Shown here: positions 1 to 64,000 of the stretch, in pieces
Layout of the letters: the number at the start of each line of letters is the position of its first letter
Position numbering within the stretch: the stretch's first letter is position 1
Origin: Candidatus Omnitrophota bacterium
GTDB taxonomy: Bacteria > Omnitrophota > Gorgyraeia > Zapsychrales > Fredricksoniimonadaceae
DNA: 64,000 nucleotides
NCBI GenBank assembly: GCA_015233675.1
Contig: JADFXH010000007.1
Location: forward strand, 44,162-108,161
Direction of reading: 5' to 3'
Notes under the pieces: generated by a model
The model's input: the letters and a program-made list of their open reading frames with translations, nothing else
The model's database searches: none
What the model was told of the DNA's origin: nothing
Program-made: the position numbers and the translations under genes

Positions 1-1570
1 CAACCCTCTTGGCCTGGAAAATATCAGCAATCAATAAAGATCCGATTGCCGAATCAGGGCTGTAATATCCCAAAGGGATACGACGCTTATCCTGATCAAA
101 GAATTCCAGACCGTGCAGGGTCGTTCCATGCACCAATTCCCTGACCCCGTCTTTGGGATTATCAAAAACTTCATAAATACCATAATAATTCCTTTTTTTG
201 ATTATAAAATGAACTTTCTGCCAAATTGACTCAAGCCAAGGAGCCAGAAAAATAATCCCGATTAAAACAAATGCAAACAACTTTTTATCTGAGGCCAAAC
301 CTAAAAACGAAACCCAGACTGTAACCCATAATAAAGCAAACGACCACAAATGATACCCATTAACAAAGTTGGGCCATACAAAAAATGCTGCCACCAACAG
401 CAAAACACAAAGGCTACCCTGCCAAAAAGGCAGTCTTTTAGACGGCTGAGGTACCATTAGCGCCACCAACAATAACCCTGCTAAATATTCTATCAGGGTG
501 TTAGATATCCAGGGAATGATCCAGCTAGTAAGCATCCCGCCTAAAAAACCTCCCAGAGATATCATCACATAAAACAATGTCATCTGGGCACTCGAAGAAG
601 GTTTGGATTGAATCAGCTGATGTTGAGTGTACATGCAGATAAAAAACAAAAACGCGCACAGCAAGACAATAACAAGAATGACCGGCAATAGATGTTTTTG
701 GGACATAAAATACATCATGGCCGCAAACCCAATGATAGGCCCGATATAACGGACAATCCACAGAGGACACCAGGGTTTTTTCTTAAAGTTCAGAATAAAA
801 GCCATCAAATAAATTCCCAAAGGAATAATCCATAGCAAGGGCACCGGAGCCACTTCATAAGTAATGATATTAGTAACAGACATAAACATCACGACACCTG
901 CCGCCCCTAAGCAAAGCCAACGCAGAATTTGGCTTATAGCTACCGGAACAGCTTCCGACACGGACTGCTTCTCCAAGTGACGCCCATCTGTTTTGACCAT
1001 GCGCCAAGCCCACAAATTAGTAAAGGCCAAAACAAGATATAAGATTCGCCAAATTTGCAATTGTTCCGTGTTTGTCAAATACCGCTCAAAAACAAACGGG
1101 TAGGTCAAAAGCGCCGCGAAGGACCCTAAATTTGATATCGCATAAAGGCCATAAGGGTTATTGCGCTCTTTTAAGAAAGAATCGGCCAGCCAGCTTTGGG
1201 TCACCAGGCTCATGGTTGACAGTACAAAAAAGACCGGACCGATGGTAACTATTAAACGCCAAAATATGTCTAACACCAAAACCAAGGGAAGACTGCCAAA
1301 TGAAAAATGAAAATCGCGTAAAGGGAAGAACAAAAGCGGAATGAATAAAAGCAATAAATGCACTTTTAAATAGGACGACGTGCCTAAACGCCTCAAAAAA
1401 GTATGGGCAAAAACATAGCCTGCAAGCAAAACCGCCTGAAAAAAAACAATGCATGCCCCCCAAACCAAATAACTGCCGCCGTAATTAGGCAGGAATAACT
1501 TAGCTATGATAAGCTCGATTTGAAATAATAAAAAAGCCGAAAGAAAAGTAGGTATGATCAATAAAGCCAT
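1..1570 (-). CDS. polytopic membrane protein with spermidine-synthase-like domain (partial; C-terminus lies beyond window edge)
   Basis: Reverse frame is open from the ATG at 1568-1570 to position 1. It is absent from the ORF track because it has no stop in the window. Hand translation gives MALLIIPTFLSAFLLFQIELIIAKLFLPNYGGSYLVWGACIVFFQAVLLAGYVFAH..., many hydrophobic spans, then RNYYGIYEV...LVHGTTLHGLEF...GYYSPDSAIG. This is the pattern of membrane-fused spermidine-synthase-family proteins. Confidence 0.6.
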   Translation of the reverse strand, partial: MALLIIPTFLSAFLLFQIELIIAKLFLPNYGGSYLVWGACIVFFQAVLLAGYVFAHTFLRRLGTSSYLKVHLLLLFIPLLFFPLRDFHFSFGSLPLVLVLDIFWRLIVTIGPVFFVLSTMSLVTQSWLADSFLKERNNPYGLYAISNLGSFAALLTYPFVFERYLTNTEQLQIWRILYLVLAFTNLWAWRMVKTDGRHLEKQSVSEAVPVAISQILRWLCLGAAGVVMFMSVTNIITYEVAPVPLLWIIPLGIYLMAFILNFKKKPWCPLWIVRYIGPIIGFAAMMYFMSQKHLLPVILVIVLLCAFLFFICMYTQHQLIQSKPSSSAQMTLFYVMISLGGFLGGMLTSWIIPWISNTLIEYLAGLLLVALMVPQPSKRLPFWQGSLCVLLLVAAFFVWPNFVNGYHLWSFALLWVTVWVSFLGLASDKKLFAFVLIGIIFLAPWLESIWQKVHFIIKKRNYYGIYEVFDNPKDGVRELVHGTTLHGLEFFDQDKRRIPLGYYSPDSAIGSLLIADIFQAKRV

Positions 1571-1583
1571 GGGCACATAATAA

Positions 1584-2843
1584 ATGCAAATAGACCCTTT
1601 GTCATTGAAAAAAAATTCATTAACTGATAAAATCCAAAAAATGAGAATTTCGCGCCAATTTAAAAAACGTCATCTTCGAACGCGTGTCATCAATAAAATT
1701 GAAGAAATTTCACCCGAAGAATTCAACAAAGTATTCCCCCATGTCCCGGAAAGATACCATTTTCTCAAGACTTTAGACGAATCTAAATTTGGCCAATTTT
1801 CATTTTATTATATCCTTGTTTATACGCGTAAACAACCAGGCCCTCATCCCAGACACTCACAGCTGCCAGCCGGACATTCGTCCTTACTCGTTGGCATTGC
1901 ACCGTGCTTTACAGTAAACTATTCTCTGGATACCAGCATCAACGGCCCCTTGCGCCAATTTTCAAATTCAATCAAAAAAACATTTCCCAATCTCTTTAGC
2001 ATTAAAGCCCTGGTATGCGGCATCCCCATGGGCCAGGGGCAGATGGGAATTCTTCGCGGCTATTCAGGGGTCCTTAAGGCCATTGAAGAACGCATGGAAG
2101 CACTGGCACGCAAAATTCATGTTCCTATCATTGCCTTCAAAGACTTTGACCAATCGTATGACGATCTCTTTAATCCTCTGCTAAAAAATGATTTTCTGAA
2201 AATTGACAGTTTGCCTATGACCCGGCTTGCGCTCGACTTTTCTAATTTTGAAGAATATTTAAAGTCCCTCAGCGGCCCCACCCGCTATGATTTCAGAAGA
2301 AAAATTAAAAAAGCCTCAAGCATTAAAATTGAATCAAGCATGGAAACCCACCTTGACGACGACACTCTCAATGAAGTTTACGACTTGTACCTTCAAGCCG
2401 TTGAGACGCACGATATGGGCTTTGAAATCGTCCCTAAGGATTTTTTTCGTTTAATCTCAAAGAATATGCCCCAAGAAACTAAATTTTTCCTGTGGAAGAT
2501 CAATGGCAAGTTGGTTGCATTTGTATTCTGCCTTGTTTCAGAAGATATTTTGCTCGATTATTATCTGGGATTTGACTATACTCCGGCCCATGAATACCAT
2601 CTGTATTTTATTAAATTTAAAGAAATTTTGAACTGGTGCCTGGCCAATAACATTAAAACCTACGAAATGGGCGCCACAGGCTATGAGCCTAAACGCCGTC
2701 TCGGATTTGATTTTGTACCGGTCTATCTTTATGTCAAAATCCGTTATAAAATACTGCGTTTTTGTTTAAAATGTTTATGCGCACTTCTTAAATTCGAAAA
2801 CTTTGACCCGGAAATTAGGCGATGGAAAAAATCACAAAAATAA
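1584..2843 (+). CDS. FemAB/GNAT-like acyltransferase (Acetyltransf_6-type)
   Basis: 419-aa ORF. The C-terminal half (YDFRRKIKK, FFLWKINGKLVAFVFCL, HLYFIKFKEILNWC, YEMGATGYEPKRRLGF) resembles FemAB-family/GNAT acyltransferases. It is divergent from the membrane protein at 1-1570. The start could instead be 1644 (MRISRQF). Confidence 0.45.
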   Translation: MQIDPLSLKKNSLTDKIQKMRISRQFKKRHLRTRVINKIEEISPEEFNKVFPHVPERYHFLKTLDESKFGQFSFYYILVYTRKQPGPHPRHSQLPAGHSSLLVGIAPCFTVNYSLDTSINGPLRQFSNSIKKTFPNLFSIKALVCGIPMGQGQMGILRGYSGVLKAIEERMEALARKIHVPIIAFKDFDQSYDDLFNPLLKNDFLKIDSLPMTRLALDFSNFEEYLKSLSGPTRYDFRRKIKKASSIKIESSMETHLDDDTLNEVYDLYLQAVETHDMGFEIVPKDFFRLISKNMPQETKFFLWKINGKLVAFVFCLVSEDILLDYYLGFDYTPAHEYHLYFIKFKEILNWCLANNIKTYEMGATGYEPKRRLGFDFVPVYLYVKIRYKILRFCLKCLCALLKFENFDPEIRRWKKSQK

Positions 2844-3298
2844 ACCAGCTGCCCGTTAAAATATTCCTGTTAATCATTGCCAATGACCTGCTGGACACAT
2901 TAGCCCAGCTGTTAATGAAAAAAGGTTTAGGGCTTTGTGATTTAAGCAGTGTAGCCTCTTACTTTCAGCATCTCTTTAATTTTTCGAATCCTCATATATT
3001 CCTGTTTTGGATAGGACTCGGCATATATCTTTCCAATTTCTTTTTATGGATGAAGGTCCTTTCAAACACAGATCTAAGCGTTGCCCTTCCCTTGGCCAGC
3101 AGCAGCTATATTTTAATACCGTTTGCAGCGGTTTTCTTTCTACATGAATTTGTCAAGCCCATACGATGGCTGGGGCTGGTTTTGATCGTATTTGGGATAT
3201 ACTTTATCTCCAAAAGCAAACCCTCAGATTTATTAACACCCTCACCTGACCTCCCCTGTCAAGGGGAAGGAATAAACATAGGTGACACTCATGAATAA
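2822..3298 (+). CDS. small EamA/SMR-like (ArnE/ArnF-type) 4-TM transporter subunit
   Basis: 158-aa hydrophobic ORF with about 4 TM spans. It is paired with a similar ORF immediately downstream. Its last ~15 codons (SPDLPCQGEGINIG) read through a short hairpin repeat. Confidence 0.45.
   Translation: MEKITKINQLPVKIFLLIIANDLLDTLAQLLMKKGLGLCDLSSVASYFQHLFNFSNPHIFLFWIGLGIYLSNFFLWMKVLSNTDLSVALPLASSSYILIPFAAVFFLHEFVKPIRWLGLVLIVFGIYFISKSKPSDLLTPSPDLPCQGEGINIGDTHE
3252..3277. repeat. degenerate copy of the C-rich/G-rich hairpin repeat with GGAATAAA tail
   Basis: TCCCCT-GTCA-AGGGGA (6-bp stem, 3252-3267) is followed by AGGAATAAAC. It sits at the junction of the two small transporter genes and is translated as the tail of the first. 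Confidence 0.5.
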
Positions 3299-3662
3299 AA
3301 CCATCACCCTTGTTCTTATCGCCGAATTCTGGATAACTATCGGACAGGTTTGTTTCAAAAAAAGCGCCAATCGCCTCAACGCTCAAGAAACTGACGGAAA
3401 ATCATGGATTATGCATTTACTGGGATCTGTATTTAGCTACCCCACGCTGTGGATAGGGGCAACTGCGATACTGGTGGGAATGCTCTTTTGGTTCGCGGCC
3501 TTGAGCAGCGGTGAATTAAATTCTGTCTATCTGCTTGGAAGCATCCAGTACATCTTCGCACTTTTCGCCGCGCATTATTTCCTGCATGAAAAAATCAATA
3601 AGACTAAATTAATCGGGACCTTATTGATCACTCTGGGTATTATTTTAACTGCGGCCAGCTAA
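3291..3662 (+). CDS. small EamA/SMR-like (ArnE/ArnF-type) 4-TM transporter subunit
   Basis: Hydrophobic 4-TM ORF. The ATG at 3291 is preceded by AGGTGA with a 5-nt spacer. The ORF-track start at 3282 is a GTG. Confidence 0.45.
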   Translation: MNKTITLVLIAEFWITIGQVCFKKSANRLNAQETDGKSWIMHLLGSVFSYPTLWIGATAILVGMLFWFAALSSGELNSVYLLGSIQYIFALFAAHYFLHEKINKTKLIGTLLITLGIILTAAS

Positions 3663-5057
3663 TGCTTTTTGTAAGGCTTCTTCGAAGAGCATTAATGACA
3701 AATCTATTTCTTCTTCGGTGATATAAAGCGAAGGCGCCAGGGTGAAAACATTTTTATAATATCCTCCGATATCGAGAACTAACCCGCGTTTTTTACCGCC
3801 GGCCTGTAGATCTCCTTTTAACCCGATGTTCATGATCTTATCGGTCAACTCACGGTTTGGCGTGAAAGAATCTTTTTGGCACATTTCAATACGCAACGCA
3901 AGCCCTAAACCGTCCACATTTCCGATATAAGGATATTTTTTTTGCAAGGCTTGAAGTTTTTTAAGAAAATACGCGCCCTTTTTTGGGACTTCCTCATCAA
4001 AGTTTGACTCTTCGATAAGGTTCATGACCGCAAGGCCGGCAGCTGTACCCAGCGGATTAGAAGAAAATGTCGAATGGGTCATGCCCGGCCCGAAAACTTC
4101 CGGCGAAATAAGCTCTTCCTTGGCCCAAATCCCTGAAATAGGATTAAGGCCATTTGTAAGCGCTTTACCAAATACTATGATATCAGGCACCACATCAAAA
4201 TGCTCAATGGCCCATAACTTGCCGGTGCGGTAAAATCCCATCTGTATTTCATCCGAGACAAATAATACATGATGTTTATCGAGGGTCTTCTTTAATTCCT
4301 TAAAATAATTCATAGGCGGGACGATGTATCCGCCGGTAGCTTGTACAGGCTCGACAAAAAAAGCGCCGTATTCACAATTTTTATTTTTAGGGTTGACGAC
4401 CGAATAATATTCCGATTCAAACAATTTCTGGAACGACTTTAAGCAAGAAAGATCACAGCAGGAGTCTTTCGAATGGCTGGCCGAACAGCGAAAACGGTAG
4501 GGATAAGGGATAAAATGGGCCCTGTCAGAAAAATGGCCGTAGTGTTCCCGGTAACGATAGCTGGAAGTAATAGCCGTTGCCGCCAGCGTGCGACCGTGAT
4601 AACCGCCCATAAAAGCAAAAACCGGGATCTTGCCCGTAAAATTACGAACCACTTTAATGGCATCTTCAACAGCCTGCGCTCCCCCGACGTTAAAATGAAC
4701 CCTTCCTTTGACACCAAATTTCTTTTCAATATCCTGGGAGATCTTTGCGGCTAAACGAATTTTTTCTTCATGCAAATATTGACAGGCTAATTGCGGCAGG
4801 GTATCGATCTGCTTTTTAAGAACATCATTAAGTCGTTTATTCTTATAACCAAAATTAGCTGCGGAATACCACATCTGCAAATCCAGATATTCCACACCTT
4901 GAGAGTCATATAAATAAATGCCTTCTGCTTCACGAAAAATATTCAACTGTTTGGCATAATGGACTGTATCGCCCCAGGAGCAGTATTTTGACTCCAAGGC
5001 CAATAGTTGCTCGTCATTCATCTGATCCATGTTTTGTTCAGTGCTTTTTTTGACCAT
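3645..5057 (-). CDS. class-III (PLP-dependent) aminotransferase
   Basis: 470 aa. It carries GGYHGRT, DEIQMGFYRTGKLWAIEHFDVVPDIIVFGKALTNG (PLP lysine context) and THSTFSSNPLG, motifs typical of the acetylornithine/GABA aminotransferase family. Confidence 0.8.
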   Translation of the reverse strand: MVKKSTEQNMDQMNDEQLLALESKYCSWGDTVHYAKQLNIFREAEGIYLYDSQGVEYLDLQMWYSAANFGYKNKRLNDVLKKQIDTLPQLACQYLHEEKIRLAAKISQDIEKKFGVKGRVHFNVGGAQAVEDAIKVVRNFTGKIPVFAFMGGYHGRTLAATAITSSYRYREHYGHFSDRAHFIPYPYRFRCSASHSKDSCCDLSCLKSFQKLFESEYYSVVNPKNKNCEYGAFFVEPVQATGGYIVPPMNYFKELKKTLDKHHVLFVSDEIQMGFYRTGKLWAIEHFDVVPDIIVFGKALTNGLNPISGIWAKEELISPEVFGPGMTHSTFSSNPLGTAAGLAVMNLIEESNFDEEVPKKGAYFLKKLQALQKKYPYIGNVDGLGLALRIEMCQKDSFTPNRELTDKIMNIGLKGDLQAGGKKRGLVLDIGGYYKNVFTLAPSLYITEEEIDLSLMLFEEALQKALAGRS

Positions 5058-5766
5058 GGATCAGCAACTCCTGAAAATAATGATGCACGTCCCCCAAATT
5101 CTTGTAAGCAATGCAAGGCAATTCTTCCTTTGTCATAAAACGCAATAAATTATCCTTGGCAAATACAATGTCCGAAACACGCGCCGGACAAAAATCCGAA
5201 CGACCATCCCCGACGAAAACAATCACTTTATTCTCTGTCTTGTCTTTGGTTAAATGGATCTTTTTGCAGTGAGCGCAGGTAAGGCAAAAAGGGTTGTCAT
5301 AAGGGAAAGACGGAATGATATGATCACGATAGAAACGCAAGGCATTGCCATAAACCTTCAAATCTTTGATGCCCTGATACTTTAAAATCCACTCAATGAT
5401 ATAAGAAAAATTATCACTCAAAATAACCGGCTTGATTCCTTCCCGGACAAGCAGCGCCAAAAGATGGTGAAAATGAGGGTCAAGTTCAACGTTCTTAAGG
5501 AATTTATGTAAAGCGCTTTTAGTGACCCGAACATTCCTTAACTGCCCTTCAAGGCATTCCTTGGTACCAATTTTTTCTTCATGCCATGCCTTTTCCAAGA
5601 CCATCCATTGATCGTTGATAGAAAAACGCCGGATAACATCATCCAACACGTCTGAGGTGGTCATGGTATTGTCAAAATCAAGAAAAACACGGCAATTAGA
5701 TAAGACGATTGGTGATTTTGACTGCAGTTTTGACTCTAATTGATTGAGACGGTTAATAAATGGCAT
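5038..5766 (-). CDS. HAD-superfamily phosphatase (MtnX/PSP-like)
   Basis: FLDFDNTMT (DxDxT motif I), ILSDN (motif II-like) and VGDGRSDFCPA (motif IV). It overlaps the aminotransferase start by 20 nt. Confidence 0.65.
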   Translation of the reverse strand: MPFINRLNQLESKLQSKSPIVLSNCRVFLDFDNTMTTSDVLDDVIRRFSINDQWMVLEKAWHEEKIGTKECLEGQLRNVRVTKSALHKFLKNVELDPHFHHLLALLVREGIKPVILSDNFSYIIEWILKYQGIKDLKVYGNALRFYRDHIIPSFPYDNPFCLTCAHCKKIHLTKDKTENKVIVFVGDGRSDFCPARVSDIVFAKDNLLRFMTKEELPCIAYKNLGDVHHYFQELLIHGQKKH

Positions 5767-5772
5767 ATTATT

Positions 5773-6660
5773 TTATGCGAGATTGGGCTGTCCGGAGAAA
5801 AATCGCTGCATGTGCATGGCCACCGTATTGCGTTCCTGGTCAGCGGTTATGATATGGTAAGAATTATGTAAAAGGACCAATTCTTTACGATCGGATCTAA
5901 CCCGGTTATAAATAAACTGGGAATTGCGTTCACTGCTCATATCGTCATGCTTGGCCTGAATGAGCTGGACAGGCACGGAAATGCTCTGCAAACGGCCGCT
6001 TAAATATTTGACCAATTTTTCCAGCTGATACAGCAAGGTCAAAGGGAAAAATGGGTATCCATATTGATGGACTTGCTCCATATTATTCAAATCAGCTTTG
6101 CTATAAAATTCATGAATACGACGGCGAACAGCTTCATTCTTAATCCCGTAAGGCGGTTCTTCCTTAAAATAGAAAAAATATTTCAAAGGGGTTTTATATG
6201 CCAACGGCAGAAAAAAACTATACCATGGCGTATTCCAACCGTCATAAAATAAAGTAGGCGAAAGGCAGCTGACACCGGCAATTTCAGCCTTAAATTCATC
6301 TGCCAAAAGCAGGGCCAATAAAGCCCCCATTGAAAGGCCTCCGGCGTAAATGTGCTTGTACTGGCCGCGGATTTTAAGATAAGACTGACGGACCGTCTGA
6401 TAAAAATCCTGCCATTTGCTCATTTGAAGTATGTGGATCGGAGCCCCGTGATTAGCTAAACGCGGGCAATATACAGCATAACCCTGGCGGTTTAAATAAT
6501 TGGCCAAAAATCTCATTTCATGGGGCGTGCCTGTCATGCCGTGAATAAGAATGATGGCCTCTTGGTTTTGGCCCGGTAATTCGAACCCATTATCAGGCAG
6601 ATCTAGTTTTTCAGAAGGCCTGAATAAATTTTTTAAATTAACAGAAAATCTGACTGCCAT
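5773..6660 (-). CDS. alpha/beta-fold hydrolase (esterase/lipase-type)
   Basis: ILIHGMTGTPHEM oxyanion region, nucleophile elbow GGLSMGA, and a C-terminal NSYHIIT histidine region. Confidence 0.7.
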   Translation of the reverse strand: MAVRFSVNLKNLFRPSEKLDLPDNGFELPGQNQEAIILIHGMTGTPHEMRFLANYLNRQGYAVYCPRLANHGAPIHILQMSKWQDFYQTVRQSYLKIRGQYKHIYAGGLSMGALLALLLADEFKAEIAGVSCLSPTLFYDGWNTPWYSFFLPLAYKTPLKYFFYFKEEPPYGIKNEAVRRRIHEFYSKADLNNMEQVHQYGYPFFPLTLLYQLEKLVKYLSGRLQSISVPVQLIQAKHDDMSSERNSQFIYNRVRSDRKELVLLHNSYHIITADQERNTVAMHMQRFFSGQPNLA

Positions 6661-6665
6661 AATTT

Positions 6666-6914
6666 TTACTTTCCCTCTTTTTGAGAGGCAATATAATCCA
6701 CTATACTTTTAACAGTCTTGGCTTCATAAAGGGCCGCATCCGGAATTTTGATATCAAATTTTTCTTCCAGTTCAAATGCAACTTCCACCGATCCAAAAGA
6801 ATCCACTCCCAAATCTTCAACCAAGCGCGAATCCAAATTAATACGATCCGCCCCCATGGCTAATTGTTTGGCTAAAACTTCTTTGACTGTCGCTTCGACT
6901 TCGCTATAGGTCAT
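6666..6914 (-). CDS. acyl carrier protein
   Basis: 82 aa, acidic, with an LGVDSFGSVE phosphopantetheine-attachment serine motif. It lies directly downstream of the KAS gene. Confidence 0.85.
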   Translation of the reverse strand: MTYSEVEATVKEVLAKQLAMGADRINLDSRLVEDLGVDSFGSVEVAFELEEKFDIKIPDAALYEAKTVKSIVDYIASQKEGK

Positions 6915-6919
6915 AAAGA

Positions 6920-8167
6920 TTAACCTCCCTTAAAATCTGAAAAAACAATACAGGCGTTGCAATTACCGAATCCAAATGAATTGGATAAAACCGTATTCAA
7001 TGGGGCACGGCGTCCTTCTAACGGAACATAGTCCAAGTCACATTCCGGATCACGGTCCTTAAGATTGATCGTGGGCGGAATGAATTTATTCTTGATGGCT
7101 AATGCACAAACTACCGCTTCAATCCCTCCTGCGGCCCCGAGGCTGTGACCGATCATGGATTTCGTCGAAGAGACCGGTATTTTATAAGCTTGCTGTCCAA
7201 ACAAGTTCTTAATAGCCTTGGTCTCCGCACGGTCATTAGCCACTGTTGATGTTGCATGGGCATTTATATAATCTACTTTCGCCGGGTCTGCGTCTGCATC
7301 CTTGAGGGCATCAGCCATAACTCGAGTTGCGTCCTCACCGGTTATATCAGGCATGACCATATGTCGTGCCCCAGAATTGCTGGCATACCCGATCACTTCA
7401 GCATAAATCGGAGCATTTCTCTTAAGAGCATGGCTTAATTCTTCCAAAATTAACCCGCCGCCACCTTCACTCAAAACAAAGCCGTCGCGTTGTAAATCAA
7501 AAGGACGAGAAGCTTGGCTTGGAACATCATTTTTCTTAGAAACTACTCTTAACGCGCAATACGCTCCAAAATTTAAACGTGTCAGAGGGGCTTCAACTCC
7601 TCCGGTCACGCAAATATCCATATCGCCCCACTGAATTTTACGAAAAGCTTCTCCAACAGCATGACTGGAAGAGGCACAGGCTGTCGAGATCACCATGTTA
7701 GGTCCCAAAAGGCCATACATAATAGCAATATGGCTGGACACTGCATTAGGAGAAATTCTAGGAACCGAAGAAGGGTTGATTCGGTTTGCGCCCTTCTCAA
7801 GAATCGCCGCCATCTGTTCTTCGTGGAACATCATTCCGCCCAAACCGGAACCAATGACGACCCCAATCCTATGCTTATCTTCTTTTTCTAAATCTAACTG
7901 GCTGTCTTGCATGGCCATCTTGGTACAAGCCAAACCAAAATGGACAAATCTGTCGACCTTTTTAACCATCTCTGCAGGCATGAATTGGCTGGGGTCAAAA
8001 TTCCTGATCTCCCCGGCTATTTTTGTATCAAAGACATCCGTGTTAAAGCCGGTAATATTAACTATCCCTGAACGGCCTTCAACATTAGCCTGCCAAAAAT
8101 TATCTTTACCGACACCATTGCAAGCAACAACCCCTAAACCTGTAATAACCACACGCCGTTTATTCAT
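6920..8167 (-). CDS. fabF: beta-ketoacyl-ACP synthase II
   Basis: 415 aa. RVVITGLGVV N-terminus, active-site ISTACASSSHAVGEA, INAHATST and GHSLGAAG motifs. Confidence 0.85.
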   Translation of the reverse strand: MNKRRVVITGLGVVACNGVGKDNFWQANVEGRSGIVNITGFNTDVFDTKIAGEIRNFDPSQFMPAEMVKKVDRFVHFGLACTKMAMQDSQLDLEKEDKHRIGVVIGSGLGGMMFHEEQMAAILEKGANRINPSSVPRISPNAVSSHIAIMYGLLGPNMVISTACASSSHAVGEAFRKIQWGDMDICVTGGVEAPLTRLNFGAYCALRVVSKKNDVPSQASRPFDLQRDGFVLSEGGGGLILEELSHALKRNAPIYAEVIGYASNSGARHMVMPDITGEDATRVMADALKDADADPAKVDYINAHATSTVANDRAETKAIKNLFGQQAYKIPVSSTKSMIGHSLGAAGGIEAVVCALAIKNKFIPPTINLKDRDPECDLDYVPLEGRRAPLNTVLSNSFGFGNCNACIVFSDFKGG

Positions 8168-8357
8168 TGTGAAAGAACCCTGACTAATTTATATATTTTA
8201 ATATAATTCTTGTTAAAACCAGATTAGTTGATAATTATAAATTTTTAATACCCTTTTCCAAAACCATTATTAACCCTAAGACGCAACTGCCTTGTATAAA
8301 CAGGGTGATACTATATCACAATAATGGCAAAAAAGAGGAAAATTTTTGTAATAATAA

Positions 8358-8786
8358 TCAAAACTTAAAATTTGCCCCGTTTGCCGTTAAACTTGGCTCA
8401 TCATCAACTGTGCTTTCGGCACCGTCTGGGTTGAGCGATGCCATTAAATTTTCTTTATTTATCCATTTTTTCATTTGATCTTCACTTAAAATTTTGCTTA
8501 ATTTCTCATATTCATTCTCTTTTAAACCCTTTAAAGTGCTTTTGACAGCAACATGATCAACAATTCCCTGGCCTGCAACCTCATGTAAAACAGCCTCATG
8601 CTTGACCAGATAATCTTTAATAATTGGTCTTATGCCTGAAGCTTGACTGTCAGTCAACCTCAGCTCTGTTTTCATTTTATTAATCTTATAATCAACTGTT
8701 GACCAAACGTCCTCATCTTGCGCAAATAAAGAGACGTTTTGGACAATTAACAAGGACAAAACACATGCTAAACATTTGCGGATCAT
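8358..8786 (-). CDS. secreted hypothetical protein
   Basis: N-terminal signal-like sequence MIRKCLACVLSLLIVQNVSLFAQ. The mature part is helical and charged. No family was recognised. Confidence 0.4.
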   Translation of the reverse strand: MIRKCLACVLSLLIVQNVSLFAQDEDVWSTVDYKINKMKTELRLTDSQASGIRPIIKDYLVKHEAVLHEVAGQGIVDHVAVKSTLKGLKENEYEKLSKILSEDQMKKWINKENLMASLNPDGAESTVDDEPSLTANGANFKF

Positions 8787-8811
8787 ACCGATTACCTCAA
8801 AATTAAGCAGG

Positions 8812-9069
8812 CTATTTATTTTTTTTATCCCAATTCTTGGGGTTTAAATTAGGCATAAACCACTTGGACCCATTCTTGATCCAGCGTTGGCGAAACTTTT
8901 CAAAAACCGCAGGTTCATTGCCTCCGTCAAATCCAAATTCGAAACCACAACAGGGACAAATCTCATGCGACGGCTCGTTGCTTGAGCTGAAAGCCGCTTC
9001 ACCAAGTCCATCGAAGCCGCATACCGGACAAAAATGTTTTTTATTCAAAATTCCAATCCTCCTTATCAT
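8812..9069 (-). CDS. CPCC-family cysteine-rich small protein
   Basis: CPVCGF ... CPCCGFEFG pattern followed by FRQRW. Confidence 0.6.
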   Translation of the reverse strand: MIRRIGILNKKHFCPVCGFDGLGEAAFSSSNEPSHEICPCCGFEFGFDGGNEPAVFEKFRQRWIKNGSKWFMPNLNPKNWDKKNK

Positions 9070-9088
9070 TGCAGAGTCCTCTGCAATG

Positions 9089-9472
9089 TCATTGGGAAGC
9101 CCAATATCTATAATCTGTCTTAAAATAAGTCCGGATCCGGCCTCTTTTGGTCATCACAGCGAATTCGCCGGTGCTTAGCCTAAAATGCTCAATGTCCCCA
9201 TTGTTAGGCCTGATCTTTTCTAAAATATCTCCTTTAGCAGGAGCATCTAAAAGCGCCCGGGCGCCCTGCAAATATTGTTCCTGGGTGATCTCTCCGAATT
9301 GATAGCCGTGTTTCAAATAATGGGCCTCTAATTGTCCCGGAGCAAAATTACCCGCCTTGACACCGGCAAGATCCCAAGCCGCAAGATCCGGCTGAAAACA
9401 CAAAGGCACAGAAATACCGATAACAATAAATAACAACAAACCAAGAATAAATCTACATCTCAAATTACTCAT
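9089..9472 (-). CDS. membrane-anchored/secreted hypothetical protein
   Basis: N-terminal hydrophobic anchor FILGLLLFIVIGISVPLCF. It has a 4-nt overlap with the upstream dehydrogenase gene. No family was recognised. Confidence 0.4.
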   Translation of the reverse strand: MSNLRCRFILGLLLFIVIGISVPLCFQPDLAAWDLAGVKAGNFAPGQLEAHYLKHGYQFGEITQEQYLQGARALLDAPAKGDILEKIRPNNGDIEHFRLSTGEFAVMTKRGRIRTYFKTDYRYWASQ

Positions 9473-10512
9473 TTTAAAGAAGCTATATCAATGACGAATC
9501 GATATTTCACATCAGCCTTGATAACCCTTTCATAAGCCTCATTGATCTTGTTTATGGGTATTAATTCAATATCTGCGGTAATATTATGTTTGCCGCAGAA
9601 TTCCAGCATCTCCTGAGTTTCTTTAATTCCGCCGATCAAAGATCCCGCCAGACTGCGACGCCCCATAATCAAAGAAAAAGCATGAACTTGGGGAGCATCG
9701 CTGGGAACTCCCAGTAGGACCATGGTTCCGTCGCGTTTAAGTAATCCCAAATACTGCCCCCAATCCAATTTAACGGATACGGTATTAATGATCAAATCAA
9801 AATGACGCAACAAATTCTCAAATGTTTTGGGGTCACGGGTTTCATACACACAATCGGCGCCAAGACGCTTGGCATCGTCTTTCTTGTCCAAAGTTCGGGT
9901 CAAAACCGTAACCTCTGCCTTCATGGCATGTGCGATCTTAACGGCCATATGGCCTAAACCTCCTAAACCAATAACAGCCACCCGTTTTCCCGGGCCGGCA
10001 TTCCAATGGCGCAATGGCGAATAGGTGGTAACACCGGCACATAAAAGCGGAGCTACCTTATCAAGAGGAAGATTATCAGGAATATGAAGAACAAAATCCT
10101 GATGAACGACGATCTTGGTGGAATAACCGCCTTGAGCTAAGGTTTTATTATCTTTTTCAAGACAATTATAAGTAAAGACCGGTCTTGAACAAAACTGCTC
10201 TAAATTATCTTTGCAATCAGGACACTCACGGCAAGAATCAACCAAACAACCAACACCCACCTTATCTCCAACCTTAAATCGTGTCACCTTTGCCCCGACT
10301 TTCGATACTATACCTGCAATTTCATGTCCCGGAACCATAGGATAAAGGGAATTGCCCCATTCATTACGCGCTTGATGGATATCGGAATGGCAAACACCGC
10401 AATAAGCGATATCAATAGCCACATCATCAGCATCCACATCTCGACGAACAATTTGTAACGGCCCTAATGGCAGGGCGGCACTTAAAATCCCATAGGCTTT
10501 GACCTGCTGCAT
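9469..10512 (-). CDS. zinc-dependent NAD(P) alcohol dehydrogenase (cinnamyl-ADH/YahK-like)
   Basis: GVCHSDIH...PMVPGHEIAG catalytic-zinc motif, CRECPDCKDNLEQFC structural-zinc cysteines and GLGGLGHMAVK Rossmann motif. Confidence 0.85.
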   Translation of the reverse strand: MQQVKAYGILSAALPLGPLQIVRRDVDADDVAIDIAYCGVCHSDIHQARNEWGNSLYPMVPGHEIAGIVSKVGAKVTRFKVGDKVGVGCLVDSCRECPDCKDNLEQFCSRPVFTYNCLEKDNKTLAQGGYSTKIVVHQDFVLHIPDNLPLDKVAPLLCAGVTTYSPLRHWNAGPGKRVAVIGLGGLGHMAVKIAHAMKAEVTVLTRTLDKKDDAKRLGADCVYETRDPKTFENLLRHFDLIINTVSVKLDWGQYLGLLKRDGTMVLLGVPSDAPQVHAFSLIMGRRSLAGSLIGGIKETQEMLEFCGKHNITADIELIPINKINEAYERVIKADVKYRFVIDIASLK

Positions 10513-10620
10513 AGGTCCCTCCTTAATTTGACTCCTTTAATTTATTTTACAATAAAACAACTCCTAACAGGTAATAATTTTATTCAATAATTTCAAAATC
10601 TTAAAAAAACCCATAAAATC

Positions 10621-10649
10621 TTGGTTCTAAACGAAATCCGTGGTATAAA
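10621..10649 (+). promoter_or_regulatory. candidate sigma70-type promoter (TTGGTT-17 nt-TATAAA with TG extension), possibly giving a leaderless mRNA
   Basis: TTGGTT at 10621-10626, 17-nt spacer, TGGTATAAA with the -10 hexamer at 10644-10649. The ATG of the downstream ORF (10656) lies 6 nt after the -10 hexamer and has no Shine-Dalgarno sequence. Confidence 0.3.
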
Positions 10650-10655
10650 AAATAA

Positions 10656-12347
10656 ATGCTGAAAAAACACTTCCTGCTCTTAACTCTTTTGGCATCAGCT
10701 CTATTTTTCTTTTGTTCTCTGCATTATCAATACATCCTCTCTCAAGAAGATCACGGCCGCGACCTGTATACCTTTGCGCAAGTCTCACAGGGTAAACACA
10801 TCTACAAAGACATGTGGTGGGAGTATGGGCCGCTCATGCCCTACTATTACGCCCTGTTTGACATCCTGTTCGGATTAAAAATTTCCAGCGTACTTTTAGG
10901 CAAGGCGATCTTAAATATCTTTGGTTGCCTGTTTTTTTATCTGGCTTCCTGTGAGATAATGAGCACTCCCTGGGCTTTTCTATCAGCTTGCTTTTTCATG
11001 CTGCAACAGCATGACTTTTTTTATACCTATAATCATATCGGAGGCATTGCCCTATTCTTAATGCTTTTCTGGCAGATCTTGAAATATTTTCGAAATGGAG
11101 ATCAGAAAAATATTTTCTTAGCTCTTGGCAGTTGTTTATTGATCGGTTTTATCAAAATCAATTTTGGCATTAGCGCCCTGGCAGCAACTTTCCTATCTAT
11201 TATCATTATTGAAATTATCCATTCCCGTTTAAACAAAAAGAAACAAAGAACAAAACCTTTTTACCTCATCGGCCTCTTGATTGTACCGTTACTGTGGGGC
11301 ATCGTTTACTGTTTTATTCTTAATGGCTTAACGATCACCGAAATCAATCAATGCCTGCCTTATTTCGGAGACAATAAACCTATTATATCCACTCCCCTGC
11401 AAAGCATTAAGGGGTATTGGACACAAAATTACATATTTTTTCTAACTGATTGGTTATCTTTTCTGGAATCTTCGATTTTAATAACCCAAAATCCCACTCA
11501 ATTATTAAAGCCTTTTGTGCTCTTAACGTGTTCTATAGCTGTATTGAAACTATTTATTTATCCGTTAATTTTCGGGTCTATCATCAGCGCCTTTTGGATT
11601 TCTTTCACCAAGAAATTTAAAAGCAGACTCCTGGAATTCTGGCTGATCCAATCGGTTTTATGGCTCTTTATTGTCTTCAACCTTCACGAATATATTGTCA
11701 GCAATATTTGGTACAGGTCCTTTTGGTCACAGCCGTTTCTTTTATTCTTCTGCTTTTTTATGATCTCAACGGCCATATCCTTTGTCCCCAAATTCCGCTT
11801 CTTGGCTGGAGGGTTTTTCATTTCCCTTTTTATCCTCGTTACAATAAATGTTTGGATAGTTACGAAGAATTCCTGCACACCAGATAAATTCTTAAAAGCC
11901 ACAACCGGACAAATTTATGTCGGCAATGAATCAGGTTGGGTGTCTACATTTAACGAAGTCACCGATTATCTGAATAAAAATCTTAAAAAAGATGAACTAT
12001 TTTTTGCAATGCCTTGCGGCAGCCTTTTTTATTATCTGACAAATAAACCAAGCCCTAGCCGCCAGACCATCTTTTTTAATCTCTTCCATATCACGCCGCA
12101 ACAGGAACTTTCCGTTATTCGGGAATTGGAAAACAAAAAAGTCAACTATGTCCTGTTATCTAACCGCATAAAAACCAAATCGCCGGAATTGGGAGAATTT
12201 GGCAAGAGTTACTGCCGTCTCATCTATCAGTATGTCGGGAAGAATTTCATCCCTTTCTATAGTTATGGGGGCAACTGGAATATCCCTGCGGGGTGGGCCA
12301 ACAATCATGGGGTGATACTTTTAAAAAGGAAACCCGGGGCTTCCTAA
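10656..12347 (+). CDS. large polytopic membrane protein (ArnT/PMT-like glycosyltransferase fold suspected)
   Basis: 563 aa with at least 10 hydrophobic spans followed by a soluble C-terminal domain. This architecture resembles GT39/GT83-type lipid-linked sugar transferases. No catalytic motif was verified. Confidence 0.4.
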   Translation: MLKKHFLLLTLLASALFFFCSLHYQYILSQEDHGRDLYTFAQVSQGKHIYKDMWWEYGPLMPYYYALFDILFGLKISSVLLGKAILNIFGCLFFYLASCEIMSTPWAFLSACFFMLQQHDFFYTYNHIGGIALFLMLFWQILKYFRNGDQKNIFLALGSCLLIGFIKINFGISALAATFLSIIIIEIIHSRLNKKKQRTKPFYLIGLLIVPLLWGIVYCFILNGLTITEINQCLPYFGDNKPIISTPLQSIKGYWTQNYIFFLTDWLSFLESSILITQNPTQLLKPFVLLTCSIAVLKLFIYPLIFGSIISAFWISFTKKFKSRLLEFWLIQSVLWLFIVFNLHEYIVSNIWYRSFWSQPFLLFFCFFMISTAISFVPKFRFLAGGFFISLFILVTINVWIVTKNSCTPDKFLKATTGQIYVGNESGWVSTFNEVTDYLNKNLKKDELFFAMPCGSLFYYLTNKPSPSRQTIFFNLFHITPQQELSVIRELENKKVNYVLLSNRIKTKSPELGEFGKSYCRLIYQYVGKNFIPFYSYGGNWNIPAGWANNHGVILLKRKPGAS

Positions 12348-13195
12348 TCAAAGACAACTGTTTTATTGCCGTAACAAAGAATTTTTTTCTCCAGATGCCA
12401 ACGCACGGCACGGCTTAAAACAACCTTTTCTAAATCTTCACCTTTTCTTTTCAAGTCCTCCAGGGAATCGCGGTGACTAACGACCACAGTGTCCTGCGCG
12501 ATAATAGGCCCTTCGTCTAATTCTTCAGTCACAAAATGGCTGGTGGCACCAATGACTTTGACCCCTCTTTCATAGGCCTGCAAATAGGGGTTGCTCCCAG
12601 CAAACGCAGGCAAAAATGAATGGTGAATATTAATGATCTGCGACTCAAAGTGGCCGATGAATTGTTTTGTCAATATTTGATGATATCTAGCCAGAATAAC
12701 AAGATCAACCTTCTCAGCATTCAAAAGCTCTATCTGCTTTTTTTCCTGTTCGGCTTTATTATGGCGCTCAATAATAAATTCGGAAAACCTGATGGAAAAA
12801 TCATCCGCAACTTTCCTGGCATCGGGGTGATTGCTCACCAAAAGCACAATGTCGCAAAAAAGCTGTCCGGTCTTATGCCGCCACAAAAGATCGTACAGGC
12901 AGTGTAAATGTTTACTGACAAAAATAGCGACCCGCGGCTTTTGATCTGAAAACGAAAGCTTCCAGAACATATTAAAAGTATTGGCAATAACGGCGAAGGC
13001 CGGCTGAATATCCTCACGTTTTAGTCTAAAGTCATCAAGGGCCCATTCAATCCGCATAAAAAAAGTATTACTCTGTTCATCGATATGTTGATCAGCATGA
13101 ACGATATTGCCTTGATTATGAAATATGAAACTCGTGACTGCGGCAGTAATACCTTTTTGGTCCCTGCAAGAAATCAATAAAATGGCATGATTCAT
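12344..13195 (-). CDS. purU: formyltetrahydrofolate deformylase
   Basis: N-terminal ACT domain (ILLISCRDQKGITAAVTSFI) plus a formyltransferase core (VDLVILARYHQIL, NIHHSFLPAFAG, GATSHFVTEELDEGPII). Confidence 0.85.
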   Translation of the reverse strand: MNHAILLISCRDQKGITAAVTSFIFHNQGNIVHADQHIDEQSNTFFMRIEWALDDFRLKREDIQPAFAVIANTFNMFWKLSFSDQKPRVAIFVSKHLHCLYDLLWRHKTGQLFCDIVLLVSNHPDARKVADDFSIRFSEFIIERHNKAEQEKKQIELLNAEKVDLVILARYHQILTKQFIGHFESQIINIHHSFLPAFAGSNPYLQAYERGVKVIGATSHFVTEELDEGPIIAQDTVVVSHRDSLEDLKRKGEDLEKVVLSRAVRWHLEKKILCYGNKTVVFD

Positions 13196-13197
13196 GG

Positions 13198-13890
13198 CTA
13201 GTCCTTTTTTGGAATCGCTGGCATTGTGTCTGAAGACTTGACAGTCAAAGCAAAGACATCTGAAAACGGCCGGTCGCTTAACCAGCTGTCTGAGACCAGT
13301 ATATTCTTAACCGGTTGTGTTGGCCTGGGATTTGCAAAACTTATATGGTACATGGTGCAATCCCTGCGAACAGGGTTAACACCAACAGCCTTGCTTGTAA
13401 CGCCGTCTTTGGCCCAGGCAATCGATGGCAAATGAAACCAGTCCCAGAATACCGGAGCGGAGAGAATTTTATATGTCCCGTCCTGATAGGCAAAGGTCAC
13501 GGTCAAAACCGAATAGTAATAATTTTCTCCATACAAACGCAACAAAGAATCATGTTCATAGCTGTTTCCATAATTCCCCGAAGCTAAAAAATGGATCGCT
13601 TCAACCTTCATGCCGCAACGCACAGGAACAAGGAACATATTATTATTCCCAAGATTAAGCCTGCCATAATCTTGCCAATCATCAGCTCCTTTAACTAAAA
13701 AATCAACACCATCATATGCCAAATATTTGTTGGAGAATTTATTGGCTCCCGCACCCAAAGCAGCAAAATTCTCCCTCGTGTTTTTAGTCAAAAAATATAA
13801 ATTCCCCCAATTTTCCCACTGTTGGGTCGCCCCCCAAGAAGCTGTCATAAAAAGAAAACCCATGATTACAGAACATATAATTTTTTTCAT
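13198..13890 (-). CDS. secreted hypothetical protein
   Basis: The start was moved to the ATG at 13888-13890 (MKKIICSVIMGFLFMTASWGA signal peptide). The ORF-track start at 13926 is a TTG lying inside the neighbouring transposase remnant. Confidence 0.45.
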   Translation of the reverse strand: MKKIICSVIMGFLFMTASWGATQQWENWGNLYFLTKNTRENFAALGAGANKFSNKYLAYDGVDFLVKGADDWQDYGRLNLGNNNMFLVPVRCGMKVEAIHFLASGNYGNSYEHDSLLRLYGENYYYSVLTVTFAYQDGTYKILSAPVFWDWFHLPSIAWAKDGVTSKAVGVNPVRRDCTMYHISFANPRPTQPVKNILVSDSWLSDRPFSDVFALTVKSSDTMPAIPKKD

Positions 13891-13910
13891 GTTATTAATT
13901 TTAGGCGAAA

Positions 13911-14411
13911 TTATGGTGACACACAACTTAATTTATTTGGTTTAGGTCCTGGTTTTTGTCTTATTAATGCTCTGCCTGTTTTTCCTTCCAAAATTTTCAA
14001 AAATTCATTTGTTCCCAAAGGTCGTCCCGTACCGATGCTTTTTCTTAACTCTTTCACCTTTTCATCTTCCATCATCAAATACTCAGACCAATCTTTAATA
14101 ATATCCTGCAAATAACATCGCACGATCACCCCGTCTTGCCTTCCGTCTACATGACTTCTCGCACTAGACCAACGATAATCCTCTGCCCTCTTTACTATCC
14201 CTGTCCTTACTGGATTACGCTCAACATACCTTACCCCTAAAAAACTATACCCCCCATCCATTGGATAGCTTAAAAACCTTCCCTGCCATAAATACCCTTT
14301 CCATCCATGACATTCATTGATCACTTTTGTATACCGCCAATTTGTTTTCGCAAAGGCTTGAAAACTATCAGCATTATTGGGCACTGCAACCAAATGAACA
14401 TGATTATCCAT
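13911..14411 (-). pseudogene. IS200/IS605-type Y1 (HUH) transposase / RAYT-like gene, N-terminally truncated
   Basis: The ORF begins MDNHVHLV (HUH motif) and continues with [14 protein letters not shown] (catalytic Tyr region) and YRWSS. The roughly 60 residues that normally precede the HUH motif are missing. Confidence 0.6.
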
Positions 14412-14471
14412 TCAGGGGAAAACCTAAATTGAATTAAGTTGCGTGTCACCGTATCTCTGTCACCGTATCTC
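13915..14471. mobile_element. inverted-repeat-bounded transposase remnant
   Basis: GGTGACACACAACTTA (13915-13930) is the reverse complement of TAAGTTGCGTGTCACC (14435-14450) at 15 of 16 positions. The right end is followed by a direct duplication, TGTCACCGTATCTC x2 (14444-14457 and 14458-14471). Confidence 0.5.
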
Positions 14472-14485
14472 CATGAAGAGGCCTT

Positions 14486-15190
14486 TTACCAGGACACTTC
14501 CTTACGGTCCCGAAAGAGTTTACCTGAAGGCCCCCCATCAGGTAAGGTCGAAAGCCACACAGCTGTATCCGCCCCTTCTTCTACTGAACGAGTAGCGCCG
14601 GAACCGCCCATACGGGTTTTGACCCATCCAGGACACATACTATTTACTAAAATATTTGTTCCGGCAAGTTCCACCGCTAAAACTCTGGTTATGACATTGA
14701 TTGCTGTTTTAGACATTCGGTAGGCAAGGTAACCGCCGCCCATATCATTCAATTGCCCCAAGCCGCTTGAAATATTAACTATACGGCCATAATTGTTCTT
14801 CCTCATAAGCGGCAACAAAGCCTGACAAAGCAAATAGGGCCCATAAACATTTGTTTCCATAGTTTGGCGCACAGTAGCCACATCCGTATTAAAAAAATTA
14901 CCATCTTGATTATCAAGAAAAATCCCTGCATTATTGACTAAACAATCACAACGGCCAAATTCTTTTGTAAGAAAATCCGTTAGCTCTAAGATTTGGGAAG
15001 GATTAGTCACATCCAATGGGCAGAAACGCACCGGAAACTCATTTTTATTAAAATTAGTAACAGCTTCCAAACCGTCTTTTTCATGACGGGAAGTTAAAAC
15101 CACCATTAAATCTAACTTAGCCAGCTGACGGCAAATCTCATGCCCTATACCGCGATTGCCTCCGGTAACAACAACGACACGTTCTTTCAT
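14486..15190 (-). CDS. short-chain dehydrogenase/reductase (SDR)
   Basis: VVVVTGGNRGIG cofactor motif, NNAG, and the catalytic YRMSK (YxxxK). Confidence 0.85.
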   Translation of the reverse strand: MKERVVVVTGGNRGIGHEICRQLAKLDLMVVLTSRHEKDGLEAVTNFNKNEFPVRFCPLDVTNPSQILELTDFLTKEFGRCDCLVNNAGIFLDNQDGNFFNTDVATVRQTMETNVYGPYLLCQALLPLMRKNNYGRIVNISSGLGQLNDMGGGYLAYRMSKTAINVITRVLAVELAGTNILVNSMCPGWVKTRMGGSGATRSVEEGADTAVWLSTLPDGGPSGKLFRDRKEVSW

Positions 15191-15334
15191 GGGACACCTC
15201 CAGCTTTACAATTTCATTGCCTGCTTTAAAATAAAAACCGCCACGAACAGTCCTTCTGCAAGCGTCGCTGTAATACCCAATGGCTCGAAATTAATATTAT
15301 TAGCAGAATTCTTTTTACAATCAATTTAAAAACT

Positions 15335-16540
15335 TTAATCCTCATCGATTCCGCCTTCAGATATTTTTTCATGTTTTCCTTTATAAAGTTCAGCAAGAAG
15401 ATGCTTGGGCAAAAAAACAAGATTGGCGATCATGGTCGGGATCACGGCACTGGCAATAACTGCGGCAACAAGGAAAGAATACTGTTGCTTTGTCACTATC
15501 CCGTGAGAAAAACCATAAATCGCTGATATGGTTCCAAAAGTAAGCCCTGTGGACATCATCAGGGTATAATACCATTTTTCGAGACGCTGCTTACGAAATA
15601 AACCAATGACAGGATAAAGCCCGAAAATCTTAGAAAAGACTTTCCCTGTTAATAAAACCAAAAAGACAACAGGACAGGCAATTAAAGCGGGCATATAAAC
15701 TAGTGTTCCGGCCCGTAAAAAATAAAATGGCGTAAGAAAGCCTACTGTTAATGTCCTAAAACGTCTTACCCAATGCTCTTCCTTGGTGGCAAACTCAGCC
15801 ACTAATATTCCTGCAATATAGGCCGGTAATACAGCTTCACTTCCCGACCAATAAGCCAGCGCGCCTAAACCAAATAATACAAAAACTACCCATTTAGCCC
15901 TGATAGCAGCGGTCCTGTTACCATAAATATTCGTTAACTGCTTAGTAAAAAACGGAAACAACGAAAGCACGAGAGCACTCACTAAAATAAAAATAATTGA
16001 TTTGTAGGTGAATGGCGCAAATAAAAGTCCCAATACTATTACTGTACCTAGATCATTAACAAAACACGCCCCAAGGATGCCCTTGCCAAATTCCGTCTTG
16101 TTAAAGCCTGTCTCAAGCATAACAGCATAAACAACAGCCATTGACGTCGTGGAAAGAGCAACTCCCGCCAATAAGCTTGCCCGGGGATCCCAATGAAGCA
16201 CGTATCGTGCCAGTGTCGCGCACCCTAAGAATGGGGCCAAAAAACCGATAAATCCGACAACGGACACCTCCTTCCATTTTGTTTTAATAATTCGCGGATC
16301 GAGTTCTGCTCCGGCAAGAAACGTTAACAAGACAGCACCCGTAGAAGCTAAAAAACGCAGCCATTCTGAGTTGCTGCCAATAAAATCAGAGCCGCCAATG
16401 TAATAATTGGCGATAGCGGCAACTAAAATCCCTACACAAATTTCCACCAAAGCAATTGATATTCTAAGATGATACGCAATGATCGTAGATAAAACGGCAA
16501 GACCGATCCAAACAGTTGCAATAAAAAAAATCTGTTCCAT
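15335..16540 (-). CDS. cation:proton antiporter (CPA1/CPA2, Na+/H+ exchanger family)
   Basis: 401 aa with about 12 TM spans. Has the typical FLAGAELD and GLxxGTIS-like segments. RBS AAGGA lies upstream of the ATG at 16540. Confidence 0.7.
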   Translation of the reverse strand: MEQIFFIATVWIGLAVLSTIIAYHLRISIALVEICVGILVAAIANYYIGGSDFIGSNSEWLRFLASTGAVLLTFLAGAELDPRIIKTKWKEVSVVGFIGFLAPFLGCATLARYVLHWDPRASLLAGVALSTTSMAVVYAVMLETGFNKTEFGKGILGACFVNDLGTVIVLGLLFAPFTYKSIIFILVSALVLSLFPFFTKQLTNIYGNRTAAIRAKWVVFVLFGLGALAYWSGSEAVLPAYIAGILVAEFATKEEHWVRRFRTLTVGFLTPFYFLRAGTLVYMPALIACPVVFLVLLTGKVFSKIFGLYPVIGLFRKQRLEKWYYTLMMSTGLTFGTISAIYGFSHGIVTKQQYSFLVAAVIASAVIPTMIANLVFLPKHLLAELYKGKHEKISEGGIDED

Positions 16541-16571
16541 ACAACTTTCCTTTCTTCATATTAGCATATTA

Positions 16572-16738
16572 GTGTCAGTTCTCCCTAACCATTTGATTAT
16601 CAAAGGGTTAATTGTTAATTACCTCAATCTCAATAACTGAAATGCCGAGTTCTAATGCACTTTCCTTTTCGTAGGGGAAGAATATCGTGAATTTAACACT
16701 AACTTATTGTACTGCAATAGTTTGGGGAGAACTGACAC
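16572..16738. repeat. 167-bp intergenic unit bounded by a perfect 14-bp inverted repeat (MITE-like element or structured leader RNA)
   Basis: GTGTCAGTTCTCCC (16572-16585) and GGGAGAACTGACAC (16725-16738) are exact reverse complements. The unit lies between the stop of the GGDEF-EAL gene and the start of the antiporter gene. Confidence 0.5.
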
Positions 16739-16758
16739 CAATATAATATACTAATATA

Positions 16759-19700
16759 CTAGCGCGCTTGCGTTGCACAACTCTTTATGTACAAATCGGT
16801 TGCCTGGTCTTCGGGAACAGCTTTACTAAAAAGATACCCTTGAAAATAGTCACAACCGTCATTTGATAATTTCCTTAATTGCATCTCTGTTTCAACCCCC
16901 TCAGCCACAACACCTATATGAAGCTTATGAGCCAAATCAACAATTGCCGGGATTATAACAGCGCGTTCAGCATCTTTCTCGATTTCCTTAATAAATAACC
17001 TGTCGATTTTAACATTACCTATGGGTAACTGTTGCAGATGAACCAACGAGGAATATCCGCTGCCAAAATCATCCAAAGAAACTTGAACACCAAGAGAACG
17101 AATGGCTTTTAAAATCGAAATAGCGGCATCAAATGATTGAATCATCAGGCTCTCAGTAATTTCAATCTCCAAACACTCCGGGGGAAGTCCAGACTTATTG
17201 ATTGCGGAAATGATTACATCAAGAAAATCCTTTCGCCTAAGTTGATAAACGGATACGTTGACAGACACAACAGGCCTGCCCCAACCACCGTCAATCAGCT
17301 TCTTATTGAACCGGCATGCCTCATGCAAAACCCATTCGCCAATGGGAACAATAAGCCCGGTCTCTTCTGCCGCGGGGATAAATTCATCCGGAAAAATAAG
17401 CTCGCCTTCAGGAGGGAACCAACGTAAAAGGGCCTCAAACCCGCGGATCTTTCCGCTCCCAATGGAAATGATCGGCTGATAAAAAAGCCGAAAATTAGCA
17501 TTAGCCAGAGCTTGGTGCAACCCACGTTCAACCCACATTTTTCTTACAGCCTGGCGGTTCATTTCCGGATTAAAGAAACAATACGAATTCTTCCCGTCAT
17601 TTTTAGCTGAATACATCGCCGCATCAGCGTTTTTTAAAAGCTCCTCCATGTCATGCCCGTCATCAGGGAAAATAGCAATGCCGATGCTGGCTGTAATAAA
17701 AACCTCGTTGCCGGCAATTAAACGGGGGTTATCAAATTTCTCCCGAATGCGCTCGGCGACATACCGGGCACTTTCGCCGCTATCCAAGTCCCCCATAAAA
17801 ACAATAAACTCATCCCCTCCCAGGCGCGCAACGGTATCCATTTCCCGGACACATTCCCTGAGCTTCAGGGCCGCATCTTTCAGCAGCTCATCACCCATGG
17901 AATGGCCCATCGTGTCATTAACGCTCTTGGAGTTATCCAAATCAACAAACAAAATGGCGCAGCATTTCTTATCGCGTCTGGACAAAGCCAGGCCGGCGTT
18001 CGCCCTCGCAAAGAATAATGCACGGTTCGGAAGTCCCGTCAAAACATCATAATGAGCAAGGTATTCCAGACTGACTTCAAGCTTCTTTCTCTGGGTAATA
18101 TCGCGAATATTACACTGGATAACCTTACGGCTATCTACCAAGTAAACATTACTTACAAGTTCCACCTGAATAGCCCTTCCATCAGCTGTCTGAAGTTGTA
18201 TGTCTTCATAACGGACATATCCTTTTTCCCGCAATCTCTTAAAAACTTCCAGACCCTTTGTATTATCCCCAAAAAAATCAATATCCCAGAGATGCTTACC
18301 CAAATACTCCTTGTGTGAATACCCCAAGAGATTGACTAAAAACGGATTAACGTCCTCAATCAGGCCTGTTTCGGCGTTGACCAGAAGAATACCGTCTTCG
18401 CTCGACTCAAAAAGACGGCGATAGGAAAGTTCAGAAGCTTTCAAGGCCATCTCGCTTCTCTTTCGCTCTGTGATATCAGTTGTCAATCCCAAAATATACC
18501 GATCTCCAGCCAAATCAACCACCTCAGCTGATAAAGAAACGTCTCTGATCTGGCCTCCTCTCATGCGGAACTGTGTTTCAAAATCATCGATCCTGCCCTT
18601 TGTACGCAAAGCATCAATCATTTTTTCACGTTGTTCCATATAAACCCACATATTCAACATAAACGGAGTACTTCCGATCACAACCCCGCGGGGAAGATCG
18701 ATTAATTGTAAAAATTTATCATTAACATCGAGAATTTTTCCATCTGATAGTCTTATCAGGCTGCAGGCGATAGGGCTGGCACGAAAAACCGTGGCAAAGC
18801 GCTGTTCACTTTCCCTAAGAGCATCTTCAACCTGCCTTCGTTCGCTGACATTCTTAAAATATCCGATAATGCCATTAACCCTGCCTTGGGGATCACGCCT
18901 CGAAATATAATCCCCCTCGAAATATTCTTTTTCCCCTTTCTTCGAGATCAGGGGCAGATCGACATGCACAGGCTGACCCGTCTCAATAACGCGCCTTTTA
19001 ATCGCTGTAAGCTTATCCGCATCCTCTTTGGACAAAAAATCGTAATCGGTCTTTCCGACCATATCCTTTTCCGTAAATTCTAACTGGGGATTAATCACCA
19101 TTTCATACCTAAGATCAAGATCCTGAACTAGAAGTTGGTCGGGAGAATTAGCGGCGATAACCTTGAAACGCTCTTCGCTTTTGCGCAGCGCCTCCACCCC
19201 CTGCCAGCGCGAATCCTCATTGCCTAAGGCAGAAGCAAGTATCCCAAGAGTCCAGCGGTCATCTTTGCTGGGCTGATAATCCATCTGATACAGTACGCAA
19301 AGCGAACCCACCGGCCTGCCGTCACATTTGACTGAACAACCCATATATGTTCTAAGTCCGTATGCCCGGACATTGAGGTCAGTCTCAAAATATTTAGTAT
19401 TCGGCAAATCACAGACCACAACCACATCATCTTTTTGTGCGCGGATAATATCATAACAAATATGCCCCTCAGGGGTATTTTTTTGCCTGAACCCCGCCGG
19501 AGTATTCCATTGCCCCAGGGAACAAAGCTGGTCGTTCTCTAGACGGTTATAAAGAGCGCAAGAGGCCCCCAGTAATTTGCCGGCCAACGCGACCAGTCGG
19601 TTGATGTTGCCTTCGTGGTCACGGTCAAAACTCAAGAGGCAATCATTGATCTTTGCCAAACGCTCCGCGTTCTTATTTTGCAACTCCTGAGCCTTCACAT

Positions 19701-21744
19701 GCTCAGTAATGTCATAATTAACGCCTGTCTGGCGCAATGGCTTCCCATCGGAGTCTCTGGTTGTCTGAGCATATGCCTTAATATGCCTAACCGTTCCATC
19801 CGGCCAAACGATACGAAATTGCGTATCATATTCTTTTTCACCGCGCAAGGCTCTCTGAGACTCTTCAATGACAAAATCTTTGTCCTCAGGATGAATGCAG
19901 TTAAACCAGACGGCATAAACGCCGGTAAAATCTTCTCTTTTGACAGCATACAATTCAAGCATCCGGTCATCCCAGGTCAAATTATCTTTTTGAACATCCC
20001 ATTCCCACACGCCTAAACCGGCAGAGAGAGCGGCCAGGTTATACCTTTCGATAACCGATTTCCGCGCTTGTTCCGCCAATTTCCGCTCAGTTGTCACCTC
20101 AGTGTAGGAAATGACCCCGCCGATCTTGCCATCCAACTGATACCATGGCCGCATTTCCCAGCGATTATACGTAACAGACCCATCAGGCCTTTCGAAGGAG
20201 TCATTATCATTACGTTCTGTAGCCCCGGCCAAACATCGCTGATGAATTTCCTTCCATCTTTGAGGAATTTCCGGAAATACTTCGTAATGAGTCTTCCCTA
20301 TAATATCCGATTCCTTGACATTGTAATCACGCAGCCACCGGTCACTTGCCGCAATATAACGCATATTAAGGTCATGGACCGCGATGGCATAAGGATCATG
20401 TTTAATAATCTGCTGCAAAAGCGCTTGGCTTTTTCGTAACGCCTCTTCTGACTTTTTACGTTCGGTAATGTCCAGCGCTGCTCCTAATATCTGACAAACC
20501 TTACCCTTGCTATCACGGGCAAAGGGAATATCCCGACTATACAGCCAATGCCACTCACCGTTGGAATGCCGCATCCTGTATTCCAGTGTTAATATTTCGT
20601 CATTTTTCACGGCACTCAATTTATGATGATGCTCGGCTACAGCAGGGACATCGTCAGGATGCAAAATATTTTGAAATAATGCTGATCCCATCGCTTTTAT
20701 TTGATCAAACGTATAGCCTAAGAATTCCCAAATCTCACGATTGGTATAAATATTACGATGTTCGTTCAGGTCATAAATATAAACAAGGCTTGGGGAAGCA
20801 TTGAGAATGCTTTGATTGAAATGGGAAGCTCCTTTAAGATCCTCTTGCCCCCGTTTACGCTCGGCTTCTGCTTTTTCAATATCTCGTGACAAAGCCAGTG
20901 AGACCTGTACCATCACAATACTGATCAAAATGACAAAAGACAGGGTTAACAAAGCTGATACCAAACTCGGGTTGAACTGATACATAGATTTATATTTATC
21001 ATGAAGAACATCCGTAAAAACTATCGCTAAAATAACAATAGGGAGAGTATTGCGCAGTAATTGGGGTATTGGCTTATCTCCTGAAAATGGGCGTAAAATA
21101 ATGCTCTTCTCTGTTGATAATGCTATCAACCCGCATCCCAAAAATAAAAATGCAATGGCCGTGGTTTCTGCCAAAGGAATTACAGTGCTTTTATACAAAA
21201 GAGGTTCGTCATACAAATATCCTAATGTCGCAACAAACCCTACCACTCCTACGATCAGCCCTAAAAAGCCGACCGTATTCAAAAATTTCAACCGTCCATT
21301 GGCGAAGATAGACAACAGAATAGCAGCTGAACTTAAGAAAAACAATACGCCCGAGCAGGGTGACATGCGACGAAGAGGAAAATCCCCGAGCTTCTCAGTG
21401 ACCGGGAACAAATAGTTTTCTAATGTCAGGTCAAAACGCAAGAAATGACCGGCTAATTTCAACAGGACATATAACGCGAAAAAAGAAAAAATTGCCGTAG
21501 ATATTTTAAAACTGTGGCTATCCTGCATGCTCCCGGCAAAAAGCAGAAATACGCCGAAGGCGATAAACAAAACAGCATTTTCAGGAGGCATGGGAATATA
21601 CTCAGGACGCACACTGGCCAGAACACGTAAACCCGTAATCCAACCTAATAAAGCCAAAACACCAAGCGACGCAACCACTAATCCAAATAACCGCGTTGCG
21701 GCACTAAGCTCTGATCTGTCGCCTGTTTTAAATATCCTCAACAT
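16759..21744 (-). CDS. membrane-bound multi-PAS/GAF sensor with GGDEF and EAL domains (c-di-GMP turnover)
   Basis: 1661 aa. Contains an N-terminal multi-TM region, repeated PAS/PAC units (TERK/TERKRSE boundaries), a GAF-like segment, GGDEF (RLGGDEFIVF) and EAL (FEALLRW ... EITES ... DDFGSGYSSL). Confidence 0.85.
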   Translation of the reverse strand: MLRIFKTGDRSELSAATRLFGLVVASLGVLALLGWITGLRVLASVRPEYIPMPPENAVLFIAFGVFLLFAGSMQDSHSFKISTAIFSFFALYVLLKLAGHFLRFDLTLENYLFPVTEKLGDFPLRRMSPCSGVLFFLSSAAILLSIFANGRLKFLNTVGFLGLIVGVVGFVATLGYLYDEPLLYKSTVIPLAETTAIAFLFLGCGLIALSTEKSIILRPFSGDKPIPQLLRNTLPIVILAIVFTDVLHDKYKSMYQFNPSLVSALLTLSFVILISIVMVQVSLALSRDIEKAEAERKRGQEDLKGASHFNQSILNASPSLVYIYDLNEHRNIYTNREIWEFLGYTFDQIKAMGSALFQNILHPDDVPAVAEHHHKLSAVKNDEILTLEYRMRHSNGEWHWLYSRDIPFARDSKGKVCQILGAALDITERKKSEEALRKSQALLQQIIKHDPYAIAVHDLNMRYIAASDRWLRDYNVKESDIIGKTHYEVFPEIPQRWKEIHQRCLAGATERNDNDSFERPDGSVTYNRWEMRPWYQLDGKIGGVISYTEVTTERKLAEQARKSVIERYNLAALSAGLGVWEWDVQKDNLTWDDRMLELYAVKREDFTGVYAVWFNCIHPEDKDFVIEESQRALRGEKEYDTQFRIVWPDGTVRHIKAYAQTTRDSDGKPLRQTGVNYDITEHVKAQELQNKNAERLAKINDCLLSFDRDHEGNINRLVALAGKLLGASCALYNRLENDQLCSLGQWNTPAGFRQKNTPEGHICYDIIRAQKDDVVVVCDLPNTKYFETDLNVRAYGLRTYMGCSVKCDGRPVGSLCVLYQMDYQPSKDDRWTLGILASALGNEDSRWQGVEALRKSEERFKVIAANSPDQLLVQDLDLRYEMVINPQLEFTEKDMVGKTDYDFLSKEDADKLTAIKRRVIETGQPVHVDLPLISKKGEKEYFEGDYISRRDPQGRVNGIIGYFKNVSERRQVEDALRESEQRFATVFRASPIACSLIRLSDGKILDVNDKFLQLIDLPRGVVIGSTPFMLNMWVYMEQREKMIDALRTKGRIDDFETQFRMRGGQIRDVSLSAEVVDLAGDRYILGLTTDITERKRSEMALKASELSYRRLFESSEDGILLVNAETGLIEDVNPFLVNLLGYSHKEYLGKHLWDIDFFGDNTKGLEVFKRLREKGYVRYEDIQLQTADGRAIQVELVSNVYLVDSRKVIQCNIRDITQRKKLEVSLEYLAHYDVLTGLPNRALFFARANAGLALSRRDKKCCAILFVDLDNSKSVNDTMGHSMGDELLKDAALKLRECVREMDTVARLGGDEFIVFMGDLDSGESARYVAERIREKFDNPRLIAGNEVFITASIGIAIFPDDGHDMEELLKNADAAMYSAKNDGKNSYCFFNPEMNRQAVRKMWVERGLHQALANANFRLFYQPIISIGSGKIRGFEALLRWFPPEGELIFPDEFIPAAEETGLIVPIGEWVLHEACRFNKKLIDGGWGRPVVSVNVSVYQLRRKDFLDVIISAINKSGLPPECLEIEITESLMIQSFDAAISILKAIRSLGVQVSLDDFGSGYSSLVHLQQLPIGNVKIDRLFIKEIEKDAERAVIIPAIVDLAHKLHIGVVAEGVETEMQLRKLSNDGCDYFQGYLFSKAVPEDQATDLYIKSCATQAR

Positions 21745-21956
21745 TATCCAATTCCCCTAAATAGACCACAGCATGCTTTGCAATATTTTACTCCTTATCC
21801 CCTTTCCTAGCAACATATATCACATTACGAAAGTGTCAATGCAAAACTGAAATTTCCTCGTTATAATGTCGGTTAAATAAAAATTAAATTAAATTTGACC
21901 CCGATACTACAAAGTATTAAGATGTAAAGACTTTTCAATTTATGAATGGAGGAAAT

Positions 21957-24356
21957 ATGAATAAAACGTGGAAATTTTTTAAACCCGGCTTTTTTTGTTT
22001 TATCGCGCTTTTTTTAGGGATCCCTGCAGTTTGGGCAGGAGAATCAGACCTGAAGGTTCCGGATCTATCCATCGTTCCCATGATCTTTAATTTAAACGGA
22101 CGGACAGCCTTAATGTTTGGCATTCTTATATGTGCTATGGGCGCTTTCTTTGGAATACGTCAGTATGGACAATTGAGAAAAATGCCCGTGCATAAAAGCA
22201 TGAAAGAAGTCTCTGAACTCATTTATACAACGTGCAAAGCGTATCTAATCGCGCAAGGCAAATTCTTACTCATCCTGGAAGCCCTGATCGGATTGGTCAT
22301 GGTGGCATATTTCGGTTGGCTGCGTCATTTTGAAGCCACCAAAGTCATTCTTATCCTAGTATGCAGTTTAATTGGTATCGCCGGAAGCTATGGCGTCGCG
22401 TGGTTCGGCATGAGAATTAATACATTTGCCAATTCACGCTGCGCTTTCGCAAGCCTTGCAGGTAAACCGTTCCCAGTTTACTCCATTCCTTTACAAGCGG
22501 GCATGAGCATCGGTATGCTGCTAATAAGCATTGAACTTTTTGTCATGTTATGCATTCTCTTATTTATTGACCCAAATTATGCAGGTCCATGCTTTATCGG
22601 TTTTGCTATCGGAGAATCTTTAGGCGCTTCAGTACTTAGAATTGCCGGTGGAATTTTCACCAAAATTGCCGACATAGGGTCAGACTTGATGAAAATCGTG
22701 TTTAATATTAAGGAAGACGACGCCCGCAATCCCGGGGTCATTGCGGATTGTGTTGGCGATAATGCCGGCGACTCTGTCGGCCCGACCGCAGATGGCTTTG
22801 AAACATACGGCGTCACAGGAGTCGCGTTGATTTCATTTATTCTTTTGGCAGTTAAACAGCCCTTTAATCAGGCACAGCTTTTAGTTTGGATTTTTTGCAT
22901 GCGCTTGATGATGGTCATTGCCAGCAGTCTTTCTTACTGGATCAACGATTATTTTGCCAAAAAACGTTATGCCAATGTTGAGAAGATGGACTTTGAAGAA
23001 CCCTTGACATCTCTGGTATGGATCACTTCCTTTATATCCATCATCCTGACCTACGGGGCTTCCTATCTCATCATTCCAAATTTAGGTGACGGCACATTTT
23101 GGTGGAAGCTTGCCTCCATCATTACCTGCGGCACAATAGCAGGCGCAGTCATTCCGGAGGGAGTAAAAATATTCACCTCCATGAATTCGGATTTCGTGAA
23201 GAACATCTATGAATGCTCTAAAAAAGGCGGAGCTTCCCTCAATATTCTCTCTGGTCTTGTAGCCGGAAATTTTAGCGCTTATTGGATGGGATTAGTCATT
23301 ACTGTATTGATGGGATTGGCCTATTTCTTTAGCTTAATGGGTATCCATACACTCATGATCGCCCCAGCAGTGTTTGCTTTTGGACTGGTGGCTTTTGGGT
23401 TCTTGAGCATGGGACCGGTTACCATTGCCGTTGATTCCTACGGACCGGTTTCCGACAACGCTCAATCCATTTATGAGCTCTCTCTTATTGAGACCCTTCC
23501 CAATATTAAAGAAGAGATCAAGAAAGATTTTGGCTTTACGCCAAATTTCGAACTTGCCAAACATCATTTGGAGACCAATGATGGGGCAGGCAACACCTTC
23601 AAAGCCACCTCCAAACCGGTTTTGATAGGAACTGCTGTGGTCGGCGCAACCACTATGATCTTTTCTATTATAATGATTTTAACCCACGGTCTTACCATTA
23701 ATATGGCAAACCTCTCTATACTTTATCCTCCCTTCCTGCTTGGACTCCTAAGCGGCGGTGGCGTAATCTATTGGTTTACAGGGGCTTCCATTCAGGCTGT
23801 GACCGCAGGGGCCTATCACACCGTAGAATACATCAAAGAGCATATTAAACTTGAAAGCACAGAAAAATCTTCTACTAAAGACAGCACGAAGGTCGTGGAA
23901 ATTTGTACGATGTTTGCCCAAAAAGGCATGATCAATATTTTCGTGACGGTACTTTTTATGACACTTGCTTTTGCCTGCTTACAGCCCTATTTCTTTATCG
24001 GGTATTTGATCTCGATAGCCATCTTTGGCCTTTTTCAGGCTATTTTCATGGCGAACGCCGGCGGAGCGTGGGACAATGCCAAAAAGCTGGTGGAAGTGAC
24101 TTATCATGAAAAGGGAACAGAAATTCATGCGACAACGGTCGTCGGAGATACGGTAGGAGATCCTTTTAAGGACACCTCATCGGTTGCCATTAACCCGATC
24201 ATTAAATTCACAACCTTGTTTGGATTATTGGCCATTGAAATTGCTATTGGATTAAGCCGGAGCCTTGATATTCTCCTGGCCGTTATCTTTTTTGCCATTG
24301 CCGTGTTCTTTTTGATCCGTTCTTTTTACGAAATGCGTATTTCAACCAAAGTTTAA
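21957..24356 (+). CDS. hppA: membrane-bound proton/sodium-translocating pyrophosphatase
   Basis: GDNAGDSVGPTADGFETYGVTG, DSYGPVSDNA and GDTVGDPFKDTSS signatures. The ATG at 21957 is preceded by GGAGGA; the track start at 21942 is upstream. Confidence 0.9.
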   Translation: MNKTWKFFKPGFFCFIALFLGIPAVWAGESDLKVPDLSIVPMIFNLNGRTALMFGILICAMGAFFGIRQYGQLRKMPVHKSMKEVSELIYTTCKAYLIAQGKFLLILEALIGLVMVAYFGWLRHFEATKVILILVCSLIGIAGSYGVAWFGMRINTFANSRCAFASLAGKPFPVYSIPLQAGMSIGMLLISIELFVMLCILLFIDPNYAGPCFIGFAIGESLGASVLRIAGGIFTKIADIGSDLMKIVFNIKEDDARNPGVIADCVGDNAGDSVGPTADGFETYGVTGVALISFILLAVKQPFNQAQLLVWIFCMRLMMVIASSLSYWINDYFAKKRYANVEKMDFEEPLTSLVWITSFISIILTYGASYLIIPNLGDGTFWWKLASIITCGTIAGAVIPEGVKIFTSMNSDFVKNIYECSKKGGASLNILSGLVAGNFSAYWMGLVITVLMGLAYFFSLMGIHTLMIAPAVFAFGLVAFGFLSMGPVTIAVDSYGPVSDNAQSIYELSLIETLPNIKEEIKKDFGFTPNFELAKHHLETNDGAGNTFKATSKPVLIGTAVVGATTMIFSIIMILTHGLTINMANLSILYPPFLLGLLSGGGVIYWFTGASIQAVTAGAYHTVEYIKEHIKLESTEKSSTKDSTKVVEICTMFAQKGMINIFVTVLFMTLAFACLQPYFFIGYLISIAIFGLFQAIFMANAGGAWDNAKKLVEVTYHEKGTEIHATTVVGDTVGDPFKDTSSVAINPIIKFTTLFGLLAIEIAIGLSRSLDILLAVIFFAIAVFFLIRSFYEMRISTKV

Positions 24357-24485
24357 AATCTGTGTTAGCATTGACAGATTAAATCAATCATGAAGAAAGG
24401 AAATACAATATGGCAACTAAAAAAGCCCCTTGCAAATCATGCAAAAAGACAGCTAAAAAAAAGTAAATAATTACTAATAACTCTT

Positions 24486-24523
24486 ACACAAAACCCTCTA
24501 ATCATTTTTAGAGGGTTTTGTGT
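24486..24523. terminator. bidirectional intrinsic terminator hairpin
   Basis: ACACAAAACCCTCTA (24486-24500), an 8-nt loop, then TAGAGGGTTTTGTGT (24509-24523), a perfect 15-bp stem whose arms contain and are flanked by T-runs on both strands. It sits between convergent genes (hppA on + and 24548-25339 on -). Confidence 0.7.
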
Positions 24524-24547
24524 TTTATATCCTTCATTCTCTCATAT

Positions 24548-25339
24548 TTATTTCCTCAACTCTCCCCCTGCAAAATTGCCCCCATTGCCGGTTATTTTGG
24601 CTTTGAAGCCTGAGGTGTCTGGCAGGCTCTTGGAAAAGATCGCTGAAGCCTCGAGCGCATCCTTTGCGGTCACGGGCATTTTTTCCAAAACAGAAGCAGA
24701 TGCTGATGCAGATTCCGGCGATGTTGCCTTAACTGATGAAACTGGTGTTGCCGGCAAGCGAACATCAGCCTTCCCTAACGGATTTATAAATCCAGCCAAA
24801 CATAAAAAAACGGTTGAGATCAAACCAAAAAAAAGAAAGCCCACGGACCGACCATAGGCGTAATCCATCATCACATTAGAAATCCCTGTGTCGTCAATGG
24901 CGCGTTGCAAATGTTCCTCATTCCACTTGCTGTTTTTTTCTGCAAGGAGAATAGCAACTGAAAATCCGGCCAGCGCTGCCAATACCAGCACTGTCGACAG
25001 ATCCCCGGTCACAAACCCTGTAAAGATCATTACAGCAAGAATCCCCACAGCGCTCCAGGAAACAGCAACAATGATTCTGTTCCGGCCTGCCCTGGCTTCC
25101 ATGAAGGCCATCAATAAATTCCTAAACCTAGAATCATGGTCCTGTCTTAATTTAGCCTCAATCTGCTTTTCCCGTTGCGAGCTTTCATCACGTAATTTTA
25201 TGATTTCTTCAGCATGGCGGGCTTCCAAGTCAATGGCAAGCTGTTTTTGGTTCGCGGCATTTTCTTCCTGTAATTTCTGAAGCTGCTCTGAAAGCTTTTG
25301 GGCCATATATGACTCCTTTAAGAATTTAGGACTTCTCAT
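24548..25339 (-). CDS. hypothetical membrane protein with N-terminal coiled coil
   Basis: 263 aa. Contains a charged helical N-terminus, about 4 hydrophobic spans and an Ala/Ser-rich tail. No family was recognised. Confidence 0.4.
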   Translation of the reverse strand: MRSPKFLKESYMAQKLSEQLQKLQEENAANQKQLAIDLEARHAEEIIKLRDESSQREKQIEAKLRQDHDSRFRNLLMAFMEARAGRNRIIVAVSWSAVGILAVMIFTGFVTGDLSTVLVLAALAGFSVAILLAEKNSKWNEEHLQRAIDDTGISNVMMDYAYGRSVGFLFFGLISTVFLCLAGFINPLGKADVRLPATPVSSVKATSPESASASASVLEKMPVTAKDALEASAIFSKSLPDTSGFKAKITGNGGNFAGGELRK

Positions 25340-25381
25340 GTTAAAGGATTCGAGAAATTAAAGCGCTAAACACACTGCATA

Positions 25382-25624
25382 TTATTTCAACCCGCAGATC
25401 AACAGATACCCTGCGCTAAAAACAGCAACAGCAACGACCATAAGGCCCATGATCCTCGTATTACGGATTTCAAGGGCCATGTCTACAGGTTCTATACGCC
25501 AATTGATCTTAAGGTAAAATCTTTTCTGGATATCAATGGCCTGTGAAGGTTTTAAAGTAAAAAACAAACCCAAGGCCAGGCTGACTGAACAGATAAGGAT
25601 AAGGGAAGGAAAACAAAAAACCAT
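25382..25624 (-). CDS. small 2-TM membrane protein
   Basis: 80 aa with two hydrophobic helices. No family was recognised. Confidence 0.3.
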   Translation of the reverse strand: MVFCFPSLILICSVSLALGLFFTLKPSQAIDIQKRFYLKINWRIEPVDMALEIRNTRIMGLMVVAVAVFSAGYLLICGLK

Positions 25625-25726
25625 ACTTAACCTTGAAGAAGGGGGTCTTAAAACTTATATAAATATTTTACCATTTACTACAAAATAACAAACAAATTTC
25701 TATTCTCCCCCTTTGGTTCTGAAATT

Positions 25727-26302
25727 TTATGAAGTGACTTTTTTTAATAACCAGGACATGTTTTCGCCCAAGACGGTCATAGTTTTTATCCCTTCATCAT
25801 CGTTATTGACATCTCCTATTTCACGGCCAAAAGCAAAGTTCCAATAGCTGGAGCCGACCACAATCATCTCTGAGATCGTAAAAAAATGATTCATGGTATC
25901 AAATGCGTGAATAGCACCCCCGCGACGCACCGCCATGACCGCAGCGCCTATTTTCCGCTTTAAAAAACTATCATTAGCACGAGCTACAAGACATGTACGG
26001 TCAATAAGGGCTTTCATCTCAGAAGAAACATCCGCGACATAAACAGGAGAACCAAGGATGATCCCGTCAGCATCGGCCATTTTATCAATACATTCGTTGA
26101 CGAAATCTCCGTCGAATGAACAGCGCCTGTTTTTTTTGCTGGAGCATTTATAACAGGCCCTGCAACCGCGGATGGTATGGCCGGCCATCTGTATCTGCTC
26201 GCATTCAATTCCATTCTTTTTTAAGGGTTCAAAAACTTTCTCGATCAAAACAGATGTGTTCCCGTTCTTGCGTGAACTCCCGTTAATGGCAACGACTTTC
26301 AT
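25727..26302 (-). CDS. iron-sulfur flavoprotein / NADPH-dependent FMN reductase family
   Basis: MKVVAINGSSRKNGNTS flavodoxin-like N-terminus, and a compact cysteine motif CRACYKCSSKKNRRC typical of Isf-type proteins. Confidence 0.65.
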   Translation of the reverse strand: MKVVAINGSSRKNGNTSVLIEKVFEPLKKNGIECEQIQMAGHTIRGCRACYKCSSKKNRRCSFDGDFVNECIDKMADADGIILGSPVYVADVSSEMKALIDRTCLVARANDSFLKRKIGAAVMAVRRGGAIHAFDTMNHFFTISEMIVVGSSYWNFAFGREIGDVNNDDEGIKTMTVLGENMSWLLKKVTS

Positions 26303-26393
26303 TTCCCCCTCCGTTCATAAACAGTAAAAGTAGTTTTTTCTTGTAAATTTGTATTTTTTAAAATTTTATCACATTTAAACTAAAAAGTAAGTC

Positions 26394-26430
26394 ATAAAAA
26401 ATCCCCGCGAAAGCTTACGCTTGCAGGGAT
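26394..26430 (-). terminator. intrinsic terminator after the last gene of the long minus-strand array
   Basis: The minus strand reads ATCCCTGCAAGCGTAAGCTTTCGCGGGGAT followed by TTTTT. The outer 8 bp pair (one G-U wobble) and are GC-rich. It lies about 50 nt downstream of the stop at 26483. Confidence 0.5.
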
Positions 26431-26482
26431 TATTTATTGCCACGATAAACAATTACAAAATAAAATGGTGCGCTGTTAAACC

Positions 26483-26902
26483 TCAAAATTTCTGGCTGGG
26501 GTCTTTATCTTTAAACAGAAGGATCGCCCGGGCTAATTCCTCAAGCCTGATCGGTTTTACACAACAACTGTTCATCCCGATGCAAAGGCCTTCTTTTAGC
26601 TGTTCCCTCGTCGCCGAACCAGTAAGGGCAATAATCCACATCTGTGATCCTAATTCCTGACGGATGATCCTGGTTGCTTCCAAACCTCCCATAACAGGCA
26701 TCTGGAAGTCCATAAGGCACAGGTCGTACTTATTGGCCTTGACCTTATTGACCGCTTCCAACCCATTATACGCGTAATCGGCAGTACAGCCTAAGATATC
26801 AAAATAGGCTTTAATCAAATCCCTGTTAGGTTTAATATCTTCAACGACAAGAACGTGCAGCCCTTTACAACAATTAACCAAATCATTTTTTTCTTCTGTC
26901 AT
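26483..26902 (-). CDS. single-domain response regulator (receiver)
   Basis: VLVVEDIKPNRDL ... [16 protein letters not shown] ... IIALTGSA ... KP receiver motifs. Confidence 0.8.
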   Translation of the reverse strand: MTEEKNDLVNCCKGLHVLVVEDIKPNRDLIKAYFDILGCTADYAYNGLEAVNKVKANKYDLCLMDFQMPVMGGLEATRIIRQELGSQMWIIALTGSATREQLKEGLCIGMNSCCVKPIRLEELARAILLFKDKDPSQKF

Positions 26903-27051
26903 TTGCCTGCCTCACATACGCATAAATTAAAAGAACTAATTAAATTATAATAACAAATGGTCTATATAAAATATAACACTTTTTTTGGGCAAATGGTATT
27001 ATTTCGTTGTTTATGTCGTTGTTTAGCGGTTTAGCGGGCATGAAAGAATCA

Positions 27052-30000
27052 CTATCGACTGCATGCCCATTTAAGGATTTGCTCTTTGAGTTTATTGTGG
27101 TTCATCGGTTTGGTCAGGAAATCATTCATGCCGCTTTTCAGGGATTTTTCATGGTCTTCTTTCATTACCGCCGCCGTAAGGGCAATGATCGGAATATCCT
27201 TATTGACTTCTCTTCGAATAATTTCCGTAGCTTCTAGTCCGCCCATCACAGGCATTTGTATGTCCATTAGACATATATCATAAGAGTTTTGTCTTATCAT
27301 CTCAATTGCTTCCCGGCCGTTATTAGCATAATCACTGACACAGCCAAACATGTCCAGATACACCTTCATTAATTTCTGGTTAGGCGTTTGGTCTTCGACA
27401 ACAAGCACCCTTATGCCTTTTAAAGACAACTCCCCGACGGTATGACGGGTTATGATATCTTTTTCTATCCTTTTATCTCCCATCACAGCTTGTATTATTT
27501 TAATCAACTCATGCCTAAGTACCGGTTTTGACAAATAAGCGTCAAATCCTGCCTGCTGGGCTTCTTCCGAAGTGCCGGGCCTTACATCTGATGTGGCAGC
27601 GATAAATTTTATACAGCCATACTTTTCTTCTTCCCGTAAACGTTTAATTAATGTCATGCCATCCATTTCCGGCATCATGATATCCGATATAATGATCTCA
27701 GGTAAATCCTGTTGTCCGCTTATCCATGATAATAATTTCAAAGCACGGTCTCCAGTATAAATAACTTCCATACCGATATCTTTACAATATCTCTCAATAA
27801 GCTTTAGCCCATGTTCATTATCGTCGACAATGGCGACCTTCTTGCCTTTAAGGCTCATCATGTTAACCAATGAAATATCTGTTTGTCTCAGGGGTTTCCC
27901 TGTTTCCAGATGTAATGTGACTATAAACTCACTGCCGCGGCCAAGTTCCGAGAGAACCTCAATATCTCCTCCCATTTTTCGCGCCAGGGCCAAAGCGATA
28001 GAAAGACCTAATCCCGTTCCCCCGAATTTCCTTGTCGTTGAACTATCGGCTTGAGTAAATAATTCAAATATCGCCGATCGTTTATCCGCAGGAATGCCTA
28101 TCCCCGTGTCTTTCACTGAGATCTTAACCGTCCGAAAACTGCCGACCTGGGTTGAAGTCTCAGGTGATGAGACAGTGACTTTTATTTCGCCTTGTTCGGT
28201 AAATTTAACGGCATTGCTCAACAAATTTAGGATGATCTGGCGAACTCTTGTGGGGTCCCCCATAAAGAATGCCGGTGTGCCGGCTTGAAATTCAAACAAA
28301 AGATCAACATCTTTATTCATGGCTTTTACCGCTGTTATTTTTAATAAATTTCCTACCAAATATTCCAAATCAAAAGAAATTTTCTCAAACTTAACACTAT
28401 TGGCCTCAATCTTGGAAATATCAAGGATATCGCTGATAAGAGCCAGAAGGATGTCTCCGCTGCTTTTGATGGTATAAACATAATCTTTCTGCACTTCATT
28501 AAGCGGGGTGCCTTCCAAAAGATCGGAGAAGCCGATGATGGCGTTCATGGGCGTGCGTATTTCATGAGACATATTGGCCAAAAATTCACTTTTAGCCTTG
28601 TTGGCCGCATCAGCAATATTCTTTGCCTGGATCAGCTCCTGCTCTTGCTTTTTACGTACGGTAATATCAACGATGGCAAGCAAAACATGTTTCTCGTTGT
28701 CAATAAACACAGGCGCCGCATTAATGCTTAACCATACAGATACTTTTTTCTGATTTATAAAAAGTTCTTTTGGGGTTTCAATGCCATCAATTATTTGCTC
28801 CGTGGCCAAGGCCTGCTCAAAAAGATTACGGATAGCGCAAACCTTGCAAGCCGGAGTTTCACCACAACGTTGATTAGTAGTCAATGGATTGATACAACAA
28901 ATCGCCTCTCCGGGCCTTTCCAATAAAATATCACCCGCATTACGCCCGACCATGGCTGCTAAAATATTATTGACACGTTTGACAACGCCTTTCGAATCAA
29001 TAAGGATAAGGCCTACCTGAGATGAATCAAATATTGTCTGGAGATTGGTTTTTTCCTTTTCCAACAGTATCAAGCTCTCCTTTAAATCTTTTGTCTTTAT
29101 CCTCACAAGATTTTCAGCCCGAAAACGCTGGGTTACCATGGAATTCAAAAATGCAGCAATCAATGCTGTCAAAAAAATCCCCATAGGCAATACCGCCCAA
29201 TATCCATTGGATAAATTTTCTTCAATAAATGCCGAGCCCGGAACAATAGTGATCCGCCATTGACGATCAGGCATTTTCAGGATGGTTTGATATTTCAAAA
29301 AAGGATGGCCCCAATCAACCCTTCCCTTCCTCAGGACATGTCGATACAAAACACGATCCTGCGCAGGTGCCGTCATATCTTCGACAAGAAAAGACAGTCC
29401 TTCCGGCGGAGATTTTGAATAGGCCGCTTTAAGAAATTCATTTGTATTATAGACCCCAAGAACAAAACCCCGCAAGCTCTTGCGCCGCTCCTCAACGGTA
29501 TTCTTCGGCATATCCATGTCATACACAGGATAAAAAACCAATACCCCATTTTTCTTTGAAGATCCAAACAATTGAATCGGCGCTGTGGCCACCGGACGCC
29601 CCTCATCACGGCTTTTTTCTATGGTCAAACGCCTAAGCGTTTCAGAAGACAAATCAAACCCCAGAGCGGCCTTATTAACTTCAAAGGGCTGTACATAATA
29701 AACAGGAAAATACTCGTCCCGATCATGAACGGGGATCTTTTTGCCAAGAACATCCTTCTCATAAAGCTTAAAATTGTTTTCGACATAACTATTGGAGCTC
29801 TCATAAGAAGATAAATTCTCACGAGTGACACGCGGTATCCATGCTATGGCACGAATCGGCGCCTCTTCTAAAAATGGAGCAGTATATTGATTAAATTCCC
29901 TTAACCTCACGTTAGATCTGATGGCTTCCAAAAAACGCCGCAACCCGTCTAAGTTATCAAGCTGATGCCCCAACTCCAAAAAAACATTTTGAGCCCTGCT

Positions 30001-31497
30001 GACAGCTCGCTGCATAAAGGCCGTTTGGAAGCGGTCCCACGCGGTATTTTGCAGCTGCAAAAAAAGCCCTGCAGTGATCAAAGATCCAAATACTACTACT
30101 ATTACCGCTATCCCCCAACGCAGAGTGATGGGCATCTTTTTATCTTCAAGGGCCTGCTGCAGGGCCACATAAAACCTTCGCCAATAAGTAAATATACAAA
30201 GCACCATCAAACAGATAAATCCGACAATGAGGATAGACTTCAACCGGTTGTGGGCCACCGCATAACTAAAATCATGCGCGTTCTGGTCTATACCAAGTAC
30301 CCCGATCAGCTTTCCCGTACGGTAATCATTCAAAGGCGAAAATACTGATATCCAACTGCCCCACCTATCAGTGTAGGGCACCCCAACAATACTCTTTGAG
30401 GAGTCAAACACATCATAAACCGCTCGAGGAACTTCATCGTACACCTGTCCGGCAGGAGACTCGTCCTTACTGCCGATTGGTTCAGAATCGACAAGAAAGA
30501 CTATTTTCCCGCCTGCCTTACGCATAAGATAAATAAACCGAATGTGAGTCATGGCCTTGCGCAGGTTCTGAAGCTGGTCTTTCAATGCCCGATACGCCAA
30601 AGTGTTAACATCAGATGCCGAGCCAGTCAACTTCCTGACCAATGCATCGTCCATTACTGAAGTTACCTGTTGTGAAATATTTAAAAGCCTCGCACGCTGA
30701 AAATCTTTCTCATTAATCCCTGCCTTATCTGTGCAAAACCATCCCAAAGCAAGTATCAATATCATCGCAAGAAGAACCCCCGCCCCAAGTCTTTTTTGGT
30801 TATGAGCCATCTGAACATCAAGCTTTTCTATATAAATTTCTTCCTGATAATGCCAGATCATAAAAGCGATCACACCCGCAGCAAAACAACGCAAAAGTTG
30901 AACAGGAAATCCGGTAATAGTAAAAAATAAATCCTGATTGACTGTCAAAAAAGATAACTGCTCCGACTTAGGCAGAAAAAAACCAGCTAACGGGGCATAC
31001 ACAGCCATAGCAAATGCCGCAATGACCATGCTGCGAGCTCCCTGCTTGCTTTCTCTTGAAATCCTCCAGAATGCAAGGGCTGTCAGAAGCCCCCCGAAGA
31101 ATCCAAAAGAACAACGGATACACGCGTTCACTTGTGATACTCCGGCCCAAGTACCTAAGACTACCGCTAGAGATAGCGGAATATAGAACCATCGTCCTAT
31201 CCTGACATATTTAAACCGTTCGCATGTTAAGCGGCCAAATTCAAAAAGACAAATGAATGAAGCGGCCAATGAAATAATGAGAACCCGTTTAAAAAAGCCA
31301 TTATTGCCAAGGCTGATCACCAGCATGGACAGCCATTCATTGATTCCGTGGATCAACCCGAAAAGCCCCAGCCAATGCCAGGGAATCATGGACTCACGAC
31401 GTTTGGGAAAGGAAAAACATATCAAAAATAGTACAGTAAAGGCGAGGCTGTATACAAAAAAAATATAGTCCATCTGACTAGAAAAAAATTCACGCAT
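27052..31497 (-). CDS. multi-sensor hybrid histidine kinase (membrane sensor modules, CHASE-like domain, Cys-rich PAS, HisKA, HATPase, two receivers)
   Basis: 1481 aa. Contains N-terminal multi-TM and periplasmic modules, H-box [21 protein letters not shown], the G-boxes DTGIGIP and GGTGLGLSI, and two receivers ([12 protein letters not shown] and [11 protein letters not shown]). Confidence 0.85.
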
Positions 31498-31551
31498 GAA
31501 ACTTACCTCTCGGGATCATTCAAACTAGCTCCCAGATCGTTTTTATGTCTG

Positions 31552-31974
31552 TTATCCTGAAATTTGAGACAAGAAGCCTTTTTCTTTGAAGTATAAGCTG
31601 TATTGCTGATCCATATTGACCATATGATTATCAAGCCAGCTCGATAAAAAGGCAACCAGCTCCTGCGGCAAGGCTTTATTCCCTGAATTGAATTCTTCCC
31701 AAAACTCCAGCACTTTGGAGGTACAATTGCGGTGTTCCTTTGTATGCATCTCATAGCCGGGATAGGAAAACCTGATCATGAGGATCTCTTCAGTCGAGAA
31801 ATGTGCCCCAACATATTTTACAAGAGCTTCAAAAGTACTCGTAAGGACGCCTTTTTCGCAGCCCAGTTGTACGGCATTATCTAAAACATTCAGGGCCTCT
31901 AGGATCTCCTGATGCTGCGCATCAATGACTTTAATGTGCACGCTCATCTGCGATCCCCAGACAAGTTTGGGCAT
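31552..31974 (-). CDS. bacteriohemerythrin-like protein
   Basis: 140 aa. IDAQHQEILEALN, HFSTEE, HTKEH and the NHMVNMD His/Glu/Asp ligand pattern are those of hemerythrin-like metal-binding domains. Confidence 0.75.
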   Translation of the reverse strand: MPKLVWGSQMSVHIKVIDAQHQEILEALNVLDNAVQLGCEKGVLTSTFEALVKYVGAHFSTEEILMIRFSYPGYEMHTKEHRNCTSKVLEFWEEFNSGNKALPQELVAFLSSWLDNHMVNMDQQYSLYFKEKGFLSQISG

Positions 31975-32000
31975 AGACTAACTCCGAGGTATATTGCCGG

Positions 32001-32666
32001 TCATTCCAAATCGATCATTTGAGTATTGCCCACATAATCAACACGTTTGAGCTGCTGCAGGGCATCGATCTTCTTGAGAATAGCAGTGACCTTGCTTAGT
32101 TCATTTTTTATTTTTGACAATGTCAAATGCTTTTTGTCCTTTGGGTCATTTTGAGACAAAAGGATTTCAAGATAGGTGATCGCCGCCATTAATGGTTGAT
32201 TCATATTATGGTTATACGTCACCACCATATTCTTAACTGTCTCGAGATTTGTAATTTGAATTTTTTCTTCTTCAGCCCTTTTGATGCGCAGATGGGCCTT
32301 CACCCGGGTTTTGACTTCTTCGGGATTTATAGGTTTACTAATATAATCAGCCGCTCCTACAGAAAAACATTTAACCATGTCTTCAGGCTTATTCATTGCG
32401 GTAATAAAAAGTATCGGGATAGACTGATGTTTTTCATGCTTCTTAAGCCTTTGGCAAACCTCAAAGCCGTCTATATCCGGCATGATGACATCAAGCAGTA
32501 TAATATCCGGCTTTTCACGCTCCACAGCATCGAGAGCAGCACGGCCGGAATCAGCTTGCACAACTTTATACCCCTCGTCAGCCTGTAAAAGCAGCATTGA
32601 TAAAAGCTCACGGTTCGTCTTTTTATCATCTACAACAAGTATTTTCGAGGTTACTCTTTCCGTCAT
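32001..32666 (-). CDS. receiver domain fused to an H-box/dimerisation-like domain without ATPase domain
   Basis: ILVVDDKKTNRELL ... ILLDVIMPDIDGFE receiver, then YNHNMNQPLMAAITYLEIL. The latter parallels the H-box [20 protein letters not shown] of the kinase at 33224-34390. No N/G boxes follow. Confidence 0.65.
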   Translation of the reverse strand: MTERVTSKILVVDDKKTNRELLSMLLLQADEGYKVVQADSGRAALDAVEREKPDIILLDVIMPDIDGFEVCQRLKKHEKHQSIPILFITAMNKPEDMVKCFSVGAADYISKPINPEEVKTRVKAHLRIKRAEEEKIQITNLETVKNMVVTYNHNMNQPLMAAITYLEILLSQNDPKDKKHLTLSKIKNELSKVTAILKKIDALQQLKRVDYVGNTQMIDLE

Positions 32667-33205
32667 TTCTTTTTATCCCATTTTTTGACGATCGCGCTGA
32701 TCTTGTCCTGCACCTTGCTTTTGATCTCAATATCACTAAGAATAGAGTTCAGCAACTCCTCGTGTTCTTCGGCCATACGCAGGATATCCAGTTTTAATTC
32801 TTCGTTATACCTTTCCAAACGGAAACGTTCAATCGCATGCTTCAAAGGAAGAAGCACCTTATCTTTATCCTCAATGGGTTTAAGGATGTAATCAAAAGCT
32901 CCTTCTCTTAGGGCGTCCTGACAGGTTTCCATCGTGCCGAATCCTGTTAAGAAAATCACAGGGATTTCTTTTTTCCTTAAATTAAGATATCTTAGTAATT
33001 CTATCCCCATTTTACCGGGCATTTTAAGATCACTGATAATAGCTTCAATATCTCTTTTTAATTCAACGACCTTAATAGCATTATCAACGCAATCCGCTAT
33101 GTACACCTGAAAACCTAATGCTTCCAGGAGTTCTTGAAGCGATTCTCTGATGGCTTCTTCATCATCCACTACTAAAACACAACCTTGTTTTTCCTTTGTT
33201 GCCAT
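32663..33205 (-). CDS. response regulator (receiver plus short helical C-terminal tail)
   Basis: VLVVDDEEAIRESL ... IISDLKMPGKMG ... FLTGFG ... KP. It has a 4-nt overlap with the next gene. Confidence 0.75.
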   Translation of the reverse strand: MATKEKQGCVLVVDDEEAIRESLQELLEALGFQVYIADCVDNAIKVVELKRDIEAIISDLKMPGKMGIELLRYLNLRKKEIPVIFLTGFGTMETCQDALREGAFDYILKPIEDKDKVLLPLKHAIERFRLERYNEELKLDILRMAEEHEELLNSILSDIEIKSKVQDKISAIVKKWDKKK

Positions 33206-33223
33206 GGTCTGCCTCCGGTTAAT

Positions 33224-34390
33224 TTACAAATTTTCCAATTCAGCTTTTAGCTCTTTATTTAATGCCTCAACACCGGCCAAATCCTGTTCTTTATCAAGAG
33301 GAAGCACAAAATAAAAAATCTTTCGCTCATTCTTTAAAGATGAAAACCCGATTACCCCTTTATGGCTTTTTATAATGGTAAAAGAAACGGAAAGACCAAG
33401 GCCGGTCCCTTTACCCGGGGCCTTAGTGGTAAAAAAGGGCTCAAAAAGATTCTCCTCTGATCCGCTTTTGACCGCTATCCCATTATCAATAACACCGGAG
33501 ACAATTGCGGGGAAGTTCTTCAATTTTTTAGAAATAAACCAGATGTGGCCGCCTTCCTGTTGATTAAATTTCTCATCAATGGCATCACGGGCATTGATCA
33601 GGAAATTAACCACCACATCCTGGATCTGGTAGCGGTCAATATAAACCTCAGGGAGGTCTTCTTGCAGTTGTAATTCCACGGCAATATTGTGGTCCTTGAA
33701 CTGTTGCGTCAAAAGAAAAAGTCCGTCAGTGATCGGGCGTTTGACGTCCCCTTCGGTAAAGGTGCCCATACGGCTACCGGAATATTCATGCATCCGCTTA
33801 ACGATAGTGCCAAGCCTGACAAACTGGTCCTTGATCTTGAGCATCTTGTTTTTCAGCACCAAATTTGTCACGAGAGCATCATTCATCAAGAGTCCCTCGA
33901 GATAGGATGATATGGCCATCAAAGGCTGGTTCATTTCATGGGCAACACCGGCACCCAATTCCCCCATCGCGGTCAATTTCGCAGCCCGTAAAAGCTGTGT
34001 CTGTTGGATTTTTAACTGCAGGTACAATCTTTGATTTTCCGCGGCCCGGTTGATATTCATACACAGTTCTTCTAAATTAAAAGGTTTAATAATATAATCA
34101 AAAGCCCCTTTTTTTAATGAGGCAATAGCGCTTTCCATGTCCCCATGCCCTGTCAGCATAATCACCTGCGCCTCGGCGTTCATGAGTTTAACTTTTTCCA
34201 GCATTTCCATGCCATCCATGCCGGGCATCGAAATATCGCAAATGATCACTTCCGGTTTCTCTTTGACAAAAGCTTCCAGGCCTTGCTCGCCGCTTGAGGC
34301 AACAAAAACCTCATAGTTCTTGAGTTCCAAGCTGCTTTTGAGCATCTTGCGCTGTATTTCTTCATCATCTACAATCAATATTTTTATCAT
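33224..34390 (-). CDS. receiver-histidine kinase fusion (REC-HisKA-HATPase)
   Basis: [14 protein letters not shown] ... [12 protein letters not shown] receiver, H-box [11 protein letters not shown]-box NARDAI and G-box GKGTGLGLS. Confidence 0.85.
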
Positions 34391-34413
34391 CTTTTTTAAT
34401 TCCCCTTCCCATA

Positions 34414-36027
34414 TCAGGATTTTTCAACGAAGGCGCGTTGTAAATTTTCAAAATTAATTTTTACCTGAAAATATAATTTCTTGATCTCTTCAATACTCCC
34501 TTTCTCTCTTGCCAGATTGTTTATCTCTGCGGCAGGCGTCGACACCGAAGTCAGCCTCAAATTAGAAAAAACCCCCTTTAGTATGTGCGAAGTTTGATCG
34601 ATATGAGTAAAATCATTTTCTACAATCGCTTTTTCTAAATTAGCAACGTCTGCACTTCCTTCCTCCACAGCCCCCCGCGCTATTTTTAAGTAAATATCTA
34701 GGGGGCATTGCAATTCTTTAGAATTTTGCTGGACCATTTCTTCAAACGAATTGATGTTGTTTTCATTGTTCATAGTTTCCCCTTCGCTAACCCCTCCCGC
34801 CAAGGGGAGGGAATCTAATTTGTTATTGCCCCCTCTCTCCAGGGGCGTAGAATTTAATGAACTATTGCCCCCCCCCACCAAAGGTGTGGAATTTAATGAG
34901 CTATTATGGTCTTTCTCAAGTTCAAGAGCCTTGATCTGCAGGGCCTTGATCTGGTCCTCATATTTCTGGATCATCTGGTCCATATGAATGGATTTGCGGA
35001 ATTCCTCAAACTCCTTGCCTTGGGCAAACTGCGCTATCGACTCAACCGCGCCTTTTGTCTTTTCATCGATAAGCTCAAGTTTCATCTTGCCTTCTTGGAT
35101 ACGCAATTTGATCTTGTGCAGTTCTTTCTTTTCTTCATCCATCAGCTTTTCAATATGAAACATTTCAATCTCTGATTTTTTGAAACGGGCCATACGTTCG
35201 CTTGTATCCTTCTGTGCGAGCGTCATGCGCTCGATCTGGTCAGTAAGACGCTTAATCACACTTTCCTTAACTGCGAGTTCTTCATTATTTTGCGGTACGT
35301 TCTTGCCCTGTTGCTCCATCATTGACAGCTGGGCCTTGAGCTTCACGAGCTCTTGCTCTTTCTGGCCGGACTCGGTTGCTTTTGTCTCAAGCTCAGCTTT
35401 AAGATTCTTAACTTCACTCAGAAGACGATTGATCTCGGTTTCCTTGACTGCGATTTCTTCAGTTTTTTGTAAGGCGCTCTTGCTTTCTTCTCCTAATCTT
35501 ATCAGCTCAACCTTGAGCTTCACAATCTCCTGTTCTTTCAAAGTGAATTCGTTCGCCTTGCCCTGGAGTTTTACTTTAAGACTCTCCACTTCACTGAGCA
35601 GGACCCTGTTCTCGCTTTCCTTATGCGCAAGCTCTTCACTGTTTTGAGAAACGTTTTTACCCTGTTCCTCCATTTTTGCCAACTGGACCTTGAGTTTCGT
35701 AAGCTCTAGTTCTTTCTGGGAGGACTCAGTCGCCTTTGACTCGAATTCTTCTTTAATCCTGCGCACTTCACCGACCAAATCCCGAAGATCATTATTTTTT
35801 GAAAGCAATTCTTCATTTTTTCGTGAGGTCTCAGCTTGCAATCTGTCGGATTCTTCTTTTATTTGTTCCAGCTCTTTCTTAAATTTCTCTGGAGCGGTTT
35901 CCGCAAAACTCAACTGCTCCTTTAATATTTTGATCTGCTTGTTTAATTTTGCGTCCTCATTAATGATATAAATGACAACACCGATAGCAACCACAGCACA
36001 CGTTATTGAAAAAATTATTAGGATCAT
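34414..36027 (-). CDS. membrane-anchored long coiled-coil protein with C-terminal HPt (histidine phosphotransfer) domain
   Basis: 537 aa. Contains an N-terminal TM (ILIIFSITCAVVAIGVVIYII), about 340 residues of heptad-rich E/K/L/Q sequence with about 59-aa internal repeats, and a C-terminal SHILKGVFSNLRL HPt signature. It has a 4-nt overlap with the upstream gene. Confidence 0.7.
   Translation of the reverse strand: MILIIFSITCAVVAIGVVIYIINEDAKLNKQIKILKEQLSFAETAPEKFKKELEQIKEESDRLQAETSRKNEELLSKNNDLRDLVGEVRRIKEEFESKATESSQKELELTKLKVQLAKMEEQGKNVSQNSEELAHKESENRVLLSEVESLKVKLQGKANEFTLKEQEIVKLKVELIRLGEESKSALQKTEEIAVKETEINRLLSEVKNLKAELETKATESGQKEQELVKLKAQLSMMEQQGKNVPQNNEELAVKESVIKRLTDQIERMTLAQKDTSERMARFKKSEIEMFHIEKLMDEEKKELHKIKLRIQEGKMKLELIDEKTKGAVESIAQFAQGKEFEEFRKSIHMDQMIQKYEDQIKALQIKALELEKDHNSSLNSTPLVGGGNSSLNSTPLERGGNNKLDSLPLAGGVSEGETMNNENNINSFEEMVQQNSKELQCPLDIYLKIARGAVEEGSADVANLEKAIVENDFTHIDQTSHILKGVFSNLRLTSVSTPAAEINNLAREKGSIEEIKKLYFQVKINFENLQRAFVEKS
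34788..34904. repeat. three tandem 39-bp units of a hairpin repeat, in-frame inside the HPt gene
   Basis: The units at 34788-34826, 34827-34865 and 34866-34904 each have the form C-rich arm / G-rich arm / GAAT(C/T)TAAT. Unit A forms a 7-bp GC hairpin (34792-34811). They translate as SLNSTPLVGGGNS / SLNSTPLERGGNN / KLDSLPLAGGVSE. Confidence 0.8.
35224..35739. repeat. about 177-bp (59-aa) tandem coding repeats, ~3 copies, in the coiled-coil region
   Basis: Protein-level repeats are KATESSQKELELTKLKVQLAKMEEQGKNVSQNSEELAHKESENRVLLSEVESLKVKLQG, KANEFTLKEQEIVKLKVELIRLGEESKSALQKTEEIAVKETEINRLLSEVKNLKAELET and KATESGQKEQELVKLKAQLSMMEQQGKNVPQNNEELAVKESVIKRL. Confidence 0.75.
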
Positions 36028-36644
36028 GCCTTTTCTCCACCAGGCTTAGGTTTTAAGCCCTTTAGCCTGCGAAGTTTTTCAAGTGTCGAATCGATCCCCT
36101 TGGATTCCTTCTCTTCAACGCCGATATCTTCAAGATTGCTTTGGACCTCTTGGTGAACATAAAGCTTGGAAAGATCAATCGACTCAAATTCGGCTGCTTC
36201 TTTAAGCTCCTGTAGCTTGTACTCGCGGGCAGGGCCGCTGAGACCTTTGAGCTCCTTTAGCATACCTGCAATCTTGTCGGAAAGCTTCTCCGATACAGCA
36301 TCGAGGGAACCTTGAAGGATCGCCCCCATATGCGTCTTAAATTCCTCGAGCGTCATGCCAGCTTGCCCCGCTGCAGGAGATGCTACAAGCGGCGCCGGCG
36401 GGACCGATAACGGGACAGCAGGGACCGGCGGCTCTGGTAGCACAGTTCTGGGCTCCTGTATCCTATTTTTCACCCGGGCCGTCACCACATCCATAGAACC
36501 CACAAATTCACCCAGCAGTAATTCCATCTCCATGAGCTCATCATTAAGCTCCTTACGTGACTGCTGAGTGGCATTGATCCTTTGAAATAATCTTGGGACC
36601 AAAACCTCGGGATCATCTATGGTATTTGTATCTTCAGGGCTCAT
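36024..36644 (-). CDS. hypothetical protein with central proline-rich linker (cluster-specific)
   Basis: 206 aa with LPEPPVPAVPLSVPPAPLVASPAAG between two helical segments. It has 4-nt overlaps at both ends, with the actin-like gene upstream and the HPt gene downstream. Confidence 0.5.
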   Translation of the reverse strand: MSPEDTNTIDDPEVLVPRLFQRINATQQSRKELNDELMEMELLLGEFVGSMDVVTARVKNRIQEPRTVLPEPPVPAVPLSVPPAPLVASPAAGQAGMTLEEFKTHMGAILQGSLDAVSEKLSDKIAGMLKELKGLSGPAREYKLQELKEAAEFESIDLSKLYVHQEVQSNLEDIGVEEKESKGIDSTLEKLRRLKGLKPKPGGEKA

Positions 36645-38032
36645 TGGCTCCCACCATTAATTGCATTAAACAAACATCCGCGCACAACACTGGTAAAAGG
36701 CTCCTTGGCGTGAAGGATATTCCCCACGGGAAATCCGAATTTAACCGATTTAATCTCCTCTTGGACGACATCAATAAAACCTGGCACCATGGATGATCCG
36801 CCTGCAAAAACGATATCAGCCGGCTCTTTAAAATGGGGAGTATCCGTGCTTTTGCCAAAGACACGGGCCATGTTCTCAATAAGATAATGGATATAATTAC
36901 GGTAATAGATCGCGATCGCTTCTTCTTCGCGGTTGGCGGGGATCTTGATACTCATGCCATGTTCCTTGATAGTTGAGACACGGGTCGTAGGGACACCAAG
37001 GACAGTCGCCGCGCTTTTATCGATCCAGTCACCGCCGCGCGTGATCGAAAACGACAGCACAGGCACAGACTTAAACGCGGCACATATATTGACCATGCCG
37101 GCCCCACAGGAAATGCCGATACCCGTAAAATCCTGATCTTCCATCTCGGAAAGGACAACGGCATATCCTTCGTCGATAACTAAAGGCTTAAAACCGATAT
37201 TCTTTAGGATCCCTTCAAAAACACCACGGTGGTAGATCGTATCCTGGTCGCGGTCAAGAGGTTTAGCGGGTACTGAAAAACAACAAACCTCGCCTTTTTC
37301 GCGAGGCTCCCATAAAATATTTTTCACTAAAAGCTGGATGATCGGGATAGACTCGGCTTCAGAAGGGTTTAATATCCCCATGTTCATGGACCGTTGTGTT
37401 TCCCGCCCGAAAATGTCCGCAAGCTCCAAAGCCATGCCACCTAAAACATAAAGTTTGTCCTGCAGGGCAACATATTTGATCTTAAGGCGTGTTAACAAAT
37501 CCTTGGTCGATTGATCACAACGCACGGAAAGAAAGGCATTGCGTTCATTCTTCACAAATACCCGTTTGTCCTCAACCTCACGGCTTGCGACAATATAGGC
37601 TGTTCCCAAGTCCAGGCCGACGCCTGTCCTGACCGCAGCGTTCCTGCCGCGGCTCAGCGCCGGAAGTACAACCGTAGTGGTTTCTTCTTCTTTGACAGGA
37701 ACCGGTTCTTGCTCTTCGCCCACCTCCTCGACCGTCTCCTCTTCCATGACAAATGCAAGCTTCTCGACAGGTGGAGGGGGAAGCTCTTCCCTTAGAAAAA
37801 CAGGCGGCTTGACGTCGCGGCCCATGGCGCGAGCACGAATATATTCGTTAATGGCGCGCAGTTTCGCGCGCATTTCGTCAACGGGAATTTCCTGGTCCCC
37901 ACGAAGTCTTTGAGGTTTAATTTCTTTTTCGTTAGAAAACTGCGGGCTCTTGCTTAGGTTGGAATAACTCTTTATCTTATCATTTATCTTTAATAATCGC
38001 TTTCTGATATCCTGCAATTCCTCATCGACCAC
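36641..38032 (-). CDS. actin-like ATPase (MamK/Mad28/MreB superfamily) with ~140-aa N-terminal extension
   Basis: GTG start at 38032 with AGAGG 7 nt upstream. Actin-fold motifs are GVGLDLGTAYIV (phosphate 1), FTGIGISCGAGMVNI (phosphate 2) and IVFAGGSSMVPGF (adenosine). It is a clear paralogue of 38134-39123. Confidence 0.7.
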   Translation of the reverse strand: MVDEELQDIRKRLLKINDKIKSYSNLSKSPQFSNEKEIKPQRLRGDQEIPVDEMRAKLRAINEYIRARAMGRDVKPPVFLREELPPPPVEKLAFVMEEETVEEVGEEQEPVPVKEEETTTVVLPALSRGRNAAVRTGVGLDLGTAYIVASREVEDKRVFVKNERNAFLSVRCDQSTKDLLTRLKIKYVALQDKLYVLGGMALELADIFGRETQRSMNMGILNPSEAESIPIIQLLVKNILWEPREKGEVCCFSVPAKPLDRDQDTIYHRGVFEGILKNIGFKPLVIDEGYAVVLSEMEDQDFTGIGISCGAGMVNICAAFKSVPVLSFSITRGGDWIDKSAATVLGVPTTRVSTIKEHGMSIKIPANREEEAIAIYYRNYIHYLIENMARVFGKSTDTPHFKEPADIVFAGGSSMVPGFIDVVQEEIKSVKFGFPVGNILHAKEPFTSVVRGCLFNAINGGSQ

Positions 38033-38090
38033 TTACTTGCCTCTTTCTTTCCGGCTTCCAAAACTTTTCTCATATCTTCTTTCTATAAAA

Positions 38091-38122
38091 GATTGCTTCG
38101 TCGCTTCGCTCCTCGCAATGAC
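38091..38122. repeat. GTCAT-type palindromic-unit repeat, single arm
   Basis: GATTGCTTCGTCGCTTCGCTCCTCGCAATGAC lies in the gap between the two actin-like genes. It belongs to the same family as the units at 46335, 50001, 60165 and 61564. Confidence 0.6.
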
Positions 38123-38133
38123 ACAGGCTCTTC

Positions 38134-39123
38134 CTATTCTACCTCGCTTAAGCCCGCCAGGAGGCATCCTCTTGCGGTCGCGTACAACGGCTCATCGGCA
38201 AGCCTTACAGTATTGATCGGTATGGGGAAAGACAATTTCTTTAATTCTTCCTTAAAGACATCAACAAACCCGCCGATCATTGAGGAGCCTCCGGCACACA
38301 CAATATCAATGGGTTCCGGGAATTGCGGCATCTGTTCGGCTTTCTCAAATTTATTCTTGATATTGACCAGCGTATAATTAATCAGATTGCGATAATAGAT
38401 ACAGACCGCTTCTTCTTCGCGATTGGCGGGCTTGTTAATATTGATCCCTTTTTCCTTGATGGCGGTCGCCCGGTTGACCTTGATACCGAGAACTTGGGCC
38501 ACATTCTTGTCGATCCAGTCACCCGCTCGGCTCGTCGCAAAACTGATGGCAGGGATCGTCTTATAAGCAACACAAATATTAAACATACCGCCGCCGGCAG
38601 AAATACCGATACCGGTAAAATCCTTGTCTCCTAATTCCGCAAACACCACCGCATGGCCCTCATTCATGGGCTTACCGGTATATCCTAAATTCTTAAGCGC
38701 CCCGGCAATTACGCTTGAGTGGTAAACAATATTGAAGTTCGCATCAACAGGGTCAGCGGGAACGGAATAATAACAAAGCTGTCCTTTTTCATCAGGTTTT
38801 CCAAGGACCGCGTCGATCAAAAGCCCAAAAATGGGAACCGCATCCGCTTCACCGGGACTCATGACGCCATCCTGCATAGGCCGGCGCACGGTTTTATTCA
38901 TGATATTAGCAAGCTCAAAAGCAGAATCACCGAGGATATAAACCTTATTACCCATTTCGGCATATTGTACTTTTTGCTTTTTCAGCATGCTCTTGGTAAA
39001 CGAATTCGCTTCAATATCCAAGAACGTATGGCGCATCAGCTTCAACTTGATCTTGCCGTCTGCTCCCTGTTCAGAGCCAACCAGGTTCATTGTTCCGACG
39101 TCTAATCCCTTAACTTTTCCCAT
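38134..39123 (-). CDS. actin-like ATPase (MamK/Mad28/MreB superfamily)
   Basis: The start was moved to the ATG at 39121-39123 (AGGAG 8 nt upstream). Motifs are VKGLDVGTMNLV, RRPMQDGVM, FTGIGISAGGGMFNI and IVCAGGSSMIGGF. The track extension to 39186 covers a hairpin. Confidence 0.7.
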   Translation of the reverse strand: MGKVKGLDVGTMNLVGSEQGADGKIKLKLMRHTFLDIEANSFTKSMLKKQKVQYAEMGNKVYILGDSAFELANIMNKTVRRPMQDGVMSPGEADAVPIFGLLIDAVLGKPDEKGQLCYYSVPADPVDANFNIVYHSSVIAGALKNLGYTGKPMNEGHAVVFAELGDKDFTGIGISAGGGMFNICVAYKTIPAISFATSRAGDWIDKNVAQVLGIKVNRATAIKEKGININKPANREEEAVCIYYRNLINYTLVNIKNKFEKAEQMPQFPEPIDIVCAGGSSMIGGFVDVFKEELKKLSFPIPINTVRLADEPLYATARGCLLAGLSEVE

Positions 39124-39158
39124 ACGAAAAACTCCTTTTTTAACGCCCCCACCTAAGC

Positions 39159-39176
39159 GCCTGCCTGCTGGCAGGC
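39159..39176. repeat. intercistronic GC hairpin
   Basis: GCCTGCC-TGCT-GGCAGGC, a 7-bp stem with a 4-nt loop, lies between the coiled-coil gene stop (39211) and the actin-like gene start (39123). Confidence 0.5.
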
Positions 39177-39210
39177 TTCTCCCCATCAGTGAGGAGGAAT
39201 AATAGGATTC

Positions 39211-40023
39211 CTATTTATGTTTAGCTTTATAGTAATGTTCTCTGGCACGAGCCCTGGTATCAGCAAGCATCAGACGAATCTCATCAAGGCTCTCCTTGCT
39301 GCGCTCAAGTTCACGGCTGGCCTGGTCTCTTTCAGCAATGATACTGCCAAGTTGGGTTTCCGCCGCATCAAGTTTCCCTGAAATGGATTCTTTCTCATCC
39401 TCCAAAAGCGAAACCTGATGGTGCAGGCTCTGGATCGTCTTGTTAGCGCTCGAAAGCTCAAGCTCAATTTGTTCGATCCTGGTATCACGGGCTTCGCACT
39501 CTTTCTCAAGAGCCGCCATCTTGTTTGTCTGGTCCTTGATGACTGCTTCCCTGCCCTCAAGTTCTTCTTCCACAGACTTCATTTTTCCGACTGACTCAAG
39601 CCGTTCATTTTCAAGAAACTCGAGCTCGGAATTAAGCTCTTCCTGAGAAACCAGCAAACCTTTCATCTCTTTTAACTTTGCCTCGGCGATGGCCGCCTTT
39701 TCTTCCGCCTTTTGGCAACGCTCTTTTAAATTATTAATATCCTTTTCCTGGGCATCCTTAAGACTAAATGAAGCATCCAACTGCTTCTCTAGGTCTCCAA
39801 TGATTTCAAAAACGCTGACCTTCTCCTCCTCGGGAGACATGATATATTTTGTCGAATCCTTAATCTGCCTGACCGCAGAACGGATGGCCGCCTTTGATTC
39901 TGAGGACGTCGTTGCCGGCCTTTGGATCGCTGGCTTTATTGTTGACTGAAGAAGCGGATTATCTATGAGCTTGCTTTTTCTTGAATCCATGCCCCTGTTA
40001 GCTAACTTTTCTTGTTTTTCCAT
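39211..40023 (-). CDS. coiled-coil protein (cluster-specific)
   Basis: 270 aa, of which about 190 residues are E/K/L/Q-rich heptad sequence. Strong RBS AAGGAGA lies 6 nt before the ATG at 40023. It overlaps the ParA-like gene end by 26 nt. Confidence 0.55.
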   Translation of the reverse strand: MEKQEKLANRGMDSRKSKLIDNPLLQSTIKPAIQRPATTSSESKAAIRSAVRQIKDSTKYIMSPEEEKVSVFEIIGDLEKQLDASFSLKDAQEKDINNLKERCQKAEEKAAIAEAKLKEMKGLLVSQEELNSELEFLENERLESVGKMKSVEEELEGREAVIKDQTNKMAALEKECEARDTRIEQIELELSSANKTIQSLHHQVSLLEDEKESISGKLDAAETQLGSIIAERDQASRELERSKESLDEIRLMLADTRARAREHYYKAKHK

Positions 40024-40759
40024 TCAGGATCTCCTTTGCTAATTGACGGTAAGCCTCCGCCCCTTTGGAAGTCTTGTCATACTTATATATAGGAAGGTGG
40101 GCATTATGGGCTTCTTCTATCTTGATATTCTCCGGGATCACGGCCTTAAAAACCTTCTTGCCAAAATAATTCCTGATGGCGTCACGAGCCTCATTGGTCA
40201 CAACACGCTCGCGGTATCGGGTGATCACGACCCCGGTTATCTCAATATCGGAACCAAGTCCATGGCGGACATTCTCAACAATTTCTTCTAAAAGCTTGAT
40301 CCCTTTCAGGGAAAAAAATTCAGGGCAAATAGGCACAACAAGTTCATGACAAGCCGTCAGGGCATTGACAGTCAAAAGCCCCAAAGACGGCGGAGCGTCA
40401 ACAATCATAAAATCATACTTGAGCTTCTGCGTATAATGGTACAGCACTTTTTCGCGGCCGATATGCTCGTTAATCCGCAAAGTGGCGCCTGAGAGTTCAA
40501 TATCACTAGGCACGACGTCAATCCCAAAAGCATCGGAATGCTGGACGACGGTACGGATATCCATCTTATCGACAATGACATTATAAATATTAAATTCAAA
40601 ACGCTGGTTACCGAAGATGGCCGCCGTGGAAGAATACTGAGGGTCCATGTCAATTAAAATAACCTTTTTACCCGCCCGCGCAAGTTCAGCGGCCAGATTC
40701 AATGAAGTTGTGGTCTTGGCAACGCCGCCTTTTTGATTAGCGACACAGATTTTTCTCAT
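39998..40759 (-). CDS. ParA/MinD-family P-loop ATPase
   Basis: Deviant Walker A ANQKGGVAKTTTS with the signature lysine, IDMDPQ, and Walker B-like FMIVDAPPSLG. Confidence 0.85.
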   Translation of the reverse strand: MRKICVANQKGGVAKTTTSLNLAAELARAGKKVILIDMDPQYSSTAAIFGNQRFEFNIYNVIVDKMDIRTVVQHSDAFGIDVVPSDIELSGATLRINEHIGREKVLYHYTQKLKYDFMIVDAPPSLGLLTVNALTACHELVVPICPEFFSLKGIKLLEEIVENVRHGLGSDIEITGVVITRYRERVVTNEARDAIRNYFGKKVFKAVIPENIKIEEAHNAHLPIYKYDKTSKGAEAYRQLAKEILNGKTRKVS

Positions 40760-40763
40760 GGAT

Positions 40764-41066
40764 TCACTCTGACTTTCCTGATTCTAATAAAGCAGTTGCA
40801 TCACTAAACAAAGCGCCTATCTGAAAACATACGCTATTTAAAAATCCTTTGCGTGAAGAACTCTCGGCCTTAGAACTTTTGATAACTGTTTTATATTCCG
40901 GTTTCGTAACTGCAGAACTCGGCACTTCGACAACGTCCTGCTGTAAAGCGCGGACTTTCTTTATCCGGGAAACGGTCTTCCTGATAGGAAGCGACGATGC
41001 GCCCTTGACTGCAACCGCCTTTGACTTGGCAGGACTCTTTTTTTGTTTCTTCTTAGCCTGTGGCAA
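40764..41066 (-). CDS. small highly basic protein (Lys-rich N-terminus)
   Basis: 100 aa beginning MPQAKKKQKKSPAKSKAVAVKG. It lies 4 nt upstream of the ParA-like gene. Confidence 0.45.
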   Translation of the reverse strand: MPQAKKKQKKSPAKSKAVAVKGASSLPIRKTVSRIKKVRALQQDVVEVPSSAVTKPEYKTVIKSSKAESSSRKGFLNSVCFQIGALFSDATALLESGKSE

Positions 41067-41078
41067 AGCTTCTCCTTA

Positions 41079-41267
41079 TTAGCCCTTCGCGTAACCCTCG
41101 TAGAAGGATTCTTTCGCATCAGTTAAGATCGAAGTCATCTTTTCGCCGGCCCCATCGATTGATCCCTTGACCTTTTTGATGAAGTCAGGATTTTTCTTTT
41201 CCAATATCTTGTAACCAACAACACCGACAAAAACCACGGCCACTGCCGCTAATAAACCTTTAAACAT
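41079..41267 (-). CDS. small single-TM protein with amphipathic tail
   Basis: 62 aa. The N-terminal TM is LLAAVAVVFVGVVGY, followed by a charged helix. Confidence 0.4.
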   Translation of the reverse strand: MFKGLLAAVAVVFVGVVGYKILEKKNPDFIKKVKGSIDGAGEKMTSILTDAKESFYEGYAKG

Positions 41268-41269
41268 AG

Positions 41270-42304
41270 CTACCCCCTTGTTAAGTTTCGTTTAAATTTT
41301 GTCTGATTCTCTCGCCACCAGAACCTCCAAGACTCAATAGCGTCTTCCTTATCCCTTTTCGTGGACTTGGCTTTAAAGCCAAAATCCTCACCCGTTATTT
41401 TCTTTAATGATGCCGCAGCCGTTAACTGGACATCGCTTTCAGGATCTGCCAAAAGCGTAATAAGCCCTGATATAGCTTGTGGCACCTTCAGAGCACCGGA
41501 AATCTGGCTTGCGGCCTTTCTGACACCGGAATCCGGATCATGCAAAGCATTAACAGCATAAATCACGCATTTATCGCCAAAGCTCCAGCAAAGGCAATTT
41601 AAAATCTGCCTGCGCACCTCAGGGTCTTTATCTTTTATGAAAGAAACTAAAATATTAAAGCCTTCATCATCGTGATATTTGGAGATAGCCCGCAGGGCTG
41701 CCAGACGTATGCCTGTATCCTGGTGGTGAATGAATTTCTTGAATACATCTTTAGAAGTGGTTGCCTCTTCGCTGATAAATGCCAAGGCATTTAATAATTC
41801 AATGATCTGCAAAGTGTCTTGCTCGCGGGAAAGCAGATCTTCAAGCATCGCGGTTGCTGTGGCCCCCGAAAGCTTCTTGATCTGGCGCAAGGCCTGCATC
41901 CGTATGGCCCTGCTGGGCGACTGGAGGTCCCTAAAATATATTTCCACCTCGACCTCTTCGGTCTTGTTGGCATATGCCATATCTTTCATTGCGACCATAC
42001 GATTAGCAGGCTTCTTCGGGGCAACAGGCTCTGGAGTTATTCTCTCTAAAACAGCCGGAGGCGCTTCTGCCAGAGGCGATTCTTCCGTAGCTACCAAGGG
42101 AGCTGTTGGGATAATCACCGGCGACGGAGCTTGAGGCTGGACAACAGGAATAGGCATGGACACAGAGGACTTTGGAAAACTCTGACGTGGCATACTCTTG
42201 CCAAATGTAAAAAGATAGTTAAATTCTTTTTCCACGCCTTTGACCGCAGCTCCAAGAAAATGAGCCAAATTGTTCTGACCACCCGACGGAATTTTTGTTT
42301 GCAT
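41270..42304 (-). CDS. HEAT-repeat (PBS-lyase type) protein
   Basis: The C-terminal 200 aa contain repeats SPSRAIRMQALRQI, HQDTGIRLAALRAI, DKDPEVRRQILNCL, DPDSGVRKAASQI and DPESDVQLTAAASL. The N-terminus is proline-rich. Confidence 0.7.
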   Translation of the reverse strand: MQTKIPSGGQNNLAHFLGAAVKGVEKEFNYLFTFGKSMPRQSFPKSSVSMPIPVVQPQAPSPVIIPTAPLVATEESPLAEAPPAVLERITPEPVAPKKPANRMVAMKDMAYANKTEEVEVEIYFRDLQSPSRAIRMQALRQIKKLSGATATAMLEDLLSREQDTLQIIELLNALAFISEEATTSKDVFKKFIHHQDTGIRLAALRAISKYHDDEGFNILVSFIKDKDPEVRRQILNCLCWSFGDKCVIYAVNALHDPDSGVRKAASQISGALKVPQAISGLITLLADPESDVQLTAAASLKKITGEDFGFKAKSTKRDKEDAIESWRFWWRENQTKFKRNLTRG

Positions 42305-42356
42305 AAAATATTACCTGTCAAGTAAAGGTTGCCCCTGAACATTAAATTGCTTTTTT

Positions 42357-42384
42357 ATTATAAAGTCGTGAAAATAAAAAGCAA
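42357..42384 (-). promoter_or_regulatory. candidate internal sigma70-type promoter (TTGCTT-16 nt-TATAAT)
   Basis: On the minus strand, TTGCTT (42379-42384) and TATAAT (42357-42362) are separated by a 16-nt spacer. The site is in an AT-rich 99-nt gap about 50 nt upstream of the ATG at 42304. Confidence 0.3.
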
Positions 42385-42403
42385 GAAATTATAAAAAAAT
42401 AAA

Positions 42404-42589
42404 TCAAATGTCTTTTGACTTTTTTAGCAAGTCTTCCTTCTTCTGTTTGACATAATCAATGAGTCCTGTTAAACGCTCAACTTCCAGCTCAAGGTCCTTG
42501 CTGTGGCCGCCGTATGTAAATACGATCCTGTGGTCCCTGTGCCATTCGTAAAATTGCCTGCCCAGAGCTTGAAAACAGCGTTTATCCAT
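42404..42589 (-). CDS. small hypothetical protein
   Basis: 61 aa counted from the ATG at 42589 (MDKRCFQALGRQFYEWH...). No family was recognised and coding status is uncertain. Confidence 0.25.
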   Translation of the reverse strand: MDKRCFQALGRQFYEWHRDHRIVFTYGGHSKDLELEVERLTGLIDYVKQKKEDLLKKSKDI

Positions 42590-42634
42590 ATGCTTGACAC
42601 TCCATGCGGGCCGACACAAAATCGGCCCCTACAA

Positions 42635-42979
42635 TCAACCAATCAACATTTTTAAAGCCCGGCTTACAGCAGCGGAAGCTTTGCCCGCGCTGTATGCGCC
42701 CACTGCGATAAAATCCCGCGGCTTCACATCTTTAAGATCAGACTTAAACTGACGGCTAACACCCTTGAACATCAAAATTGTTTCATCCGTGATCTTTTTG
42801 CCCTTAAGGCCCTTAAGCTTGCTGTCCTCATCCAGGATAATATCCGCAACGCGCTGGGCGCTTTCTGATACGTTATGACCAATGCCAGCCACGGACTTTT
42901 TGATAATAGCGGCCTTGCGGCCCACATCTTTAGCCTCTATGACCTTTTTAATCTTTTTTTTCTTCGTCGAACTTGGCAT
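42635..42979 (-). CDS. small basic hypothetical protein (cluster-specific)
   Basis: The start was moved to the ATG at 42977-42979 (MPSSTKKKKIKK...), 1 nt after the stop of the upstream 565-aa gene. The track extension overlaps that gene. Confidence 0.45.
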   Translation of the reverse strand: MPSSTKKKKIKKVIEAKDVGRKAAIIKKSVAGIGHNVSESAQRVADIILDEDSKLKGLKGKKITDETILMFKGVSRQFKSDLKDVKPRDFIAVGAYSAGKASAAVSRALKMLIG

Positions 42980-42980
42980 A

Positions 42981-44678
42981 TTATTTCCGTCTTTTATTTT
43001 CCGCTGGCAAAACCGCTTTCTGCCCGAGCTTGTTGCCGGCAGCACTCTCCCTTTGTAAATCACGCAAGAGACGAGGTTTGGTATAACTTTCTTTAGCGAT
43101 CGCCTTCCAAACCCGCGCCTGCCGCTTGCGCTCAGGAAGAGGCGCTGAATAATCATACCCCTTATCTGTCCCGGTTATTGCCATAAGGGCTTCAATAGTT
43201 TCTTTACAAACCTTAATATTAACTGATTCTAGTTTCGGGACTAAAGTCACAAAGGCAAAATGGTTCGCCATAATCCCAAGCTTGCGAATCGCCAAACGAG
43301 CAACTCCTTCATCGCTATCACCGGAAAGACGCGCAATGGCCTCTGCTTCGGGACCACCGGCCCTGTGATCGAGATGGTTGACGATAAAACGTCTGATATG
43401 AGCATCAGGATCCCTGATAGCGGACACGATAACATGCTTTGCTTCCTCGGAGCCGAGCTTAACGAGCCCCATCATCCCCTGCAGCCGAAGCGAAGAATTC
43501 TCATCATTGATAAAGCGACGATAAACATCGACCATGGTCGGATAGTCCAGCGTGCCCAAAAGTGAAATGAGCTTCCTTTGAAAAAAAATATCCGCTTCAC
43601 GGGTGAGTTCATAAAGAAAAGGGACCGCCCTTTTAGGAGCATTACGAAAAAGAGTATGTAAGACCGCGAGCTTATCATCATCCGAAGTGCTCTCATTTCC
43701 CAGTTTGCGTGAGGCGGTCTCCAACAGGCCGTAGTCTCCCTGGTCCTCGAGCTCTTCGTCATTTCCGTTCTCAACGACTTCCTGTTGTTCGGACAAAACT
43801 TCTTCTTGTGTTTCACCAGAAACTTCTTCGGCGAGATCTTCCGGATATTCCGGTAGCGGCACAGGAGGTTCCAACGGCTGGGTGACAGGACGGAAAGATC
43901 CCTGACGGTCAATACGCGCCAGCTCAAGGTCTTTTTCATAGACATCGTTGATATTTTTAAAAAGGACGATGACCTCGTCGATAAGGTCATCCACACGCCT
44001 GGTCGTCTCGTTGACTTCCAGCCTAATCTGCTCAAGGAAAGACTCTTCAGCCTTCCACATGGCAACCTCGGGATTGTCCGCAAAAAATTTCTTTTTATTT
44101 TCCATAATACGTTTGATCTCCTCCCGCTTCTGGGCCATCAAAAAAGTAATCTTTTGGATCTTTTCATCCACAGCGGCCTGATAAGCCGCAGTCCTCTCGC
44201 CAGTAGTGTGCATAAGACCCGCAGAAAGACAATCACTCAAATCCTTCTGGACATCGAGGATCTTATTTTCGGCCACACGCAACGCAACATTAAGCTTAGT
44301 GTATGGCTCAAATTGCCCCCGCCGGGATATCCCGGATGGGCGCTGTTCTTGACTAACAGGCGCTGGCGCAAAAGAAACATCAGCCTCTCCCACACAGTTA
44401 ATCGGCAGGGATTCTGAAACTTTGAATTTTGGCAATGGCTCGGACTTAGCTACCGATAAAGGCTCCCGCTTCTCTTTTCTGTCAGAAATCTTTTCTGCGA
44501 CAACATCCCTGATAAGCCGCTTGGCTACAACCGTTAATTTAGGATTATCCGGTTCAAAATAATAAGCAATAGCCCCTGCCTGAATATTCTCATAAAGCAG
44601 CCTGCCGAAGGTGATGAATAAAGAATCAGCCTGTTTTTCGCATTCCTGAAGAAATTCACGTGTATTTTTTGTTGGCAT
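42981..44678 (-). CDS. coiled-coil plus HEAT-repeat protein
   Basis: 565 aa. Contains a helical N-terminal half, an acidic linker (EEVSGETQEEVLSEQQEVVENGNDEELEDQ), and HEAT units DENSSLRLQGMMGL, DPDAHIRRFIVNHL and DSDEGVARLAIRKL. Its start overlaps the upstream stop in a TAATG arrangement. Confidence 0.65.
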   Translation of the reverse strand: MPTKNTREFLQECEKQADSLFITFGRLLYENIQAGAIAYYFEPDNPKLTVVAKRLIRDVVAEKISDRKEKREPLSVAKSEPLPKFKVSESLPINCVGEADVSFAPAPVSQEQRPSGISRRGQFEPYTKLNVALRVAENKILDVQKDLSDCLSAGLMHTTGERTAAYQAAVDEKIQKITFLMAQKREEIKRIMENKKKFFADNPEVAMWKAEESFLEQIRLEVNETTRRVDDLIDEVIVLFKNINDVYEKDLELARIDRQGSFRPVTQPLEPPVPLPEYPEDLAEEVSGETQEEVLSEQQEVVENGNDEELEDQGDYGLLETASRKLGNESTSDDDKLAVLHTLFRNAPKRAVPFLYELTREADIFFQRKLISLLGTLDYPTMVDVYRRFINDENSSLRLQGMMGLVKLGSEEAKHVIVSAIRDPDAHIRRFIVNHLDHRAGGPEAEAIARLSGDSDEGVARLAIRKLGIMANHFAFVTLVPKLESVNIKVCKETIEALMAITGTDKGYDYSAPLPERKRQARVWKAIAKESYTKPRLLRDLQRESAAGNKLGQKAVLPAENKRRK

Positions 44679-45169
44679 TATACTTCCGCAACATCCTTGG
44701 TGACATTTTCAATTTCTTTTTCAAGATCAAGATTAACCGGCGCTTTTTTTTCGATCTGAGCCTTACTTTTAGTTTTTCTGACAGGACTTTTAGCGTTGGT
44801 CTTCTTACCCACGACTTTCTTTTTATGCGCAACAGGGACTTCAATAACAGCCTCTTTTTTCTGCAGGGTTGTTTTCTTGGATGAGCTCTGGAGGTGTCCT
44901 TCACCGACAGAATCCATCCCAGCCTTAAAAGACGCCCTTATTTCCCGCGTGCTTTTCTCAACGGTATCGGTCACCTGGCCCAATACAACCTCAGCCTTCT
45001 CACCAAAGGATTCACAAATATCCTGAGTTGCCACGACCATGCTTTTCAAAGGCTTCTTTTCTGCTACCTGGCCTAACTCCACAACCTTTTTGCAAAGAAA
45101 CCCCGTCTTGTACGAAAGGGTCTTTAAGAGCCCTATTATTTCATCTTTCTTACCTTTTTCTTTTACCAT
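44678..45169 (-). CDS. Lys-rich hypothetical protein (cluster-specific)
   Basis: 163 aa. It overlaps the upstream gene by 20 nt. No family was recognised. Confidence 0.45.
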   Translation of the reverse strand: MVKEKGKKDEIIGLLKTLSYKTGFLCKKVVELGQVAEKKPLKSMVVATQDICESFGEKAEVVLGQVTDTVEKSTREIRASFKAGMDSVGEGHLQSSSKKTTLQKKEAVIEVPVAHKKKVVGKKTNAKSPVRKTKSKAQIEKKAPVNLDLEKEIENVTKDVAEV

Positions 45170-46271
45170 AATTTTTATTCCTTTTTCTTTCGGGCATGAG
45201 CTTTTCTAATGCCTTCTCAGCCGCTTTTTTAACGTCTTGCTCTTTATCAGAAAGCAAATTCTTGACTACGGTCAGCGCTCCCTCGGGTTTAACGATTGAC
45301 AACATCTCCAGCAAACTTATACGGACATAAGGATTAGTGTCTTCCCAAGCTGTAATTGCCTTCTTAACACCTTCCTTGCCATAATAAATCCCCAAATAGG
45401 TCACGGCAAGCCCGCGGATATGCTCGTCACTGTCACTCAACAGGCCATCGAGAATCTTACGGTTCCTGTCACTCACATGACTGCCGAGCCCCTTGACCGC
45501 CGCTGTCCTGACCTTGGCATCAGCGTCATTCATGCCCAAGTCAAAGAATCCTTCAGCTTCGCCTTGTTTCATCCGTGATACATTCTTGATAACAGCAAGG
45601 CGGACCAGGCTGCTCTCATCCTTCATCGCAAATTCGTAAACCTGGTGCAGGATATCTTTCGGGGTAATATGGGCGATCTGGCCGATAGCGACCTCGCGTT
45701 CACGCTGGGTGCCCATTGAAAGCTGATTGATATTCTTTTCAAAAAGCCTCCTGTCCGCATCACAATTGAAACTGGCCGTCTCCAAAAGCCGGGTTAAAGT
45801 GTCATCCGGCCTGATCCTCTCCTCAACAAACGGAGAGCTCGCTGAACTTTCTTCCTCAACGGCTTTATTAACCTCAGATTCGACAGTACTCGTTTCTTCA
45901 AGCTCAATTTCGTCTTCTACTACGGCCTCTTGCTGGATCTCACCTTCATCTTCCTTTTCATCTTCTACTGCAGATTCCGCTTCAAGCTCATCTTCAACCT
46001 CATCTTCAATCTCATCTTCCTCTTGATAGACGGCTGTGTCATCCTCTGACTCTTCCTCATCTTCATCCTCAAGCTCCTCAATCTTCGTTATCCTTTCATC
46101 CAGATAATCCAAAAGCCTCGTAATCTTTTCAATCTCTTGTTCTTTTGGGCGGTCTTCAGATGCAAAACCAAAACTTATCTCTTTAGATTTATAAAGTTTA
46201 TAAACCGCTTCGCCGAACAAAAAGATCAACTTTCTCTGTTTAGACTTAAGTTCTTGCAGATGTTGATCCAT
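45150..46271 (-). CDS. acidic-domain plus HEAT-repeat protein
   Basis: RBS AGGAGAG lies 7 nt before the ATG. Residues ~65-150 are extremely Glu/Asp-rich (EELEDEDEEESEDD...EDEIEDEVEDELEAES...). The C-terminal HEAT units are DADAKVRTAAVKGL, DSDEHIRGLAVTYL, DTNPYVRISLLEML and DKEQDVKKAAEKAL. Confidence 0.65.
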   Translation of the reverse strand: MDQHLQELKSKQRKLIFLFGEAVYKLYKSKEISFGFASEDRPKEQEIEKITRLLDYLDERITKIEELEDEDEEESEDDTAVYQEEDEIEDEVEDELEAESAVEDEKEDEGEIQQEAVVEDEIELEETSTVESEVNKAVEEESSASSPFVEERIRPDDTLTRLLETASFNCDADRRLFEKNINQLSMGTQREREVAIGQIAHITPKDILHQVYEFAMKDESSLVRLAVIKNVSRMKQGEAEGFFDLGMNDADAKVRTAAVKGLGSHVSDRNRKILDGLLSDSDEHIRGLAVTYLGIYYGKEGVKKAITAWEDTNPYVRISLLEMLSIVKPEGALTVVKNLLSDKEQDVKKAAEKALEKLMPERKRNKNYGKRKR

Positions 46272-46334
46272 GAATTTTCTCTCCTAATTGTTAATTACAC
46301 CGTACTTGTTTAGCGTTCAGAAAAACTCAACAAG

Positions 46335-46360
46335 GTCATCCTGAGCCTGAAGAGCTAAGA
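46335..46360. repeat. GTCAT-type palindromic-unit repeat, single arm
   Basis: GTCATCCTGAGCCTGAAGAGCTAAGA lies in the 110-nt gap between the DtxR-like gene and the acidic HEAT gene. Confidence 0.5.
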
Positions 46361-46381
46361 ATAATAGATAATTATATAATA

Positions 46382-47140
46382 TTATCTTCGCCCTGAAAGA
46401 ATTGCCAGAACTTTTTTAATCCAATTTCCGCCCTTGTCTTTCTCATCAGCAGTCCTGTGGCAGCCCTCATCATTAGCTTCATTAAAATTCTTCCAAACGG
46501 ATATATTCGCCACAACATCCTGATCAAGGGCAATGCTTGATCCCTCGCATTCAATAACATATGTCGGATAATTCTGATGAAGCTTGACAATGACACCGGG
46601 GCGTATGCATAACCCATCGAGTTTGTGGATCTGCTGGTCGTTCTTACAATTAATATAAGCGATCCGGGCCGATTCTCCAAGCTTAATATCAGACAAAGGA
46701 ATTATGAAACTGGAAGCGCTCTTCATGGCCTGCCGGCAGCACTCACCCTCCGGTATAGGCATGCCGTGAGGGCATTCCTTAGGGTGTCCCAGAAGCGTAC
46801 AAATGCCGTTAACAAGCTCAAGTGAAACCGTATGCTCGAATTCACACGCTATCTGTTCAAGGTCTCCCCCGCCTAAAACATCGGCAACAAGCCGCTCCGC
46901 GAGCCGATGCGCCCTGATCAACTGACGGGCCCTTGCTTCGCCATCGGCTGTAAGTTTAATAATAGAGTCCTCTGGGTTTTGCTCAAGCATGCCTAGCAAA
47001 GAAAGCTCATTAATGATTTTGGAATCAAAAGAACGCTTCATGGTTTTCTTCAAAAAATCCAGCGAAGTCTCACCCTGCTCTTTCATATACCAGAGCTGCT
47101 CAATATGTTCGTCTTGTTCAACATTTCTTTCTATAGCCAT
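46382..47140 (-). CDS. DtxR/IdeR-family metal-dependent regulator with C-terminal FeoA/SH3-like domain
   Basis: A winged-helix N-terminus is followed by the LIRAHRLAERLVADVLG dimerisation/metal helix and EFEHTVS...HPKECPHGMPIP metal-site residues. The C-terminal FeoA-like region is LSDIKLGESARIAYI...GVIVKLHQ...IECEGSSIALD. Confidence 0.7.
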   Translation of the reverse strand: MAIERNVEQDEHIEQLWYMKEQGETSLDFLKKTMKRSFDSKIINELSLLGMLEQNPEDSIIKLTADGEARARQLIRAHRLAERLVADVLGGGDLEQIACEFEHTVSLELVNGICTLLGHPKECPHGMPIPEGECCRQAMKSASSFIIPLSDIKLGESARIAYINCKNDQQIHKLDGLCIRPGVIVKLHQNYPTYVIECEGSSIALDQDVVANISVWKNFNEANDEGCHRTADEKDKGGNWIKKVLAILSGRR

Positions 47141-48000
47141 ACCCGCTCCACCACTTTCCCGGCGCCCAAAGCTAAAACGCCATACAACATCAAGGCCAGC
47201 ACTGATGGCGATGATGAAATCTTCATTCTGAATGCTCCCAAAAATGCCAGAGGCTGATAATAAAAAGTTTTCTGAAAATTTGACCCCTTAAAACTTTGGC
47301 GCGGCAAAGCATCTATGTCGTTCAACCATGCTTTCCAGCGGGACTTCTCGGCGACAGTCAGCATCTGGACTTGTTGAGGCTTCTCAAATTGCACCACCTT
47401 GGCCTTCCAACCGTCAGTCAAAAGCAGCTCATCCTGCATGGGAAGATGATCTTCTGTCAAACCCTTAACAAATATCCGGCTCTCATAATCCGTAATCAGC
47501 GCTGTGGTTTTATCGAGCTTCACCGCGAAAGCTGTCCCCCTGACGCCGGCAATAGCGACAGGTGTACGCACCTTGAAGGTCGAGCCTTTCTCAAGATTAT
47601 CAAGTTTTAGCTTGATCTCGCCCTTATCCATAAAAAGTGTCGTGTCCTTCTGGATCCTGTTGCTTTCAAAAAATACCCGCGTATCGGCACCGATACGCAT
47701 GATATCTTTATAAACATCATCATAAGCGACTTCGACATAAGCACCCTTGCTTGTCGTGATTTCATCCTGCGGGTTTAAGAGCATGCCGGCACTTAGAACT
47801 ATCGCCTCCCCGCCGCGCTTAACAACGACACCGCCTTCGAAACGTACGATACGCGCGCGATCAGGGGTTTCGCTGGCCAAAAAATTGACCGCCAGAAGGA
47901 TTGCCAAGAGCGCCCCACCGGCCATTAAAATATGGGTAGAATTTGACGTATAACGTGCAATAAAATTAAAAACGATTTGTTTTTCAGAAGTCCAGCGCAT
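47131..48000 (-). CDS. membrane-anchored FecR-domain protein
   Basis: An N-terminal TM (ILMAGGALLAILLAVNFLA) is followed by VRFEGGVVVKRGGEAIVLSAGMLLNPQDEITTSKGAYVEVAYDD, a beta-rich FecR-type pattern. It overlaps the regulator gene by 10 nt. Confidence 0.5.
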   Translation of the reverse strand: MRWTSEKQIVFNFIARYTSNSTHILMAGGALLAILLAVNFLASETPDRARIVRFEGGVVVKRGGEAIVLSAGMLLNPQDEITTSKGAYVEVAYDDVYKDIMRIGADTRVFFESNRIQKDTTLFMDKGEIKLKLDNLEKGSTFKVRTPVAIAGVRGTAFAVKLDKTTALITDYESRIFVKGLTEDHLPMQDELLLTDGWKAKVVQFEKPQQVQMLTVAEKSRWKAWLNDIDALPRQSFKGSNFQKTFYYQPLAFLGAFRMKISSSPSVLALMLYGVLALGAGKVVERVWL

Positions 48001-48012
48001 TATACTCCTACA

Positions 48013-49977
48013 TTAGTGAGGCATCGTTAAAACTAGCAGCCAGTTAAGAGCTCCTGCCAGGATGAACGATGAGATAAAAATCAACGCCGCCATCGCCATC
48101 GCGGTTTTAAATCCCATCTCCCTGCCGATCGCGGTAACATTCGCCACACAAGGGAAAGAAATCGTTGTCACAACCACAGCAACAATAGACTGGACATAAT
48201 TCAATGACCCCGCATTCACCATCTTAAGGATAAGACCGGCGGCCGCTTCACGCCGGGCAAACGCAAGCAAGAAAACATCGACAATATCCTTAGGCAAACC
48301 CATCCAACCAACGATAAGAGGCGTCAACAGCTGTTTGATCAGATTCAACAAACCGGTCTTTTGAAAAGCAAAAAGACCGGCCGCAGATAACAAAAAAATC
48401 GGCAGGGCTTCCTGAAGAAAATCAGCAACGCGGTGGTAGGTTTTACGAAAAACCGCCTTTAAGCTTGGAAATCGCATTGGCGGGATCACCTGGATAAAAG
48501 AGCTTGCTTCTTTACTTTTGATCATCTTATTGAGGATTATCCCGGCCCCCATCTCGCAGAAGCCCAACATCGCAAAAACAATCAAAAAAGCGCTGATCCC
48601 CACCTTTGCAAGAATGGCCATGGAAATACCCAACTGCGCGGAACAAGGAATGGCAAACGCGATCAGGAAAACTGCAATGAACTTCTCCTTGGGAATCGTC
48701 AAGCTGCGCGCGCTCAAAGTCGCCATCGTCTTACAACCGAATCCCAAAACCAGCGAGGTGACCGCATTGCCCGGAATCCCAATCTTCGCAAAAATCCTTT
48801 TGGAAAAAACTGTAAAATTCGTAATATACCCGCTGTCTTCAAAACAACCAAAAATAAAAAAGAACACAGATAGAATAGGAAGTACGGTGCCTATGGCGTT
48901 AAAAAGACCAAGCGTTAATATGCCGTAGTCGCCGATCAAAAGGTCTTTCCAAAACGGCGGCAGGGTTAATTTTGATATCAAACTGGTCACTGGAAAAACG
49001 AGGAAGAAATCGATGAATTTATCGAGCGCTCCCGATACATAAACAACACTTAAATAAACGACAGCCATGAAAGCCAAAAAAATCGGTATCCCTAAAACAG
49101 GATCACGGCTGGCCCTTGTAAAATGATAAGAAAATCCCTGATACGTCATTTTCTGTTTCTTGATGACAGCCGCAGAAATTTGATCGACCCAACGGCTGCG
49201 CCTTTCGATGAAAACTTGATGAATATTCCCCTTCATCTGCCGCCGCACCTTGTTTGTTTCCTGACGTATAAGAGCGGCCCTTGGACTTCCAAATCTTTTT
49301 TCCAAAAACTTTTCGACGAATGGATCAGTCAACAGAAGCAGACTCGCGATTTTATATTTGAATTCCAAATCAAAAGGCAATTCCGCCGCCAACGCAATGA
49401 TGCATTTCTCTATCGCCAAACCATACTTAAGATCAAGAGACCCTTTGCGCGCGTGGCCTATGGCTTCTTTGATTTTCTCTTTGCCCAATCCGCGTGACGC
49501 TATTGATTCAACCACCGGTACGCCAATAATCCGCTCAAGGGCTTCGGAGTCGATCCAGATCCCCTTACGCGCCGTCTCATCCATGGAGTTAAGGACAATG
49601 ACCATCGGGGTCTCCAGTTCCAAGAGTTCGGCGGTCAACAGCAAAGATTGTTTATACTGGCTGGCATCAATGCATTGAAGAATAACATCCGGCGCCTCTG
49701 CTAAAATCATGTCACGGACCGCAATTTCTTCTTCGGAATGAATATAAAGGCAGTGCAGGCCGGGCGTATCGATGATCTCGTAATACTTATCTTTAATCCG
49801 TGTCAGTGACCGCCTCATTTCAACGGTCGTGCCGGGATAGTTGGCGACAATGTTATACTCGCCGGTTAAATTATTGAAAATCTGTGTTTTTCCTGTATTG
49901 GGAATCCCGATGATAGCGACCTTCTTCACCTTCGTCGCCTCGGGAACAGTAAGAATGGGGGGCTGGTTACTTTCCAT
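48013..49977 (-). CDS. feoB: ferrous iron transporter FeoB
   Basis: The N-terminal G-domain has IIGIPNTGKTQIFNNLTG (G1), DTPG (G3) and NSMD (G4). It is followed by the polytopic gate/permease domain. Confidence 0.85.
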   Translation of the reverse strand: MESNQPPILTVPEATKVKKVAIIGIPNTGKTQIFNNLTGEYNIVANYPGTTVEMRRSLTRIKDKYYEIIDTPGLHCLYIHSEEEIAVRDMILAEAPDVILQCIDASQYKQSLLLTAELLELETPMVIVLNSMDETARKGIWIDSEALERIIGVPVVESIASRGLGKEKIKEAIGHARKGSLDLKYGLAIEKCIIALAAELPFDLEFKYKIASLLLLTDPFVEKFLEKRFGSPRAALIRQETNKVRRQMKGNIHQVFIERRSRWVDQISAAVIKKQKMTYQGFSYHFTRASRDPVLGIPIFLAFMAVVYLSVVYVSGALDKFIDFFLVFPVTSLISKLTLPPFWKDLLIGDYGILTLGLFNAIGTVLPILSVFFFIFGCFEDSGYITNFTVFSKRIFAKIGIPGNAVTSLVLGFGCKTMATLSARSLTIPKEKFIAVFLIAFAIPCSAQLGISMAILAKVGISAFLIVFAMLGFCEMGAGIILNKMIKSKEASSFIQVIPPMRFPSLKAVFRKTYHRVADFLQEALPIFLLSAAGLFAFQKTGLLNLIKQLLTPLIVGWMGLPKDIVDVFLLAFARREAAAGLILKMVNAGSLNYVQSIVAVVVTTISFPCVANVTAIGREMGFKTAMAMAALIFISSFILAGALNWLLVLTMPH

Positions 49978-50000
49978 AGGGCTGCGGTAATTCTGTTATA

Positions 50001-50058
50001 GATTCCCGCTTTCGCGGGAATGACATAAGCTTCTTAAGAATGACATACTACTTATGTC
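50001..50058. repeat. nested palindromic units (GTCAT-type family) between the feoB start and the upstream stop
   Basis: The minus strand contains GTCATTCCCGCGAAAGCGGGAATC (8-bp hairpin ATTCCCGC/GCGGGAAT) and GTCATTCTTAAGAAG. In addition, GACATAAG (50022-50029) pairs with CTTATGTC (50051-50058). Confidence 0.6.
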
Positions 50059-50845
50059 CTCCGAATAGCATCTTGGGAAAAAGGGATTCACTGTGGGGCT
50101 TATCCTTTGTTTTCCCTGAGTGATGCTTGTCATCGGTTGCTTCTGAATCGGTCATATCCGAATCAATCATTACAGTCTTAATGGGACCATCAGCCCCTTC
50201 GGATTTTTCATCCTTATCGGCTTCTTCAATATTTTCTTGAATTCCCGGCACAGCTTCTTGAGGGGCAGGTGCTGGCGGCTGCTCTGGCGTCCGTGAAAAA
50301 TATTTCTTTGTCTTATCAACGCCGACCCCGCGCAAATGAAACGTGATCGTAAAATCTTTCCATTCGAACACGCGGTCGAGCTCGGCTTTAATGACTTGCT
50401 CAATCTCATTTAATTCCTCATAAATCGAGGAAACACCATCTAAACCAATGGCAATTGAAATCTCAACATCCTTTTTGCCTTTATGTTCAAATTCAATGCT
50501 AACATCAGAAGCGCACGGGCTCTGCTCAATAATCTGCAGGATAAAACTCCTGACCGCCTTTTCAGGGATACTCAAAGGCTTGCCGTCTTTTTCAACCTCG
50601 ATCACATGAGGCGCGGGTCTGGTCCTCGCAGAGAAGATCAAAAGGATAAATCCTAAAACAACAAAAAAAGCCCCCACCCCGGCAATAGTCGTGAGTGATC
50701 TCGGAGTTGCCATTAAATTGTTATAAAATTCCAGCAGCTTTTCAGAAGGCAGACGCCCCAGACCAACAGCAACAAGGACAAGGCCTTCCAACATGCACAA
50801 CGCCGCGGCGACCATCATAAACACTTTTATAAAAAATGATTTCAT
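50048..50845 (-). CDS. 2-TM membrane protein with Asp23/AmaP-like core and acidic tail
   Basis: The start was moved to the ATG at 50845 (MKSFFIKVFMMVAAALC), with AGGAGGA upstream. The track extension reads through the hairpin repeat. The C-terminal tail is Asp/Glu/Lys-rich. Confidence 0.45.
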   Translation of the reverse strand: MKSFFIKVFMMVAAALCMLEGLVLVAVGLGRLPSEKLLEFYNNLMATPRSLTTIAGVGAFFVVLGFILLIFSARTRPAPHVIEVEKDGKPLSIPEKAVRSFILQIIEQSPCASDVSIEFEHKGKKDVEISIAIGLDGVSSIYEELNEIEQVIKAELDRVFEWKDFTITFHLRGVGVDKTKKYFSRTPEQPPAPAPQEAVPGIQENIEEADKDEKSEGADGPIKTVMIDSDMTDSEATDDKHHSGKTKDKPHSESLFPKMLFGGHK

Positions 50846-50886
50846 TTCAACACCCATCCTCCTATAAATAACCATTTTGTATGTCC

Positions 50887-50906
50887 CCTCCCCCTCAAGG
50901 GGGAGG
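50887..50906. repeat. CCTCCCCC-TCAA-GGGGGAGG hairpin repeat
   Basis: Perfect 8-bp GC stem with a 4-nt loop, followed by the AATAAAAATC tail shared with the copies at 3252 and 34788. It is intergenic. Confidence 0.75.
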
Positions 50907-50915
50907 AATAAAAAT

Positions 50916-51257
50916 CTACAAATTAAACAACAAATCACGGCACGAAGGAGGTATCCTTAATTTCCCATACCTGCTCTCGACCCTCACCTCTATGGCCTTT
51001 GCCATATTCTTAAGATCTTCTTTAATCTGATTTGTTTTGCCAGACCCCAGCTTGATCTGGGTCCCCAAAGACATGATCCTTACCGTCTCGGAAAATGTCA
51101 TTGCATCACAAATACGATTAATGTCCTCTTTCATGACGGACTCAATGTCAATGCCGTTTAATTCCTTGGCAATCGAGGAGCCCTTATCAAGCCGGCTTAT
51201 CCCTTCGCGAGCGGCATTGGTCAAAAAAGAAGCCATTTGTTCTTTAATATATGACAT
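50916..51257 (-). CDS. hypothetical soluble protein (cluster-specific)
   Basis: The start was moved to the ATG at 51257 (MSYIKEQMASF...), 1 nt after the stop of the upstream PDZ gene. No family was recognised. Confidence 0.4.
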   Translation of the reverse strand: MSYIKEQMASFLTNAAREGISRLDKGSSIAKELNGIDIESVMKEDINRICDAMTFSETVRIMSLGTQIKLGSGKTNQIKEDLKNMAKAIEVRVESRYGKLRIPPSCRDLLFNL

Positions 51258-51258
51258 T

Positions 51259-51813
51259 TTACTTATTAGGCTGAATCGGTAAAAACCCTTCCATCTCTCC
51301 TTCACCGATAAAAATAATACCCTGTTTCTTGCGCAAGCCCCGCATATAGGTTATCTTCGCATCTTTTTCCGGAGGAGCCTTGGCCAAAAGATCCTGGAAC
51401 TGCTGTAAACCGGTAATATCCTTGGTATTAAAGTTCAGAATGACATCGCCTTCTTTTAGTCCGGCCTTATCCGCCCATGAGTTACCCATGACACCCGTGA
51501 TCTTGACTTTGCCGCCGCCAACCTGGATTGCCTCAACACCCATGATTTTAATGAGCACCGGCGCATCCTGCCCTTGAGCAATTGGCGGTGCCCCGGGCAT
51601 TACCACCTGCTGTAATGCGCCCTGGTTGGAATAATATCCCTGTCCACTGCCGGGTACCGGACAATATGCACTCTGTTTAAACATATCCGATGTCCTGATT
51701 TCATGCAGAGCATCTTGGGCTGTATCCTGCACAGCGTTATTAGTAAATAACGCGATAAGGATCATAACAAAAAACGCCCCGGCGCATATACTAATAATAA
51801 GTTCTTTTTTCAT
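51259..51813 (-). CDS. membrane-anchored PDZ-domain protein
   Basis: The ATG at 51813 has AAAGGA 6 nt upstream. An N-terminal TM (ISICAGAFFVMILIALF) is followed by the PDZ core GVEAIQVGGGKVKITGVMGNSWADKAGLKEGDVILNFN. Confidence 0.6.
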   Translation of the reverse strand: MKKELIISICAGAFFVMILIALFTNNAVQDTAQDALHEIRTSDMFKQSAYCPVPGSGQGYYSNQGALQQVVMPGAPPIAQGQDAPVLIKIMGVEAIQVGGGKVKITGVMGNSWADKAGLKEGDVILNFNTKDITGLQQFQDLLAKAPPEKDAKITYMRGLRKKQGIIFIGEGEMEGFLPIQPNK

Positions 51814-51823
51814 TGGGAGTCCT

Positions 51824-52864
51824 TTACACAAAAAATAATTTAACCGCTAGTATCACAAGAATAACTACAAAAAGGTAAAGCGTTACTTTTGTATTCAACT
51901 TGGGCGCAATGCGCGCCCCTGCCTGCGCTCCGACGATGACACCAATCCCCATCCACATGGCCTCTGCATAACAGACATTTCCCAGAAACACATGCGGCAA
52001 AAGCGCGATGGCGCACGTCAGAAGCGTCACAAAATGGCTCGTCGCTGTCGCGACATGCGACGGATATCTCAAAAGAAAAATCAAAATCGGCACTTGGAAC
52101 ACGCCGCCGCCAATACCCAGAAACCCGCATAAGAATCCCAACAAAAGGTTCATTGAGATACCAAGCTTATCATTCGAATAATAATCATACTTGACGCCAA
52201 AGCTGTCCATAAATCTTACCCTGCGGTGTCCTGCGGCCTTGGCTTCCTTAAGCAAAACCTGTTGCTGCTCATCTGTTTTGTCAACCCTGCCGACACTCAT
52301 GATGGTATACACAGCCAAAAAGATCAGAAAAACGCCGAAGACTTCATTGAAAAACGTCAAATTGATCAGGTGATGCGTAAAGCTGGAGATAAGCGCCCCG
52401 GGCATGGCGGCAAGAGTGAATTGTATGCCGCCTTTATAATCGATCCTTTTTTGCATGGCATAACCGACACAACCAGACCCTGCATTTAAAAAAACGATAA
52501 AGAGCGATGTGGCTACCAGAAGTTCATTTTCCCAACCGAAAAATAAGACCAGCAACGGAAGAATAATAGGGCCTCCGCCAATCCCAACGATAGTTCCATA
52601 GCAGCCGACAATAAGACCGCTCACAAGCAAAAGCCACGCCGGTTGATCAGGAATAGCCGCAGGTGTATTAACTGCCCCTGCCTGCGGGAGAGCGGCCAGC
52701 ATTGACGGCTGTCCTGAAAAAGGAACCTGCATCGACTGCGGGGTCGGAGCCGCTGTTTTAGACGGAAGGAACATCGCAGCAAAAATCACAAGTACTATCG
52801 CGATAACAAGCCCTATCTTAAGATAACTCATCCAATTATAAACAGTTTCATTTTTATTGAACAT
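51824..52864 (-). CDS. mamO: TauE/SafE-family anion permease (MamO C-terminal-domain type)
   Basis: 346 aa with two internal repeats of 4 TM, carrying GIGGGPIILPLLV and GIGGGVFQVPILI motifs typical of TauE. Its position in the cluster matches the split mamO-Cter of deep-branching clusters. Confidence 0.5.
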   Translation of the reverse strand: MFNKNETVYNWMSYLKIGLVIAIVLVIFAAMFLPSKTAAPTPQSMQVPFSGQPSMLAALPQAGAVNTPAAIPDQPAWLLLVSGLIVGCYGTIVGIGGGPIILPLLVLFFGWENELLVATSLFIVFLNAGSGCVGYAMQKRIDYKGGIQFTLAAMPGALISSFTHHLINLTFFNEVFGVFLIFLAVYTIMSVGRVDKTDEQQQVLLKEAKAAGHRRVRFMDSFGVKYDYYSNDKLGISMNLLLGFLCGFLGIGGGVFQVPILIFLLRYPSHVATATSHFVTLLTCAIALLPHVFLGNVCYAEAMWMGIGVIVGAQAGARIAPKLNTKVTLYLFVVILVILAVKLFFV

Positions 52865-52885
52865 TTCTTATCCTTTTCCCTCTTG

Positions 52886-52906
52886 CCCCTCCCTCAAGGG
52901 GAGGGG
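52886..52906. repeat. CCCCTCCC-loop-GGGAGGGG hairpin repeat
   Basis: 8-bp GC stem (52886-52893 pairs with 52899-52906), intergenic between the PDZ-permease gene and the TauE gene. Confidence 0.7.
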
Positions 52907-52918
52907 GCATAAATCCCC

Positions 52919-54721
52919 TTACGGAAGCATGCTTAAAAATATCAGGTAAATAGTCCCAATTGCAAGGACCATAAGAGCGACCGGGAATCCCCGGCGGCTG
53001 TAATTTGCAAAGGTCAAACCTTCATTCTTCTTGGGGTTTATCCCCAACTCCTCTACAAGAGTCTGAGAGACGATCCCTGCACTTGCCCCAGAAATGCAAG
53101 CACAAGCCCCGGCGATGGACCCAAGATTCAAGGCCCACCAGACAACATCCGTAAAATCAGCAAAACCTGAAGAAACAACAATAGGGACCAAAAAAGCCGT
53201 TGCCGGCCCGGAATTCAAAAGCGCCGTTAAAACTGTGGAAATCAGCATTAGAAAAATCGGATACAAAATCTTATTACCCATCGCCATCGTCAGAAGCATA
53301 TTGGAAATGACCTTCAAAAGGCCGGAATATAACGCTCCGCCGACAATAAGAAAAAGCGCGACAAAAAACAATATATCCATCAGGCTTATCTTTTTAATCA
53401 CGTCCCGGGCCTTCTGATTTTCAATAGCGAGCAGTAAAAACCCGCCACCCATCGCAATCGGCGCCAAGTGGACCCTAAACAACGGCAATATTATGAAAGC
53501 GACAAGGACGCATCCAAGAATAAAAAGAACCCTTTTGATCCGCGGCCAATCCATGTGCATATCCCGCAGTTCTTTTTCAACCTTCGAAAGAAAAGCCTTA
53601 TGGAGTTTCACTGACCTGATCTTGTCCTTGTGCCTCAATTCAAAAAACCACAAATACCAAAGGAAAATGGCTAAAAATACGCAACAGATCGGCCCCATGA
53701 CAATCAAAAAATCCAAAAACGATAAGCCAGCGCTTGATGCCATCAGCATGTTCGAAAAATCCCCTATCGGCGTAATGTTCCCACCGATGACTGAAGAAAT
53801 GATCTCAGCAATGACTACTGGAATAACGTCAAAATCCATGCCTCGGGCAGCATACACCGTGATCGGAATAATGACGAGAATGACCGAAATATTGTTCACG
53901 AACGCAGAGGAAATAAAAGTCATGACACACATACTCAAAATTACCTTGATCGAATCGGCTTTGGAGGCAACTATGATCTTCTTGGAAACATATTCAAAAA
54001 CACGCAGGTCTTCCAAAAATATGGTAAAAATGCTCATTCCTATATAAATGAAGATCGGGCTCACCCGAATGGCATCAAAAGCTTCGGACTGGTTGTAAAA
54101 CCCAAAGACCGAACCTGCAACCAGCATCAGTACCGCACCCAGCGTCACGCACACCGTGCGGTTAAAAAGGTTCAAAAAAAGCATGGTAAATGTGACTGCG
54201 ATGATGACCAAGACCACCAAAATATCACGCCCGCTGCCCCCCAAGATGTCGATGCCGGCATTGACAGGGATGGTATCGCTCATGTTTAAAGTCCTACCAT
54301 TACGGGAGATAACAAAGCTGATCTTGTCCCCGGGCTTGCTCTGTGACATAAGATACGCCATATGATTGGCTGACTGGACATCGATGCCGTTGCATTTAAG
54401 GATAACATCCCCGCGCCGAATATCAATGAGCCGGCGGGCAGAGCCTGCAGGCACATTGTTGACAAGGACCCCTGCCACCTGCGGAAGATTAAAGTCCCTC
54501 GCAATGATAGGATTAACGGTAATACCTTCAAATTCAATGGCATTGGTACCCCCCGACTGGGCAAGGCGCGGCGAGCCCCGCTGAGGCATATTCCTGGTAT
54601 CCATAAAAAGCGCGACCAAAACCACAATGACCACTAGGGCGATCGCTGCTTCCATGAACGGAAAATTCTTAAAACGCTTCAATTTGTCTTCGTCCATGGA
54701 TCTTCGGATGTCTAAAGCCAT
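52919..54721 (-). CDS. PDZ domain fused to ArsB/NhaD-type (CitMHS-like) ion permease; MamN-like
   Basis: 600 aa. An N-terminal TM is followed by a PDZ domain (GVLVNNVPAGSARRLIDIRRGDVILKCNGIDV...PGDKISFVISRNG), then about 11 TM spans with the two-fold permease architecture of arsenite/NhaD-type transporters. Confidence 0.55.
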   Translation of the reverse strand: MALDIRRSMDEDKLKRFKNFPFMEAAIALVVIVVLVALFMDTRNMPQRGSPRLAQSGGTNAIEFEGITVNPIIARDFNLPQVAGVLVNNVPAGSARRLIDIRRGDVILKCNGIDVQSANHMAYLMSQSKPGDKISFVISRNGRTLNMSDTIPVNAGIDILGGSGRDILVVLVIIAVTFTMLFLNLFNRTVCVTLGAVLMLVAGSVFGFYNQSEAFDAIRVSPIFIYIGMSIFTIFLEDLRVFEYVSKKIIVASKADSIKVILSMCVMTFISSAFVNNISVILVIIPITVYAARGMDFDVIPVVIAEIISSVIGGNITPIGDFSNMLMASSAGLSFLDFLIVMGPICCVFLAIFLWYLWFFELRHKDKIRSVKLHKAFLSKVEKELRDMHMDWPRIKRVLFILGCVLVAFIILPLFRVHLAPIAMGGGFLLLAIENQKARDVIKKISLMDILFFVALFLIVGGALYSGLLKVISNMLLTMAMGNKILYPIFLMLISTVLTALLNSGPATAFLVPIVVSSGFADFTDVVWWALNLGSIAGACACISGASAGIVSQTLVEELGINPKKNEGLTFANYSRRGFPVALMVLAIGTIYLIFLSMLP

Positions 54722-54736
54722 TATTTTACCCTCTCA

Positions 54737-55600
54737 TCATTTCGTTTGCGTTATCGCAACCTTGGCATTATTAAGCGCAGCCTCATCAATGGACTGGGCA
54801 GATAAAACTGTATCGTCCCTTTTAGGCTTTAAATAGTCCACAGAATCAGGATTGCCGGTCACACGATACGGTATGATATTGCCTTTGGTGACATCTTCGT
54901 CAACCTGTGCGTAATGAAACATTCTCTCTTTGTATCCAAAAAGCCAAGCATAGACACAACCCGGAAAAGTACGCACAGCGGCATGAAAAACACTGGCCGC
55001 CTTGTTGTACTCCATACGGCTGGCGGCAATACGGTCTTCACTAACAATAAGCGCGTCCATCAATTTCTGAAAATTCTGGCTTAATTTAAGGTCAGGATAC
55101 GCCTCAGCAACGGCCAGGAACTTGGATAGGGCATCTTCCATATTGCCCCCCCCATTTGTCGTCTTGGCTAAATCAAGAAGCCCGCCTTTCTTGAGCGTCT
55201 CAATAAGCTCTTCCGTTTTGCCTACGTTCTCTGCGCGCTTGTCTGCCATATACTCATACATCGTCCGTTCATGTTCCGCGTAAGCAATAACCATCCGGGC
55301 AAGATTAACAGCAAGATTTCTTTTTCTCTGTTGCTGCACTTCAATCTGGTGCTGTTCCATTTCCGTGAACCTTGACAGGTTGACGAACTTGTTAAAATAA
55401 TAAATACTGCCTCCGATACAAATGACGGCCGCGGCAAGACCCAGAAAAAGATATTTGTTCTCGAGCTTACTAAAGTTGATCTTGTTCCACCAATGTTTGC
55501 GTACCGGCCTCAACTCTTCAAAATCGCTTGGGAAAAGCCGTTTAACCGTATCTGATATGCGCATACTAATGCTCCCTCTACATGCGGGGCATATATCCAC
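54737..55600 (-). CDS. mamQ: LemA-family membrane protein (MamQ-like)
   Basis: A single TM (LFLGLAAAVICIGGSIYYF) is followed by a LemA-type helical domain (QQQRKRNLAVNLARMVIAYAEHERTMY ... AYPDLKLSQNFQKLMDAL..SEDRIAASRMEYN). It sits between the MamA-like gene and the permease gene. Confidence 0.6.
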   Translation of the reverse strand: MDICPACRGSISMRISDTVKRLFPSDFEELRPVRKHWWNKINFSKLENKYLFLGLAAAVICIGGSIYYFNKFVNLSRFTEMEQHQIEVQQQRKRNLAVNLARMVIAYAEHERTMYEYMADKRAENVGKTEELIETLKKGGLLDLAKTTNGGGNMEDALSKFLAVAEAYPDLKLSQNFQKLMDALIVSEDRIAASRMEYNKAASVFHAAVRTFPGCVYAWLFGYKERMFHYAQVDEDVTKGNIIPYRVTGNPDSVDYLKPKRDDTVLSAQSIDEAALNNAKVAITQTK

Positions 55601-55612
55601 CCGCTACAGTGT

Positions 55613-56515
55613 TTATTTATAATTACTCACTCTAACTTTTTTTACCCCCCCCGTGCGCTTCTGGCCTTTTTCAACATCCATGGCCTTTTTGAAGCATACG
55701 ATGGCATCTTTATGATTGCCGGAGGTTTCATACACGAATCCCAGGGCTTGGTAATATACGGCCTCGCGAGGCTCAAGGTCAATGGCTTTCTTGTAACATT
55801 TCTTAGCCTCTTCGATCTGTTCGGTCTTCTCATAACAGGTGCCCAGATGATAATAAATATCAGCCTCATCCGGATGTATTTCGCTCGCCTTTTTAAGAAA
55901 CGTAATAGCTTCGGGATATTCCTCAATGGAAAGAAGGCAGTCACCCAACTCGGTGATAAGGTTCGGATCATCTTTTTCCAGCTTGTCGGCTTTTCTCAAA
56001 TACTCAATGGCCTCCTTATATTCTTCCATATTCTTGTGGCACATGGCGATCATGTAAAGGATATTAGCATCCTTCTCATTTCCCTCTTCGAGATAAGAAA
56101 GAAACGAATCCTTGGCTTTTTCGTAATCACCTTTATCAAAAAACTTAAACCCTTGCTCCTTATTAAAATTGACCTTGGCCTCAGGCGGCGCCACAAATAT
56201 GCTCTGATAGGCATTCGAAAGTCCATTCATGATCCGTTCAGCCGCTGAAACAGACGCGAATGCGGCAACCTTCAGCTTCTCTTGGATCTGGGGCAATGGC
56301 TGGTCTTTCTTGACACTTTTGGATTTAGCAGGATGTTTCTTGCCCACCGATTTATTTTTTTCAAAGTGGTCGGACACGTTACCAAGATCAGCCACATCAG
56401 CTTCACTGGAAGAAACATCCGCTTCAACAGCGTCGATAGCACTCTTCTTTGCCTCAACGTCTTCCCTTTTATGTTTTTTAAGCTCTTCCATAACTTCCTC
56501 CATCAATTTCGTCAT
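55613..56515 (-). CDS. mamA: TPR-repeat protein (MamA-like)
   Basis: The C-terminal ~190 aa form 5 consecutive 34-aa TPR units (GDYEKAKDSFLSYLE, EEYKEAIEYLRKA, EEYPEAITFLKKA, EQIEEAKKCYKKAIDL, GNHKDAIVCFKKAMDV). It lies immediately downstream of the CDF pair. Confidence 0.6.
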   Translation of the reverse strand: MTKLMEEVMEELKKHKREDVEAKKSAIDAVEADVSSSEADVADLGNVSDHFEKNKSVGKKHPAKSKSVKKDQPLPQIQEKLKVAAFASVSAAERIMNGLSNAYQSIFVAPPEAKVNFNKEQGFKFFDKGDYEKAKDSFLSYLEEGNEKDANILYMIAMCHKNMEEYKEAIEYLRKADKLEKDDPNLITELGDCLLSIEEYPEAITFLKKASEIHPDEADIYYHLGTCYEKTEQIEEAKKCYKKAIDLEPREAVYYQALGFVYETSGNHKDAIVCFKKAMDVEKGQKRTGGVKKVRVSNYK

Positions 56516-56556
56516 TTTAAAAATGACAAGTTGCTAATTATTAAAACAACAATCTA

Positions 56557-57468
56557 TTACTTCTTTAATAAAACCGGCGCTTTTGCTTTTACTACCAAAT
56601 TTTCCTTACACGTAAAAGAAATAGTCACATCCTTTATCTGGACAAAACGGCGCATCAGAGCGGCACGCACTTCACGGCATATGGCATGCCCTTCCTTGAC
56701 CGTCCTTTTGGGATCAATAATGATCTCCATATCGATCCAGGCCTTTTGCCCAACCCTGCGGGCATGGATGAAATTAACCCCCTTGACTTCCTTATATTGA
56801 AGGGCCTCTTCCTCAATAAGCTTTTCCTTATTACCCGGCAGTGATTCGTCAATAAGATTCCTGAAAGCTTGAATGCCTAATACAATCGCTGACTTCATGA
56901 TCATGAGTCCGACAAAGATAGCTGCTAACGCGTCAAGTATGGGGAAACCTATGTTCGCCGCAAAAACGCCGACCAAAACCGCAATGCTTGAAAGCATGTC
57001 CGAGCGGTTCTCCTGTGCATTAGCAACCATTGCCGGAGAGTTCAATTTCTTCCCCGCGCAAAAACCGTAAGAGGACAGGATATAGTTTGCGATGATCGCA
57101 ACCAAAGCGGCGAAAAAAGCAGCCATGTGAGGAGGTCGGATGACTCCGCTCGTGATCACCACGATCGCATCGACTAAGATCATCACTGAAATGCCAAAAA
57201 GCAATACGTAAGCAAAAACAGCGCCAAGGAATTCCGACTTACCTAAACCCCAGGGATATTTCTTGTCATCCTTATGCCTGGAGAGTGCCACCGTGATAAT
57301 GACCATGAAGGTCGTGACCACGTCTGTCCCCGAATGGATACCGTCGGCAACAAGGCCTTTGGACTTGGCGATATGCCCGACGTAAATCTGAAAAATTGCC
57401 AGCGTTAAATTCCCCATAAGGACGACCCAGGGAACTATCCTGCCGCATCGGATACATTTATCTTGCAT
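56557..57468 (-). CDS. mamB: cation diffusion facilitator (MamB-like)
   Basis: N-terminal CIRCG (CxxC), TM2 ADGIHSGTDV (canonical metal site), KYPWGLGKSEF and a C-terminal ferredoxin-like CTD. It is tandem with a second CDF. Confidence 0.65.
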   Translation of the reverse strand: MQDKCIRCGRIVPWVVLMGNLTLAIFQIYVGHIAKSKGLVADGIHSGTDVVTTFMVIITVALSRHKDDKKYPWGLGKSEFLGAVFAYVLLFGISVMILVDAIVVITSGVIRPPHMAAFFAALVAIIANYILSSYGFCAGKKLNSPAMVANAQENRSDMLSSIAVLVGVFAANIGFPILDALAAIFVGLMIMKSAIVLGIQAFRNLIDESLPGNKEKLIEEEALQYKEVKGVNFIHARRVGQKAWIDMEIIIDPKRTVKEGHAICREVRAALMRRFVQIKDVTISFTCKENLVVKAKAPVLLKK

Positions 57469-57478
57469 GAATTATCCT

Positions 57479-58375
57479 CTACTCCGCCGGAACAACTTGA
57501 ATGGCAATGTTGCCGATATACCTGTCTTCACTGCGCAAAAAAGCCCTGACCGATTGATTGATCGCCTTTGCCTCAAGGACGCTGATGTTCGGATCCATCT
57601 GCATAGTTATATCAAGAATTATCTTCCTGCCTGTCTGGCGAGCCCTCACCTTACTGACATGTTTAATGCCTTTCACCGAGAGAACCCTGTTCTTGATGAT
57701 CTCAAGATAATTCTCGGGAAGATTCGTGTCCATGATGCCAAGAAGGCCGTCTTTAAGGATACCGAAACTGCCATGAAGGACATGCGCGCATTCAAAAATA
57801 GCAATCGCAGGGTCAACCCAATGCAGGCCGAAGCGCGTCAAGATGACGCCGATGGCAACCAGGATCGATGAAACAACGTCGATCTTGTTATGCTCCGCAT
57901 GGGCCTTAAGCGAGGGGCTGTTGAGCTCCTTGCCTCCGCAATGCGAAAATTTAAAAAGAAGGCCGCTGATAATAGCGCTTAAGATCGCCACAAAAAAAAC
58001 GACCGTGTGCTGGACAATGATGATTTTTTTAGCAATGACAATGAACGAACTTAAAATAAGAGCCACGGTGCCTAAGATCATCAAAACGCTCATCCCAACC
58101 TGGGCAATGAACTCGATCTTACCGTAACCGTAAGGATACTTCTCATCCGCCGGCTTTTTTGAATACCTGACACCCAGAATAACAACAATGGAAGAACCGA
58201 CGTCACTCAGGTTGCACAAGCCGCTGCCGATCAAAGCACGGCTGCGCCCCAAAAAACCGACAAAAAGCTTAAAAGCCGCAAGGAAAACGTTAGCAACTAT
58301 CCCCCAAATGATCGTCTTGCGGGCACAAGCCTCACATTTTTTCGGATCTTTTATCTTCTCAAGCTTCATCTTCAA
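57479..58375 (-). CDS. mamM: cation diffusion facilitator with degenerate TM2 site (MamM-like)
   Basis: N-terminal CEACA (CxxC), TM2 GSGLCNLSDV in place of HxxxD, KPADEKYPYGYGKIEF and TM5 HAEHNKIDV. Confidence 0.6.
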   Translation of the reverse strand: MKMKLEKIKDPKKCEACARKTIIWGIVANVFLAAFKLFVGFLGRSRALIGSGLCNLSDVGSSIVVILGVRYSKKPADEKYPYGYGKIEFIAQVGMSVLMILGTVALILSSFIVIAKKIIIVQHTVVFFVAILSAIISGLLFKFSHCGGKELNSPSLKAHAEHNKIDVVSSILVAIGVILTRFGLHWVDPAIAIFECAHVLHGSFGILKDGLLGIMDTNLPENYLEIIKNRVLSVKGIKHVSKVRARQTGRKIILDITMQMDPNISVLEAKAINQSVRAFLRSEDRYIGNIAIQVVPAE

Positions 58376-58637
58376 ATAACTCCTGGCCTTCTTCCGTGGA
58401 TTCGCTCACTTGGCGTTTCTTCTTCATCTTCGCGCCAAAATGGGTCATCAGCCAGAACATGTTCGATATTCCCAACAAATATGAAATCGCTATGATATAG
58501 ATTAACCCGCATTGCCTGTTTTTAATAAGCGGTATCCATATCCGTACAGGATCAGAGTTTTCAAAAACAAAAAATCCCAGGAAAATAAAAGCTAAAATCC
58601 CCGCGATTATTTTTATGACTGTCTTAACCTTCATCAA
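58359..58637 (-). CDS. small 2-TM hairpin membrane protein (LapA/DUF1049-like topology) with acidic tail
   Basis: 92 aa with two TM helices and a C-terminal SESTEEGQELFEDEA. It overlaps the MamM-like gene start by 17 nt. Confidence 0.45.
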   Translation of the reverse strand: MMKVKTVIKIIAGILAFIFLGFFVFENSDPVRIWIPLIKNRQCGLIYIIAISYLLGISNMFWLMTHFGAKMKKKRQVSESTEEGQELFEDEA

Positions 58638-58680
58638 GTTCTCCTGATTTCCGTATCAATCCCTTGGCAAACCGGGATTC

Positions 58681-59862
58681 TTAAAATATCGTTCCCGTTC
58701 CCGGCAATTTTTTCAACATAACATGGCAATTATTGCACTTGCCGCGATATTCATGGGGAGCAACAGCTCCCTTCATGATAGGCGGAGGATTTGGCAATAT
58801 GTCCCCGGCATCTGTCGGAAGCTGTCCGCCGGTCGTCATAATAATATGACAAACCGTGCACGCCTTGTTCCTGCTGCGATGAGGGCTTAAAGCGCCCGGC
58901 GTGATCGGCTGGGCCGCCTCATTTTGCGAAAAACCCATTGTCCTGACCGACGAGAAGGTAAATTCCATCAACTGCCCGCGCCTTGACACCAGCACTTGTG
59001 CTTTGTGCCTGTTCTTCACCCTTCTGGTGGCTTCAGTAAATGCCGCAAGGTCAGGTGTCGCAAAATCGTCCACCGCAACAACCATATCCCCTGCCAATAT
59101 CCCGGATTCAGCAGACTCAAGCGAAATCTCATCAACCAGAAGGCCTTTGGTATCAGGAGGAATTTTATATTCTTTAGACAACTCCGGCGTTGTTGGGATA
59201 AGCTCCAGCCCCAGCCAATGGCCTTCAATAAATTCTTTTTGTGCCGCGCCCTGTTCTTTAGGTGTCGGCAGATTAATTTGAGGCGCATTTACAGAAGGAG
59301 CAATCGCGCCCGCCTCGGCAGTTTCCGCAGGCGAACGGTTCGCGAATGCCGCAGGCAGCATTCCCTGAGGCTGATTAGAAGCAGGAGCCGCAACTGCCAG
59401 CGCACCCATTTTCGGGTCGATATTTAGCATTTTCTTGATCTTATCATGCAAGCCCAATTTATTCTCCATCGTGATATAAAGAGGCTGGCCGTTGCGAAGT
59501 ATGTCCAGAAGAAAGCCCGGTTCATGGCTTACTGTCCTTGCGACTTTAAGAAAATCTGATAAGTTTAATATTTTCTGATTATTGATCGCCTTGATAAGAT
59601 CACCACTACGAACGCCGGCTGAGTAGGCAGGGCCCTCACACCAATTGACCACAACACCTTGTTCATCCTTGGGAATGCCAAATTCCATCCTCATCGCAGG
59701 CGTCACATTCGAAACAGAGATCCCTCCCCATTCCGCATCTCCGGCGCCAATATGCATAAGCGCGGCAATAAAGAAAAGGGCCAAGGCCGCAAGCCCGATA
59801 ATCAGCCAAAGCTGCAACCACCTTTTTTGACGCATTTGTTTAAGTTCAAATTCAATAGCCAT
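58681..59862 (-). CDS. mamP: MamP-like protein: TM anchor, two PDZ domains, two magnetochrome (CxxCH) motifs
   Basis: PDZ cores are GVVVNWCEGPAYSAGVRSGDLIKAINN and GLLVDEISLESAESGILAGDMVVAVDD. The magnetochrome-type motifs are SPHRSRNKACTVCH (CxxCH at 58846-58860) and APHEYRGKCNNCH (58723-58737). Confidence 0.7.
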   Translation of the reverse strand: MAIEFELKQMRQKRWLQLWLIIGLAALALFFIAALMHIGAGDAEWGGISVSNVTPAMRMEFGIPKDEQGVVVNWCEGPAYSAGVRSGDLIKAINNQKILNLSDFLKVARTVSHEPGFLLDILRNGQPLYITMENKLGLHDKIKKMLNIDPKMGALAVAAPASNQPQGMLPAAFANRSPAETAEAGAIAPSVNAPQINLPTPKEQGAAQKEFIEGHWLGLELIPTTPELSKEYKIPPDTKGLLVDEISLESAESGILAGDMVVAVDDFATPDLAAFTEATRRVKNRHKAQVLVSRRGQLMEFTFSSVRTMGFSQNEAAQPITPGALSPHRSRNKACTVCHIIMTTGGQLPTDAGDILPNPPPIMKGAVAPHEYRGKCNNCHVMLKKLPGTGTIF

Positions 59863-59871
59863 AGGCTTGTA

Positions 59872-60135
59872 CTATTTCCCTAACTTTTCAGAGTCGATAT
59901 TAAACCTCTCAATCGCGGTATTGCATTCTTTGCAAACCCACAGATCCCTCTTTGAACCCAGCATATACAAACCGATAAAGAGAAGAGGAATACCTAGCAC
60001 CATGCCAATCCAAAAAAGCGTGGCCAGGATTCCGGCGATGATAAAAAACCCGGCGACCTTACGGTTGTAGCGAGGGCCTGAATACTGCTGCATTTCACCG
60101 TTACAATGTGTGCAAATGATTGGCTTACCTGCCAT
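59872..60135 (-). CDS. small membrane protein: split zinc-ribbon (CxxC ... CxxC) around a 2-TM hairpin
   Basis: 87 aa. CTHCNG is followed by two TM helices (FFIIAGILATLFWIGMVLGIPLLFIGLYML) and then CKECNT. Confidence 0.5.
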   Translation of the reverse strand: MAGKPIICTHCNGEMQQYSGPRYNRKVAGFFIIAGILATLFWIGMVLGIPLLFIGLYMLGSKRDLWVCKECNTAIERFNIDSEKLGK

Positions 60136-60164
60136 GAATAACTCCTTCCTCAGATCGAGGTGAT

Positions 60165-60234
60165 GTCATTCTGAGCCCGAAGGGCGAAGAATCTTAAGGA
60201 GTCTTAAGATCCTTCAGCTTCGCCTCAGGATGAC
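60165..60234. repeat. GTCAT-type palindromic element, two inverted arms (long hairpin)
   Basis: GTCATTCTGAGCCCGAAGGGCGAAGAATCTTAAG ... CTTAAGATCCTTCAGCTTCGCCTCAGGATGAC. The arms are imperfect reverse complements and fill the gap between two genes. Confidence 0.7.
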
Positions 60235-60251
60235 AAATAATTTTGTCCTTT

Positions 60252-61538
60252 TTATTTCCCCCCACCAATAACAATACGCGCAGAATTCGGGTCCTGCTGT
60301 CCTGCAAAATTCTGCTGCGTTTGATTGTTCTGCATCATATTCTGATTATTCTGCGCTCCCATTGAAGATTCCAATATCTGGTGGCAATTGGAACACACGC
60401 CCCGATAAGCATGCGGCAGGGTCGCGTCGCGCGTGATCGGAGGAGCCTGTGTTGTTGGCTGCGTCATAGCGACCTGATTGCCATAATTGCCGTTGCCGTA
60501 ATAGGCATTCTGATTTTGAGCAGGCACCATAGCGGCCTGATTGCCATAATTGCCGTTACCGTAATATCCATTGGGCTGAACATTATATTGAAAATTTTGA
60601 TATTGAGGAGCCATCTGGTTATATTGCGGGGCGGTAGGCTGCATATTATTGGGCTGTTGATAGTAGCCTGGCTGTTGATACATTCCTGCCTGCCCCTGCA
60701 TGGCACCAGCTTGTATTCTTGGAATTGGGCAATATGGGTTGTTCCCCATGCCCTGTCCCTGCATATATTGACCACCCTGACCATAGGCCACTTGTGTATT
60801 CTCAACAACGCCTTGAGGCGCTTGAAAATTCTGATATTGGGGAGCCATCTGATTATATGATTGAGCGCCAGCCTGCATTCTAGGAATCGGGCAGTACGGG
60901 TTATTTCCCATGCCCTGACCCTGCATATATTGACCACCCTGACCAAACGCCACCTGTGTATTGTCAACAACACCCTGAGGTGTTTGCACAGGAACATAGG
61001 CAGGTTGAACTGTGCCATCAACAGGCTGAGGTGATGCTGATATCCTTGCCTGCCTGTAAAGCTTGACGACTTTCTGTGCACGGCCCTGATATCCGCCGAA
61101 TACCCTGATACCGAATTGCATTAAAATGTTATAATCTTGCGGAACGATATTCCCGACAATAACAGCTTCTTCCCCTTTACTGGCAACCAGATAAACAAGC
61201 TGAGTACCGGAGGCCCCGCCTCGATAGGGATTCTTGACGGCTTCAACAAGTTTCCCTGACAAAGGATTGACCACCAGGAAATAACGCGCTTCGTTTAATG
61301 TCGGAGCCACGTTAGATGCCAGGGACTGCCCGTCGGTTGCAATTACAATCATCCCGCAGGCGGGATTGCCCTGCATGGCATTTTTGGCATCTGGTGAAAA
61401 TAAGGCATAAAGGCCAACAATCAGCACCACCAAAATCGCACCAAAAATGAAAAAGGTGTTCAGGTCGGTATTTTTAAACTTCGACATGAATTCCTCAAAG
61501 GATTTTTCAAAACTTTTCCCTTGCGGTTTTTTTACCAT
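60252..61538 (-). CDS. TM anchor + NifX/NifB-C-like (Nitro_FeMo-Co type) domain + Q/N/G/Y-rich repeat region + single magnetochrome motif
   Basis: The ATG at 61538 has GGAGGG 5 nt upstream. The NifX-like region is IVIATDGQSLASNVAPTLNEARYFLVVNP...KNPYRGGASGTQLVYLVASKGEEAVIVGNIVPQDYNILMQFGIRVF. The low-complexity region has 54-aa repeats. The C-terminal LPHAYRGVCSNCH carries CxxCH at 60381-60395. Confidence 0.6.
   Translation of the reverse strand: MVKKPQGKSFEKSFEEFMSKFKNTDLNTFFIFGAILVVLIVGLYALFSPDAKNAMQGNPACGMIVIATDGQSLASNVAPTLNEARYFLVVNPLSGKLVEAVKNPYRGGASGTQLVYLVASKGEEAVIVGNIVPQDYNILMQFGIRVFGGYQGRAQKVVKLYRQARISASPQPVDGTVQPAYVPVQTPQGVVDNTQVAFGQGGQYMQGQGMGNNPYCPIPRMQAGAQSYNQMAPQYQNFQAPQGVVENTQVAYGQGGQYMQGQGMGNNPYCPIPRIQAGAMQGQAGMYQQPGYYQQPNNMQPTAPQYNQMAPQYQNFQYNVQPNGYYGNGNYGNQAAMVPAQNQNAYYGNGNYGNQVAMTQPTTQAPPITRDATLPHAYRGVCSNCHQILESSMGAQNNQNMMQNNQTQQNFAGQQDPNSARIVIGGGK
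60702..60980. repeat. 162-bp (54-aa) tandem coding repeat, ~1.7 copies
   Basis: PQGVVDNTQVAFGQGGQYMQGQGMGNNPYCPIPRMQAGA... is repeated as PQGVVENTQVAYGQGGQYMQGQGMGNNPYCPIPRIQAGA. The DNA copies are near-identical (for example CCCATGCCCTG(A/T)CCCTGCATATATTGACCACCCTGACC). Confidence 0.8.
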
Positions 61539-61563
61539 ATAATCCCTCCATATGCCGCTGATT

Positions 61564-61657
61564 GTCATCCTGAGTGCAACGAAGGATCTTAAGACTCTTA
61601 AGATTCTTCGGCAAATATAACGATTGCCCGGTTTAAGGGCCTTCGCCTCAGAATGAC
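61564..61657. repeat. GTCAT-type palindromic element, two inverted arms with an insert
   Basis: GTCATCCTGAGTGCAACGAAGGATCTTAAG ... GGCCTTCGCCTCAGAATGAC lies in the gap between the PDZ gene stop (61664) and the start at 61538. Confidence 0.65.
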
Positions 61658-61663
61658 GAAAGA

Positions 61664-62299
61664 TTACCTAAAAATCGGCCCATAACGGACCCCTTGACCA
61701 ACAAGAGGCGAACCGAGCTGCCAGCTTCCCTTGTTCGGCCCCGCGAGAGGCCCGTACTGATACGTGAAAGGAATGGTCAAATAAAAAATGTTCCCATCCC
61801 GAAAAATTTCCAACAAGATACCTTCACGGTATTGAACCTTATTGGCCACTTCGATAAACTCGCGGGCAGTCGGGACCGCCTTGCGGCTGATCGAAATAAT
61901 CACATCGCCGGTTTTGACGCCGTACTGCTGCGCCAACTCTTTGCCTTCATCCACAACGAACATCCCTTTGATATTTTTGGGGATCTTAAAATCTTTCCTG
62001 ATAGTCCTTGAGACCGGCGCGATTTCCATGCCGACCCATATCGCACTGTCCCCTCTTTCAATAACCATGCCATTTTGCACAGGTCGAGTTTCCTGTCCTT
62101 CCGGAAAAACTTCTAAAGGAAGGATCTCTAACGATGACAGAAGCCAAAAGAATAAAATAATCGCTGCAATCAAAATCCCTACAAAAAGCACCGGTTGTTT
62201 GGCCCAGTAATCTTTGAGCTTATCAAAAAACTTTTCAAATTTGGATTCGAGAACTGACACTGGTTTTGCTGACACTGGTTTTGCTGGTTTTTTCTTCAT
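61664..62299 (-). CDS. membrane-anchored PDZ-domain protein
   Basis: A Lys-rich N-terminus and a TM (VLFVGILIAAIILFFWLL) are followed by the PDZ core GMFVVDEGKELAQQYGVKTGDVIISISRK. It has a 4-nt overlap with the protease gene. Confidence 0.6.
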   Translation of the reverse strand: MKKKPAKPVSAKPVSVLESKFEKFFDKLKDYWAKQPVLFVGILIAAIILFFWLLSSLEILPLEVFPEGQETRPVQNGMVIERGDSAIWVGMEIAPVSRTIRKDFKIPKNIKGMFVVDEGKELAQQYGVKTGDVIISISRKAVPTAREFIEVANKVQYREGILLEIFRDGNIFYLTIPFTYQYGPLAGPNKGSWQLGSPLVGQGVRYGPIFR

Positions 62300-63681
62300 T
62301 GTAGCCTCACTAGGATCTCATCTTCCCTGCCGTTTCTTAAAATACGCACGTTAACATTCTCGCCGGCCCTGAAATTCTGGACGACTTTCGGAATTTCATC
62401 TTTGTCCGTAATCGTAACACCAGCGACTGAAAGAACCACATCTCCGCGCTGAATACCGGCATCTTCAGCCGGCGAACCATGCATGACCCTGTTGACTAAA
62501 ACACCCTGAGTATCTCTTAACCCGAATTGTTGAGCAATGATGGAATCCATGGGCATGACCTCTAGCCCGAAACGGATCGGAACGGGAGACCTCTTCACGT
62601 TAGGGATATCAGCAGGCAAAGCGGCTAGCATCCCTTTTTGATCGACGGGGAAAGAATAATTCTTGCCGAGATTCCTTGATAAAAAATCTTTGCAGTCATT
62701 GATCGGAATAGCAAAACCTGTACCGCTAAAAACACCTGTCGGCGCGTAGATCGCCGTATTCATCCCGATCACCTCGCCCTTAAGATTGACAAGCGGGCCT
62801 CCGGAGGAACCGCGGTTGATGGCCGTATCGGTCTGAAAAAGATTACCATACTGGACGCCTTCAATCACAATGGACTTGCGTATGCCGCTTATGATGCCGC
62901 TCGTGACCGTCTGTTCAATACCAAAAGGACTTCCTACAGCGACCACATAATCACCGATCTGGCTGAAGGCTGAATCACCTATCGCGGCTTCAGGAAACGG
63001 GCCGTCACCCCTAAGCTTAAGAAGGGCCAGATCCATCTTAGGGTCCTGTGCCACCACATCCGCACGAAAATCACGGGGAGGAGTTCCAAAAATAGTAATA
63101 ACAATATCCGTTGCTTGCGCAATCACATGAAAATTCGTCAGGACAAAACCGCGCTCATCAACGATCATGCCGGCCCCGATATTCTCGAAACCTTTATTTT
63201 CAATGAATTTATCAATGGCACCGCTAAAAGGGGGGACAAACTGCATGTTCTGAGCATCAACAGGTTTTGCTGTAGGCATGCCAACAACGCGCGTGGCATG
63301 CACATCACACACAGAAGGGATAATAGCATTAACAGCGTTTTTTAATGAATCCTGGAAACCGGCATTGACCTGATTGCCGACAAGTTGCATATTGCCATAA
63401 GGGGTGGCCTTGGTAATGGCAGCGAGAGAATAATTCCTGTCAGCGGGAGCTCCATTCATTGCGGCCGGCACAACACCTTTAGGAAAAGACGGTTCACCGG
63501 GGATGGGCAGTTTGAGCTTAGGAGCTTCCACTTCACCTGCCCCCTGCAAGATATCTTCACGCTTCATCACGACCCAGAAGACCGACATGACTGAAAGGGC
63601 AACGACACCGATGATCCATGGGCCTATCGGCTGGTGGCAAAATCCGTCTTCAATTTCTTCCGGTTCTTTATCAAGCGGCAT
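62296..63681 (-). CDS. mamE: membrane-anchored HtrA/trypsin-like serine protease with C-terminal PDZ (MamE-like)
   Basis: A TM (WIIGVVALSVMSVFWVV) is followed by the catalytic triad contexts TNFHVIA, DLALLKL and NRGSSGGPLVN. The PDZ domain is GVLVNRVMHGSPAEDAGIQRGDVVLSVAG. No CxxCH is present in this ORF. Confidence 0.65.
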   Translation of the reverse strand: MPLDKEPEEIEDGFCHQPIGPWIIGVVALSVMSVFWVVMKREDILQGAGEVEAPKLKLPIPGEPSFPKGVVPAAMNGAPADRNYSLAAITKATPYGNMQLVGNQVNAGFQDSLKNAVNAIIPSVCDVHATRVVGMPTAKPVDAQNMQFVPPFSGAIDKFIENKGFENIGAGMIVDERGFVLTNFHVIAQATDIVITIFGTPPRDFRADVVAQDPKMDLALLKLRGDGPFPEAAIGDSAFSQIGDYVVAVGSPFGIEQTVTSGIISGIRKSIVIEGVQYGNLFQTDTAINRGSSGGPLVNLKGEVIGMNTAIYAPTGVFSGTGFAIPINDCKDFLSRNLGKNYSFPVDQKGMLAALPADIPNVKRSPVPIRFGLEVMPMDSIIAQQFGLRDTQGVLVNRVMHGSPAEDAGIQRGDVVLSVAGVTITDKDEIPKVVQNFRAGENVNVRILRNGREDEILVRLQ

Positions 63682-63720
63682 AAGAATGTATATCTTTCTT
63701 TTTAATAAAACCGTTCCGGG

Positions 63721-63939
63721 TCAAAAAACCAACTTCTCATCTGTCACGCCACCACCAGCTTGCTGGCTGGGAAAAGCTGCCTGCATGGCGGCTCGCGGCG
63801 GCACCTGAGGCAGCCTGCGATGCCGGCGGCTTCCTCTGGATTCGAAAAAAATGGCACTCGCAATAATGGCACAGACCGCGAGGATGACCAAATATCCGAA
63901 CCAAGGACTAAAACATTTGTCTTTCTTTTTACCGATCAT
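63721..63939 (-). CDS. small single-TM protein (cluster-specific)
   Basis: 72 aa with the TM WFGYLVILAVCAIIASAIFF and a basic, Pro/Gln-rich tail. It is the first complete gene of the array in this window. Confidence 0.4.
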   Translation of the reverse strand: MIGKKKDKCFSPWFGYLVILAVCAIIASAIFFESRGSRRHRRLPQVPPRAAMQAAFPSQQAGGGVTDEKLVF

Positions 63940-64000
63940 GATACCTCAAGAGGAGATCTATTTTTTGTCCTTCTGGAATTTCAAGCCTGTATTAATAGCG

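What the first reader, a model, noticed from the sequence alone, without database searches (positions are those of the whole stretch)
26483..36027. Multistep phosphorelay with hemerythrin apparently co-operonic with the magnetosome genes
Seen: downstream of the actin-like gene the array continues with two 4-nt overlaps (36641-36644 and 36024-36027). The remaining junctions are gaps of 23, 18, 26 and 54 nt plus one further 4-nt overlap (32663-32666). The genes in order are:
- an HPt protein;
- a REC-histidine kinase (33224-34390);
- a REC protein (32663-33205);
- a REC plus H-box-only protein that lacks an ATPase domain (32001-32666);
- a hemerythrin (31552-31974);
- a 1481-aa multi-sensor hybrid kinase with two receivers (27052-31497);
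- after a 149-nt gap, a final REC (26483-26902).

The first convincing intrinsic terminator on this strand is at 26394-26430.

Established: hybrid kinases, HPt and REC proteins form phosphorelays, and hemerythrin domains sense O2, iron or redox state.

Inference: a dedicated oxygen/redox-responsive signalling pathway is wired to the organelle cluster, either as regulation of biomineralisation or as an output toward motility. I am not aware of a described magnetosome cluster with such an embedded relay.
Basis: partly seen in the sequence, partly recalled or inferred. Interest (0 to 1): 0.8.

Follow-up and report, generated by a model that had tools for sequence, protein, structure and literature searches.

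The report
Phosphorelay conserved inside Omnitrophota magnetosome clusters
A set of ordinary-looking signalling genes (sensor kinase, phosphotransfer protein, receivers, hemerythrin) sits directly behind the actin-like magnetosome-chain genes, and it stays there in every related magnetotactic Omnitrophota genome examined, so it is probably a dedicated control circuit of the magnetic organelle rather than a chance neighbour.

Summary
All seven ORFs, their domains, the three 4-nt overlaps, the gap sizes and the terminator at about 26394-26431 were confirmed.

The window is a magnetosome gene cluster (MGC) of an uncultured Candidatus Omnitrophota MAG (locus tags HQL12_*).

New here: the linkage is conserved.
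- In 15 of 15 Omnitrophota MGC loci with enough sequence (actin identity 84-50%), signalling genes follow mad28-p206-coiled-coil on the same strand.
- Only 3 of 46 Planctomycetota actin-like control loci show this.
- In two loci the block lies between mamK and mad28.
- In three loci a che operon follows directly.

The conserved core is not the hemerythrin, which is present in 3 loci. The core is a Rec-controlled histidine kinase (LvrB-like, 33224-34390) plus a single-domain receiver with a conserved tail (32663-33205). A hybrid kinase, an HPt and a REC-DHp protein recur with them.

In this window the HPt is fused to the cluster's membrane-anchored coiled-coil protein. In relatives the two are separate neighbouring genes.

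No receiver carries a DNA-binding domain, so the output is probably protein-protein, on the chain cytoskeleton or on motility.

Co-transcription and phosphotransfer remain untested. I rate this a new variant of a known kind, with moderately high interest.

The parts
36641..38032 (-). Mad28-like actin (463 aa) with an N-terminal extension. It is the anchor gene of the linkage. Its stop codon overlaps the start of p206 by 4 nt.
   Evidence: Pfam Volactin E 3e-81. It is 100% identical to an NCBI 'Candidatus Omnitrophica' MAG protein, and about 67 relatives at >=48% identity were found.
36024..36644 (-). p206, an unannotated 206-aa protein. It has a long N-terminal helix, a Pro-rich linker and a conserved helical C-terminal domain. 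It is translationally coupled (4-nt overlaps) to Mad28 upstream and to the HPt gene downstream.
   Evidence: No Pfam or NCBIfam hit. It follows mad28 in every Omnitrophota locus. Only 60 relatives were found among 1.84 billion representatives, and of the few that carry a name all but one weak Planctomycetota hit are Omnitrophica. AF2 pLDDT 66.
34414..36027 (-). TM helix (aa 1-19), about 400 aa of coiled coil, an SSLNSTPL-GGGN repeat linker, and a C-terminal HPt domain (about nt 34438-34668; His481 codon 34585-34587).
   Evidence: Pfam Hpt E 5.9e-6 at aa 454-530. SHILKG motif. TM helix. A 39-nt tandem repeat lies at 34824-34905. Coiled-coil orthologues follow p206 in all relatives. The HPt is fused in the window and in L001, and is a separate adjacent ORF in L006 and L016.
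33224..34390 (-). Rec-controlled histidine kinase (REC-DHp-CA, 388 aa). Key residues are D52 (34235-34237) and H151 (33938-33940).
   Evidence: Pfam. Full-length match to LvrB 8vc9, E 1.3e-37. NCBIfam best hit is hybrid_RR_LvrB. Tight family of about 55 clusters at >=47% identity, then a sharp drop. Catalytic residues are invariant in 13 of 13.
32663..33205 (-). Single-domain response regulator (180 aa). It is an NtrC/FixJ/RssB-type receiver (D59, codon 33029-33031) with a conserved roughly 50-aa C-terminal helical tail (MAEEH...KVQ..I..KW) and no known effector domain. It is the presumed terminal acceptor.
   Evidence: Pfam. PDB hits. Always immediately downstream of the REC-kinase orthologue. 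Active-site residues are invariant in 14 of 14 and the tail is conserved.
32001..32666 (-). REC-DHp protein without an ATPase domain (221 aa). Key residues are D59 (32490-32492) and H153 (32208-32210), the latter in the conserved motif TYNHNMNQPLMA, where the residue after His is Asn, not Glu.
   Evidence: Pfam REC plus weak HisKA. 32% identical to the REC-kinase over REC+DHp. The DHp's best PDB hit is LvrB. Orthologues in L001, L006, L017, L019, L020, L089 and L170 keep D and H in 7 of 7. Fused to the kinase DHp-CA in L016.
31552..31974 (-). Single-domain bacteriohemerythrin (140 aa) with ligand positions H21, H58, E62, H77, H81, H117 and D122. It is an accessory element.
   Evidence: Pfam Hemerythrin 9e-14. 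NCBIfam bacteriohemerythrin 120 bits against a cutoff of 84. Homologues were found only in L001 and, weakly, in L020.
27052..31497 (-). Hybrid sensor kinase of 1481 aa. It has about 5 N-terminal TM helices, an extracytoplasmic domain, two more TM helices, CHASE, a TM helix, PAS, HisKA (H978), HATPase, REC (D1272) and REC (D1412).
   Evidence: Pfam. TM scan and sequence. Orthologues occur in MGC-linked blocks of L006, L020 (812 bits), L086, L089 (795 bits) and L170, but not in L001.
26483..26902 (-). Stand-alone receiver (139 aa, D65). It is a paralogue of the second receiver of the hybrid kinase and is preceded by a 149-nt AT-rich gap.
   Evidence: Pfam REC. 51% identity to HyHK residues 1358-1475. 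Best NCBIfam hits are receivers of LuxQ, BarA, ArcB and RcsC.
26394..26431 (-). Intrinsic terminator: a hairpin followed by a U-run. It marks the end of the array.
   Evidence: RNA fold -22.6 kcal/mol, z -4.67, 0 of 200 shuffles as stable. Sequence.

Best explanation
The block 26483-36027, together with p206 at 36024-36644, is a conserved, lineage-specific signalling module of the Omnitrophota magnetosome gene cluster. It is attached to the chain-organisation sub-cluster (ParA-like, coiled-coil, MamK, Mad28, p206, TM-coiled-coil).

Proposed mechanism. Every step below is inferred from domain logic and from the recurrent gene order HyHK-HPt-RECDHp-RECHK-REC. None has been shown.
1. The membrane hybrid kinase (27052-31497) senses an extracytoplasmic or PAS-borne cue, autophosphorylates on H978 and passes the phosphoryl group to its own receivers.
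2. The HPt domain (His481) takes it over. This domain is held at the membrane, next to the magnetosome chain, by its fusion to the cluster's coiled-coil protein.
3. The HPt phosphorylates the receiver of the Rec-controlled kinase (33224-34390) and/or of the CA-less REC-DHp paralogue (32001-32666).
4. As shown for LvrB, receiver phosphorylation switches on the kinase. The kinase then phosphorylates its adjacent cognate single-domain regulator (32663-33205).
5. That regulator has no DNA-binding or enzymatic domain, only a conserved helical tail. The output is therefore most likely a protein-protein interaction. My preferred target is the Mad28/MamK/p206/coiled-coil chain apparatus, giving environmental control of chain assembly or positioning.

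Accessory parts. The hemerythrin is an accessory O2/iron/redox input. The stand-alone receiver (26483-26902) is a phosphate sink or a branch.
For: Anatomy.
- Domains and the phospho-accepting His and Asp residues are all present.
- They are invariant in orthologues.

Linkage.
- The order ParA-cc-MamK-Mad28-p206-coiled-coil followed by REC/HK genes on the same strand occurs in 15 of 15 Omnitrophota loci. In Planctomycetota actin-like loci it occurs in 3 of 46.
- The block lies between mamK and mad28 in L085 and L086.
- It is split around cc270-mamK-mad28 in L020. Its position therefore changes while it stays in the cluster.

Orthology.
- The REC-kinase forms a tight family, with about 55 clusters against about 67 Mad28-type clusters.
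- No member was found demonstrably outside an MGC.
- Pairwise identities of the kinase and the receiver track those of Mad28: Mantel r 0.60 and 0.71, 0 of 5000 permutations.

Gene fusions.
- Coiled-coil plus HPt are fused in the window and L001, and are adjacent separate genes in L006 and L016.
- REC-DHp is fused to the kinase DHp-CA in L016.

Mechanistic precedent. The Rec-DHp-CA kinase LvrB is activated by receiver phosphorylation from the hybrid kinase LvrA (PMC13269768).

Operon-like layout. Overlaps and short gaps, no intergenic terminator-like site, and a strong terminator only at 26394-26431.
Against: - There are no expression or phosphotransfer data, and Omnitrophota magnetotactic bacteria are uncultured.
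- The block's composition varies between loci. The sensor kinases differ (CHASE, CHASE4, HAMP-PAS, dCache). HPt was detected in only 7 of the contexts examined: the window, L001, L006, L016, L020, L089 and the P0142 context.
- The hybrid kinase and the last receiver are missing from the closest relative's locus.
- Synteny and co-divergence would also arise by vertical descent alone within one lineage.
- Contexts of six kinase-family members were uninformative because the contigs start in the block.
- The target of the terminal receiver is pure inference.
- A che operon next to the cluster in three relatives points to motility rather than the chain.
- GC3 of some signalling genes (0.39-0.44) is nearer the flank than the mam genes at about 0.50.
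- The 149-nt gap may hold its own promoter.
Confidence: 0.5

Rival explanations
1. The circuit is the same conserved one, but its output is motility. It couples environmental sensing, and possibly the state or orientation of the magnetosome chain, to the chemotaxis/flagellar system as part of magneto-aerotaxis. It does not regulate the organelle.
For: A complete che operon (CheY-CheA-CheD-CheR-CheB) directly follows mad28-p206-coiled-coil or the signalling genes in L020, L085 and L086. The outputs are single-domain receivers, as in CheY-type signalling. Precedent for the idea: the MCP Amb0994 was reported to interact with MamK (PMC6056624, PMC12442639).
Against: No che, MCP or flagellar gene lies in this 64-kb window or in the 10 kb downstream in the window's own clade. 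REC180 is NtrC/FixJ-like, not CheY-like. The Amb0994 magnetoreception model is itself disputed.
Confidence: 0.25
2. The module is a neighbour by descent only. It is a general-purpose two-component island that settled at the edge of the MGC in an Omnitrophota ancestor and has been inherited with it, without any organelle-specific function.
For: Content varies between loci, and the hemerythrin and hybrid kinase are dispensable. In this window it lies at the 3' edge of the cluster. GC3 is intermediate between the cluster and the flank. Mantel correlation is expected for any vertically inherited gene. In Magnetospirillum, deleting the island region holding two hemerythrin-like genes gave no phenotype (PMC3197154).
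Against: The block moved within the cluster yet never left it: after the coiled-coil gene, between mamK and mad28, or split on both sides. There is a gene fusion of HPt with a cluster-specific coiled-coil protein, with 4-nt translational coupling to p206 and mad28. Catalytic residues are invariant and REC180 conservation is high, 82-59%. Control loci lack such genes.
Confidence: 0.13
3. The relay is a transcriptional regulator of magnetosome genes in response to O2, iron or redox. It would act through a DNA-binding or sigma-factor partner encoded elsewhere.
For: A hemerythrin with an intact diiron site lies in the block. DtxR-FeoA, FecR-like and FeoB genes are in the same cluster. [quoted passage not shown] An ArsR-type HTH gene and feoA follow the block in L002.
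Against: None of the six receivers in the window carries an HTH, AAA+ or anti-sigma domain. The hemerythrin is present in only 3 loci. The stable neighbours are chain-organisation genes, not biomineralisation genes.
Confidence: 0.12

Closest known systems
Lvr phosphorelay of pathogenic Leptospira (LvrA hybrid kinase -> LvrB Rec-DHp-CA kinase -> LvrC), PMC13269768 and PMC5863495
   Same: 33224-34390 has the same Rec-DHp-CA architecture and aligns with LvrB end to end (8vc9, E 1.3e-37; NCBIfam best hit). A hybrid sensor kinase is encoded alongside. The kinase has an adjacent dedicated receiver protein.
   Different: It is not an LvrB orthologue: 168 bits against a family cutoff of 500. Here there is an extra HPt step and a CA-less REC-DHp paralogue. 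The terminal receiver has only a short helical tail instead of LvrC's anti-sigma (Bergerat) domain. The genomic context is a magnetosome cluster.
Classical multistep His-Asp-His-Asp phosphorelays (ArcB, BarA, RcsC-RcsD-RcsB, LuxQ-LuxU-LuxO, Sln1-Ypd1-Ssk1). This comparison rests on established knowledge.
   Same: There is a hybrid kinase with C-terminal receivers, a separate HPt with an HxxKG histidine, and downstream receivers. The stand-alone REC139 and HyHK REC2 score best against LuxQ, BarA, ArcB and RcsC receivers.
   Different: The HPt is the C-terminal domain of a membrane-anchored protein with about 400 aa of coiled coil that is itself a magnetosome-cluster gene. The relay feeds a second kinase rather than a transcription factor. 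No DNA-binding output is present.
Signalling and hemerythrin genes inside magnetosome islands of Alphaproteobacteria and magnetococci (M. gryphiswaldense MAI: three hemerythrin-like genes and one sensory kinase, PMC3197154; Magnetofaba australis and Magnetococcus marinus: chemotaxis and signal-transduction genes between mamAB and mamCXZ, PMC3934378)
   Same: Sensory genes lie physically inside or beside magnetosome genes. Hemerythrin has been proposed as an O2/iron sensor for magneto-aerotaxis.
   Different: Those genes were not shown to be conserved as a module, and deleting a region holding two of the hemerythrin-like genes in MSR-1 gave no phenotype. Here an orthologous kinase/receiver pair is retained across a whole phylum-level magnetotactic lineage, is translationally coupled to mad28/p206, and is fused to a cluster protein.
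Amb0994 (MCP-like protein) and MamK in Magnetospirillum magneticum, a proposed torque-sensing link between the chain and chemotaxis (Philippe and Wu 2010, as cited in PMC6056624 and PMC12442639)
   Same: The concept is the same: a signalling protein physically tied to the actin-like magnetosome filament.
   Different: The protein classes differ (MCP versus HPt, REC and HK). Amb0994 is not encoded in the magnetosome cluster next to mamK. The Amb0994 model is contested. No interaction data exist here.
DHp-type histidine phosphotransferases Spo0B and ChpT. This comparison rests on established knowledge and was not tested by sequence here.
   Same: 32001-32666 carries a DHp helix with a conserved His but no catalytic ATPase. 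It can therefore only receive or pass on phosphoryl groups, or act as a phosphatase or heterodimer partner.
   Different: It has its own N-terminal receiver. It is a truncated paralogue of the neighbouring Rec-controlled kinase (32% identity). Spo0B and ChpT retain a degenerate CA-like domain and lack a receiver.

Membership tests
Multistep His-Asp phosphorelay | Hybrid histidine kinase with HisKA His, HATPase and a C-terminal receiver Asp | tested here: met
   27052-31497 has HisKA 3.8e-22 (H978 in SHEIRTP), HATPase 3.9e-29 and two REC domains (D1272, D1412)..
Multistep His-Asp phosphorelay | HPt domain with the phospho-accepting His in an HxxKG motif | tested here: met
   Pfam Hpt 26.9 bits against a cutoff of 24.6, E 5.9e-6. 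His481 lies in SHILKG. A profile built from it recovers small ORFs in L006, L016, L020 and L089, and those in L089 and L001 are Pfam-annotated Hpt in precomputed data. The single-sequence AF2 model was too poor (pLDDT 56) to test the four-helix-bundle fold.
Multistep His-Asp phosphorelay | Actual His->Asp->His->Asp phosphotransfer between these proteins | not testable with these tools
   This needs in vitro phosphotransfer profiling.
Rec-controlled histidine kinase (LvrB type) | N-terminal receiver with the full active site, a helical linker, a DHp His and a CA domain with N and G boxes, and no other sensor domain | tested here: met
   D8, D9, D52, T80, K102, H151, E152, N266, G328 and G330 are invariant in 13 of 13 orthologues. 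Full-length alignment to LvrB.
LvrB orthologue (NCBIfam NF047466) | Score at or above the curated cutoff of 500 bits | tested here: not met
   168.4 bits. The architecture class is the same, but the protein is not a member of the LvrB family proper.
Bacteriohemerythrin | Family model above its cutoff and the seven diiron ligands H-H-E-H-H-H-D | tested here: met
   NF033749 scores 120.4 bits against a cutoff of 84. H21, H58, E62, H77, H81, H117 and D122 were read from the translation.
Magnetosome gene cluster component | Conserved synteny with mam/mad genes across magnetotactic genomes of the lineage | tested here: met
   15 of 15 Omnitrophota loci, and internal to the cluster in L085, L086 and L020.
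Magnetosome gene cluster component | Absence from non-magnetotactic relatives, and presence in clusters of other phyla | not tested
The family sizes are comparable, at about 55 kinase clusters against about 67 Mad28 clusters. No counter-example was seen, but six contexts were uninformative.
Magnetosome gene cluster component | Co-transcription with mam/mad genes, or magnetosome localisation or a phenotype | not testable with these tools
   Only indirect evidence exists: 4-nt overlaps, short gaps and no intergenic terminator-like site.
Chemotaxis (Che) pathway | CheA, CheW and MCP genes with the module | tested here: not met
   None occurs in the 64-kb window. A che operon is contiguous only in L020, L085 and L086.

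The most novel reading that the evidence does not exclude
In magnetotactic Omnitrophota the magnetosome chain is itself a signalling platform. The membrane-anchored coiled-coil HPt protein, translationally coupled to Mad28 and p206, sits on the actin-like filament. Phosphotransfer would then depend on the state, position or mechanical load (magnetic torque) of the chain. The cascade would pass this to the Rec-controlled kinase and REC180, and in some lineages on to the adjacent che system. This would be a genetically encoded link between the magnetic organelle and behaviour, that is, active magnetoreception or polarity control rather than passive alignment.
Probability: 0.1. Interest if true: 0.9.

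Novelty: new variant of a known kind. Interest (0 to 1): 0.62.

Why it matters
How magnetotactic bacteria regulate magnetosome formation and chain positioning is largely unknown outside two Magnetospirillum species. The same is true of how the organelle is integrated with sensing and motility. For deep-branching lineages it is entirely unknown.

A phosphorelay that is retained inside the magnetosome cluster across a whole lineage gives a concrete, small set of proteins to work with. It is fused in some genomes to a cluster-specific coiled-coil protein, and in others it abuts a che operon.

These proteins can be tested without cultivating the organisms. Possible routes are in vitro phosphotransfer, interaction assays with Mad28 and MamK, and heterologous expression.

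It would also add a natural example of a Rec-controlled kinase cascade with a non-transcriptional output.

Tried and rejected
- Metagenome scan. The scan with the REC-kinase alignment gave patterns that were too generic ([16 protein letters not shown]).
- Six context look-ups of kinase-family members. These landed on contigs that begin inside or just before the block, or on a contig (P0142) without DNA whose 10-kb flank stops at the block's first gene. The upstream context could not be judged. They show only that the REC-kinase/REC180 pair ends the block.
- Single-sequence AlphaFold of the HPt domain. The model had pLDDT 56, too poor for a fold search, so none was run.
- p206. The model has pLDDT 66. 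The profile search showed only a lineage-restricted helical protein, and no function could be assigned.
- Promoter and terminator consensus scans. Promoter-like sites are at chance level, so neither scan proves nor excludes internal promoters.
- Rfam on 24000-42000. No RNA element was found.
- GC and GC3 per gene. There is only a gradual decline and no sharp island boundary.
- A hairpin in the 101-nt mamK-mad28 gap as a terminator. The fold is weak (z -2.65) and not followed by a proper U-tract stem. Rejected.
- Treating the hemerythrin as the defining sensor of the pathway. It occurs in only three loci. Rejected.


Full report
**1. Observation**

The ORF table reproduces every coordinate in the finding.
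- Minus-strand genes lie at 36641-38032, 36024-36644, 34414-36027, 33224-34390, 32663-33205, 32001-32666, 31552-31974, 27052-31497 and 26483-26902.
- This gives 4-nt overlaps at 36641-36644, 36024-36027 and 32663-32666, and gaps of 23, 18, 26, 54 and 149 nt.

Pfam confirms the domain calls:
- Hpt at the C-terminus of the 537-aa protein.
- REC-HisKA-HATPase in the 388-aa protein.
- REC in the 180-aa protein.
- REC plus a weak HisKA hit and no HATPase in the 221-aa protein.
- Hemerythrin in the 140-aa protein.
- CHASE-PAS-HisKA-HATPase-REC-REC in the 1481-aa protein.
- REC in the 139-aa protein.

The terminator proposed at 26394-26430 folds as a 13-pair hairpin followed by a U-run (-22.6 kcal/mol, z -4.7). 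The consensus scan found no terminator-like site in any intergenic gap of the array. Promoter-like sites occur at the chance rate. The 149-nt gap has no significant structure.

Four corrections apply:
- The 'HPt protein' is a TM helix, about 400 aa of coiled coil, a short repeat linker and only then an HPt domain (His481 in SHILKG).
- An unannotated 206-aa gene (p206) sits between the actin-like gene and the HPt gene.
- There are six receiver domains, not four.
- There are two actin-like genes.

**2. What the window is**

Upstream of the block, on the same strand, lies a deep-branching-type magnetosome gene cluster. It contains:
- a trypsin-PDZ protease;
- PDZ-magnetochrome proteins and a NifX-magnetochrome protein;
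- two CDF transporters;
- a TPR protein and a LemA protein;
- a TauE protein;
- FeoB, a FecR-like protein and DtxR-FeoA;
- three HEAT-repeat proteins;
- a ParA-like ATPase, a coiled-coil protein and two actin-like proteins.

The 463-aa actin is identical to a protein of a 'Candidatus Omnitrophica' MAG (contig 124,925 bp). Its relatives are nearly all Omnitrophica MAGs of the HQL series. p206 carries the locus tag HQL12_06145.

I call the 350-aa and 463-aa actins MamK-like and Mad28-like by analogy with the literature (PMC9840458, PMC12748827). I did not test that assignment against reference sequences.

**3. Comparative evidence**

Context look-ups of Mad28 relatives and a scan of species-representative genomes gave 17 Omnitrophota loci. 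I annotated their ORFs with phmmer, using the window's proteins as queries.

Every locus has ParA-cc-MamK-Mad28-p206. Wherever sequence continues, a TM-coiled-coil protein follows, and then receiver and kinase genes on the same strand.
- Closest relative (L001, Mad28 84%). The order is mad28, p206, ccHPt, REC-kinase, REC, REC-DHp, hemerythrin and then H+-pyrophosphatase. The hybrid kinase and the last receiver are missing.
- L002, L004/L088, L010, L012 and L015. Other sensor kinases (HAMP-PAS, dCache, PAS) and extra REC-kinases precede the pair. In every one except the truncated L015, the block ends with the orthologue of 33224-34390 followed by the orthologue of 32663-33205.
- L085 and L086. 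These were found through the kinase family. Here the whole signalling block lies between mamK and mad28.
- L020. The hybrid kinase, HPt and REC-DHp lie upstream of cc270-mamK, and more kinases lie downstream of mad28.
- L020, L085 and L086. A che operon (CheY-CheA-CheD-CheR, plus CheB in L085 and L086) follows directly.
- L089, L170 and L020. These show the recurrent order hybrid kinase, HPt, REC-DHp, REC-kinase, REC.

Control. Same-strand REC/HK/HPt ORFs within 10 kb downstream of the actin gene occur in 15 of 15 Omnitrophota loci, 2-5 per locus. They occur in only 3 of 46 Planctomycetota actin-like loci, mean 0.09.

Kinase family. The REC-kinase forms a tight family of about 55 clusters at >=47% identity and 388-411 aa. 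Similarity then drops sharply to <=37% identity with other architectures. This compares with about 67 Mad28-type clusters. At least 16 kinase-family members share a contig with Mad28 or p206. None was shown to lie outside a cluster. Six contexts were uninformative because the contig starts in the block or no DNA was available.

Co-divergence. Pairwise identities of the kinase and of REC180 correlate with those of Mad28: Mantel r 0.60 and 0.71, 0 of 5000 permutations. For MamK r is 0.90. This shows co-inheritance. By itself it does not show function.

**4. Fusions and conservation**

The HPt domain is fused to the coiled-coil protein in the window and in L001. It is a separate small ORF right behind the coiled-coil gene in L006 and L016. 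It lies elsewhere in the block in L020 and L089, and was not detected in the other loci.

In L016 the complete REC-DHp protein is fused to the DHp-CA part of the REC-kinase, whose own receiver is lost.

All catalytic residues are invariant among orthologues:
- REC-kinase: D8, D9, D52, T80, K102, H151, E152, N266, G328 and G330, in 13 of 13.
- REC180: D14, D15, D59, T87 and K109, in 14 of 14, plus a conserved C-terminal tail.
- REC-DHp: D13, D14, D59, T89, K111 and H153, in 7 of 7, with a conserved Asn instead of Glu after the His.

REC139 is 51% identical to the second receiver of the hybrid kinase. The REC-DHp protein is 32% identical to the REC-kinase over REC+DHp.

**5. What the parts resemble**

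- REC-kinase. It aligns end to end with LvrB (8vc9, E 1.3e-37; best NCBIfam hit, below cutoff). LvrB is the prototype Rec-controlled kinase. Phosphorylation of its receiver by the hybrid kinase LvrA frees the catalytic domains, and it then phosphorylates a dedicated regulator (PMC13269768).
- REC180. Its receiver is NtrC/FixJ/RssB-like, with the helical linker but no effector.
- REC139 and the hybrid kinase receivers. These are of the ArcB/BarA/LuxQ type that works with HPt proteins.
- Hemerythrin. It passes the bacteriohemerythrin model and has all seven ligand positions.
- p206. It is a helical protein restricted to this lineage, with 60 relatives among 1.84 billion representatives.

**6. 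Most likely mechanism**

Everything here is inferred. The proposed flow is: hybrid kinase, its own receiver(s), HPt (His481) tethered at the membrane and chain by the coiled-coil part, then the receiver of the Rec-controlled kinase and/or of the REC-DHp paralogue. The kinase is then activated and phosphorylates REC180.

No receiver has a DNA-binding or enzymatic domain. The invariant neighbours are the chain-organisation genes. In RS-1 these genes control sub-chain assembly (Mad23, Mad25, Mad26), positioning (MamK) and localisation (Mad28) (PMC12748827). I therefore favour a protein-protein output on the chain apparatus.

The che adjacency in three relatives keeps a motility output as a strong rival. 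A purely historical linkage and a transcriptional output through an unlinked partner are less likely, for the reasons listed under the rival explanations.

**7. Comparison with what is known, and novelty**

Sensory genes in magnetosome islands have been noted before.
- M. gryphiswaldense has three hemerythrin-like genes and a kinase in its island. Deleting a region that holds two of the hemerythrin-like genes gave no phenotype (PMC3197154).
- Magnetococci have chemotaxis and signal-transduction genes between mamAB and mamCXZ (PMC3934378).
- The idea that a signalling protein binds MamK exists and is disputed.

I found no description of a conserved phosphorelay module in any magnetosome cluster, or of signalling genes in Omnitrophota clusters. 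I checked the paper that released these MAGs (PMC7602337), recent work on Mad28 and MamK, and full-text searches. The library is incomplete; for example, Kolinko et al. 2016 could not be checked.

All the parts are standard two-component parts. What appears new is the wiring:
- lineage-wide retention inside the organelle cluster;
- translational coupling to mad28 and p206;
- an HPt fused to a cluster coiled-coil protein;
- a Rec-controlled kinase cascade ending in an effector-less receiver.

I rate this a new variant of a known kind, with moderately high interest.

**8. Limits**

- There are no expression, localisation or phosphotransfer data.
- All relatives belong to one lineage, so shared ancestry inflates the apparent replication.
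- Absence of the module from non-magnetotactic Omnitrophota and from other phyla's clusters was not tested.
- Gene names (MamK, Mad28) are by analogy.
- E-values of my phmmer annotation refer to the small ORF sets searched.

Noticed in passing
L085:14584-21224, L086:15194-20267, L020 (downstream of 12500): In three more distant Omnitrophota magnetosome clusters, a full chemotaxis operon (CheY-CheA-CheD-CheR, plus CheB in L085 and L086) follows on the same strand. In L085 and L086 it follows mad28-p206-coiled-coil directly, and in L020 it follows the signalling genes downstream of these. In L085 and L086 the two-component block lies between mamK and mad28.
   Followed up: partly
window 36024-36644 (-): p206 has no Pfam or NCBIfam hit. 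It has a long N-terminal helix, a Pro-rich linker and a conserved C-terminal domain ending in ...SNLGEVGVEEKESKGIDSxLERLRKLRG. It always directly follows mad28. Only 60 relatives exist among 1.84 billion representative proteins. It is a candidate new magnetosome-chain protein of Omnitrophota.
   Followed up: partly
window 38091-38120 (-), in the 101-nt mamK-mad28 gap: A 30-nt element, CATTGCGAGGAGCGAAGCGACGAAGCAATC, has terminal inverted ends (ATTGC...GCAAT). It occurs once in the window. From memory it resembles a short repeat seen in many environmental bacterial genomes. The gap's fold is only mildly stable (z -2.65).
   Followed up: partly
window 34824-34905: A 39-nt tandem repeat (2.1 copies, 81% match) encodes the SSLNSTPL(V/E)GGGN linker between the coiled coil and the HPt domain. 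The coiled coil itself contains a roughly 110-aa internal duplication. Such repeats, together with paralogous REC/HK genes, may explain why many related contigs break inside this block.
   Followed up: no
L016:7513-9039 and L016:6589-7501: In this relative the coiled-coil protein (188 aa) and the HPt (107 aa) are separate adjacent genes. The REC-DHp protein is fused to the DHp-CA of the Rec-controlled kinase, giving REC-DHp-DHp-CA (508 aa).
   Followed up: yes
window 16759-21744 (-): A 1661-aa multi-PAS/GAF-GGDEF-EAL protein (c-di-GMP turnover) lies about 5 kb beyond the end of the array. It follows an FMN reductase, a membrane protein and an oppositely oriented H+-pyrophosphatase. The pyrophosphatase is also the neighbour of the block in L001, where it is co-oriented.
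   Followed up: no
window 60252-61568 (-): This protein combines a dinitrogenase Fe-Mo cofactor (NifX-like) domain with a magnetochrome domain. It recalls the FmpA and FmpB proteins of Desulfovibrio magneticus RS-1, described as carrying 'denitrogenase Fe-Mo' domains (PMC12748827).
   Followed up: no
window 52919-54721 (-): A fusion of a PDZ domain with a CitMHS/ArsB-type transporter (600 aa) lies inside the magnetosome cluster, next to a TauE-family protein (51824-52864).
   Followed up: no
L002:20777-21449: In UBA10174 the signalling block is followed by an ArsR-type HTH gene and feoA. This is a possible transcriptional or iron link that is absent from the window.
   Followed up: no
window 27052-31497 (-), aa 1-480: The N-terminal third of the hybrid kinase has about 5 TM helices, a roughly 160-aa domain (…[15 protein letters not shown]…) and two more TM helices before the CHASE domain. 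None of this is covered by a Pfam model, so it may be an undescribed membrane sensor module.
   Followed up: no

What the first reader, a model, noticed from the sequence alone, without database searches (positions are those of the whole stretch)
34414..64000. Magnetosome gene cluster of the deep-branching (mad-gene) type, truncated at the right edge
Seen: about 30 kb of same-strand genes with overlapping or very short junctions. They encode the following.
- A trypsin-like protease with an intact H/D/S triad plus PDZ (62296-63681).
- Two proteins with P-H-x(4-6)-C-x-x-C-H magnetochrome-type motifs (58723-58860 and 60381-60395).
- Two tandem CDF transporters that both start with CxxC.
- A 5-TPR protein, a LemA protein, a TauE permease and FeoB.
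- Two actin-like ATPases, a ParA ATPase and three HEAT-repeat proteins.

Established: MamE/P/M/B/A/Q/O/K together with mad genes (HEAT-repeat, actin-like Mad28, ParA-like and FeoB-like members) define the magnetosome clusters of Desulfobacterota, Nitrospirota and Omnitrophota-type magnetotactic bacteria. The magnetochrome domain is essentially restricted to such bacteria.

Inference: this is a magnetosome organelle cluster. It continues beyond 64000, because the tail of a further ORF ends at 63958. The flanking genes do not resemble those of the cultured model magnetotactic bacteria, so the host lineage and gene order may be undescribed.
Basis: partly seen in the sequence, partly recalled or inferred. 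Interest (0 to 1): 0.9.

Follow-up and report, generated by a model that had tools for sequence, protein, structure and literature searches.

The report
Omnitrophota magnetosome gene cluster, already published
This 30-kb stretch is a real gene cluster for building magnetosomes (the membrane-enclosed iron crystals that let some bacteria sense the geomagnetic field), but it comes from an uncultured Omnitrophota genome already deposited and catalogued as magnetotactic, so it is a correct identification rather than a discovery.

Summary
Three magnetochrome motifs sit exactly where reported and pass Pfam's threshold. One carrier matches the MamP crystal structure (E=5e-39). The other ORFs have MamM, MamB, MamA, MamQ and MamN as best curated family.

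The "undescribed host and gene order" inference fails. Several proteins are identical to NCBI entries MBF0571457-MBF0571467 from a "Candidatus Omnitrophica bacterium" MAG, in the accession series of Lin et al. 2020 (168 MGC-bearing genomes from magnetically enriched samples). The gene order recurs in 21 public Omnitrophota MAGs.

Refinements:
- The ORF cut at the right edge is the end of a MamI homologue. In relatives it is the first gene of the cluster, so only about 130 bp are missing.
- There is no MamK. The two actin-like genes are Volactin-family paralogues (Mad28-like).
- The "TPR/LemA/permease" list also hides a PDZ-MamN fusion, a lineage-restricted NifX-magnetochrome protein and a DtxR-type regulator.
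- The HEAT-ParA-actin tail is a conserved but separable module.

Novelty: already known. Interest is low to moderate.

The parts
63958..64000 (-). 3' end (last 13 codons plus stop) of a mamI homologue; probably the first gene of the cluster, with about 130 bp missing beyond the window
   Evidence: The tail '...AINTGLKFQKDKK*' matches the C-terminus of a ~56-aa two-helix protein found directly upstream of the 72-aa gene in every one of the 20 loci that carry that gene. Full-length copies from relatives hit NCBIfam MamI NF040963 at E 2e-12 to 4e-11, 43-47 bits, cut-off 80.
63721..63939 (-). 72-aa single-pass membrane protein, conserved in Omnitrophota MGCs; no known family
   Evidence: 36-74% identical copies sit at the same position in 20 loci. 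No Pfam or NCBIfam hit.
62296..63681 (-). MamE-like HtrA protease: N-terminal anchor, trypsin domain with an intact H/D/S triad, one PDZ, no magnetochrome
   Evidence: Trypsin_2 104.6 bits and PDZ_2 48.4 bits. MamE NF040960 260.7 bits, against generic DegP 290.8. Triad checked. Exact match to MBF0571467.1.
61664..62299 (-). Membrane-anchored PDZ-only protein (211 aa)
   Evidence: PDZ_1 and PDZ_2 hits are weak. Best NCBIfam hit is the MamP PDZ region, 39 bits. Conserved in relatives.
60252..61568 (-). Membrane-anchored NifB/NifX-like (Nitro_FeMo-Co) domain, Q/N/G/Y-rich repeats and one C-terminal magnetochrome; a lineage-restricted redox protein
   Evidence: MCR 35.4 bits (GA 30.4) and Nitro_FeMo-Co 31.2 bits (GA 26.3). 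Only 58 homologues in 5.8 billion proteins; every one that carries an organism name is from Omnitrophica except one Planctomycetes and one Patescibacteria entry, and about half have no name.
59872..60135 (-). 87-aa membrane protein with two CxxC pairs (zinc-ribbon-like), conserved in the cluster
   Evidence: CTHC at residue 8 and CKEC at residue 68. 50-91% identical copies in relatives.
58681..59862 (-). MamP: anchor, two PDZ domains, two magnetochrome haem-binding motifs (iron oxidase)
   Evidence: PDB 4JJ0 MamP E=5.1e-39, 137 bits. MCR 54.2 bits in 2 stretches. NCBIfam MamP 207.6 bits. Exact match to MBF0571463.1, named 'magnetochrome domain-containing protein'.
58359..58637 (-). 92-aa membrane protein with an acidic tail; unknown
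   Evidence: Conserved position between mamP and mamM in relatives. No family hit.
57479..58375 (-). MamM-like CDF iron transporter
   Evidence: NCBIfam MamM 238.6 bits, MamB 187.2, FieF 111.6. Cation_efflux plus ZT_dimer.
56557..57468 (-). MamB-like CDF iron transporter
   Evidence: NCBIfam MamB 226.3 bits, MamM 220.7, FieF 103.6. 31% identical to its neighbour. Exact match to MBF0571460.1.
55613..56515 (-). MamA-like TPR protein with an 87-residue charged N-terminal extension
   Evidence: NCBIfam MamA 142.3 bits, covering profile positions 10-203 of 204; the next family scores 73.8 bits. MamA crystal structures 4XI0, 5LFL and 3VTX are among the PDB hits.
54737..55600 (-). MamQ-like LemA protein
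   Evidence: LemA 102.7 bits. MamQ NF040966 at 111.1 bits is the only NCBIfam hit.
52919..54721 (-). PDZ domain fused to a MamN-like CitMHS/ArsB-type permease
   Evidence: NCBIfam MamN 244.6 bits over profile positions 4-435 of 437. CitMHS 156.4 bits and PDZ_2 36.3 bits. Exact match to MBF0571457.1.
51824..52864 (-). TauE/SafE permease, equivalent to the C-terminal half of MamO
   Evidence: TauE 207.1 bits. It aligns to MamO profile positions 373-648 at only 30.9 bits, so the assignment rests mainly on context.
51259..51831 (-). Membrane-anchored PDZ protein (190 aa)
   Evidence: PDZ_2 37.6 bits. Conserved in relatives.
50048..51305 (-). Two conserved genes: a 129-aa protein of unknown family and a 296-aa AmaP-like membrane anchor with an acidic tail
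   Evidence: AmaP NF033218 50.7 bits, cut-off 55. Both are conserved in order in L008, L006, L019 and L022.
48013..49977 (-). FeoB ferrous-iron transporter
   Evidence: TIGR00437 336.3 bits, above its 315.65 cut-off. Present at this position in L008, L019, L022 and L041; absent in the aquifer/UBA10174 relative.
47131..48000 (-). FecR-domain membrane protein
   Evidence: FecR 45.2 bits. Conserved next to feoB or the HEAT genes.
46382..47140 (-). DtxR/MntR-family metal-dependent regulator with a C-terminal FeoA (SH3-like) domain
   Evidence: Fe_dep_repr_C 75.2 bits and FeoA 36.3 bits. MntR and DtxR models 60-67 bits.
42404..46271 (-). HEAT protein 1 (373 aa, acidic N-terminal half), a 163-aa protein, HEAT protein 2 (565 aa, coiled-coil N-terminal half), and small genes of ~115 and 71 aa; mad-like chain-organisation candidates
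   Evidence: HEAT_2 67.6 and 43.7 bits. The same series of genes occurs in ERZ1426828 and nDJH15_bin6.
36024..42304 (-). Separable module: HEAT protein 3, 62-aa and 100-aa genes, ParA ATPase, 270-aa coiled-coil protein, actin-like 1, actin-like 2, 206-aa protein
   Evidence: HEAT_2 71 bits, AAA_31 167 bits, and Volactin PF25216 268.6 and 273.7 bits. The whole module is 36-90% identical in the aquifer/UBA10174 relative, where it lies ~22 kb upstream of the mam operon on the same contig. It is contiguous, as here, in two other lineages. Neither actin is MamK: 29 and 24 bits against a cut-off of 400.
34414..36027 (-). 537-aa coiled-coil protein with a C-terminal Hpt phosphotransfer domain; last gene of the conserved array, leading into a two-component block
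   Evidence: Hpt 26.9 bits (GA 24.6). A partial homologue sits at the same position in relatives.

Best explanation
The region is the magnetosome gene cluster of an uncultured magnetotactic member of phylum Omnitrophota (class koll11, order UBA10015). It is transcribed right to left, starting with mamI just beyond the window.

What is shown and what is inferred. The domain composition and family assignments are shown here. The functions below are inferred by homology with Magnetospirillum and Desulfovibrio magneticus RS-1.

1. Vesicle formation and protein sorting. MamI, MamQ, MamB and MamA would remodel and coat an inner-membrane invagination.
2. Iron supply. The MamM/MamB CDF pair and FeoB would load iron, possibly under control of the DtxR-type regulator and the FecR-domain protein.
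3. Lumenal chemistry. Several proteins carry a single N-terminal membrane anchor, so their soluble domains would face the vesicle lumen.
   - MamP (two PDZ, two c-type haem magnetochromes) would set the Fe(II)/Fe(III) ratio.
   - The NifX-magnetochrome protein may contribute to the same redox task.
   - The MamE-like HtrA protease and three PDZ-only proteins would process and scaffold.
   - The PDZ-MamN permease and the TauE (MamO C-terminal-like) permease would move protons or anions.
4. Chain organisation. Three HEAT/coiled-coil proteins, a ParA ATPase, a coiled-coil protein and two paralogous non-MamK actin-like ATPases would assemble and position the crystal chain. This corresponds to the role of Mad23/25/26/28 in RS-1.

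The mineral, magnetite or greigite, is not determined.
For: Mam-specific signals:
- Three magnetochrome motifs pass Pfam's gathering score.
- MamP matches PDB 4JJ0 at E=5e-39.
- The best curated family is MamM, MamB, MamA, MamQ, MamP, MamN and MamI for the respective ORFs. Each clearly beats the generic housekeeping models, for example MamM 238.6 bits against FieF 111.6.

Operon-like packing: 33 co-directional genes with short or overlapping junctions.

Source:
- Four proteins are identical to NCBI MBF0571457, -460, -463 and -467 on a 124,925-bp contig of a Candidatus Omnitrophica MAG.
- The nearest loci are Lin et al. 2020 MAGs nDJH2_bin13 and nDJH2_bin18, with MamP 86% and 84% identical.
- That study sequenced magnetically enriched cells and kept only genomes checked for an MGC (PMC7602337).

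Conservation:
- The order mamI-72aa-mamE-PDZ-NifX/MCR-87aa-mamP-92aa-mamM-mamB-mamA-mamQ-PDZ/mamN-TauE-PDZ... is kept in L008, L006, L019 and L022 at 38-93% identity.
- The feoB-to-actin part is kept in ERZ1426828 and nDJH15_bin6.
- 21 of the 34 GTDB-representative loci found with a MamP profile are Omnitrophota; the rest are mostly Planctomycetota.

Functional analogy: genetics in RS-1 assigns chain assembly to the coiled-coil proteins Mad20/23/25/26 (Mad23 also has HEAT repeats) and the actin-like Mad28 (PMC12748827).
Against: - No Mam protein reaches NCBI's curated equivalog cut-off: MamP 207.6/300, MamM 238.6/350, MamB 226.3/350, MamA 142.3/200, MamQ 111.1/250, MamN 244.6/500, MamE 260.7/800, MamI 43-47/80.
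- MamE is not separable from generic DegP by score, and the TauE protein barely matches MamO at 30.9 bits.
- Orthology of the HEAT, ParA and actin genes to named Mad proteins was not tested against reference sequences.
- Close homologues of the actin (~60% identity) occur outside any MGC in a 7.9-Mb genome, and the named hits at that identity are Planctomycetota.
- No phenotype is tied to this genome. The link to one particular MAG (nDJH13_bin20) is an inference.
Confidence: 0.93

Rival explanations
1. The cluster is a real MGC by descent but silent or non-functional in this organism. It would be a carried or decaying island that does not produce magnetosomes.
For: There is no phenotype for this genome. 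MamK is missing from the window. All equivalog cut-offs are missed. Silent MGCs in non-magnetic bacteria have been reported; this is my own knowledge and was not checked here.
Against: - All about 33 ORFs are intact and tightly packed.
- Proteins are 61-93% identical to nDJH2_bin18, with order preserved across two Omnitrophota families, which indicates purifying selection.
- The catalytic triad and all CxxCH haem motifs are intact.
- The related MAGs came from cells collected by their magnetic response.
Confidence: 0.05
2. The left third (HEAT3-ParA-coiled coil-two actins-206 aa-Hpt protein, 34414-42304) is a general cytoskeletal or positioning module of Omnitrophota and other PVC bacteria. 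On this reading it merely neighbours the magnetosome genes and is not dedicated to them.
For: - The actin belongs to Pfam Volactin, not MamK. It has 1313 homologues, about 60% identical in Planctomycetota, one of them in a 7.9-Mb genome with no magnetosome genes nearby.
- In the aquifer/UBA10174 relative the module lies about 22 kb upstream of the mam operon, separated by kinase, P-type ATPase and SpoIIE/STAS genes.
Against: - The module is directly contiguous with the mam and HEAT genes here, in ERZ1426828 and in nDJH15_bin6, a different family.
- Even in the rearranged relative it remains on the same contig and strand.
- No Omnitrophota locus with the module but without mam genes was found; only a handful were examined.
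- Literature assigns actin-like Mad28 and coiled-coil or HEAT-bearing Mad23/25/26 to magnetosome chain organisation.
Confidence: 0.15
3. This is a generic envelope-stress and iron-homeostasis locus (HtrA, CDF, LemA, FeoB, TPR) with no relation to magnetosomes.
For: MamE scores lower than the generic DegP model, and TauE and LemA are broad families.
Against: - Magnetochrome domains are above threshold in two proteins.
- MamP matches a solved structure.
- MamM, MamB, MamA and MamN outscore every generic model two-fold or more.
- A MamI homologue sits at the head of the cluster.
- NCBI itself names the proteins 'magnetochrome domain-containing'.
Confidence: 0.01

Closest known systems
Magnetosome gene clusters of Omnitrophota MAGs from Lin et al. 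2020 (Microbiome 8:152, PRJNA400260), e.g. nDJH2_bin18 and nDJH2_bin13
   Same: The gene content and order from mamI to feoB are the same, at 61-93% protein identity. The NCBI accession series and naming are the same. The GTDB family is the same, UBA10015/GCA-002753745.
   Different: The species differs. The window's own genome is not among the GTDB representatives. It is probably nDJH13_bin20 of the same study, by elimination on GC and scaffold size; this is an inference.
MGC of the aquifer MAG GCA_001804395.1 (MHFX01000005.1), also assembled as UBA10174 (DOGZ01000006.1)
   Same: The mam operon has the same order, 47-83% identical. The HEAT3-ParA-actin module is 36-90% identical.
   Different: - The module lies about 22 kb upstream of the mam operon instead of directly downstream.
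- feoB and the DtxR-type gene are absent between the AmaP-like and FecR genes.
- There is an extra 88-aa gene before the 87-aa gene.
mamAB-type operon of Magnetospirillum (MamI, E, K, L, M, N, O, P, A, Q, R, B, S, T)
   Same: Homologues of MamI, E, M, N, the O C-terminal half, P, A, Q and B are present, with the same domain logic: CDF pair, TPR coat, LemA, HtrA, magnetochrome.
   Different: - No MamK, L, J, R, S or T was detected.
- MamE lacks magnetochromes.
- MamO is represented only by a TauE permease.
- MamN carries an N-terminal PDZ.
- All scores are below the equivalog cut-offs.
mad gene set of Desulfovibrio magneticus RS-1 and other deep-branching magnetotactic bacteria (Mad23/25/26 coiled-coil proteins, Mad23 also with HEAT repeats; Mad28 actin-like; Mad17/30 iron uptake)
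   Same: The cluster has the same kinds of protein: three HEAT/coiled-coil proteins, non-MamK actin-like ATPases, a ParA-type ATPase and FeoB, placed next to the mam genes.
   Different: - Orthology to named Mad proteins was not tested against reference sequences.
- Here the actin is duplicated in tandem.
- A coiled-coil-Hpt protein and a two-component block follow.
MGCs of magnetotactic Bdellovibrionota (ISME Commun 2026, PMC13200544)
   Same: They have no canonical mamK but do have mad28, and runs of two-component genes sit next to the cluster. The window shows the same two features.
   Different: The phylum differs and their mamAB part resembles that of BW-1. The sequences were not compared here.

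Membership tests
Magnetosome gene cluster (MGC) | Physical clustering of the core mam genes (mamA, B, M, P, Q, E, O, I and K, stated to be present in all MGCs; PMC7449369) | tested here: met
   A, B, M, P, Q, E, the O C-terminal half and I (partial) are collinear within 12 kb. K is the exception; see its own row.
Magnetosome gene cluster (MGC) | Magnetochrome (MCR, PF18509) domain proteins | tested here: met
   54.2 bits (two copies, MamP) and 35.4 bits (NifX-MCR protein), against a gathering score of 30.4. The motifs were read directly from the sequence.
Magnetosome gene cluster (MGC) | MamK actin-like protein | tested here: not met
   The two actin-like proteins score 29.3 and 23.7 bits against NCBIfam MamK subfamily NF040964, cut-off 400, and E about 1e-6 against MamK structures. 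Nothing MamK-like lies elsewhere in the 64 kb. The rest of the genome could not be searched.
Magnetosome gene cluster (MGC) | The host makes magnetosomes and shows magnetotaxis | not testable with these tools
   Only indirect evidence: the related MAGs, and probably this one, come from magnetically enriched cells.
NCBIfam equivalogs MamA/B/M/P/Q/E/N/I (built on the cultured Pseudomonadota proteins) | Whole-protein score at or above the curated cut-off | tested here: not met
   Scores against cut-offs: 142.3/200, 226.3/350, 238.6/350, 207.6/300, 111.1/250, 260.7/800, 244.6/500 and 43-47/80. These are best hits and homologous, but not equivalogs by NCBI's thresholds, as expected for a deep-branching lineage.
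MamP | PDZ domain followed by two magnetochrome CxxCH motifs, with similarity to the solved MamP structure | tested here: met
   PDB 4JJ0 E=5.1e-39 over residues 207-383, covering the PDZ and both haem motifs.
mad genes (Mad23/25/26, Mad28, Mad17/30 and others) | Orthology to the named Mad proteins of Desulfobacterota and Nitrospirota | not tested
   No reference Mad sequences could be retrieved, and the homologue lists carried no Mad names. Only domain type and position in the cluster agree.
Pfam Volactin (PF25216) actin-like family | Score above the gathering threshold over the full profile | tested here: met
   268.6 and 273.7 bits against 35, over profile positions 3-321 of 321. The two proteins are 44% identical paralogues.
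Magnetite-type versus greigite-type MGC | Phylogenetic placement of MamA/B/M/Q with reference magnetite or greigite clades | not tested
   No labelled reference set was available. The literature disagrees for Omnitrophota: mostly magnetite-type in PMC7602337, but clustering with the greigite group in PMC7449369.

The most novel reading that the evidence does not exclude
Omnitrophota magnetosome chains may be organised without MamK. The organising system would be self-contained: two tandem Volactin-type actins, a ParA ATPase and HEAT/coiled-coil adaptors. A coiled-coil-Hpt protein and the adjoining block of response regulators, kinases and hemerythrin would wire it to a phosphorelay, so that organelle positioning or synthesis is signal-controlled, for example by O2 or iron. 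The same lineage would use a NifX-like cluster-binding domain fused to a magnetochrome as an extra redox or iron-handling step.
Probability: 0.2. Interest if true: 0.55.

Novelty: already known. Interest (0 to 1): 0.3.

Why it matters
Magnetosomes are among the best-studied bacterial organelles, and Omnitrophota are among the least-studied lineages that make them. A complete, contiguous cluster is useful reference material for comparative work and for synthetic transfer of magnetosome genes. This cluster runs about 30 kb, from all but roughly 130 bp of mamI to the last positioning gene, and includes both flanks. As a scan result it is not new. The sequence is public, it belongs to a dataset assembled specifically to catalogue such clusters, and its gene order is shared by some twenty other public genomes. 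The value added here is delimitation and annotation detail, not discovery.

Tried and rejected
1. Non-magnetotactic relatives carrying the tail module. I hypothesised that the HEAT3-ParA-actin module occurs in relatives without magnetosome genes, because three assemblies of one relative showed it next to NAPRTase and defence-type genes. This was rejected. MamP of that organism lies on the same contig 22 kb away, and two other lineages have the contiguous arrangement.

2. Fetching the window's own contig to read past 64000.
- The look-up of encoding contigs has no record for its MamE or MamP.
- The genome is not among the GTDB representatives.
- The upstream boundary was therefore inferred from relatives.

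3. Naming the MAG from NCBI accession order. The blocks are not monotonic: anchors MBF0503612, MBF0511557 and MBF0594750 do not fit. I rely instead on elimination by GC and scaffold size, which points to nDJH13_bin20 and remains an inference.

4. Looking for Mad names among homologues of the actin, MamP and the NifX-MCR protein. None was shown. A supplement of PMC10653835 gave only accession numbers, no sequences.

5. Small proteins (72, 87, 92, 129 and 62 aa) against MamI/MamL-type models at E up to 5-10. Nothing was found.

6. Promoter and terminator scan of 46-64 kb. Counts were at chance level: 36 promoter-like sites against 27±5 expected, and 18 terminator-like sites against 20±4. One further call failed on a range limit.

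7. Rfam and tRNA scans of the whole window found nothing.

8. A full-text search for UBA10174, GCA_001804395, MHFX01 and nDJH13_bin20 found no paper.

Full report
**What is in the sequence**

Between 63939 and 34414 every long ORF lies on the minus strand. Junctions run from -47 to +116 nt, apart from one mis-called start. The same co-directional packing continues leftwards through a two-component block as far as 27052.

- The protease at 62296-63681 has Trypsin_2 and PDZ domains and an intact His185/Asp217/Ser293 triad.
- The CxxCH motifs lie at 58723-58737, 58846-58860 and 60381-60395, exactly as reported. Each is preceded by P-H-x(5-6).
- Pfam's magnetochrome model (PF18509) scores 54.2 and 35.4 bits against a gathering score of 30.4.
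- The two tandem CDF genes begin with CEAC and CIRC.
- TPR, LemA, TauE, FeoB, ParA, three HEAT_2 proteins and two actin-like ATPases are all present.

**Is it a magnetosome cluster?**

Yes.

Against NCBI's curated family library, the best hit for each core ORF is the magnetosome family:

| ORF | Best magnetosome family (bits) | Comparison (bits) |
|---|---|---|
| first CDF | MamM 238.6 | FieF 111.6 |
| second CDF | MamB 226.3 | FieF 103.6 |
| TPR protein | MamA 142.3 | next family 73.8 |
| LemA protein | MamQ 111.1 | only hit |
| PDZ/magnetochrome protein | MamP 207.6 | - |
| PDZ-CitMHS permease | MamN 244.6 (nearly whole profile) | - |

The MamP candidate also matches the crystal structure of MamP from strain MO-1 (4JJ0) at E=5e-39, across the PDZ and both haem motifs.

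Two assignments rest mostly on context.
- The protease scores slightly better against generic DegP (290.8 bits) than against MamE (260.7 bits).
- The TauE permease aligns only weakly to the C-terminal half of MamO, at 30.9 bits.

None of the proteins reaches NCBI's equivalog cut-offs. Those models are built on cultured Pseudomonadota. The proteins are therefore homologues in a distant lineage, not equivalogs in NCBI's strict sense.

**Where it comes from**

Four of ten proteins looked up are identical to NCBI entries MBF0571457, -460, -463 and -467. All sit on one 124,925-bp contig of a MAG named Candidatus Omnitrophica bacterium. NCBI already calls the MamP homologue a "magnetochrome domain-containing protein".

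A MamP-profile scan of one genome per GTDB species returned 34 loci.
- 21 are Omnitrophota. 15 of these carry the isolate names used by Lin et al. 2020 (nDJH2_bin13, nDJH2_bin18 and so on).
- The remainder are mostly Planctomycetota.

That study sequenced magnetically enriched cells and kept 168 genomes that were manually checked for a magnetosome cluster. Twenty of them are Omnitrophota.

The window's own genome is not among the GTDB representatives. Among the 20 Omnitrophota MAGs in the paper's Supplementary Table 2, nDJH13_bin20 fits.
- Its GC is 42.8%.
- Its largest scaffold is 321,724 bp, so a 124,925-bp contig is possible.
- It belongs to family GCA-002753745.
- It is absent from the representative set.
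- The statistics of one other absent MAG, nS315_bin24, were not read, so it is not excluded.

This identification is an inference. An argument from accession order proved unreliable.

**Conservation**

In nDJH2_bin18 (L008) the genes from the 72-aa ORF to feoB appear in the same order at 61-93% protein identity. The same order holds in the aquifer MAG GCA_001804395.1/UBA10174 (L006), in Ki2-D4_bin-0675 (L019) and in a bin labelled Planctomycetales (L022).

The second half, from feoB through the FecR-domain and DtxR-type genes, the three HEAT genes, ParA, the coiled-coil gene and the two actins to the downstream response-regulator kinases, is the same in an ENA contig (ERZ1426828). It is also the same in nDJH15_bin6, a member of a different family.

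**The right edge**

The ORF cut by the end of the window ends "...AINTGLKFQKDKK*". Every one of the 20 loci that carry the 72-aa gene has, directly upstream of it, a roughly 56-codon gene. That gene encodes a two-helix protein with the same C-terminus.

Full-length copies hit only the MamI model, at E 2e-12 to 4e-11 and 43-47 bits, with a cut-off of 80.

Upstream of this gene the relatives diverge.
- In nDJH2_bin18 there are an HTH gene, ApbE, STAS/anti-sigma genes and MlaDEF.
- In several other relatives there is a 4Fe-4S ferredoxin-like gene.

The cluster therefore begins with mamI, and the window lacks only about 130 bp of it.

**The left end and the actin question**

Both actin-like proteins belong to Pfam Volactin (269 and 274 bits). 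They are 44% identical paralogues, and they score only 29 and 24 bits against the MamK subfamily model, whose cut-off is 400. No MamK-like gene lies elsewhere in the window.

The actin has 1313 detectable homologues. Some are about 60% identical in Planctomycetota, and one sits in a 7.9-Mb genome with no magnetosome genes nearby.

I first suspected that the HEAT3-ParA-coiled coil-actin module was independent of magnetosomes, because a close relative shows it next to unrelated genes. That relative, however, carries its mam operon 22 kb further along the same contig. The module is therefore separable by rearrangement, but in every case examined it stays linked to mam genes.

The last conserved gene, 34414-36027, is a coiled-coil protein with a C-terminal Hpt domain. 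It leads into response regulators, a hemerythrin and a 1481-aa hybrid kinase. Absence of mamK together with mad28, and runs of two-component genes beside the cluster, have been described for magnetotactic Bdellovibrionota.

**How it probably works**

The domain facts are shown here; the functions are inferred from Magnetospirillum and RS-1 genetics.
1. MamI, MamQ, MamB and MamA form and coat the vesicle.
2. MamM/MamB and FeoB supply iron. A DtxR-type regulator and a FecR-domain protein are possible iron-responsive controls.
3. A set of singly anchored lumenal proteins controls redox state, pH and protein maturation. These are the MamE-like protease, three PDZ-only proteins, MamP, the NifX-magnetochrome protein, the PDZ-MamN permease and the TauE permease.
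4. The HEAT/coiled-coil proteins, ParA and the two actins assemble and position the chain.

The N-terminal hydrophobic anchors were read directly from the translations. The mineral type is open. Lin et al. class most Omnitrophota clusters as magnetite-type, whereas Uzun et al. found Omnitrophica Mam proteins grouping with greigite-type lineages.

**Verdict**

The identification is correct and the evidence is strong. The cluster is already public and belongs to a known kind, so the novelty rating is "already known" and the interest is low to moderate.

The useful additions are:
- the exact start of the cluster (mamI);
- the absence of MamK;
- the PDZ-MamN fusion;
- the lineage-restricted NifX-magnetochrome protein, with only 58 homologues, every named one Omnitrophica apart from one Planctomycetes and one Patescibacteria entry, and about half unnamed;
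- the separable actin/ParA module;
- in related genomes only, a haem-biosynthesis block inserted directly after mamP.

Noticed in passing
L017 11155-21156 (nDJH15_bin6); also L009, L010, L012, L013, L015, L023: In seven related Omnitrophota clusters about 10 kb is inserted directly after mamP. It encodes a haem pathway of the siroheme-dependent type: SirC-like dehydrogenase, a cytochrome c assembly protein, HemA, HemC, CobA/HemD, two radical-SAM/SPASM enzymes, HemB, NirDL-like siroheme decarboxylase and HemL. The block sits next to the c-haem magnetochrome genes. The window and its nearest relatives lack it.
   Followed up: partly
L004 6336-13563 and L006 5387-21077 (both on MHFX01000005.1, GCA_001804395.1; the same organism as UBA10174): A 2016 aquifer MAG carries a full Omnitrophota magnetosome cluster. 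Its HEAT3-ParA-actin module is moved about 22 kb upstream of the mam operon, and feoB and the DtxR-type gene are absent. A full-text search found no paper naming this genome.
   Followed up: partly
L001 10001-11062 (7.87-Mb genome, ERZ25072999): A Volactin-family actin 60% identical to the window's actin-like protein lies among kinase, sigma-54 activator, HSP70 and PrkA genes, with no magnetosome genes within 10 kb. A published MamK ancestral reconstruction lists sequences from Phycisphaera mikurensis and Planctomycetes sp. Poly30 as 'MamK' (PMC10653835, Table S1A). These are cultured species that I believe are not magnetotactic. The boundary between MamK, Mad28 and general PVC actins looks blurred.
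   Followed up: partly
window 27052-34390 (minus strand): Directly downstream of the cluster, on the same strand and tightly packed, lie a response-regulator kinase (388 aa), two response regulators, a hemerythrin (140 aa) and a 1481-aa hybrid sensor kinase. The first is 68% identical to its counterpart in the aquifer relative, and the block recurs after the cluster in nDJH15_bin6. It may be regulatory input to the cluster.
   Followed up: partly
window 52919-54721: The MamN-like permease carries an N-terminal membrane anchor plus a PDZ domain. The fusion is conserved at 45-89% identity in Omnitrophota clusters and about 30% in Planctomycetota loci.
   Followed up: partly
window 60252-61568: The NifX-magnetochrome protein contains two near-identical ~40-residue repeats (…PQGVV-NTQVA-GQGGQYMQGQGMGNNPYCPIPR-QAGA) inside a long Q/N/G/Y/P-rich region. 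Homologues vary greatly in length (about 260-610 aa) and some carry zinc-ribbon domains.
   Followed up: no
window 34824-34905: A 39-nt tandem repeat (2.1 copies, 81% match) lies inside the coiled-coil-Hpt gene. It encodes the repeated peptide GGGNSSLNSTPL.
   Followed up: no
window 36001-64000 versus 1-36000: The cluster has 45-49% G+C, whereas most of the left flank has 38-45%. This modest shift could reflect an island history or simply the gene content.
   Followed up: no
window 42635-43156: The mechanical ORF overlaps the end of the 565-aa HEAT gene by 176 nt. An internal Met at residue 59 would give a gene of about 115 aa abutting the HEAT gene's stop, matching the 108-122 aa genes in relatives.
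   Followed up: partly
window 16759-24356: The left flank holds a 1661-aa PAS/GAF/GGDEF/EAL signalling protein and a membrane H+-pyrophosphatase. FabF, PurU and a Na+/H+ exchanger lie further left. These are ordinary housekeeping and signalling genes, and none is magnetosome-related.
   Followed up: yes

Follow-up and report, generated by a model that had tools for sequence, protein, structure and literature searches.

An HPt-tailed, membrane-anchored coiled-coil protein in an Omnitrophota magnetosome cluster, probably a fusion of two adjacent genes

The 537-residue protein encoded next to the actin-like genes of an Omnitrophota magnetosome cluster is probably the product of a gene fusion, which joins two units found as separate adjacent genes in related genomes and would give the protein a role as the HPt step of a relay. 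Unit 1 (residues 1-375) is a member of a small, unnamed, almost exclusively Omnitrophota family, and the HPt unit (residues 419-537) belongs with the two-component genes that follow. The HPt-tailed architecture is recent, arose from two neighbouring genes and is confined to one small clade.

Layout of the focal gene

The gene lies in a 64-kb window (the whole stretch of DNA that was analysed), and its product is 100% identical to the NCBI entry 'hypothetical protein HQL12_06140 [Candidatus Omnitrophica bacterium]' (P0001). All of the genomes involved in the comparisons are MAGs of uncultured bacteria. From its N-terminus, the protein consists of a transmembrane helix, a coiled coil, a conserved core, a linker and an HPt domain, with the following elements:

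34414..36027, minus strand: focal open reading frame, 537 aa, ATG start
35959..36024, minus strand: N-terminal transmembrane anchor, residues 2-23, from hydrophobicity, with a similar stretch in most full-length family members
35233..35958, minus strand: variable coiled-coil region, residues 24-265, from AF2 helix and heptad periodicity
35209..35739, minus strand: three 59-aa tandem repeats, residues 97-273, from pairwise identity and shuffles
34903..35232, minus strand: conserved core of the family (residues 266-375), made of two long helices and normally C-terminal
34774..34902, minus strand: linker, residues 376-418, read as a translated former intergenic spacer
34789..34905, minus strand: three 39-nt (13-aa) tandem units, from TRF plus a diverged third unit
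34868..34876, minus strand: G9 homopolymer (C9 on the plus strand) in the linker, the longest G/C run of the 64-kb window
34771..34784, minus strand: SD-like AAGGGG (34779-34784) and internal ATG of Met419 (34771-34773), the putative ancestral start codon of a free HPt
34417..34773, minus strand: HPt unit, residues 419-537, from Pfam, AF2 and Foldseek
34585..34587, minus strand: codon CAC of His481, the predicted phospho-accepting His in H-x-x-K-G

The initial annotation had described one N-terminal transmembrane helix, a heptad-rich coiled coil and about three 59-aa tandem repeats, all of which are recovered here. Residues 1-19 have a mean Kyte-Doolittle value of 2.97, and residues 2-378 are helical in the AF2 prediction, about 350 of them with a hydrophobic periodicity of 3.5 and 2.35 residues (heptad harmonics) that is clearest in residues 21-132 and 189-244. 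The copies of the 59-aa repeat share 23-33 identities over 59 positions, and the identity at an offset of 59 residues (0.43) lies well above the maximum of the shuffled sequences (0.25), with 0 of 2000 shuffles reaching the observed value.

The coiled-coil family

The region that defines the family is the core of about 105 aa (consensus ...FAQGKEFEEFRKSIHMD...YEDEIK...), which AF2 predicts with pLDDT 85-98 when an alignment is supplied. A profile search with this core found 54 clusters among 1.84 billion representatives, and P0001 itself scores 158.8 bits (E 3e-42) against core profile A1, the alignment of which includes the protein's own core. The core matches no Pfam family, and comparison of its profile with PDB sequences gave no significant relative, the only matches being weak ones to coiled coils (YbgF, E 0.02). 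Family members consist of an N-terminal transmembrane helix, a coiled coil of lineage-dependent length and repeats, and the two-helix core, and the focal protein likewise begins with a transmembrane helix that leads into a coiled coil. The length of the coiled coil ranges from about 100 to 800 aa among the 57 sequences collected, and its sequence also varies: the coiled-coil region of the focal protein is 39% identical to that of its closest relative, compared with 79% for the core, a value that applies to the cores of both related loci L001 and L005.

In 54 of the 57 sequences the chain ends no more than 15 residues past the core. The focal protein departs from this extreme C-terminal placement of the core (tail of 0-15 aa), with a tail of 163 aa made up of linker and HPt, as does its closest relative, P0002, with a tail of 141 aa; the third long-tailed sequence, P0049, carries repeated partial cores instead. 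The tail-bearing state of the focal protein and P0002 is a derived, fused state. The initial annotation was right to call the architecture unusual, since the combination of transmembrane helix, coiled coil and HPt is found only in these 2 of the 57 family sequences. It is a recent fusion of neighbouring genes rather than a conserved design.

The HPt domain

Profile match, motif and predicted fold all identify the C-terminus as a genuine HPt domain, in agreement with the signature reported initially (SHILKGVFSNLRL, with the His481 codon at 34585-34587). The Pfam Hpt profile (PF01627) matches residues 454-530 with 26.9 bits against a cut-off of 24.6, and the corresponding domains of L001, L005 and L019 score 41.6, 27.7 and 47.2 bits, all above the cut-off. 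An HPt-type helical bundle is predicted by AF2 with pLDDT 88-97 (helices at residues 428-438, 443-469, 473-489, 493-507 and 512-536), and the top Foldseek matches in the PDB are all HPt proteins, with rmsd values of 1.9-2.5 Å and modest E-values of 0.004-0.02 (for example 7c1i, TM 0.78, and 3myf, TM 0.79 and rmsd 1.9 Å). Both the profile and the predicted structure therefore support the initial assignment. A word-index homolog search with the HPt unit alone returned no matches, and an HPt-based scan of metagenome contigs found no relatives.

The sequence His481-I-L-K-G sits in the helix formed by residues 473-489, and HMMER aligns His481 with the His of AHRLKGVF in the HPt domain of RcsD/YojN (1sr2). 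The window, L001 and L005 share the His, the Lys at +3 and the Gly at +4 without exception, and in all three G-V-F replaces the usual G-S-S after the K-position; the same His, Lys and Gly are present in the more canonical HPt of L019 (HEIKGSSGNL). The G-V-F replacement, together with a Pfam score barely above the cut-off, would be compatible with a degenerate HPt that transfers no phosphate and acts only as a protein-binding four-helix bundle. However, the invariance of the three motif residues, extending to L019, and the fact that the HPt gene always adjoins receiver-domain genes argue against this, and we regard the degenerate form as very improbable.

Probable fusion across a former spacer

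A free-standing HPt gene (107-120 aa) is located directly downstream of the coiled-coil homolog in three related loci (L005, L019 and L024). In L005 the homolog ends with ...LELEKKP TAA and a 120-aa HPt gene begins 12 nt on, so that the counterpart of the linker is TAA plus 12 nt. The product of this HPt gene is 49% identical to focal residues 419-533, and its Met1 aligns with Met419. AAGGGG precedes the aligned ATG by 5-7 nt in all three of the window, L001 and L005, even though the linker has otherwise diverged. Given the free HPt downstream in three lineages, the alignment of Met1 with Met419 and the motif shared with L005, we infer that the two genes were fused across their spacer. Judged by the identities of neighbouring proteins, the window is closest to L001, the other fused genome, with L005 next, and a single fusion event would suffice for both fused genes.

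The proposed course of events starts in the common ancestor of the focal genome and its closest relative, where the unit 1 stop codon would have ceased to be in frame. The G-rich spacer would thereby have turned into a disordered linker, and this linker would later have been triplicated in the focal genome as 39-nt units. The domain might also have been what was left of a hybrid kinase after a deletion, but the large sensor kinases encoded after the homolog in L002 and L004 contain no HPt; this origin was therefore rejected, and fusion with a free-standing HPt gene was preferred.

The linker comprises about 45 low-complexity residues between the core and the HPt domain, is open in frame 0 only and is predicted to be unstructured (AF2 pLDDT <50), which is at odds with the rigid spacer originally envisaged for the HPt domain. 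Compared with L001 it is longer (43 aa versus about 24 aa) and differs in sequence as well. TRF detects a period of 39 nt with 2.1 copies at 34824-34905, which a third, more diverged unit adjoins; the three 13-aa units reported initially are present, but their suggested derivation from a DNA hairpin repeat was rejected, as the region does not fold better than dinucleotide shuffles do (z = 0.11). No further copies of the 39-nt unit or of its best stem-loop were found elsewhere in the 64-kb window. The units look like a tandem triplication within the former intergenic spacer of two genes.

In addition to these repeats, the linker contains the G9 tract, and a G10 tract is found at the corresponding place in L001, where it is the sole G/C run of at least 8 in the 21-kb locus. 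Gain or loss of a single G would cut the product to 388-390 aa in the window and to 364-390 aa in L001. The fused frame hinges on this mutationally unstable G9 tract (G10 in L001). The ancestral Met is kept in both fused genes and, since it is preceded by the same SD-like motif as in L005, a free HPt may still be made, with the G9/G10 tract and the kept internal start as the candidate routes to it.

Gene neighbourhood and proposed phosphorelay

The genes on either side of the focal gene are the following:

39998..40759, minus strand: ParA/MinD-type ATPase, from a profile match
39211..40023, minus strand: coiled-coil protein, 270 aa, from profiles and locus comparison
38134..39186, minus strand: actin-like protein, 350 aa, Pfam Volactin type, from Pfam and NCBIfam profiles
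36641..38032, minus strand: actin-like protein, 463 aa, Pfam Volactin type (PF25216, 273.7 bits)
36024..36644, minus strand: Pro-rich open reading frame, 206 aa, a conserved partner gene that overlaps both neighbours by 4 nt
33224..34390, minus strand: REC-HisKA-HATPase kinase, 388 aa, separated by 23 nt from the focal gene upstream of it
32663..33205, minus strand: response regulator, REC plus helical tail, 180 aa
32001..32666, minus strand: REC plus DHp-like domain without ATPase domain, 221 aa (REC221)
31552..31974, minus strand: hemerythrin-domain protein
27052..31497, minus strand: hybrid histidine kinase (CHASE, two REC domains, HPt lacking), candidate phosphodonor

The window contains a true magnetosome cluster, as indicated by magnetochrome, CDF, LemA, TPR, trypsin-PDZ, FeoB and HEAT proteins, and within it the focal gene forms a tightly packed same-strand run with the two actin-like genes. 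The coupling described in the initial annotation is accurate in detail: the focal ATG overlaps the TGA of the Pro-rich gene, and the 206-aa reading frame in turn overlaps the 463-aa one, in each case by 4 nt. The 206-aa protein belongs to no Pfam family. Neither actin-like gene is a canonical MamK; both belong to the Volactin type (PF25216), and the 463-aa protein scores only 23.7 bits against the NCBIfam MamK profile (cut-off 400). In Omnitrophota magnetosome clusters the family gene always comes after genes for ParA, a coiled-coil protein, two Volactin-type actin-like proteins and a protein of about 200 aa, an order that is kept in at least 10 further loci and in which the focal gene occupies the same position. 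Much of this synteny could reflect shared ancestry in one clade rather than selection. The indications of co-transcription are the gene overlaps, the short gaps and the conserved synteny; a scan for promoters and terminators gave counts near chance, with no terminator between genes on the minus strand.

Downstream of the actin-like module, two-component genes follow consistently in Omnitrophota, and in one clade the HPt is fused into the module's coiled-coil protein. REC-kinase and REC genes are found downstream in most related loci, where the 388-aa kinase type is conserved, and in L005 and L019 the free HPt gene is followed by a homolog of REC221. The C-terminal half of the CHASE hybrid kinase is 45% identical to the L005 hybrid kinase that follows the HPt and REC221 genes, and in both the window and L005 the hybrid kinases have two REC domains and no HPt.

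The domain identities, family architecture, synteny and fused or separate states are observed in these loci; phosphotransfer, its partners, the effect of tethering and any link to the magnetosome chain belong to a proposed model. Reversible His-Asp phosphotransfer draws its support from the receiver-domain genes nearby. The focal protein would likely provide the phosphorelay encoded next to it with its HPt step, in a form tethered to a coiled-coil protein. His481 would be phosphorylated by a receiver domain, and the most plausible donor is either of the two that the CHASE hybrid kinase (27052-31497) carries. From His481 the phosphate would move to a receiver protein encoded within 32001-34390. 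The fusion would tether this phosphotransfer step to the membrane-anchored coiled-coil protein and therefore probably to whatever the core binds. The identity of the phosphodonor is uncertain because the L001 locus has no hybrid kinase.

Alternative explanations

Both the G9 run and the 39-nt tandem repeat of the linker are prone to assembly error, and the split genes contained in the related MAG L005 illustrate that MAG quality varies, so the fused reading frame might be thought an assembly or sequencing artefact of a genome that truly has two genes, as in L005. We consider this highly improbable, as in-frame fusions are found in two independent MAGs from different bins, the ancestral stop is missing upstream of the G tract in both (the window has ten sense codons between the core and the tract) and the L001 contig has a stated coverage of about 49x. 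A possible but less than probable reading is that the fusion exists at the DNA level without giving the main functional form, the HPt being mostly translated alone from Met419 and the long frame being either tolerated read-through or switched by slippage. The survival of AAGGGG before the ATG in all three loci (window, L001, L005) despite the diverged linker would be in line with this, as would the position of the G9 and G10 tracts, which are the stand-out G/C runs of the window and of the L001 locus and occupy the same relative place; moreover, a one-base change there would yield a core-terminated protein and a free HPt, close to the ancestral architecture. However, the consensus sequences of both MAGs are in frame despite their different linkers, which suggests that the open frame has been kept, and the SD-like motif may be a leftover that happens also to encode E-G.

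In addition to fusion, a purpose-built architecture has to be weighed, in which a long rigid coiled coil sets the phosphotransfer site at a fixed distance from the membrane, along the magnetosome chain or an actin-like filament. The transmembrane anchor, the roughly 350 helical residues with heptad periodicity, and the overlap and co-location with actin-like genes in a magnetosome cluster are as this explanation would have them. It is nevertheless very unlikely, given that the HPt is attached by a disordered linker of about 45 aa, that the coiled coil varies from about 100 to 800 aa with no appended domain in 54 of the 57 sequences, that three lineages encode the HPt separately and that family members also occur outside magnetosome clusters. 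Of the placement along the chain or filament suggested in the initial annotation, the membrane anchor and the cluster context stand and the rigidity does not; the placement itself stays a conjecture, because distant members of the coiled-coil family sit outside magnetosome clusters. Preferring, as we do, a recent fusion of neighbouring genes, one may still read it as a Rosetta stone, with a phosphorelay attached to the actin-like module so as to control or read the chain, and with the G9/G10 tract as a phase-variable switch between tethered and free HPt; this combined reading we hold to be unlikely.

Were the Rosetta-stone reading true, signalling would either govern how the chain is assembled and positioned or report on its state, and a slipped-strand switch would amount to phase-variable rewiring of a phosphorelay. 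HPt, histidine kinase and response regulator genes as members of a magnetosome cluster are not described in the literature searched. The fusion hints at a signalling relay that works alongside the organelle's actin-like cytoskeleton genes, and if the link is functional, it provides a concrete set of genes that relate organelle positioning to signal transduction in a deep-branching uncultured phylum. If the link goes no further than neighbourhood, the fusion is an ordinary, lineage-specific one. The fusion also offers a clean, datable case of a new domain architecture that arose through loss of a stop codon, followed by translation of the spacer and tandem expansion.

Comparison with known systems

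In deep-branching magnetotactic bacteria, the coiled-coil proteins Mad20, Mad25 and Mad26, actin-like Mad28 and MamK are reported to organise the magnetosome chain and to interact mutually (Russell et al., 2025, PMC12748827). Like Mad20, Mad25 and Mad26, the focal protein is a coiled-coil protein encoded beside actin-like genes in the magnetosome cluster of a deep-branching phylum; in contrast to the coiled-coil magnetosome proteins of strain RS-1, which have no transmembrane domain (PMC12748827), it is membrane-anchored, and it carries an HPt domain, which is not reported on Mad20, Mad25, Mad26, Mad28 or MamK. No member of the focal family is called Mad in database names. The order mad28, mad29 and a hypothetical gene in Nitrospirota (bioRxiv 10.1101/2022.03.28.486042) resembles that of the focal locus and is a lead only.

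The best structural match to the focal HPt is the free-standing HptB of Pseudomonas aeruginosa (PDB 7c1i, TM 0.78, rmsd 2.5 Å). At this locus the probable ancestral state is likewise a free HPt protein (about 110-120 aa) encoded next to hybrid kinases and receiver proteins, whereas the focal HPt has become the tail of a membrane-anchored coiled-coil protein of 418 aa, and sequence identity is only about 17-20%. The HPt of the enterobacterial non-kinase protein RcsD (YojN, PDB 1sr2) is the best sequence match among solved structures, over H-x-x-K-G (E 0.005-0.009), and both RcsD and the focal protein are membrane-anchored, lack kinase activity and end in an HPt domain. In RcsD the HPt is preceded by a periplasmic domain and a degenerate kinase core; the focal protein, by comparison, has one transmembrane helix and a coiled coil, and Pfam and NCBIfam profiles detect no degenerate HisKA/HATPase-like core of the RcsD type in its 537 aa.

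Rosetta-stone fusions, in which the proteins of adjacent genes form one polypeptide elsewhere, are commonly taken to indicate that the two proteins are linked functionally or physically. Compared with such fusions in general, the present one is young, restricted to one small clade and still equipped with its internal start signals. Multi-step phosphorelays pass phosphate from a hybrid kinase to an HPt and on to a response regulator. As in ArcB, BarA and Sln1-Ypd1-Ssk1, the full list of parts is present at the focal locus, namely a hybrid kinase with receiver domains and no HPt, an HPt and several receiver proteins. The focal locus differs from these systems in that its HPt is neither free nor fused to a kinase and in that one of its receiver proteins bears a DHp-like domain without an ATPase domain.

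An HPt domain on a membrane-anchored coiled-coil protein

The gene under study and the signalling genes downstream of it, which share its strand and are separated by gaps of -4 to 54 nt, are as follows.

34414..36027, minus strand: focal ORF, 537 aa
Downstream, minus strand: REC-HisKA-HATPase kinase
Downstream, minus strand: REC protein
32001-32666, minus strand: REC221, a REC protein with a DHp-like (HisKA) segment and without an ATPase domain
31552-31974, minus strand: hemerythrin-domain protein, with the receiver genes on one side and the hybrid kinase on the other
Downstream, minus strand: CHASE hybrid kinase, 1481 aa, with two REC domains and without HPt

The focal protein has the same sequence as a hypothetical protein from a Candidatus Omnitrophica MAG, and what the initial annotation had observed about its gene is largely confirmed. 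The C-terminal domain is an HPt domain. The proposed signature is present as SHILKGVFSNLRL, with the His481 codon at 34585-34587, and Pfam Hpt matches residues 454-530 (26.9 bits, cut-off 24.6); among PDB sequences the RcsD/YojN HPt domain matches best (1sr2, E 0.005-0.009), aligned across the H-x-x-K-G motif. Structure prediction, suggested as a check on the domain, gave a pLDDT of 76-90 from the single sequence and of 88-97 with the family alignment (AlphaFold2), with predicted helices at 428-438, 443-469, 473-489, 493-507 and 512-536 and His481 within 473-489. All top Foldseek matches in the PDB are HPt proteins, including HptB (7c1i; TM 0.78, rmsd 2.5 Å), Shewanella HPT (3myf; TM 0.79, rmsd 1.9 Å), Ypd1, plant AHPs, BarA and ArcB. 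With an HPt profile match and a prediction of this fold, the assignment thus withstands the refuting test proposed in the initial annotation, and the domain is an ordinary member of the HPt class.

The N-terminal TM helix described previously has a mean Kyte-Doolittle hydropathy of 2.97 (residues 1-19), and the three 59-aa tandem repeats were recovered at residues 97-273, with 23-33 identities in 59; the identity of the protein with itself at an offset of 59 is 0.43, a value reached by none of 2000 shuffles (shuffle maximum 0.25). The heptad character of the sequence is reflected in hydrophobic residues with periods of 3.5 and 2.35 (heptad harmonics), clearest in residues 21-132 and 189-244, and residues 2-378 are predicted by AlphaFold2 to form a near-continuous helix. 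Three 13-aa units are indeed encoded by a 39-nt tandem repeat, present in 2.1 copies at 34824-34905 (TRF) and followed by a third, diverged unit, and no further copy occurs elsewhere within the window; their attribution to a DNA hairpin repeat found no support, the folding being no better than that of dinucleotide shuffles (z = 0.11). Nor is the HPt domain likely to sit on a rigid spacer, as had been supposed: the low-complexity linker that precedes it (residues 376-418) is unstructured in the model (pLDDT < 50), which suggests a flexible tether rather than a rigid rod.

A conserved core shared by an Omnitrophota family

Homologs of the focal protein have in common a strongly conserved stretch of ~105 aa, corresponding to focal residues 266-375. 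A profile of this core recovered 54 clusters among 1.84 billion representative proteins and 16 loci in GTDB species genomes, nearly all labelled Candidatus Omnitrophota. No Pfam family matched the core and no solved structure gave a significant match to it; with an alignment, AlphaFold2 predicts two long helices (pLDDT 85-98). Most full-length members consist of an N-terminal hydrophobic helix, a coiled coil of ~100-800 aa made of lineage-specific repeats, and the core at the extreme end, with at most 15 residues beyond it in 54 of 57 sequences; one atypical member (P0049) has repeated partial cores. Among these 57 sequences, only the focal protein and P0002, its closest relative, carry an HPt tail. 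A Mad name for a family member was found in no database source.

The magnetosome cluster and its cytoskeletal genes

The magnetosome gene cluster of the window is genuine. Genes on the upstream side encode magnetochrome proteins, two CDF transporters, TPR, LemA and trypsin-PDZ proteins, FeoB, DtxR-FeoA, FecR and three HEAT-repeat proteins, and the immediate upstream neighbours of the focal gene encode a ParA-type ATPase, a coiled-coil protein of 270 aa, two actin-like proteins and a 206-aa protein. The overlaps reported here were verified: the focal ATG shares 4 nt with the TGA of the 206-aa Pro-rich ORF, which itself overlaps the stop of the 463-aa actin-like ORF, also by 4 nt. Both actin-like proteins (36641-38032 and 38134-39186) match Pfam PF25216 'Volactin', an archaeal actin family, with ~270 bits each but NCBIfam MamK with 24-29 bits only (cut-off 400), and no canonical MamK was found among the subset of window ORFs scanned. 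MamK, Mad28 and magnetosomes go unmentioned in the volactin paper, as does volactin in the 2025 Mad28 paper (PMC12748827).

The order ParA, coiled-coil protein, actin, actin, ~200-aa protein, family gene is conserved in at least 10 further distinct loci, in most of which REC-kinase and REC genes come next. More distant family members sit in unrelated contexts, outside magnetosome clusters (L021, 2134-3944; L006, 7337-10787; L003; L017); in L021 the family gene is still preceded by a relative of the ~200-aa protein, and in L006 by an MshEN-domain protein. The ~200-aa/coiled-coil pair may represent a membrane or cytoskeletal module general to Omnitrophota, which the magnetosome cluster recruited.

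Fusion of two neighbouring genes

The focal architecture is a young gene fusion, which joined two neighbours within a single small clade of Omnitrophota. In locus L005 (MAG nDJH2bin13) the homolog, of 270 aa and with a core 79% identical to the focal one, ends ...LELEKKP TAA, and a separate 120-aa gene begins 12 nt on, which scores above the Pfam Hpt cut-off, is 49% identical to focal residues 419-533 and has its Met1 aligned with focal Met419. This separate gene has a clean stop, spacer and start, and is backed by free HPt genes that likewise follow the homologs in L024 and in L019 (107 aa, 47 bits, canonical HEIKGSSGNL motif). P0002, encoded in locus L001, is the only other fused protein and keeps a Met at the position aligned to Met419. 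Judged by the identities of their neighbouring proteins, L001 (ParA 95%, actins 95% and 84% identical to those of the window) is closest to the window and L005 (ParA 94%, actins 91% and 75%) next, and one fusion event, in the ancestor shared by the window and L001, therefore suffices.

That the fused ORF is an assembly artefact is unlikely, since the two parts are in frame in two different MAGs whose linkers differ, and both MAGs lack the ancestral stop already upstream of the G tract. An origin of the HPt domain as the remnant of a deleted hybrid kinase was ruled out, the sensor kinases that follow the homolog in L002 and L004 being without HPt. In L005, for whose contig the record gives ~3x coverage, two genes are broken into two ORFs apiece, that of the 270-aa coiled-coil protein and that of the second actin-like protein (2023-2828 and 4050-5465), probably through frameshift errors or as pseudogenes.

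Across the linker stretch only the fused frame is open. The linker contains the longest G/C homopolymer of the window, a G9 run (34868-34876), and L001 has a G10 run (11080-11089) at the corresponding place, the only G/C run of at least 8 in 21 kb. With one G added or removed, the protein ends at 388-390 aa in the window and at 364-390 aa in L001, so that such a change would restore roughly the ancestral, core-terminated form. In the window, as in L001 and L005, the aligned ATG is preceded at 5-7 nt by an SD-like AAGGGG. Given the G tracts and this SD-like AAGGGG/ATG, separate translation of the HPt domain or slippage-driven switching is possible, and the G9/G10 tract could be a slipped-strand switch.

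The adjacent signalling genes and a possible relay

The C-terminal half of the CHASE hybrid kinase shares 45% identity with the L005 hybrid kinase whose gene comes after those for HPt and REC221. In L019 (7513-9039) the REC221 homolog is continuous with the HisKA-HATPase kinase part as one 508-aa protein, a second instance of fusion or fission among the genes of this signalling module. In L002 (11128-16943) and L004 (11450-16910), loci without HPt, two large PAS/dCache sensor proteins lie between the coiled-coil gene and the REC-kinase gene, and histidine-kinase domains occur in three of these four proteins; lineages have therefore exchanged the module's input side. The hemerythrin gene, at the same place in L001 too, may feed an O2, iron or redox signal into the relay. 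The signalling genes are flanked by a 1661-aa PAS/GAF/GGDEF/EAL protein (16759-21744) and an H+-pyrophosphatase (21942-24356); in L001 the pyrophosphatase directly follows hemerythrin, so that the hybrid kinase region (24.5-31.5 kb) is an insertion/deletion difference between the two closest genomes.

An intact HPt domain, a membrane anchor, a variable coiled coil, a conserved core, and neighbouring kinases and receivers are established, as are the separate and fused states of the two genes. We infer that His481 would shuttle phosphate between receiver domains of the adjacent system, with the CHASE hybrid kinase, which lacks an HPt domain, as candidate phosphodonor and REC221, encoded next after the free HPt in L005 and L019, as candidate acceptor. 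Fusion would concentrate this phosphotransfer step at the coiled-coil protein, and hence at the binding partner of its core, for which position makes the actin-like proteins or the ~200-aa protein candidates. Fusion and conserved adjacency together suggest that a signalling module is coupled to the cytoskeletal section of the magnetosome cluster, a functional link that is putative.

Comparison with known systems

In text searches of the literature, no paper turned up that describes HPt or two-component genes as part of a magnetosome cluster. The coiled-coil magnetosome proteins of strain RS-1 treated in PMC12748827 are reported to be without transmembrane domains, HPt not being mentioned there. 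The closest analogues of the focal HPt domain are free HPt proteins such as HptB, and as a membrane-anchored, non-kinase HPt protein its closest analogue is RcsD.
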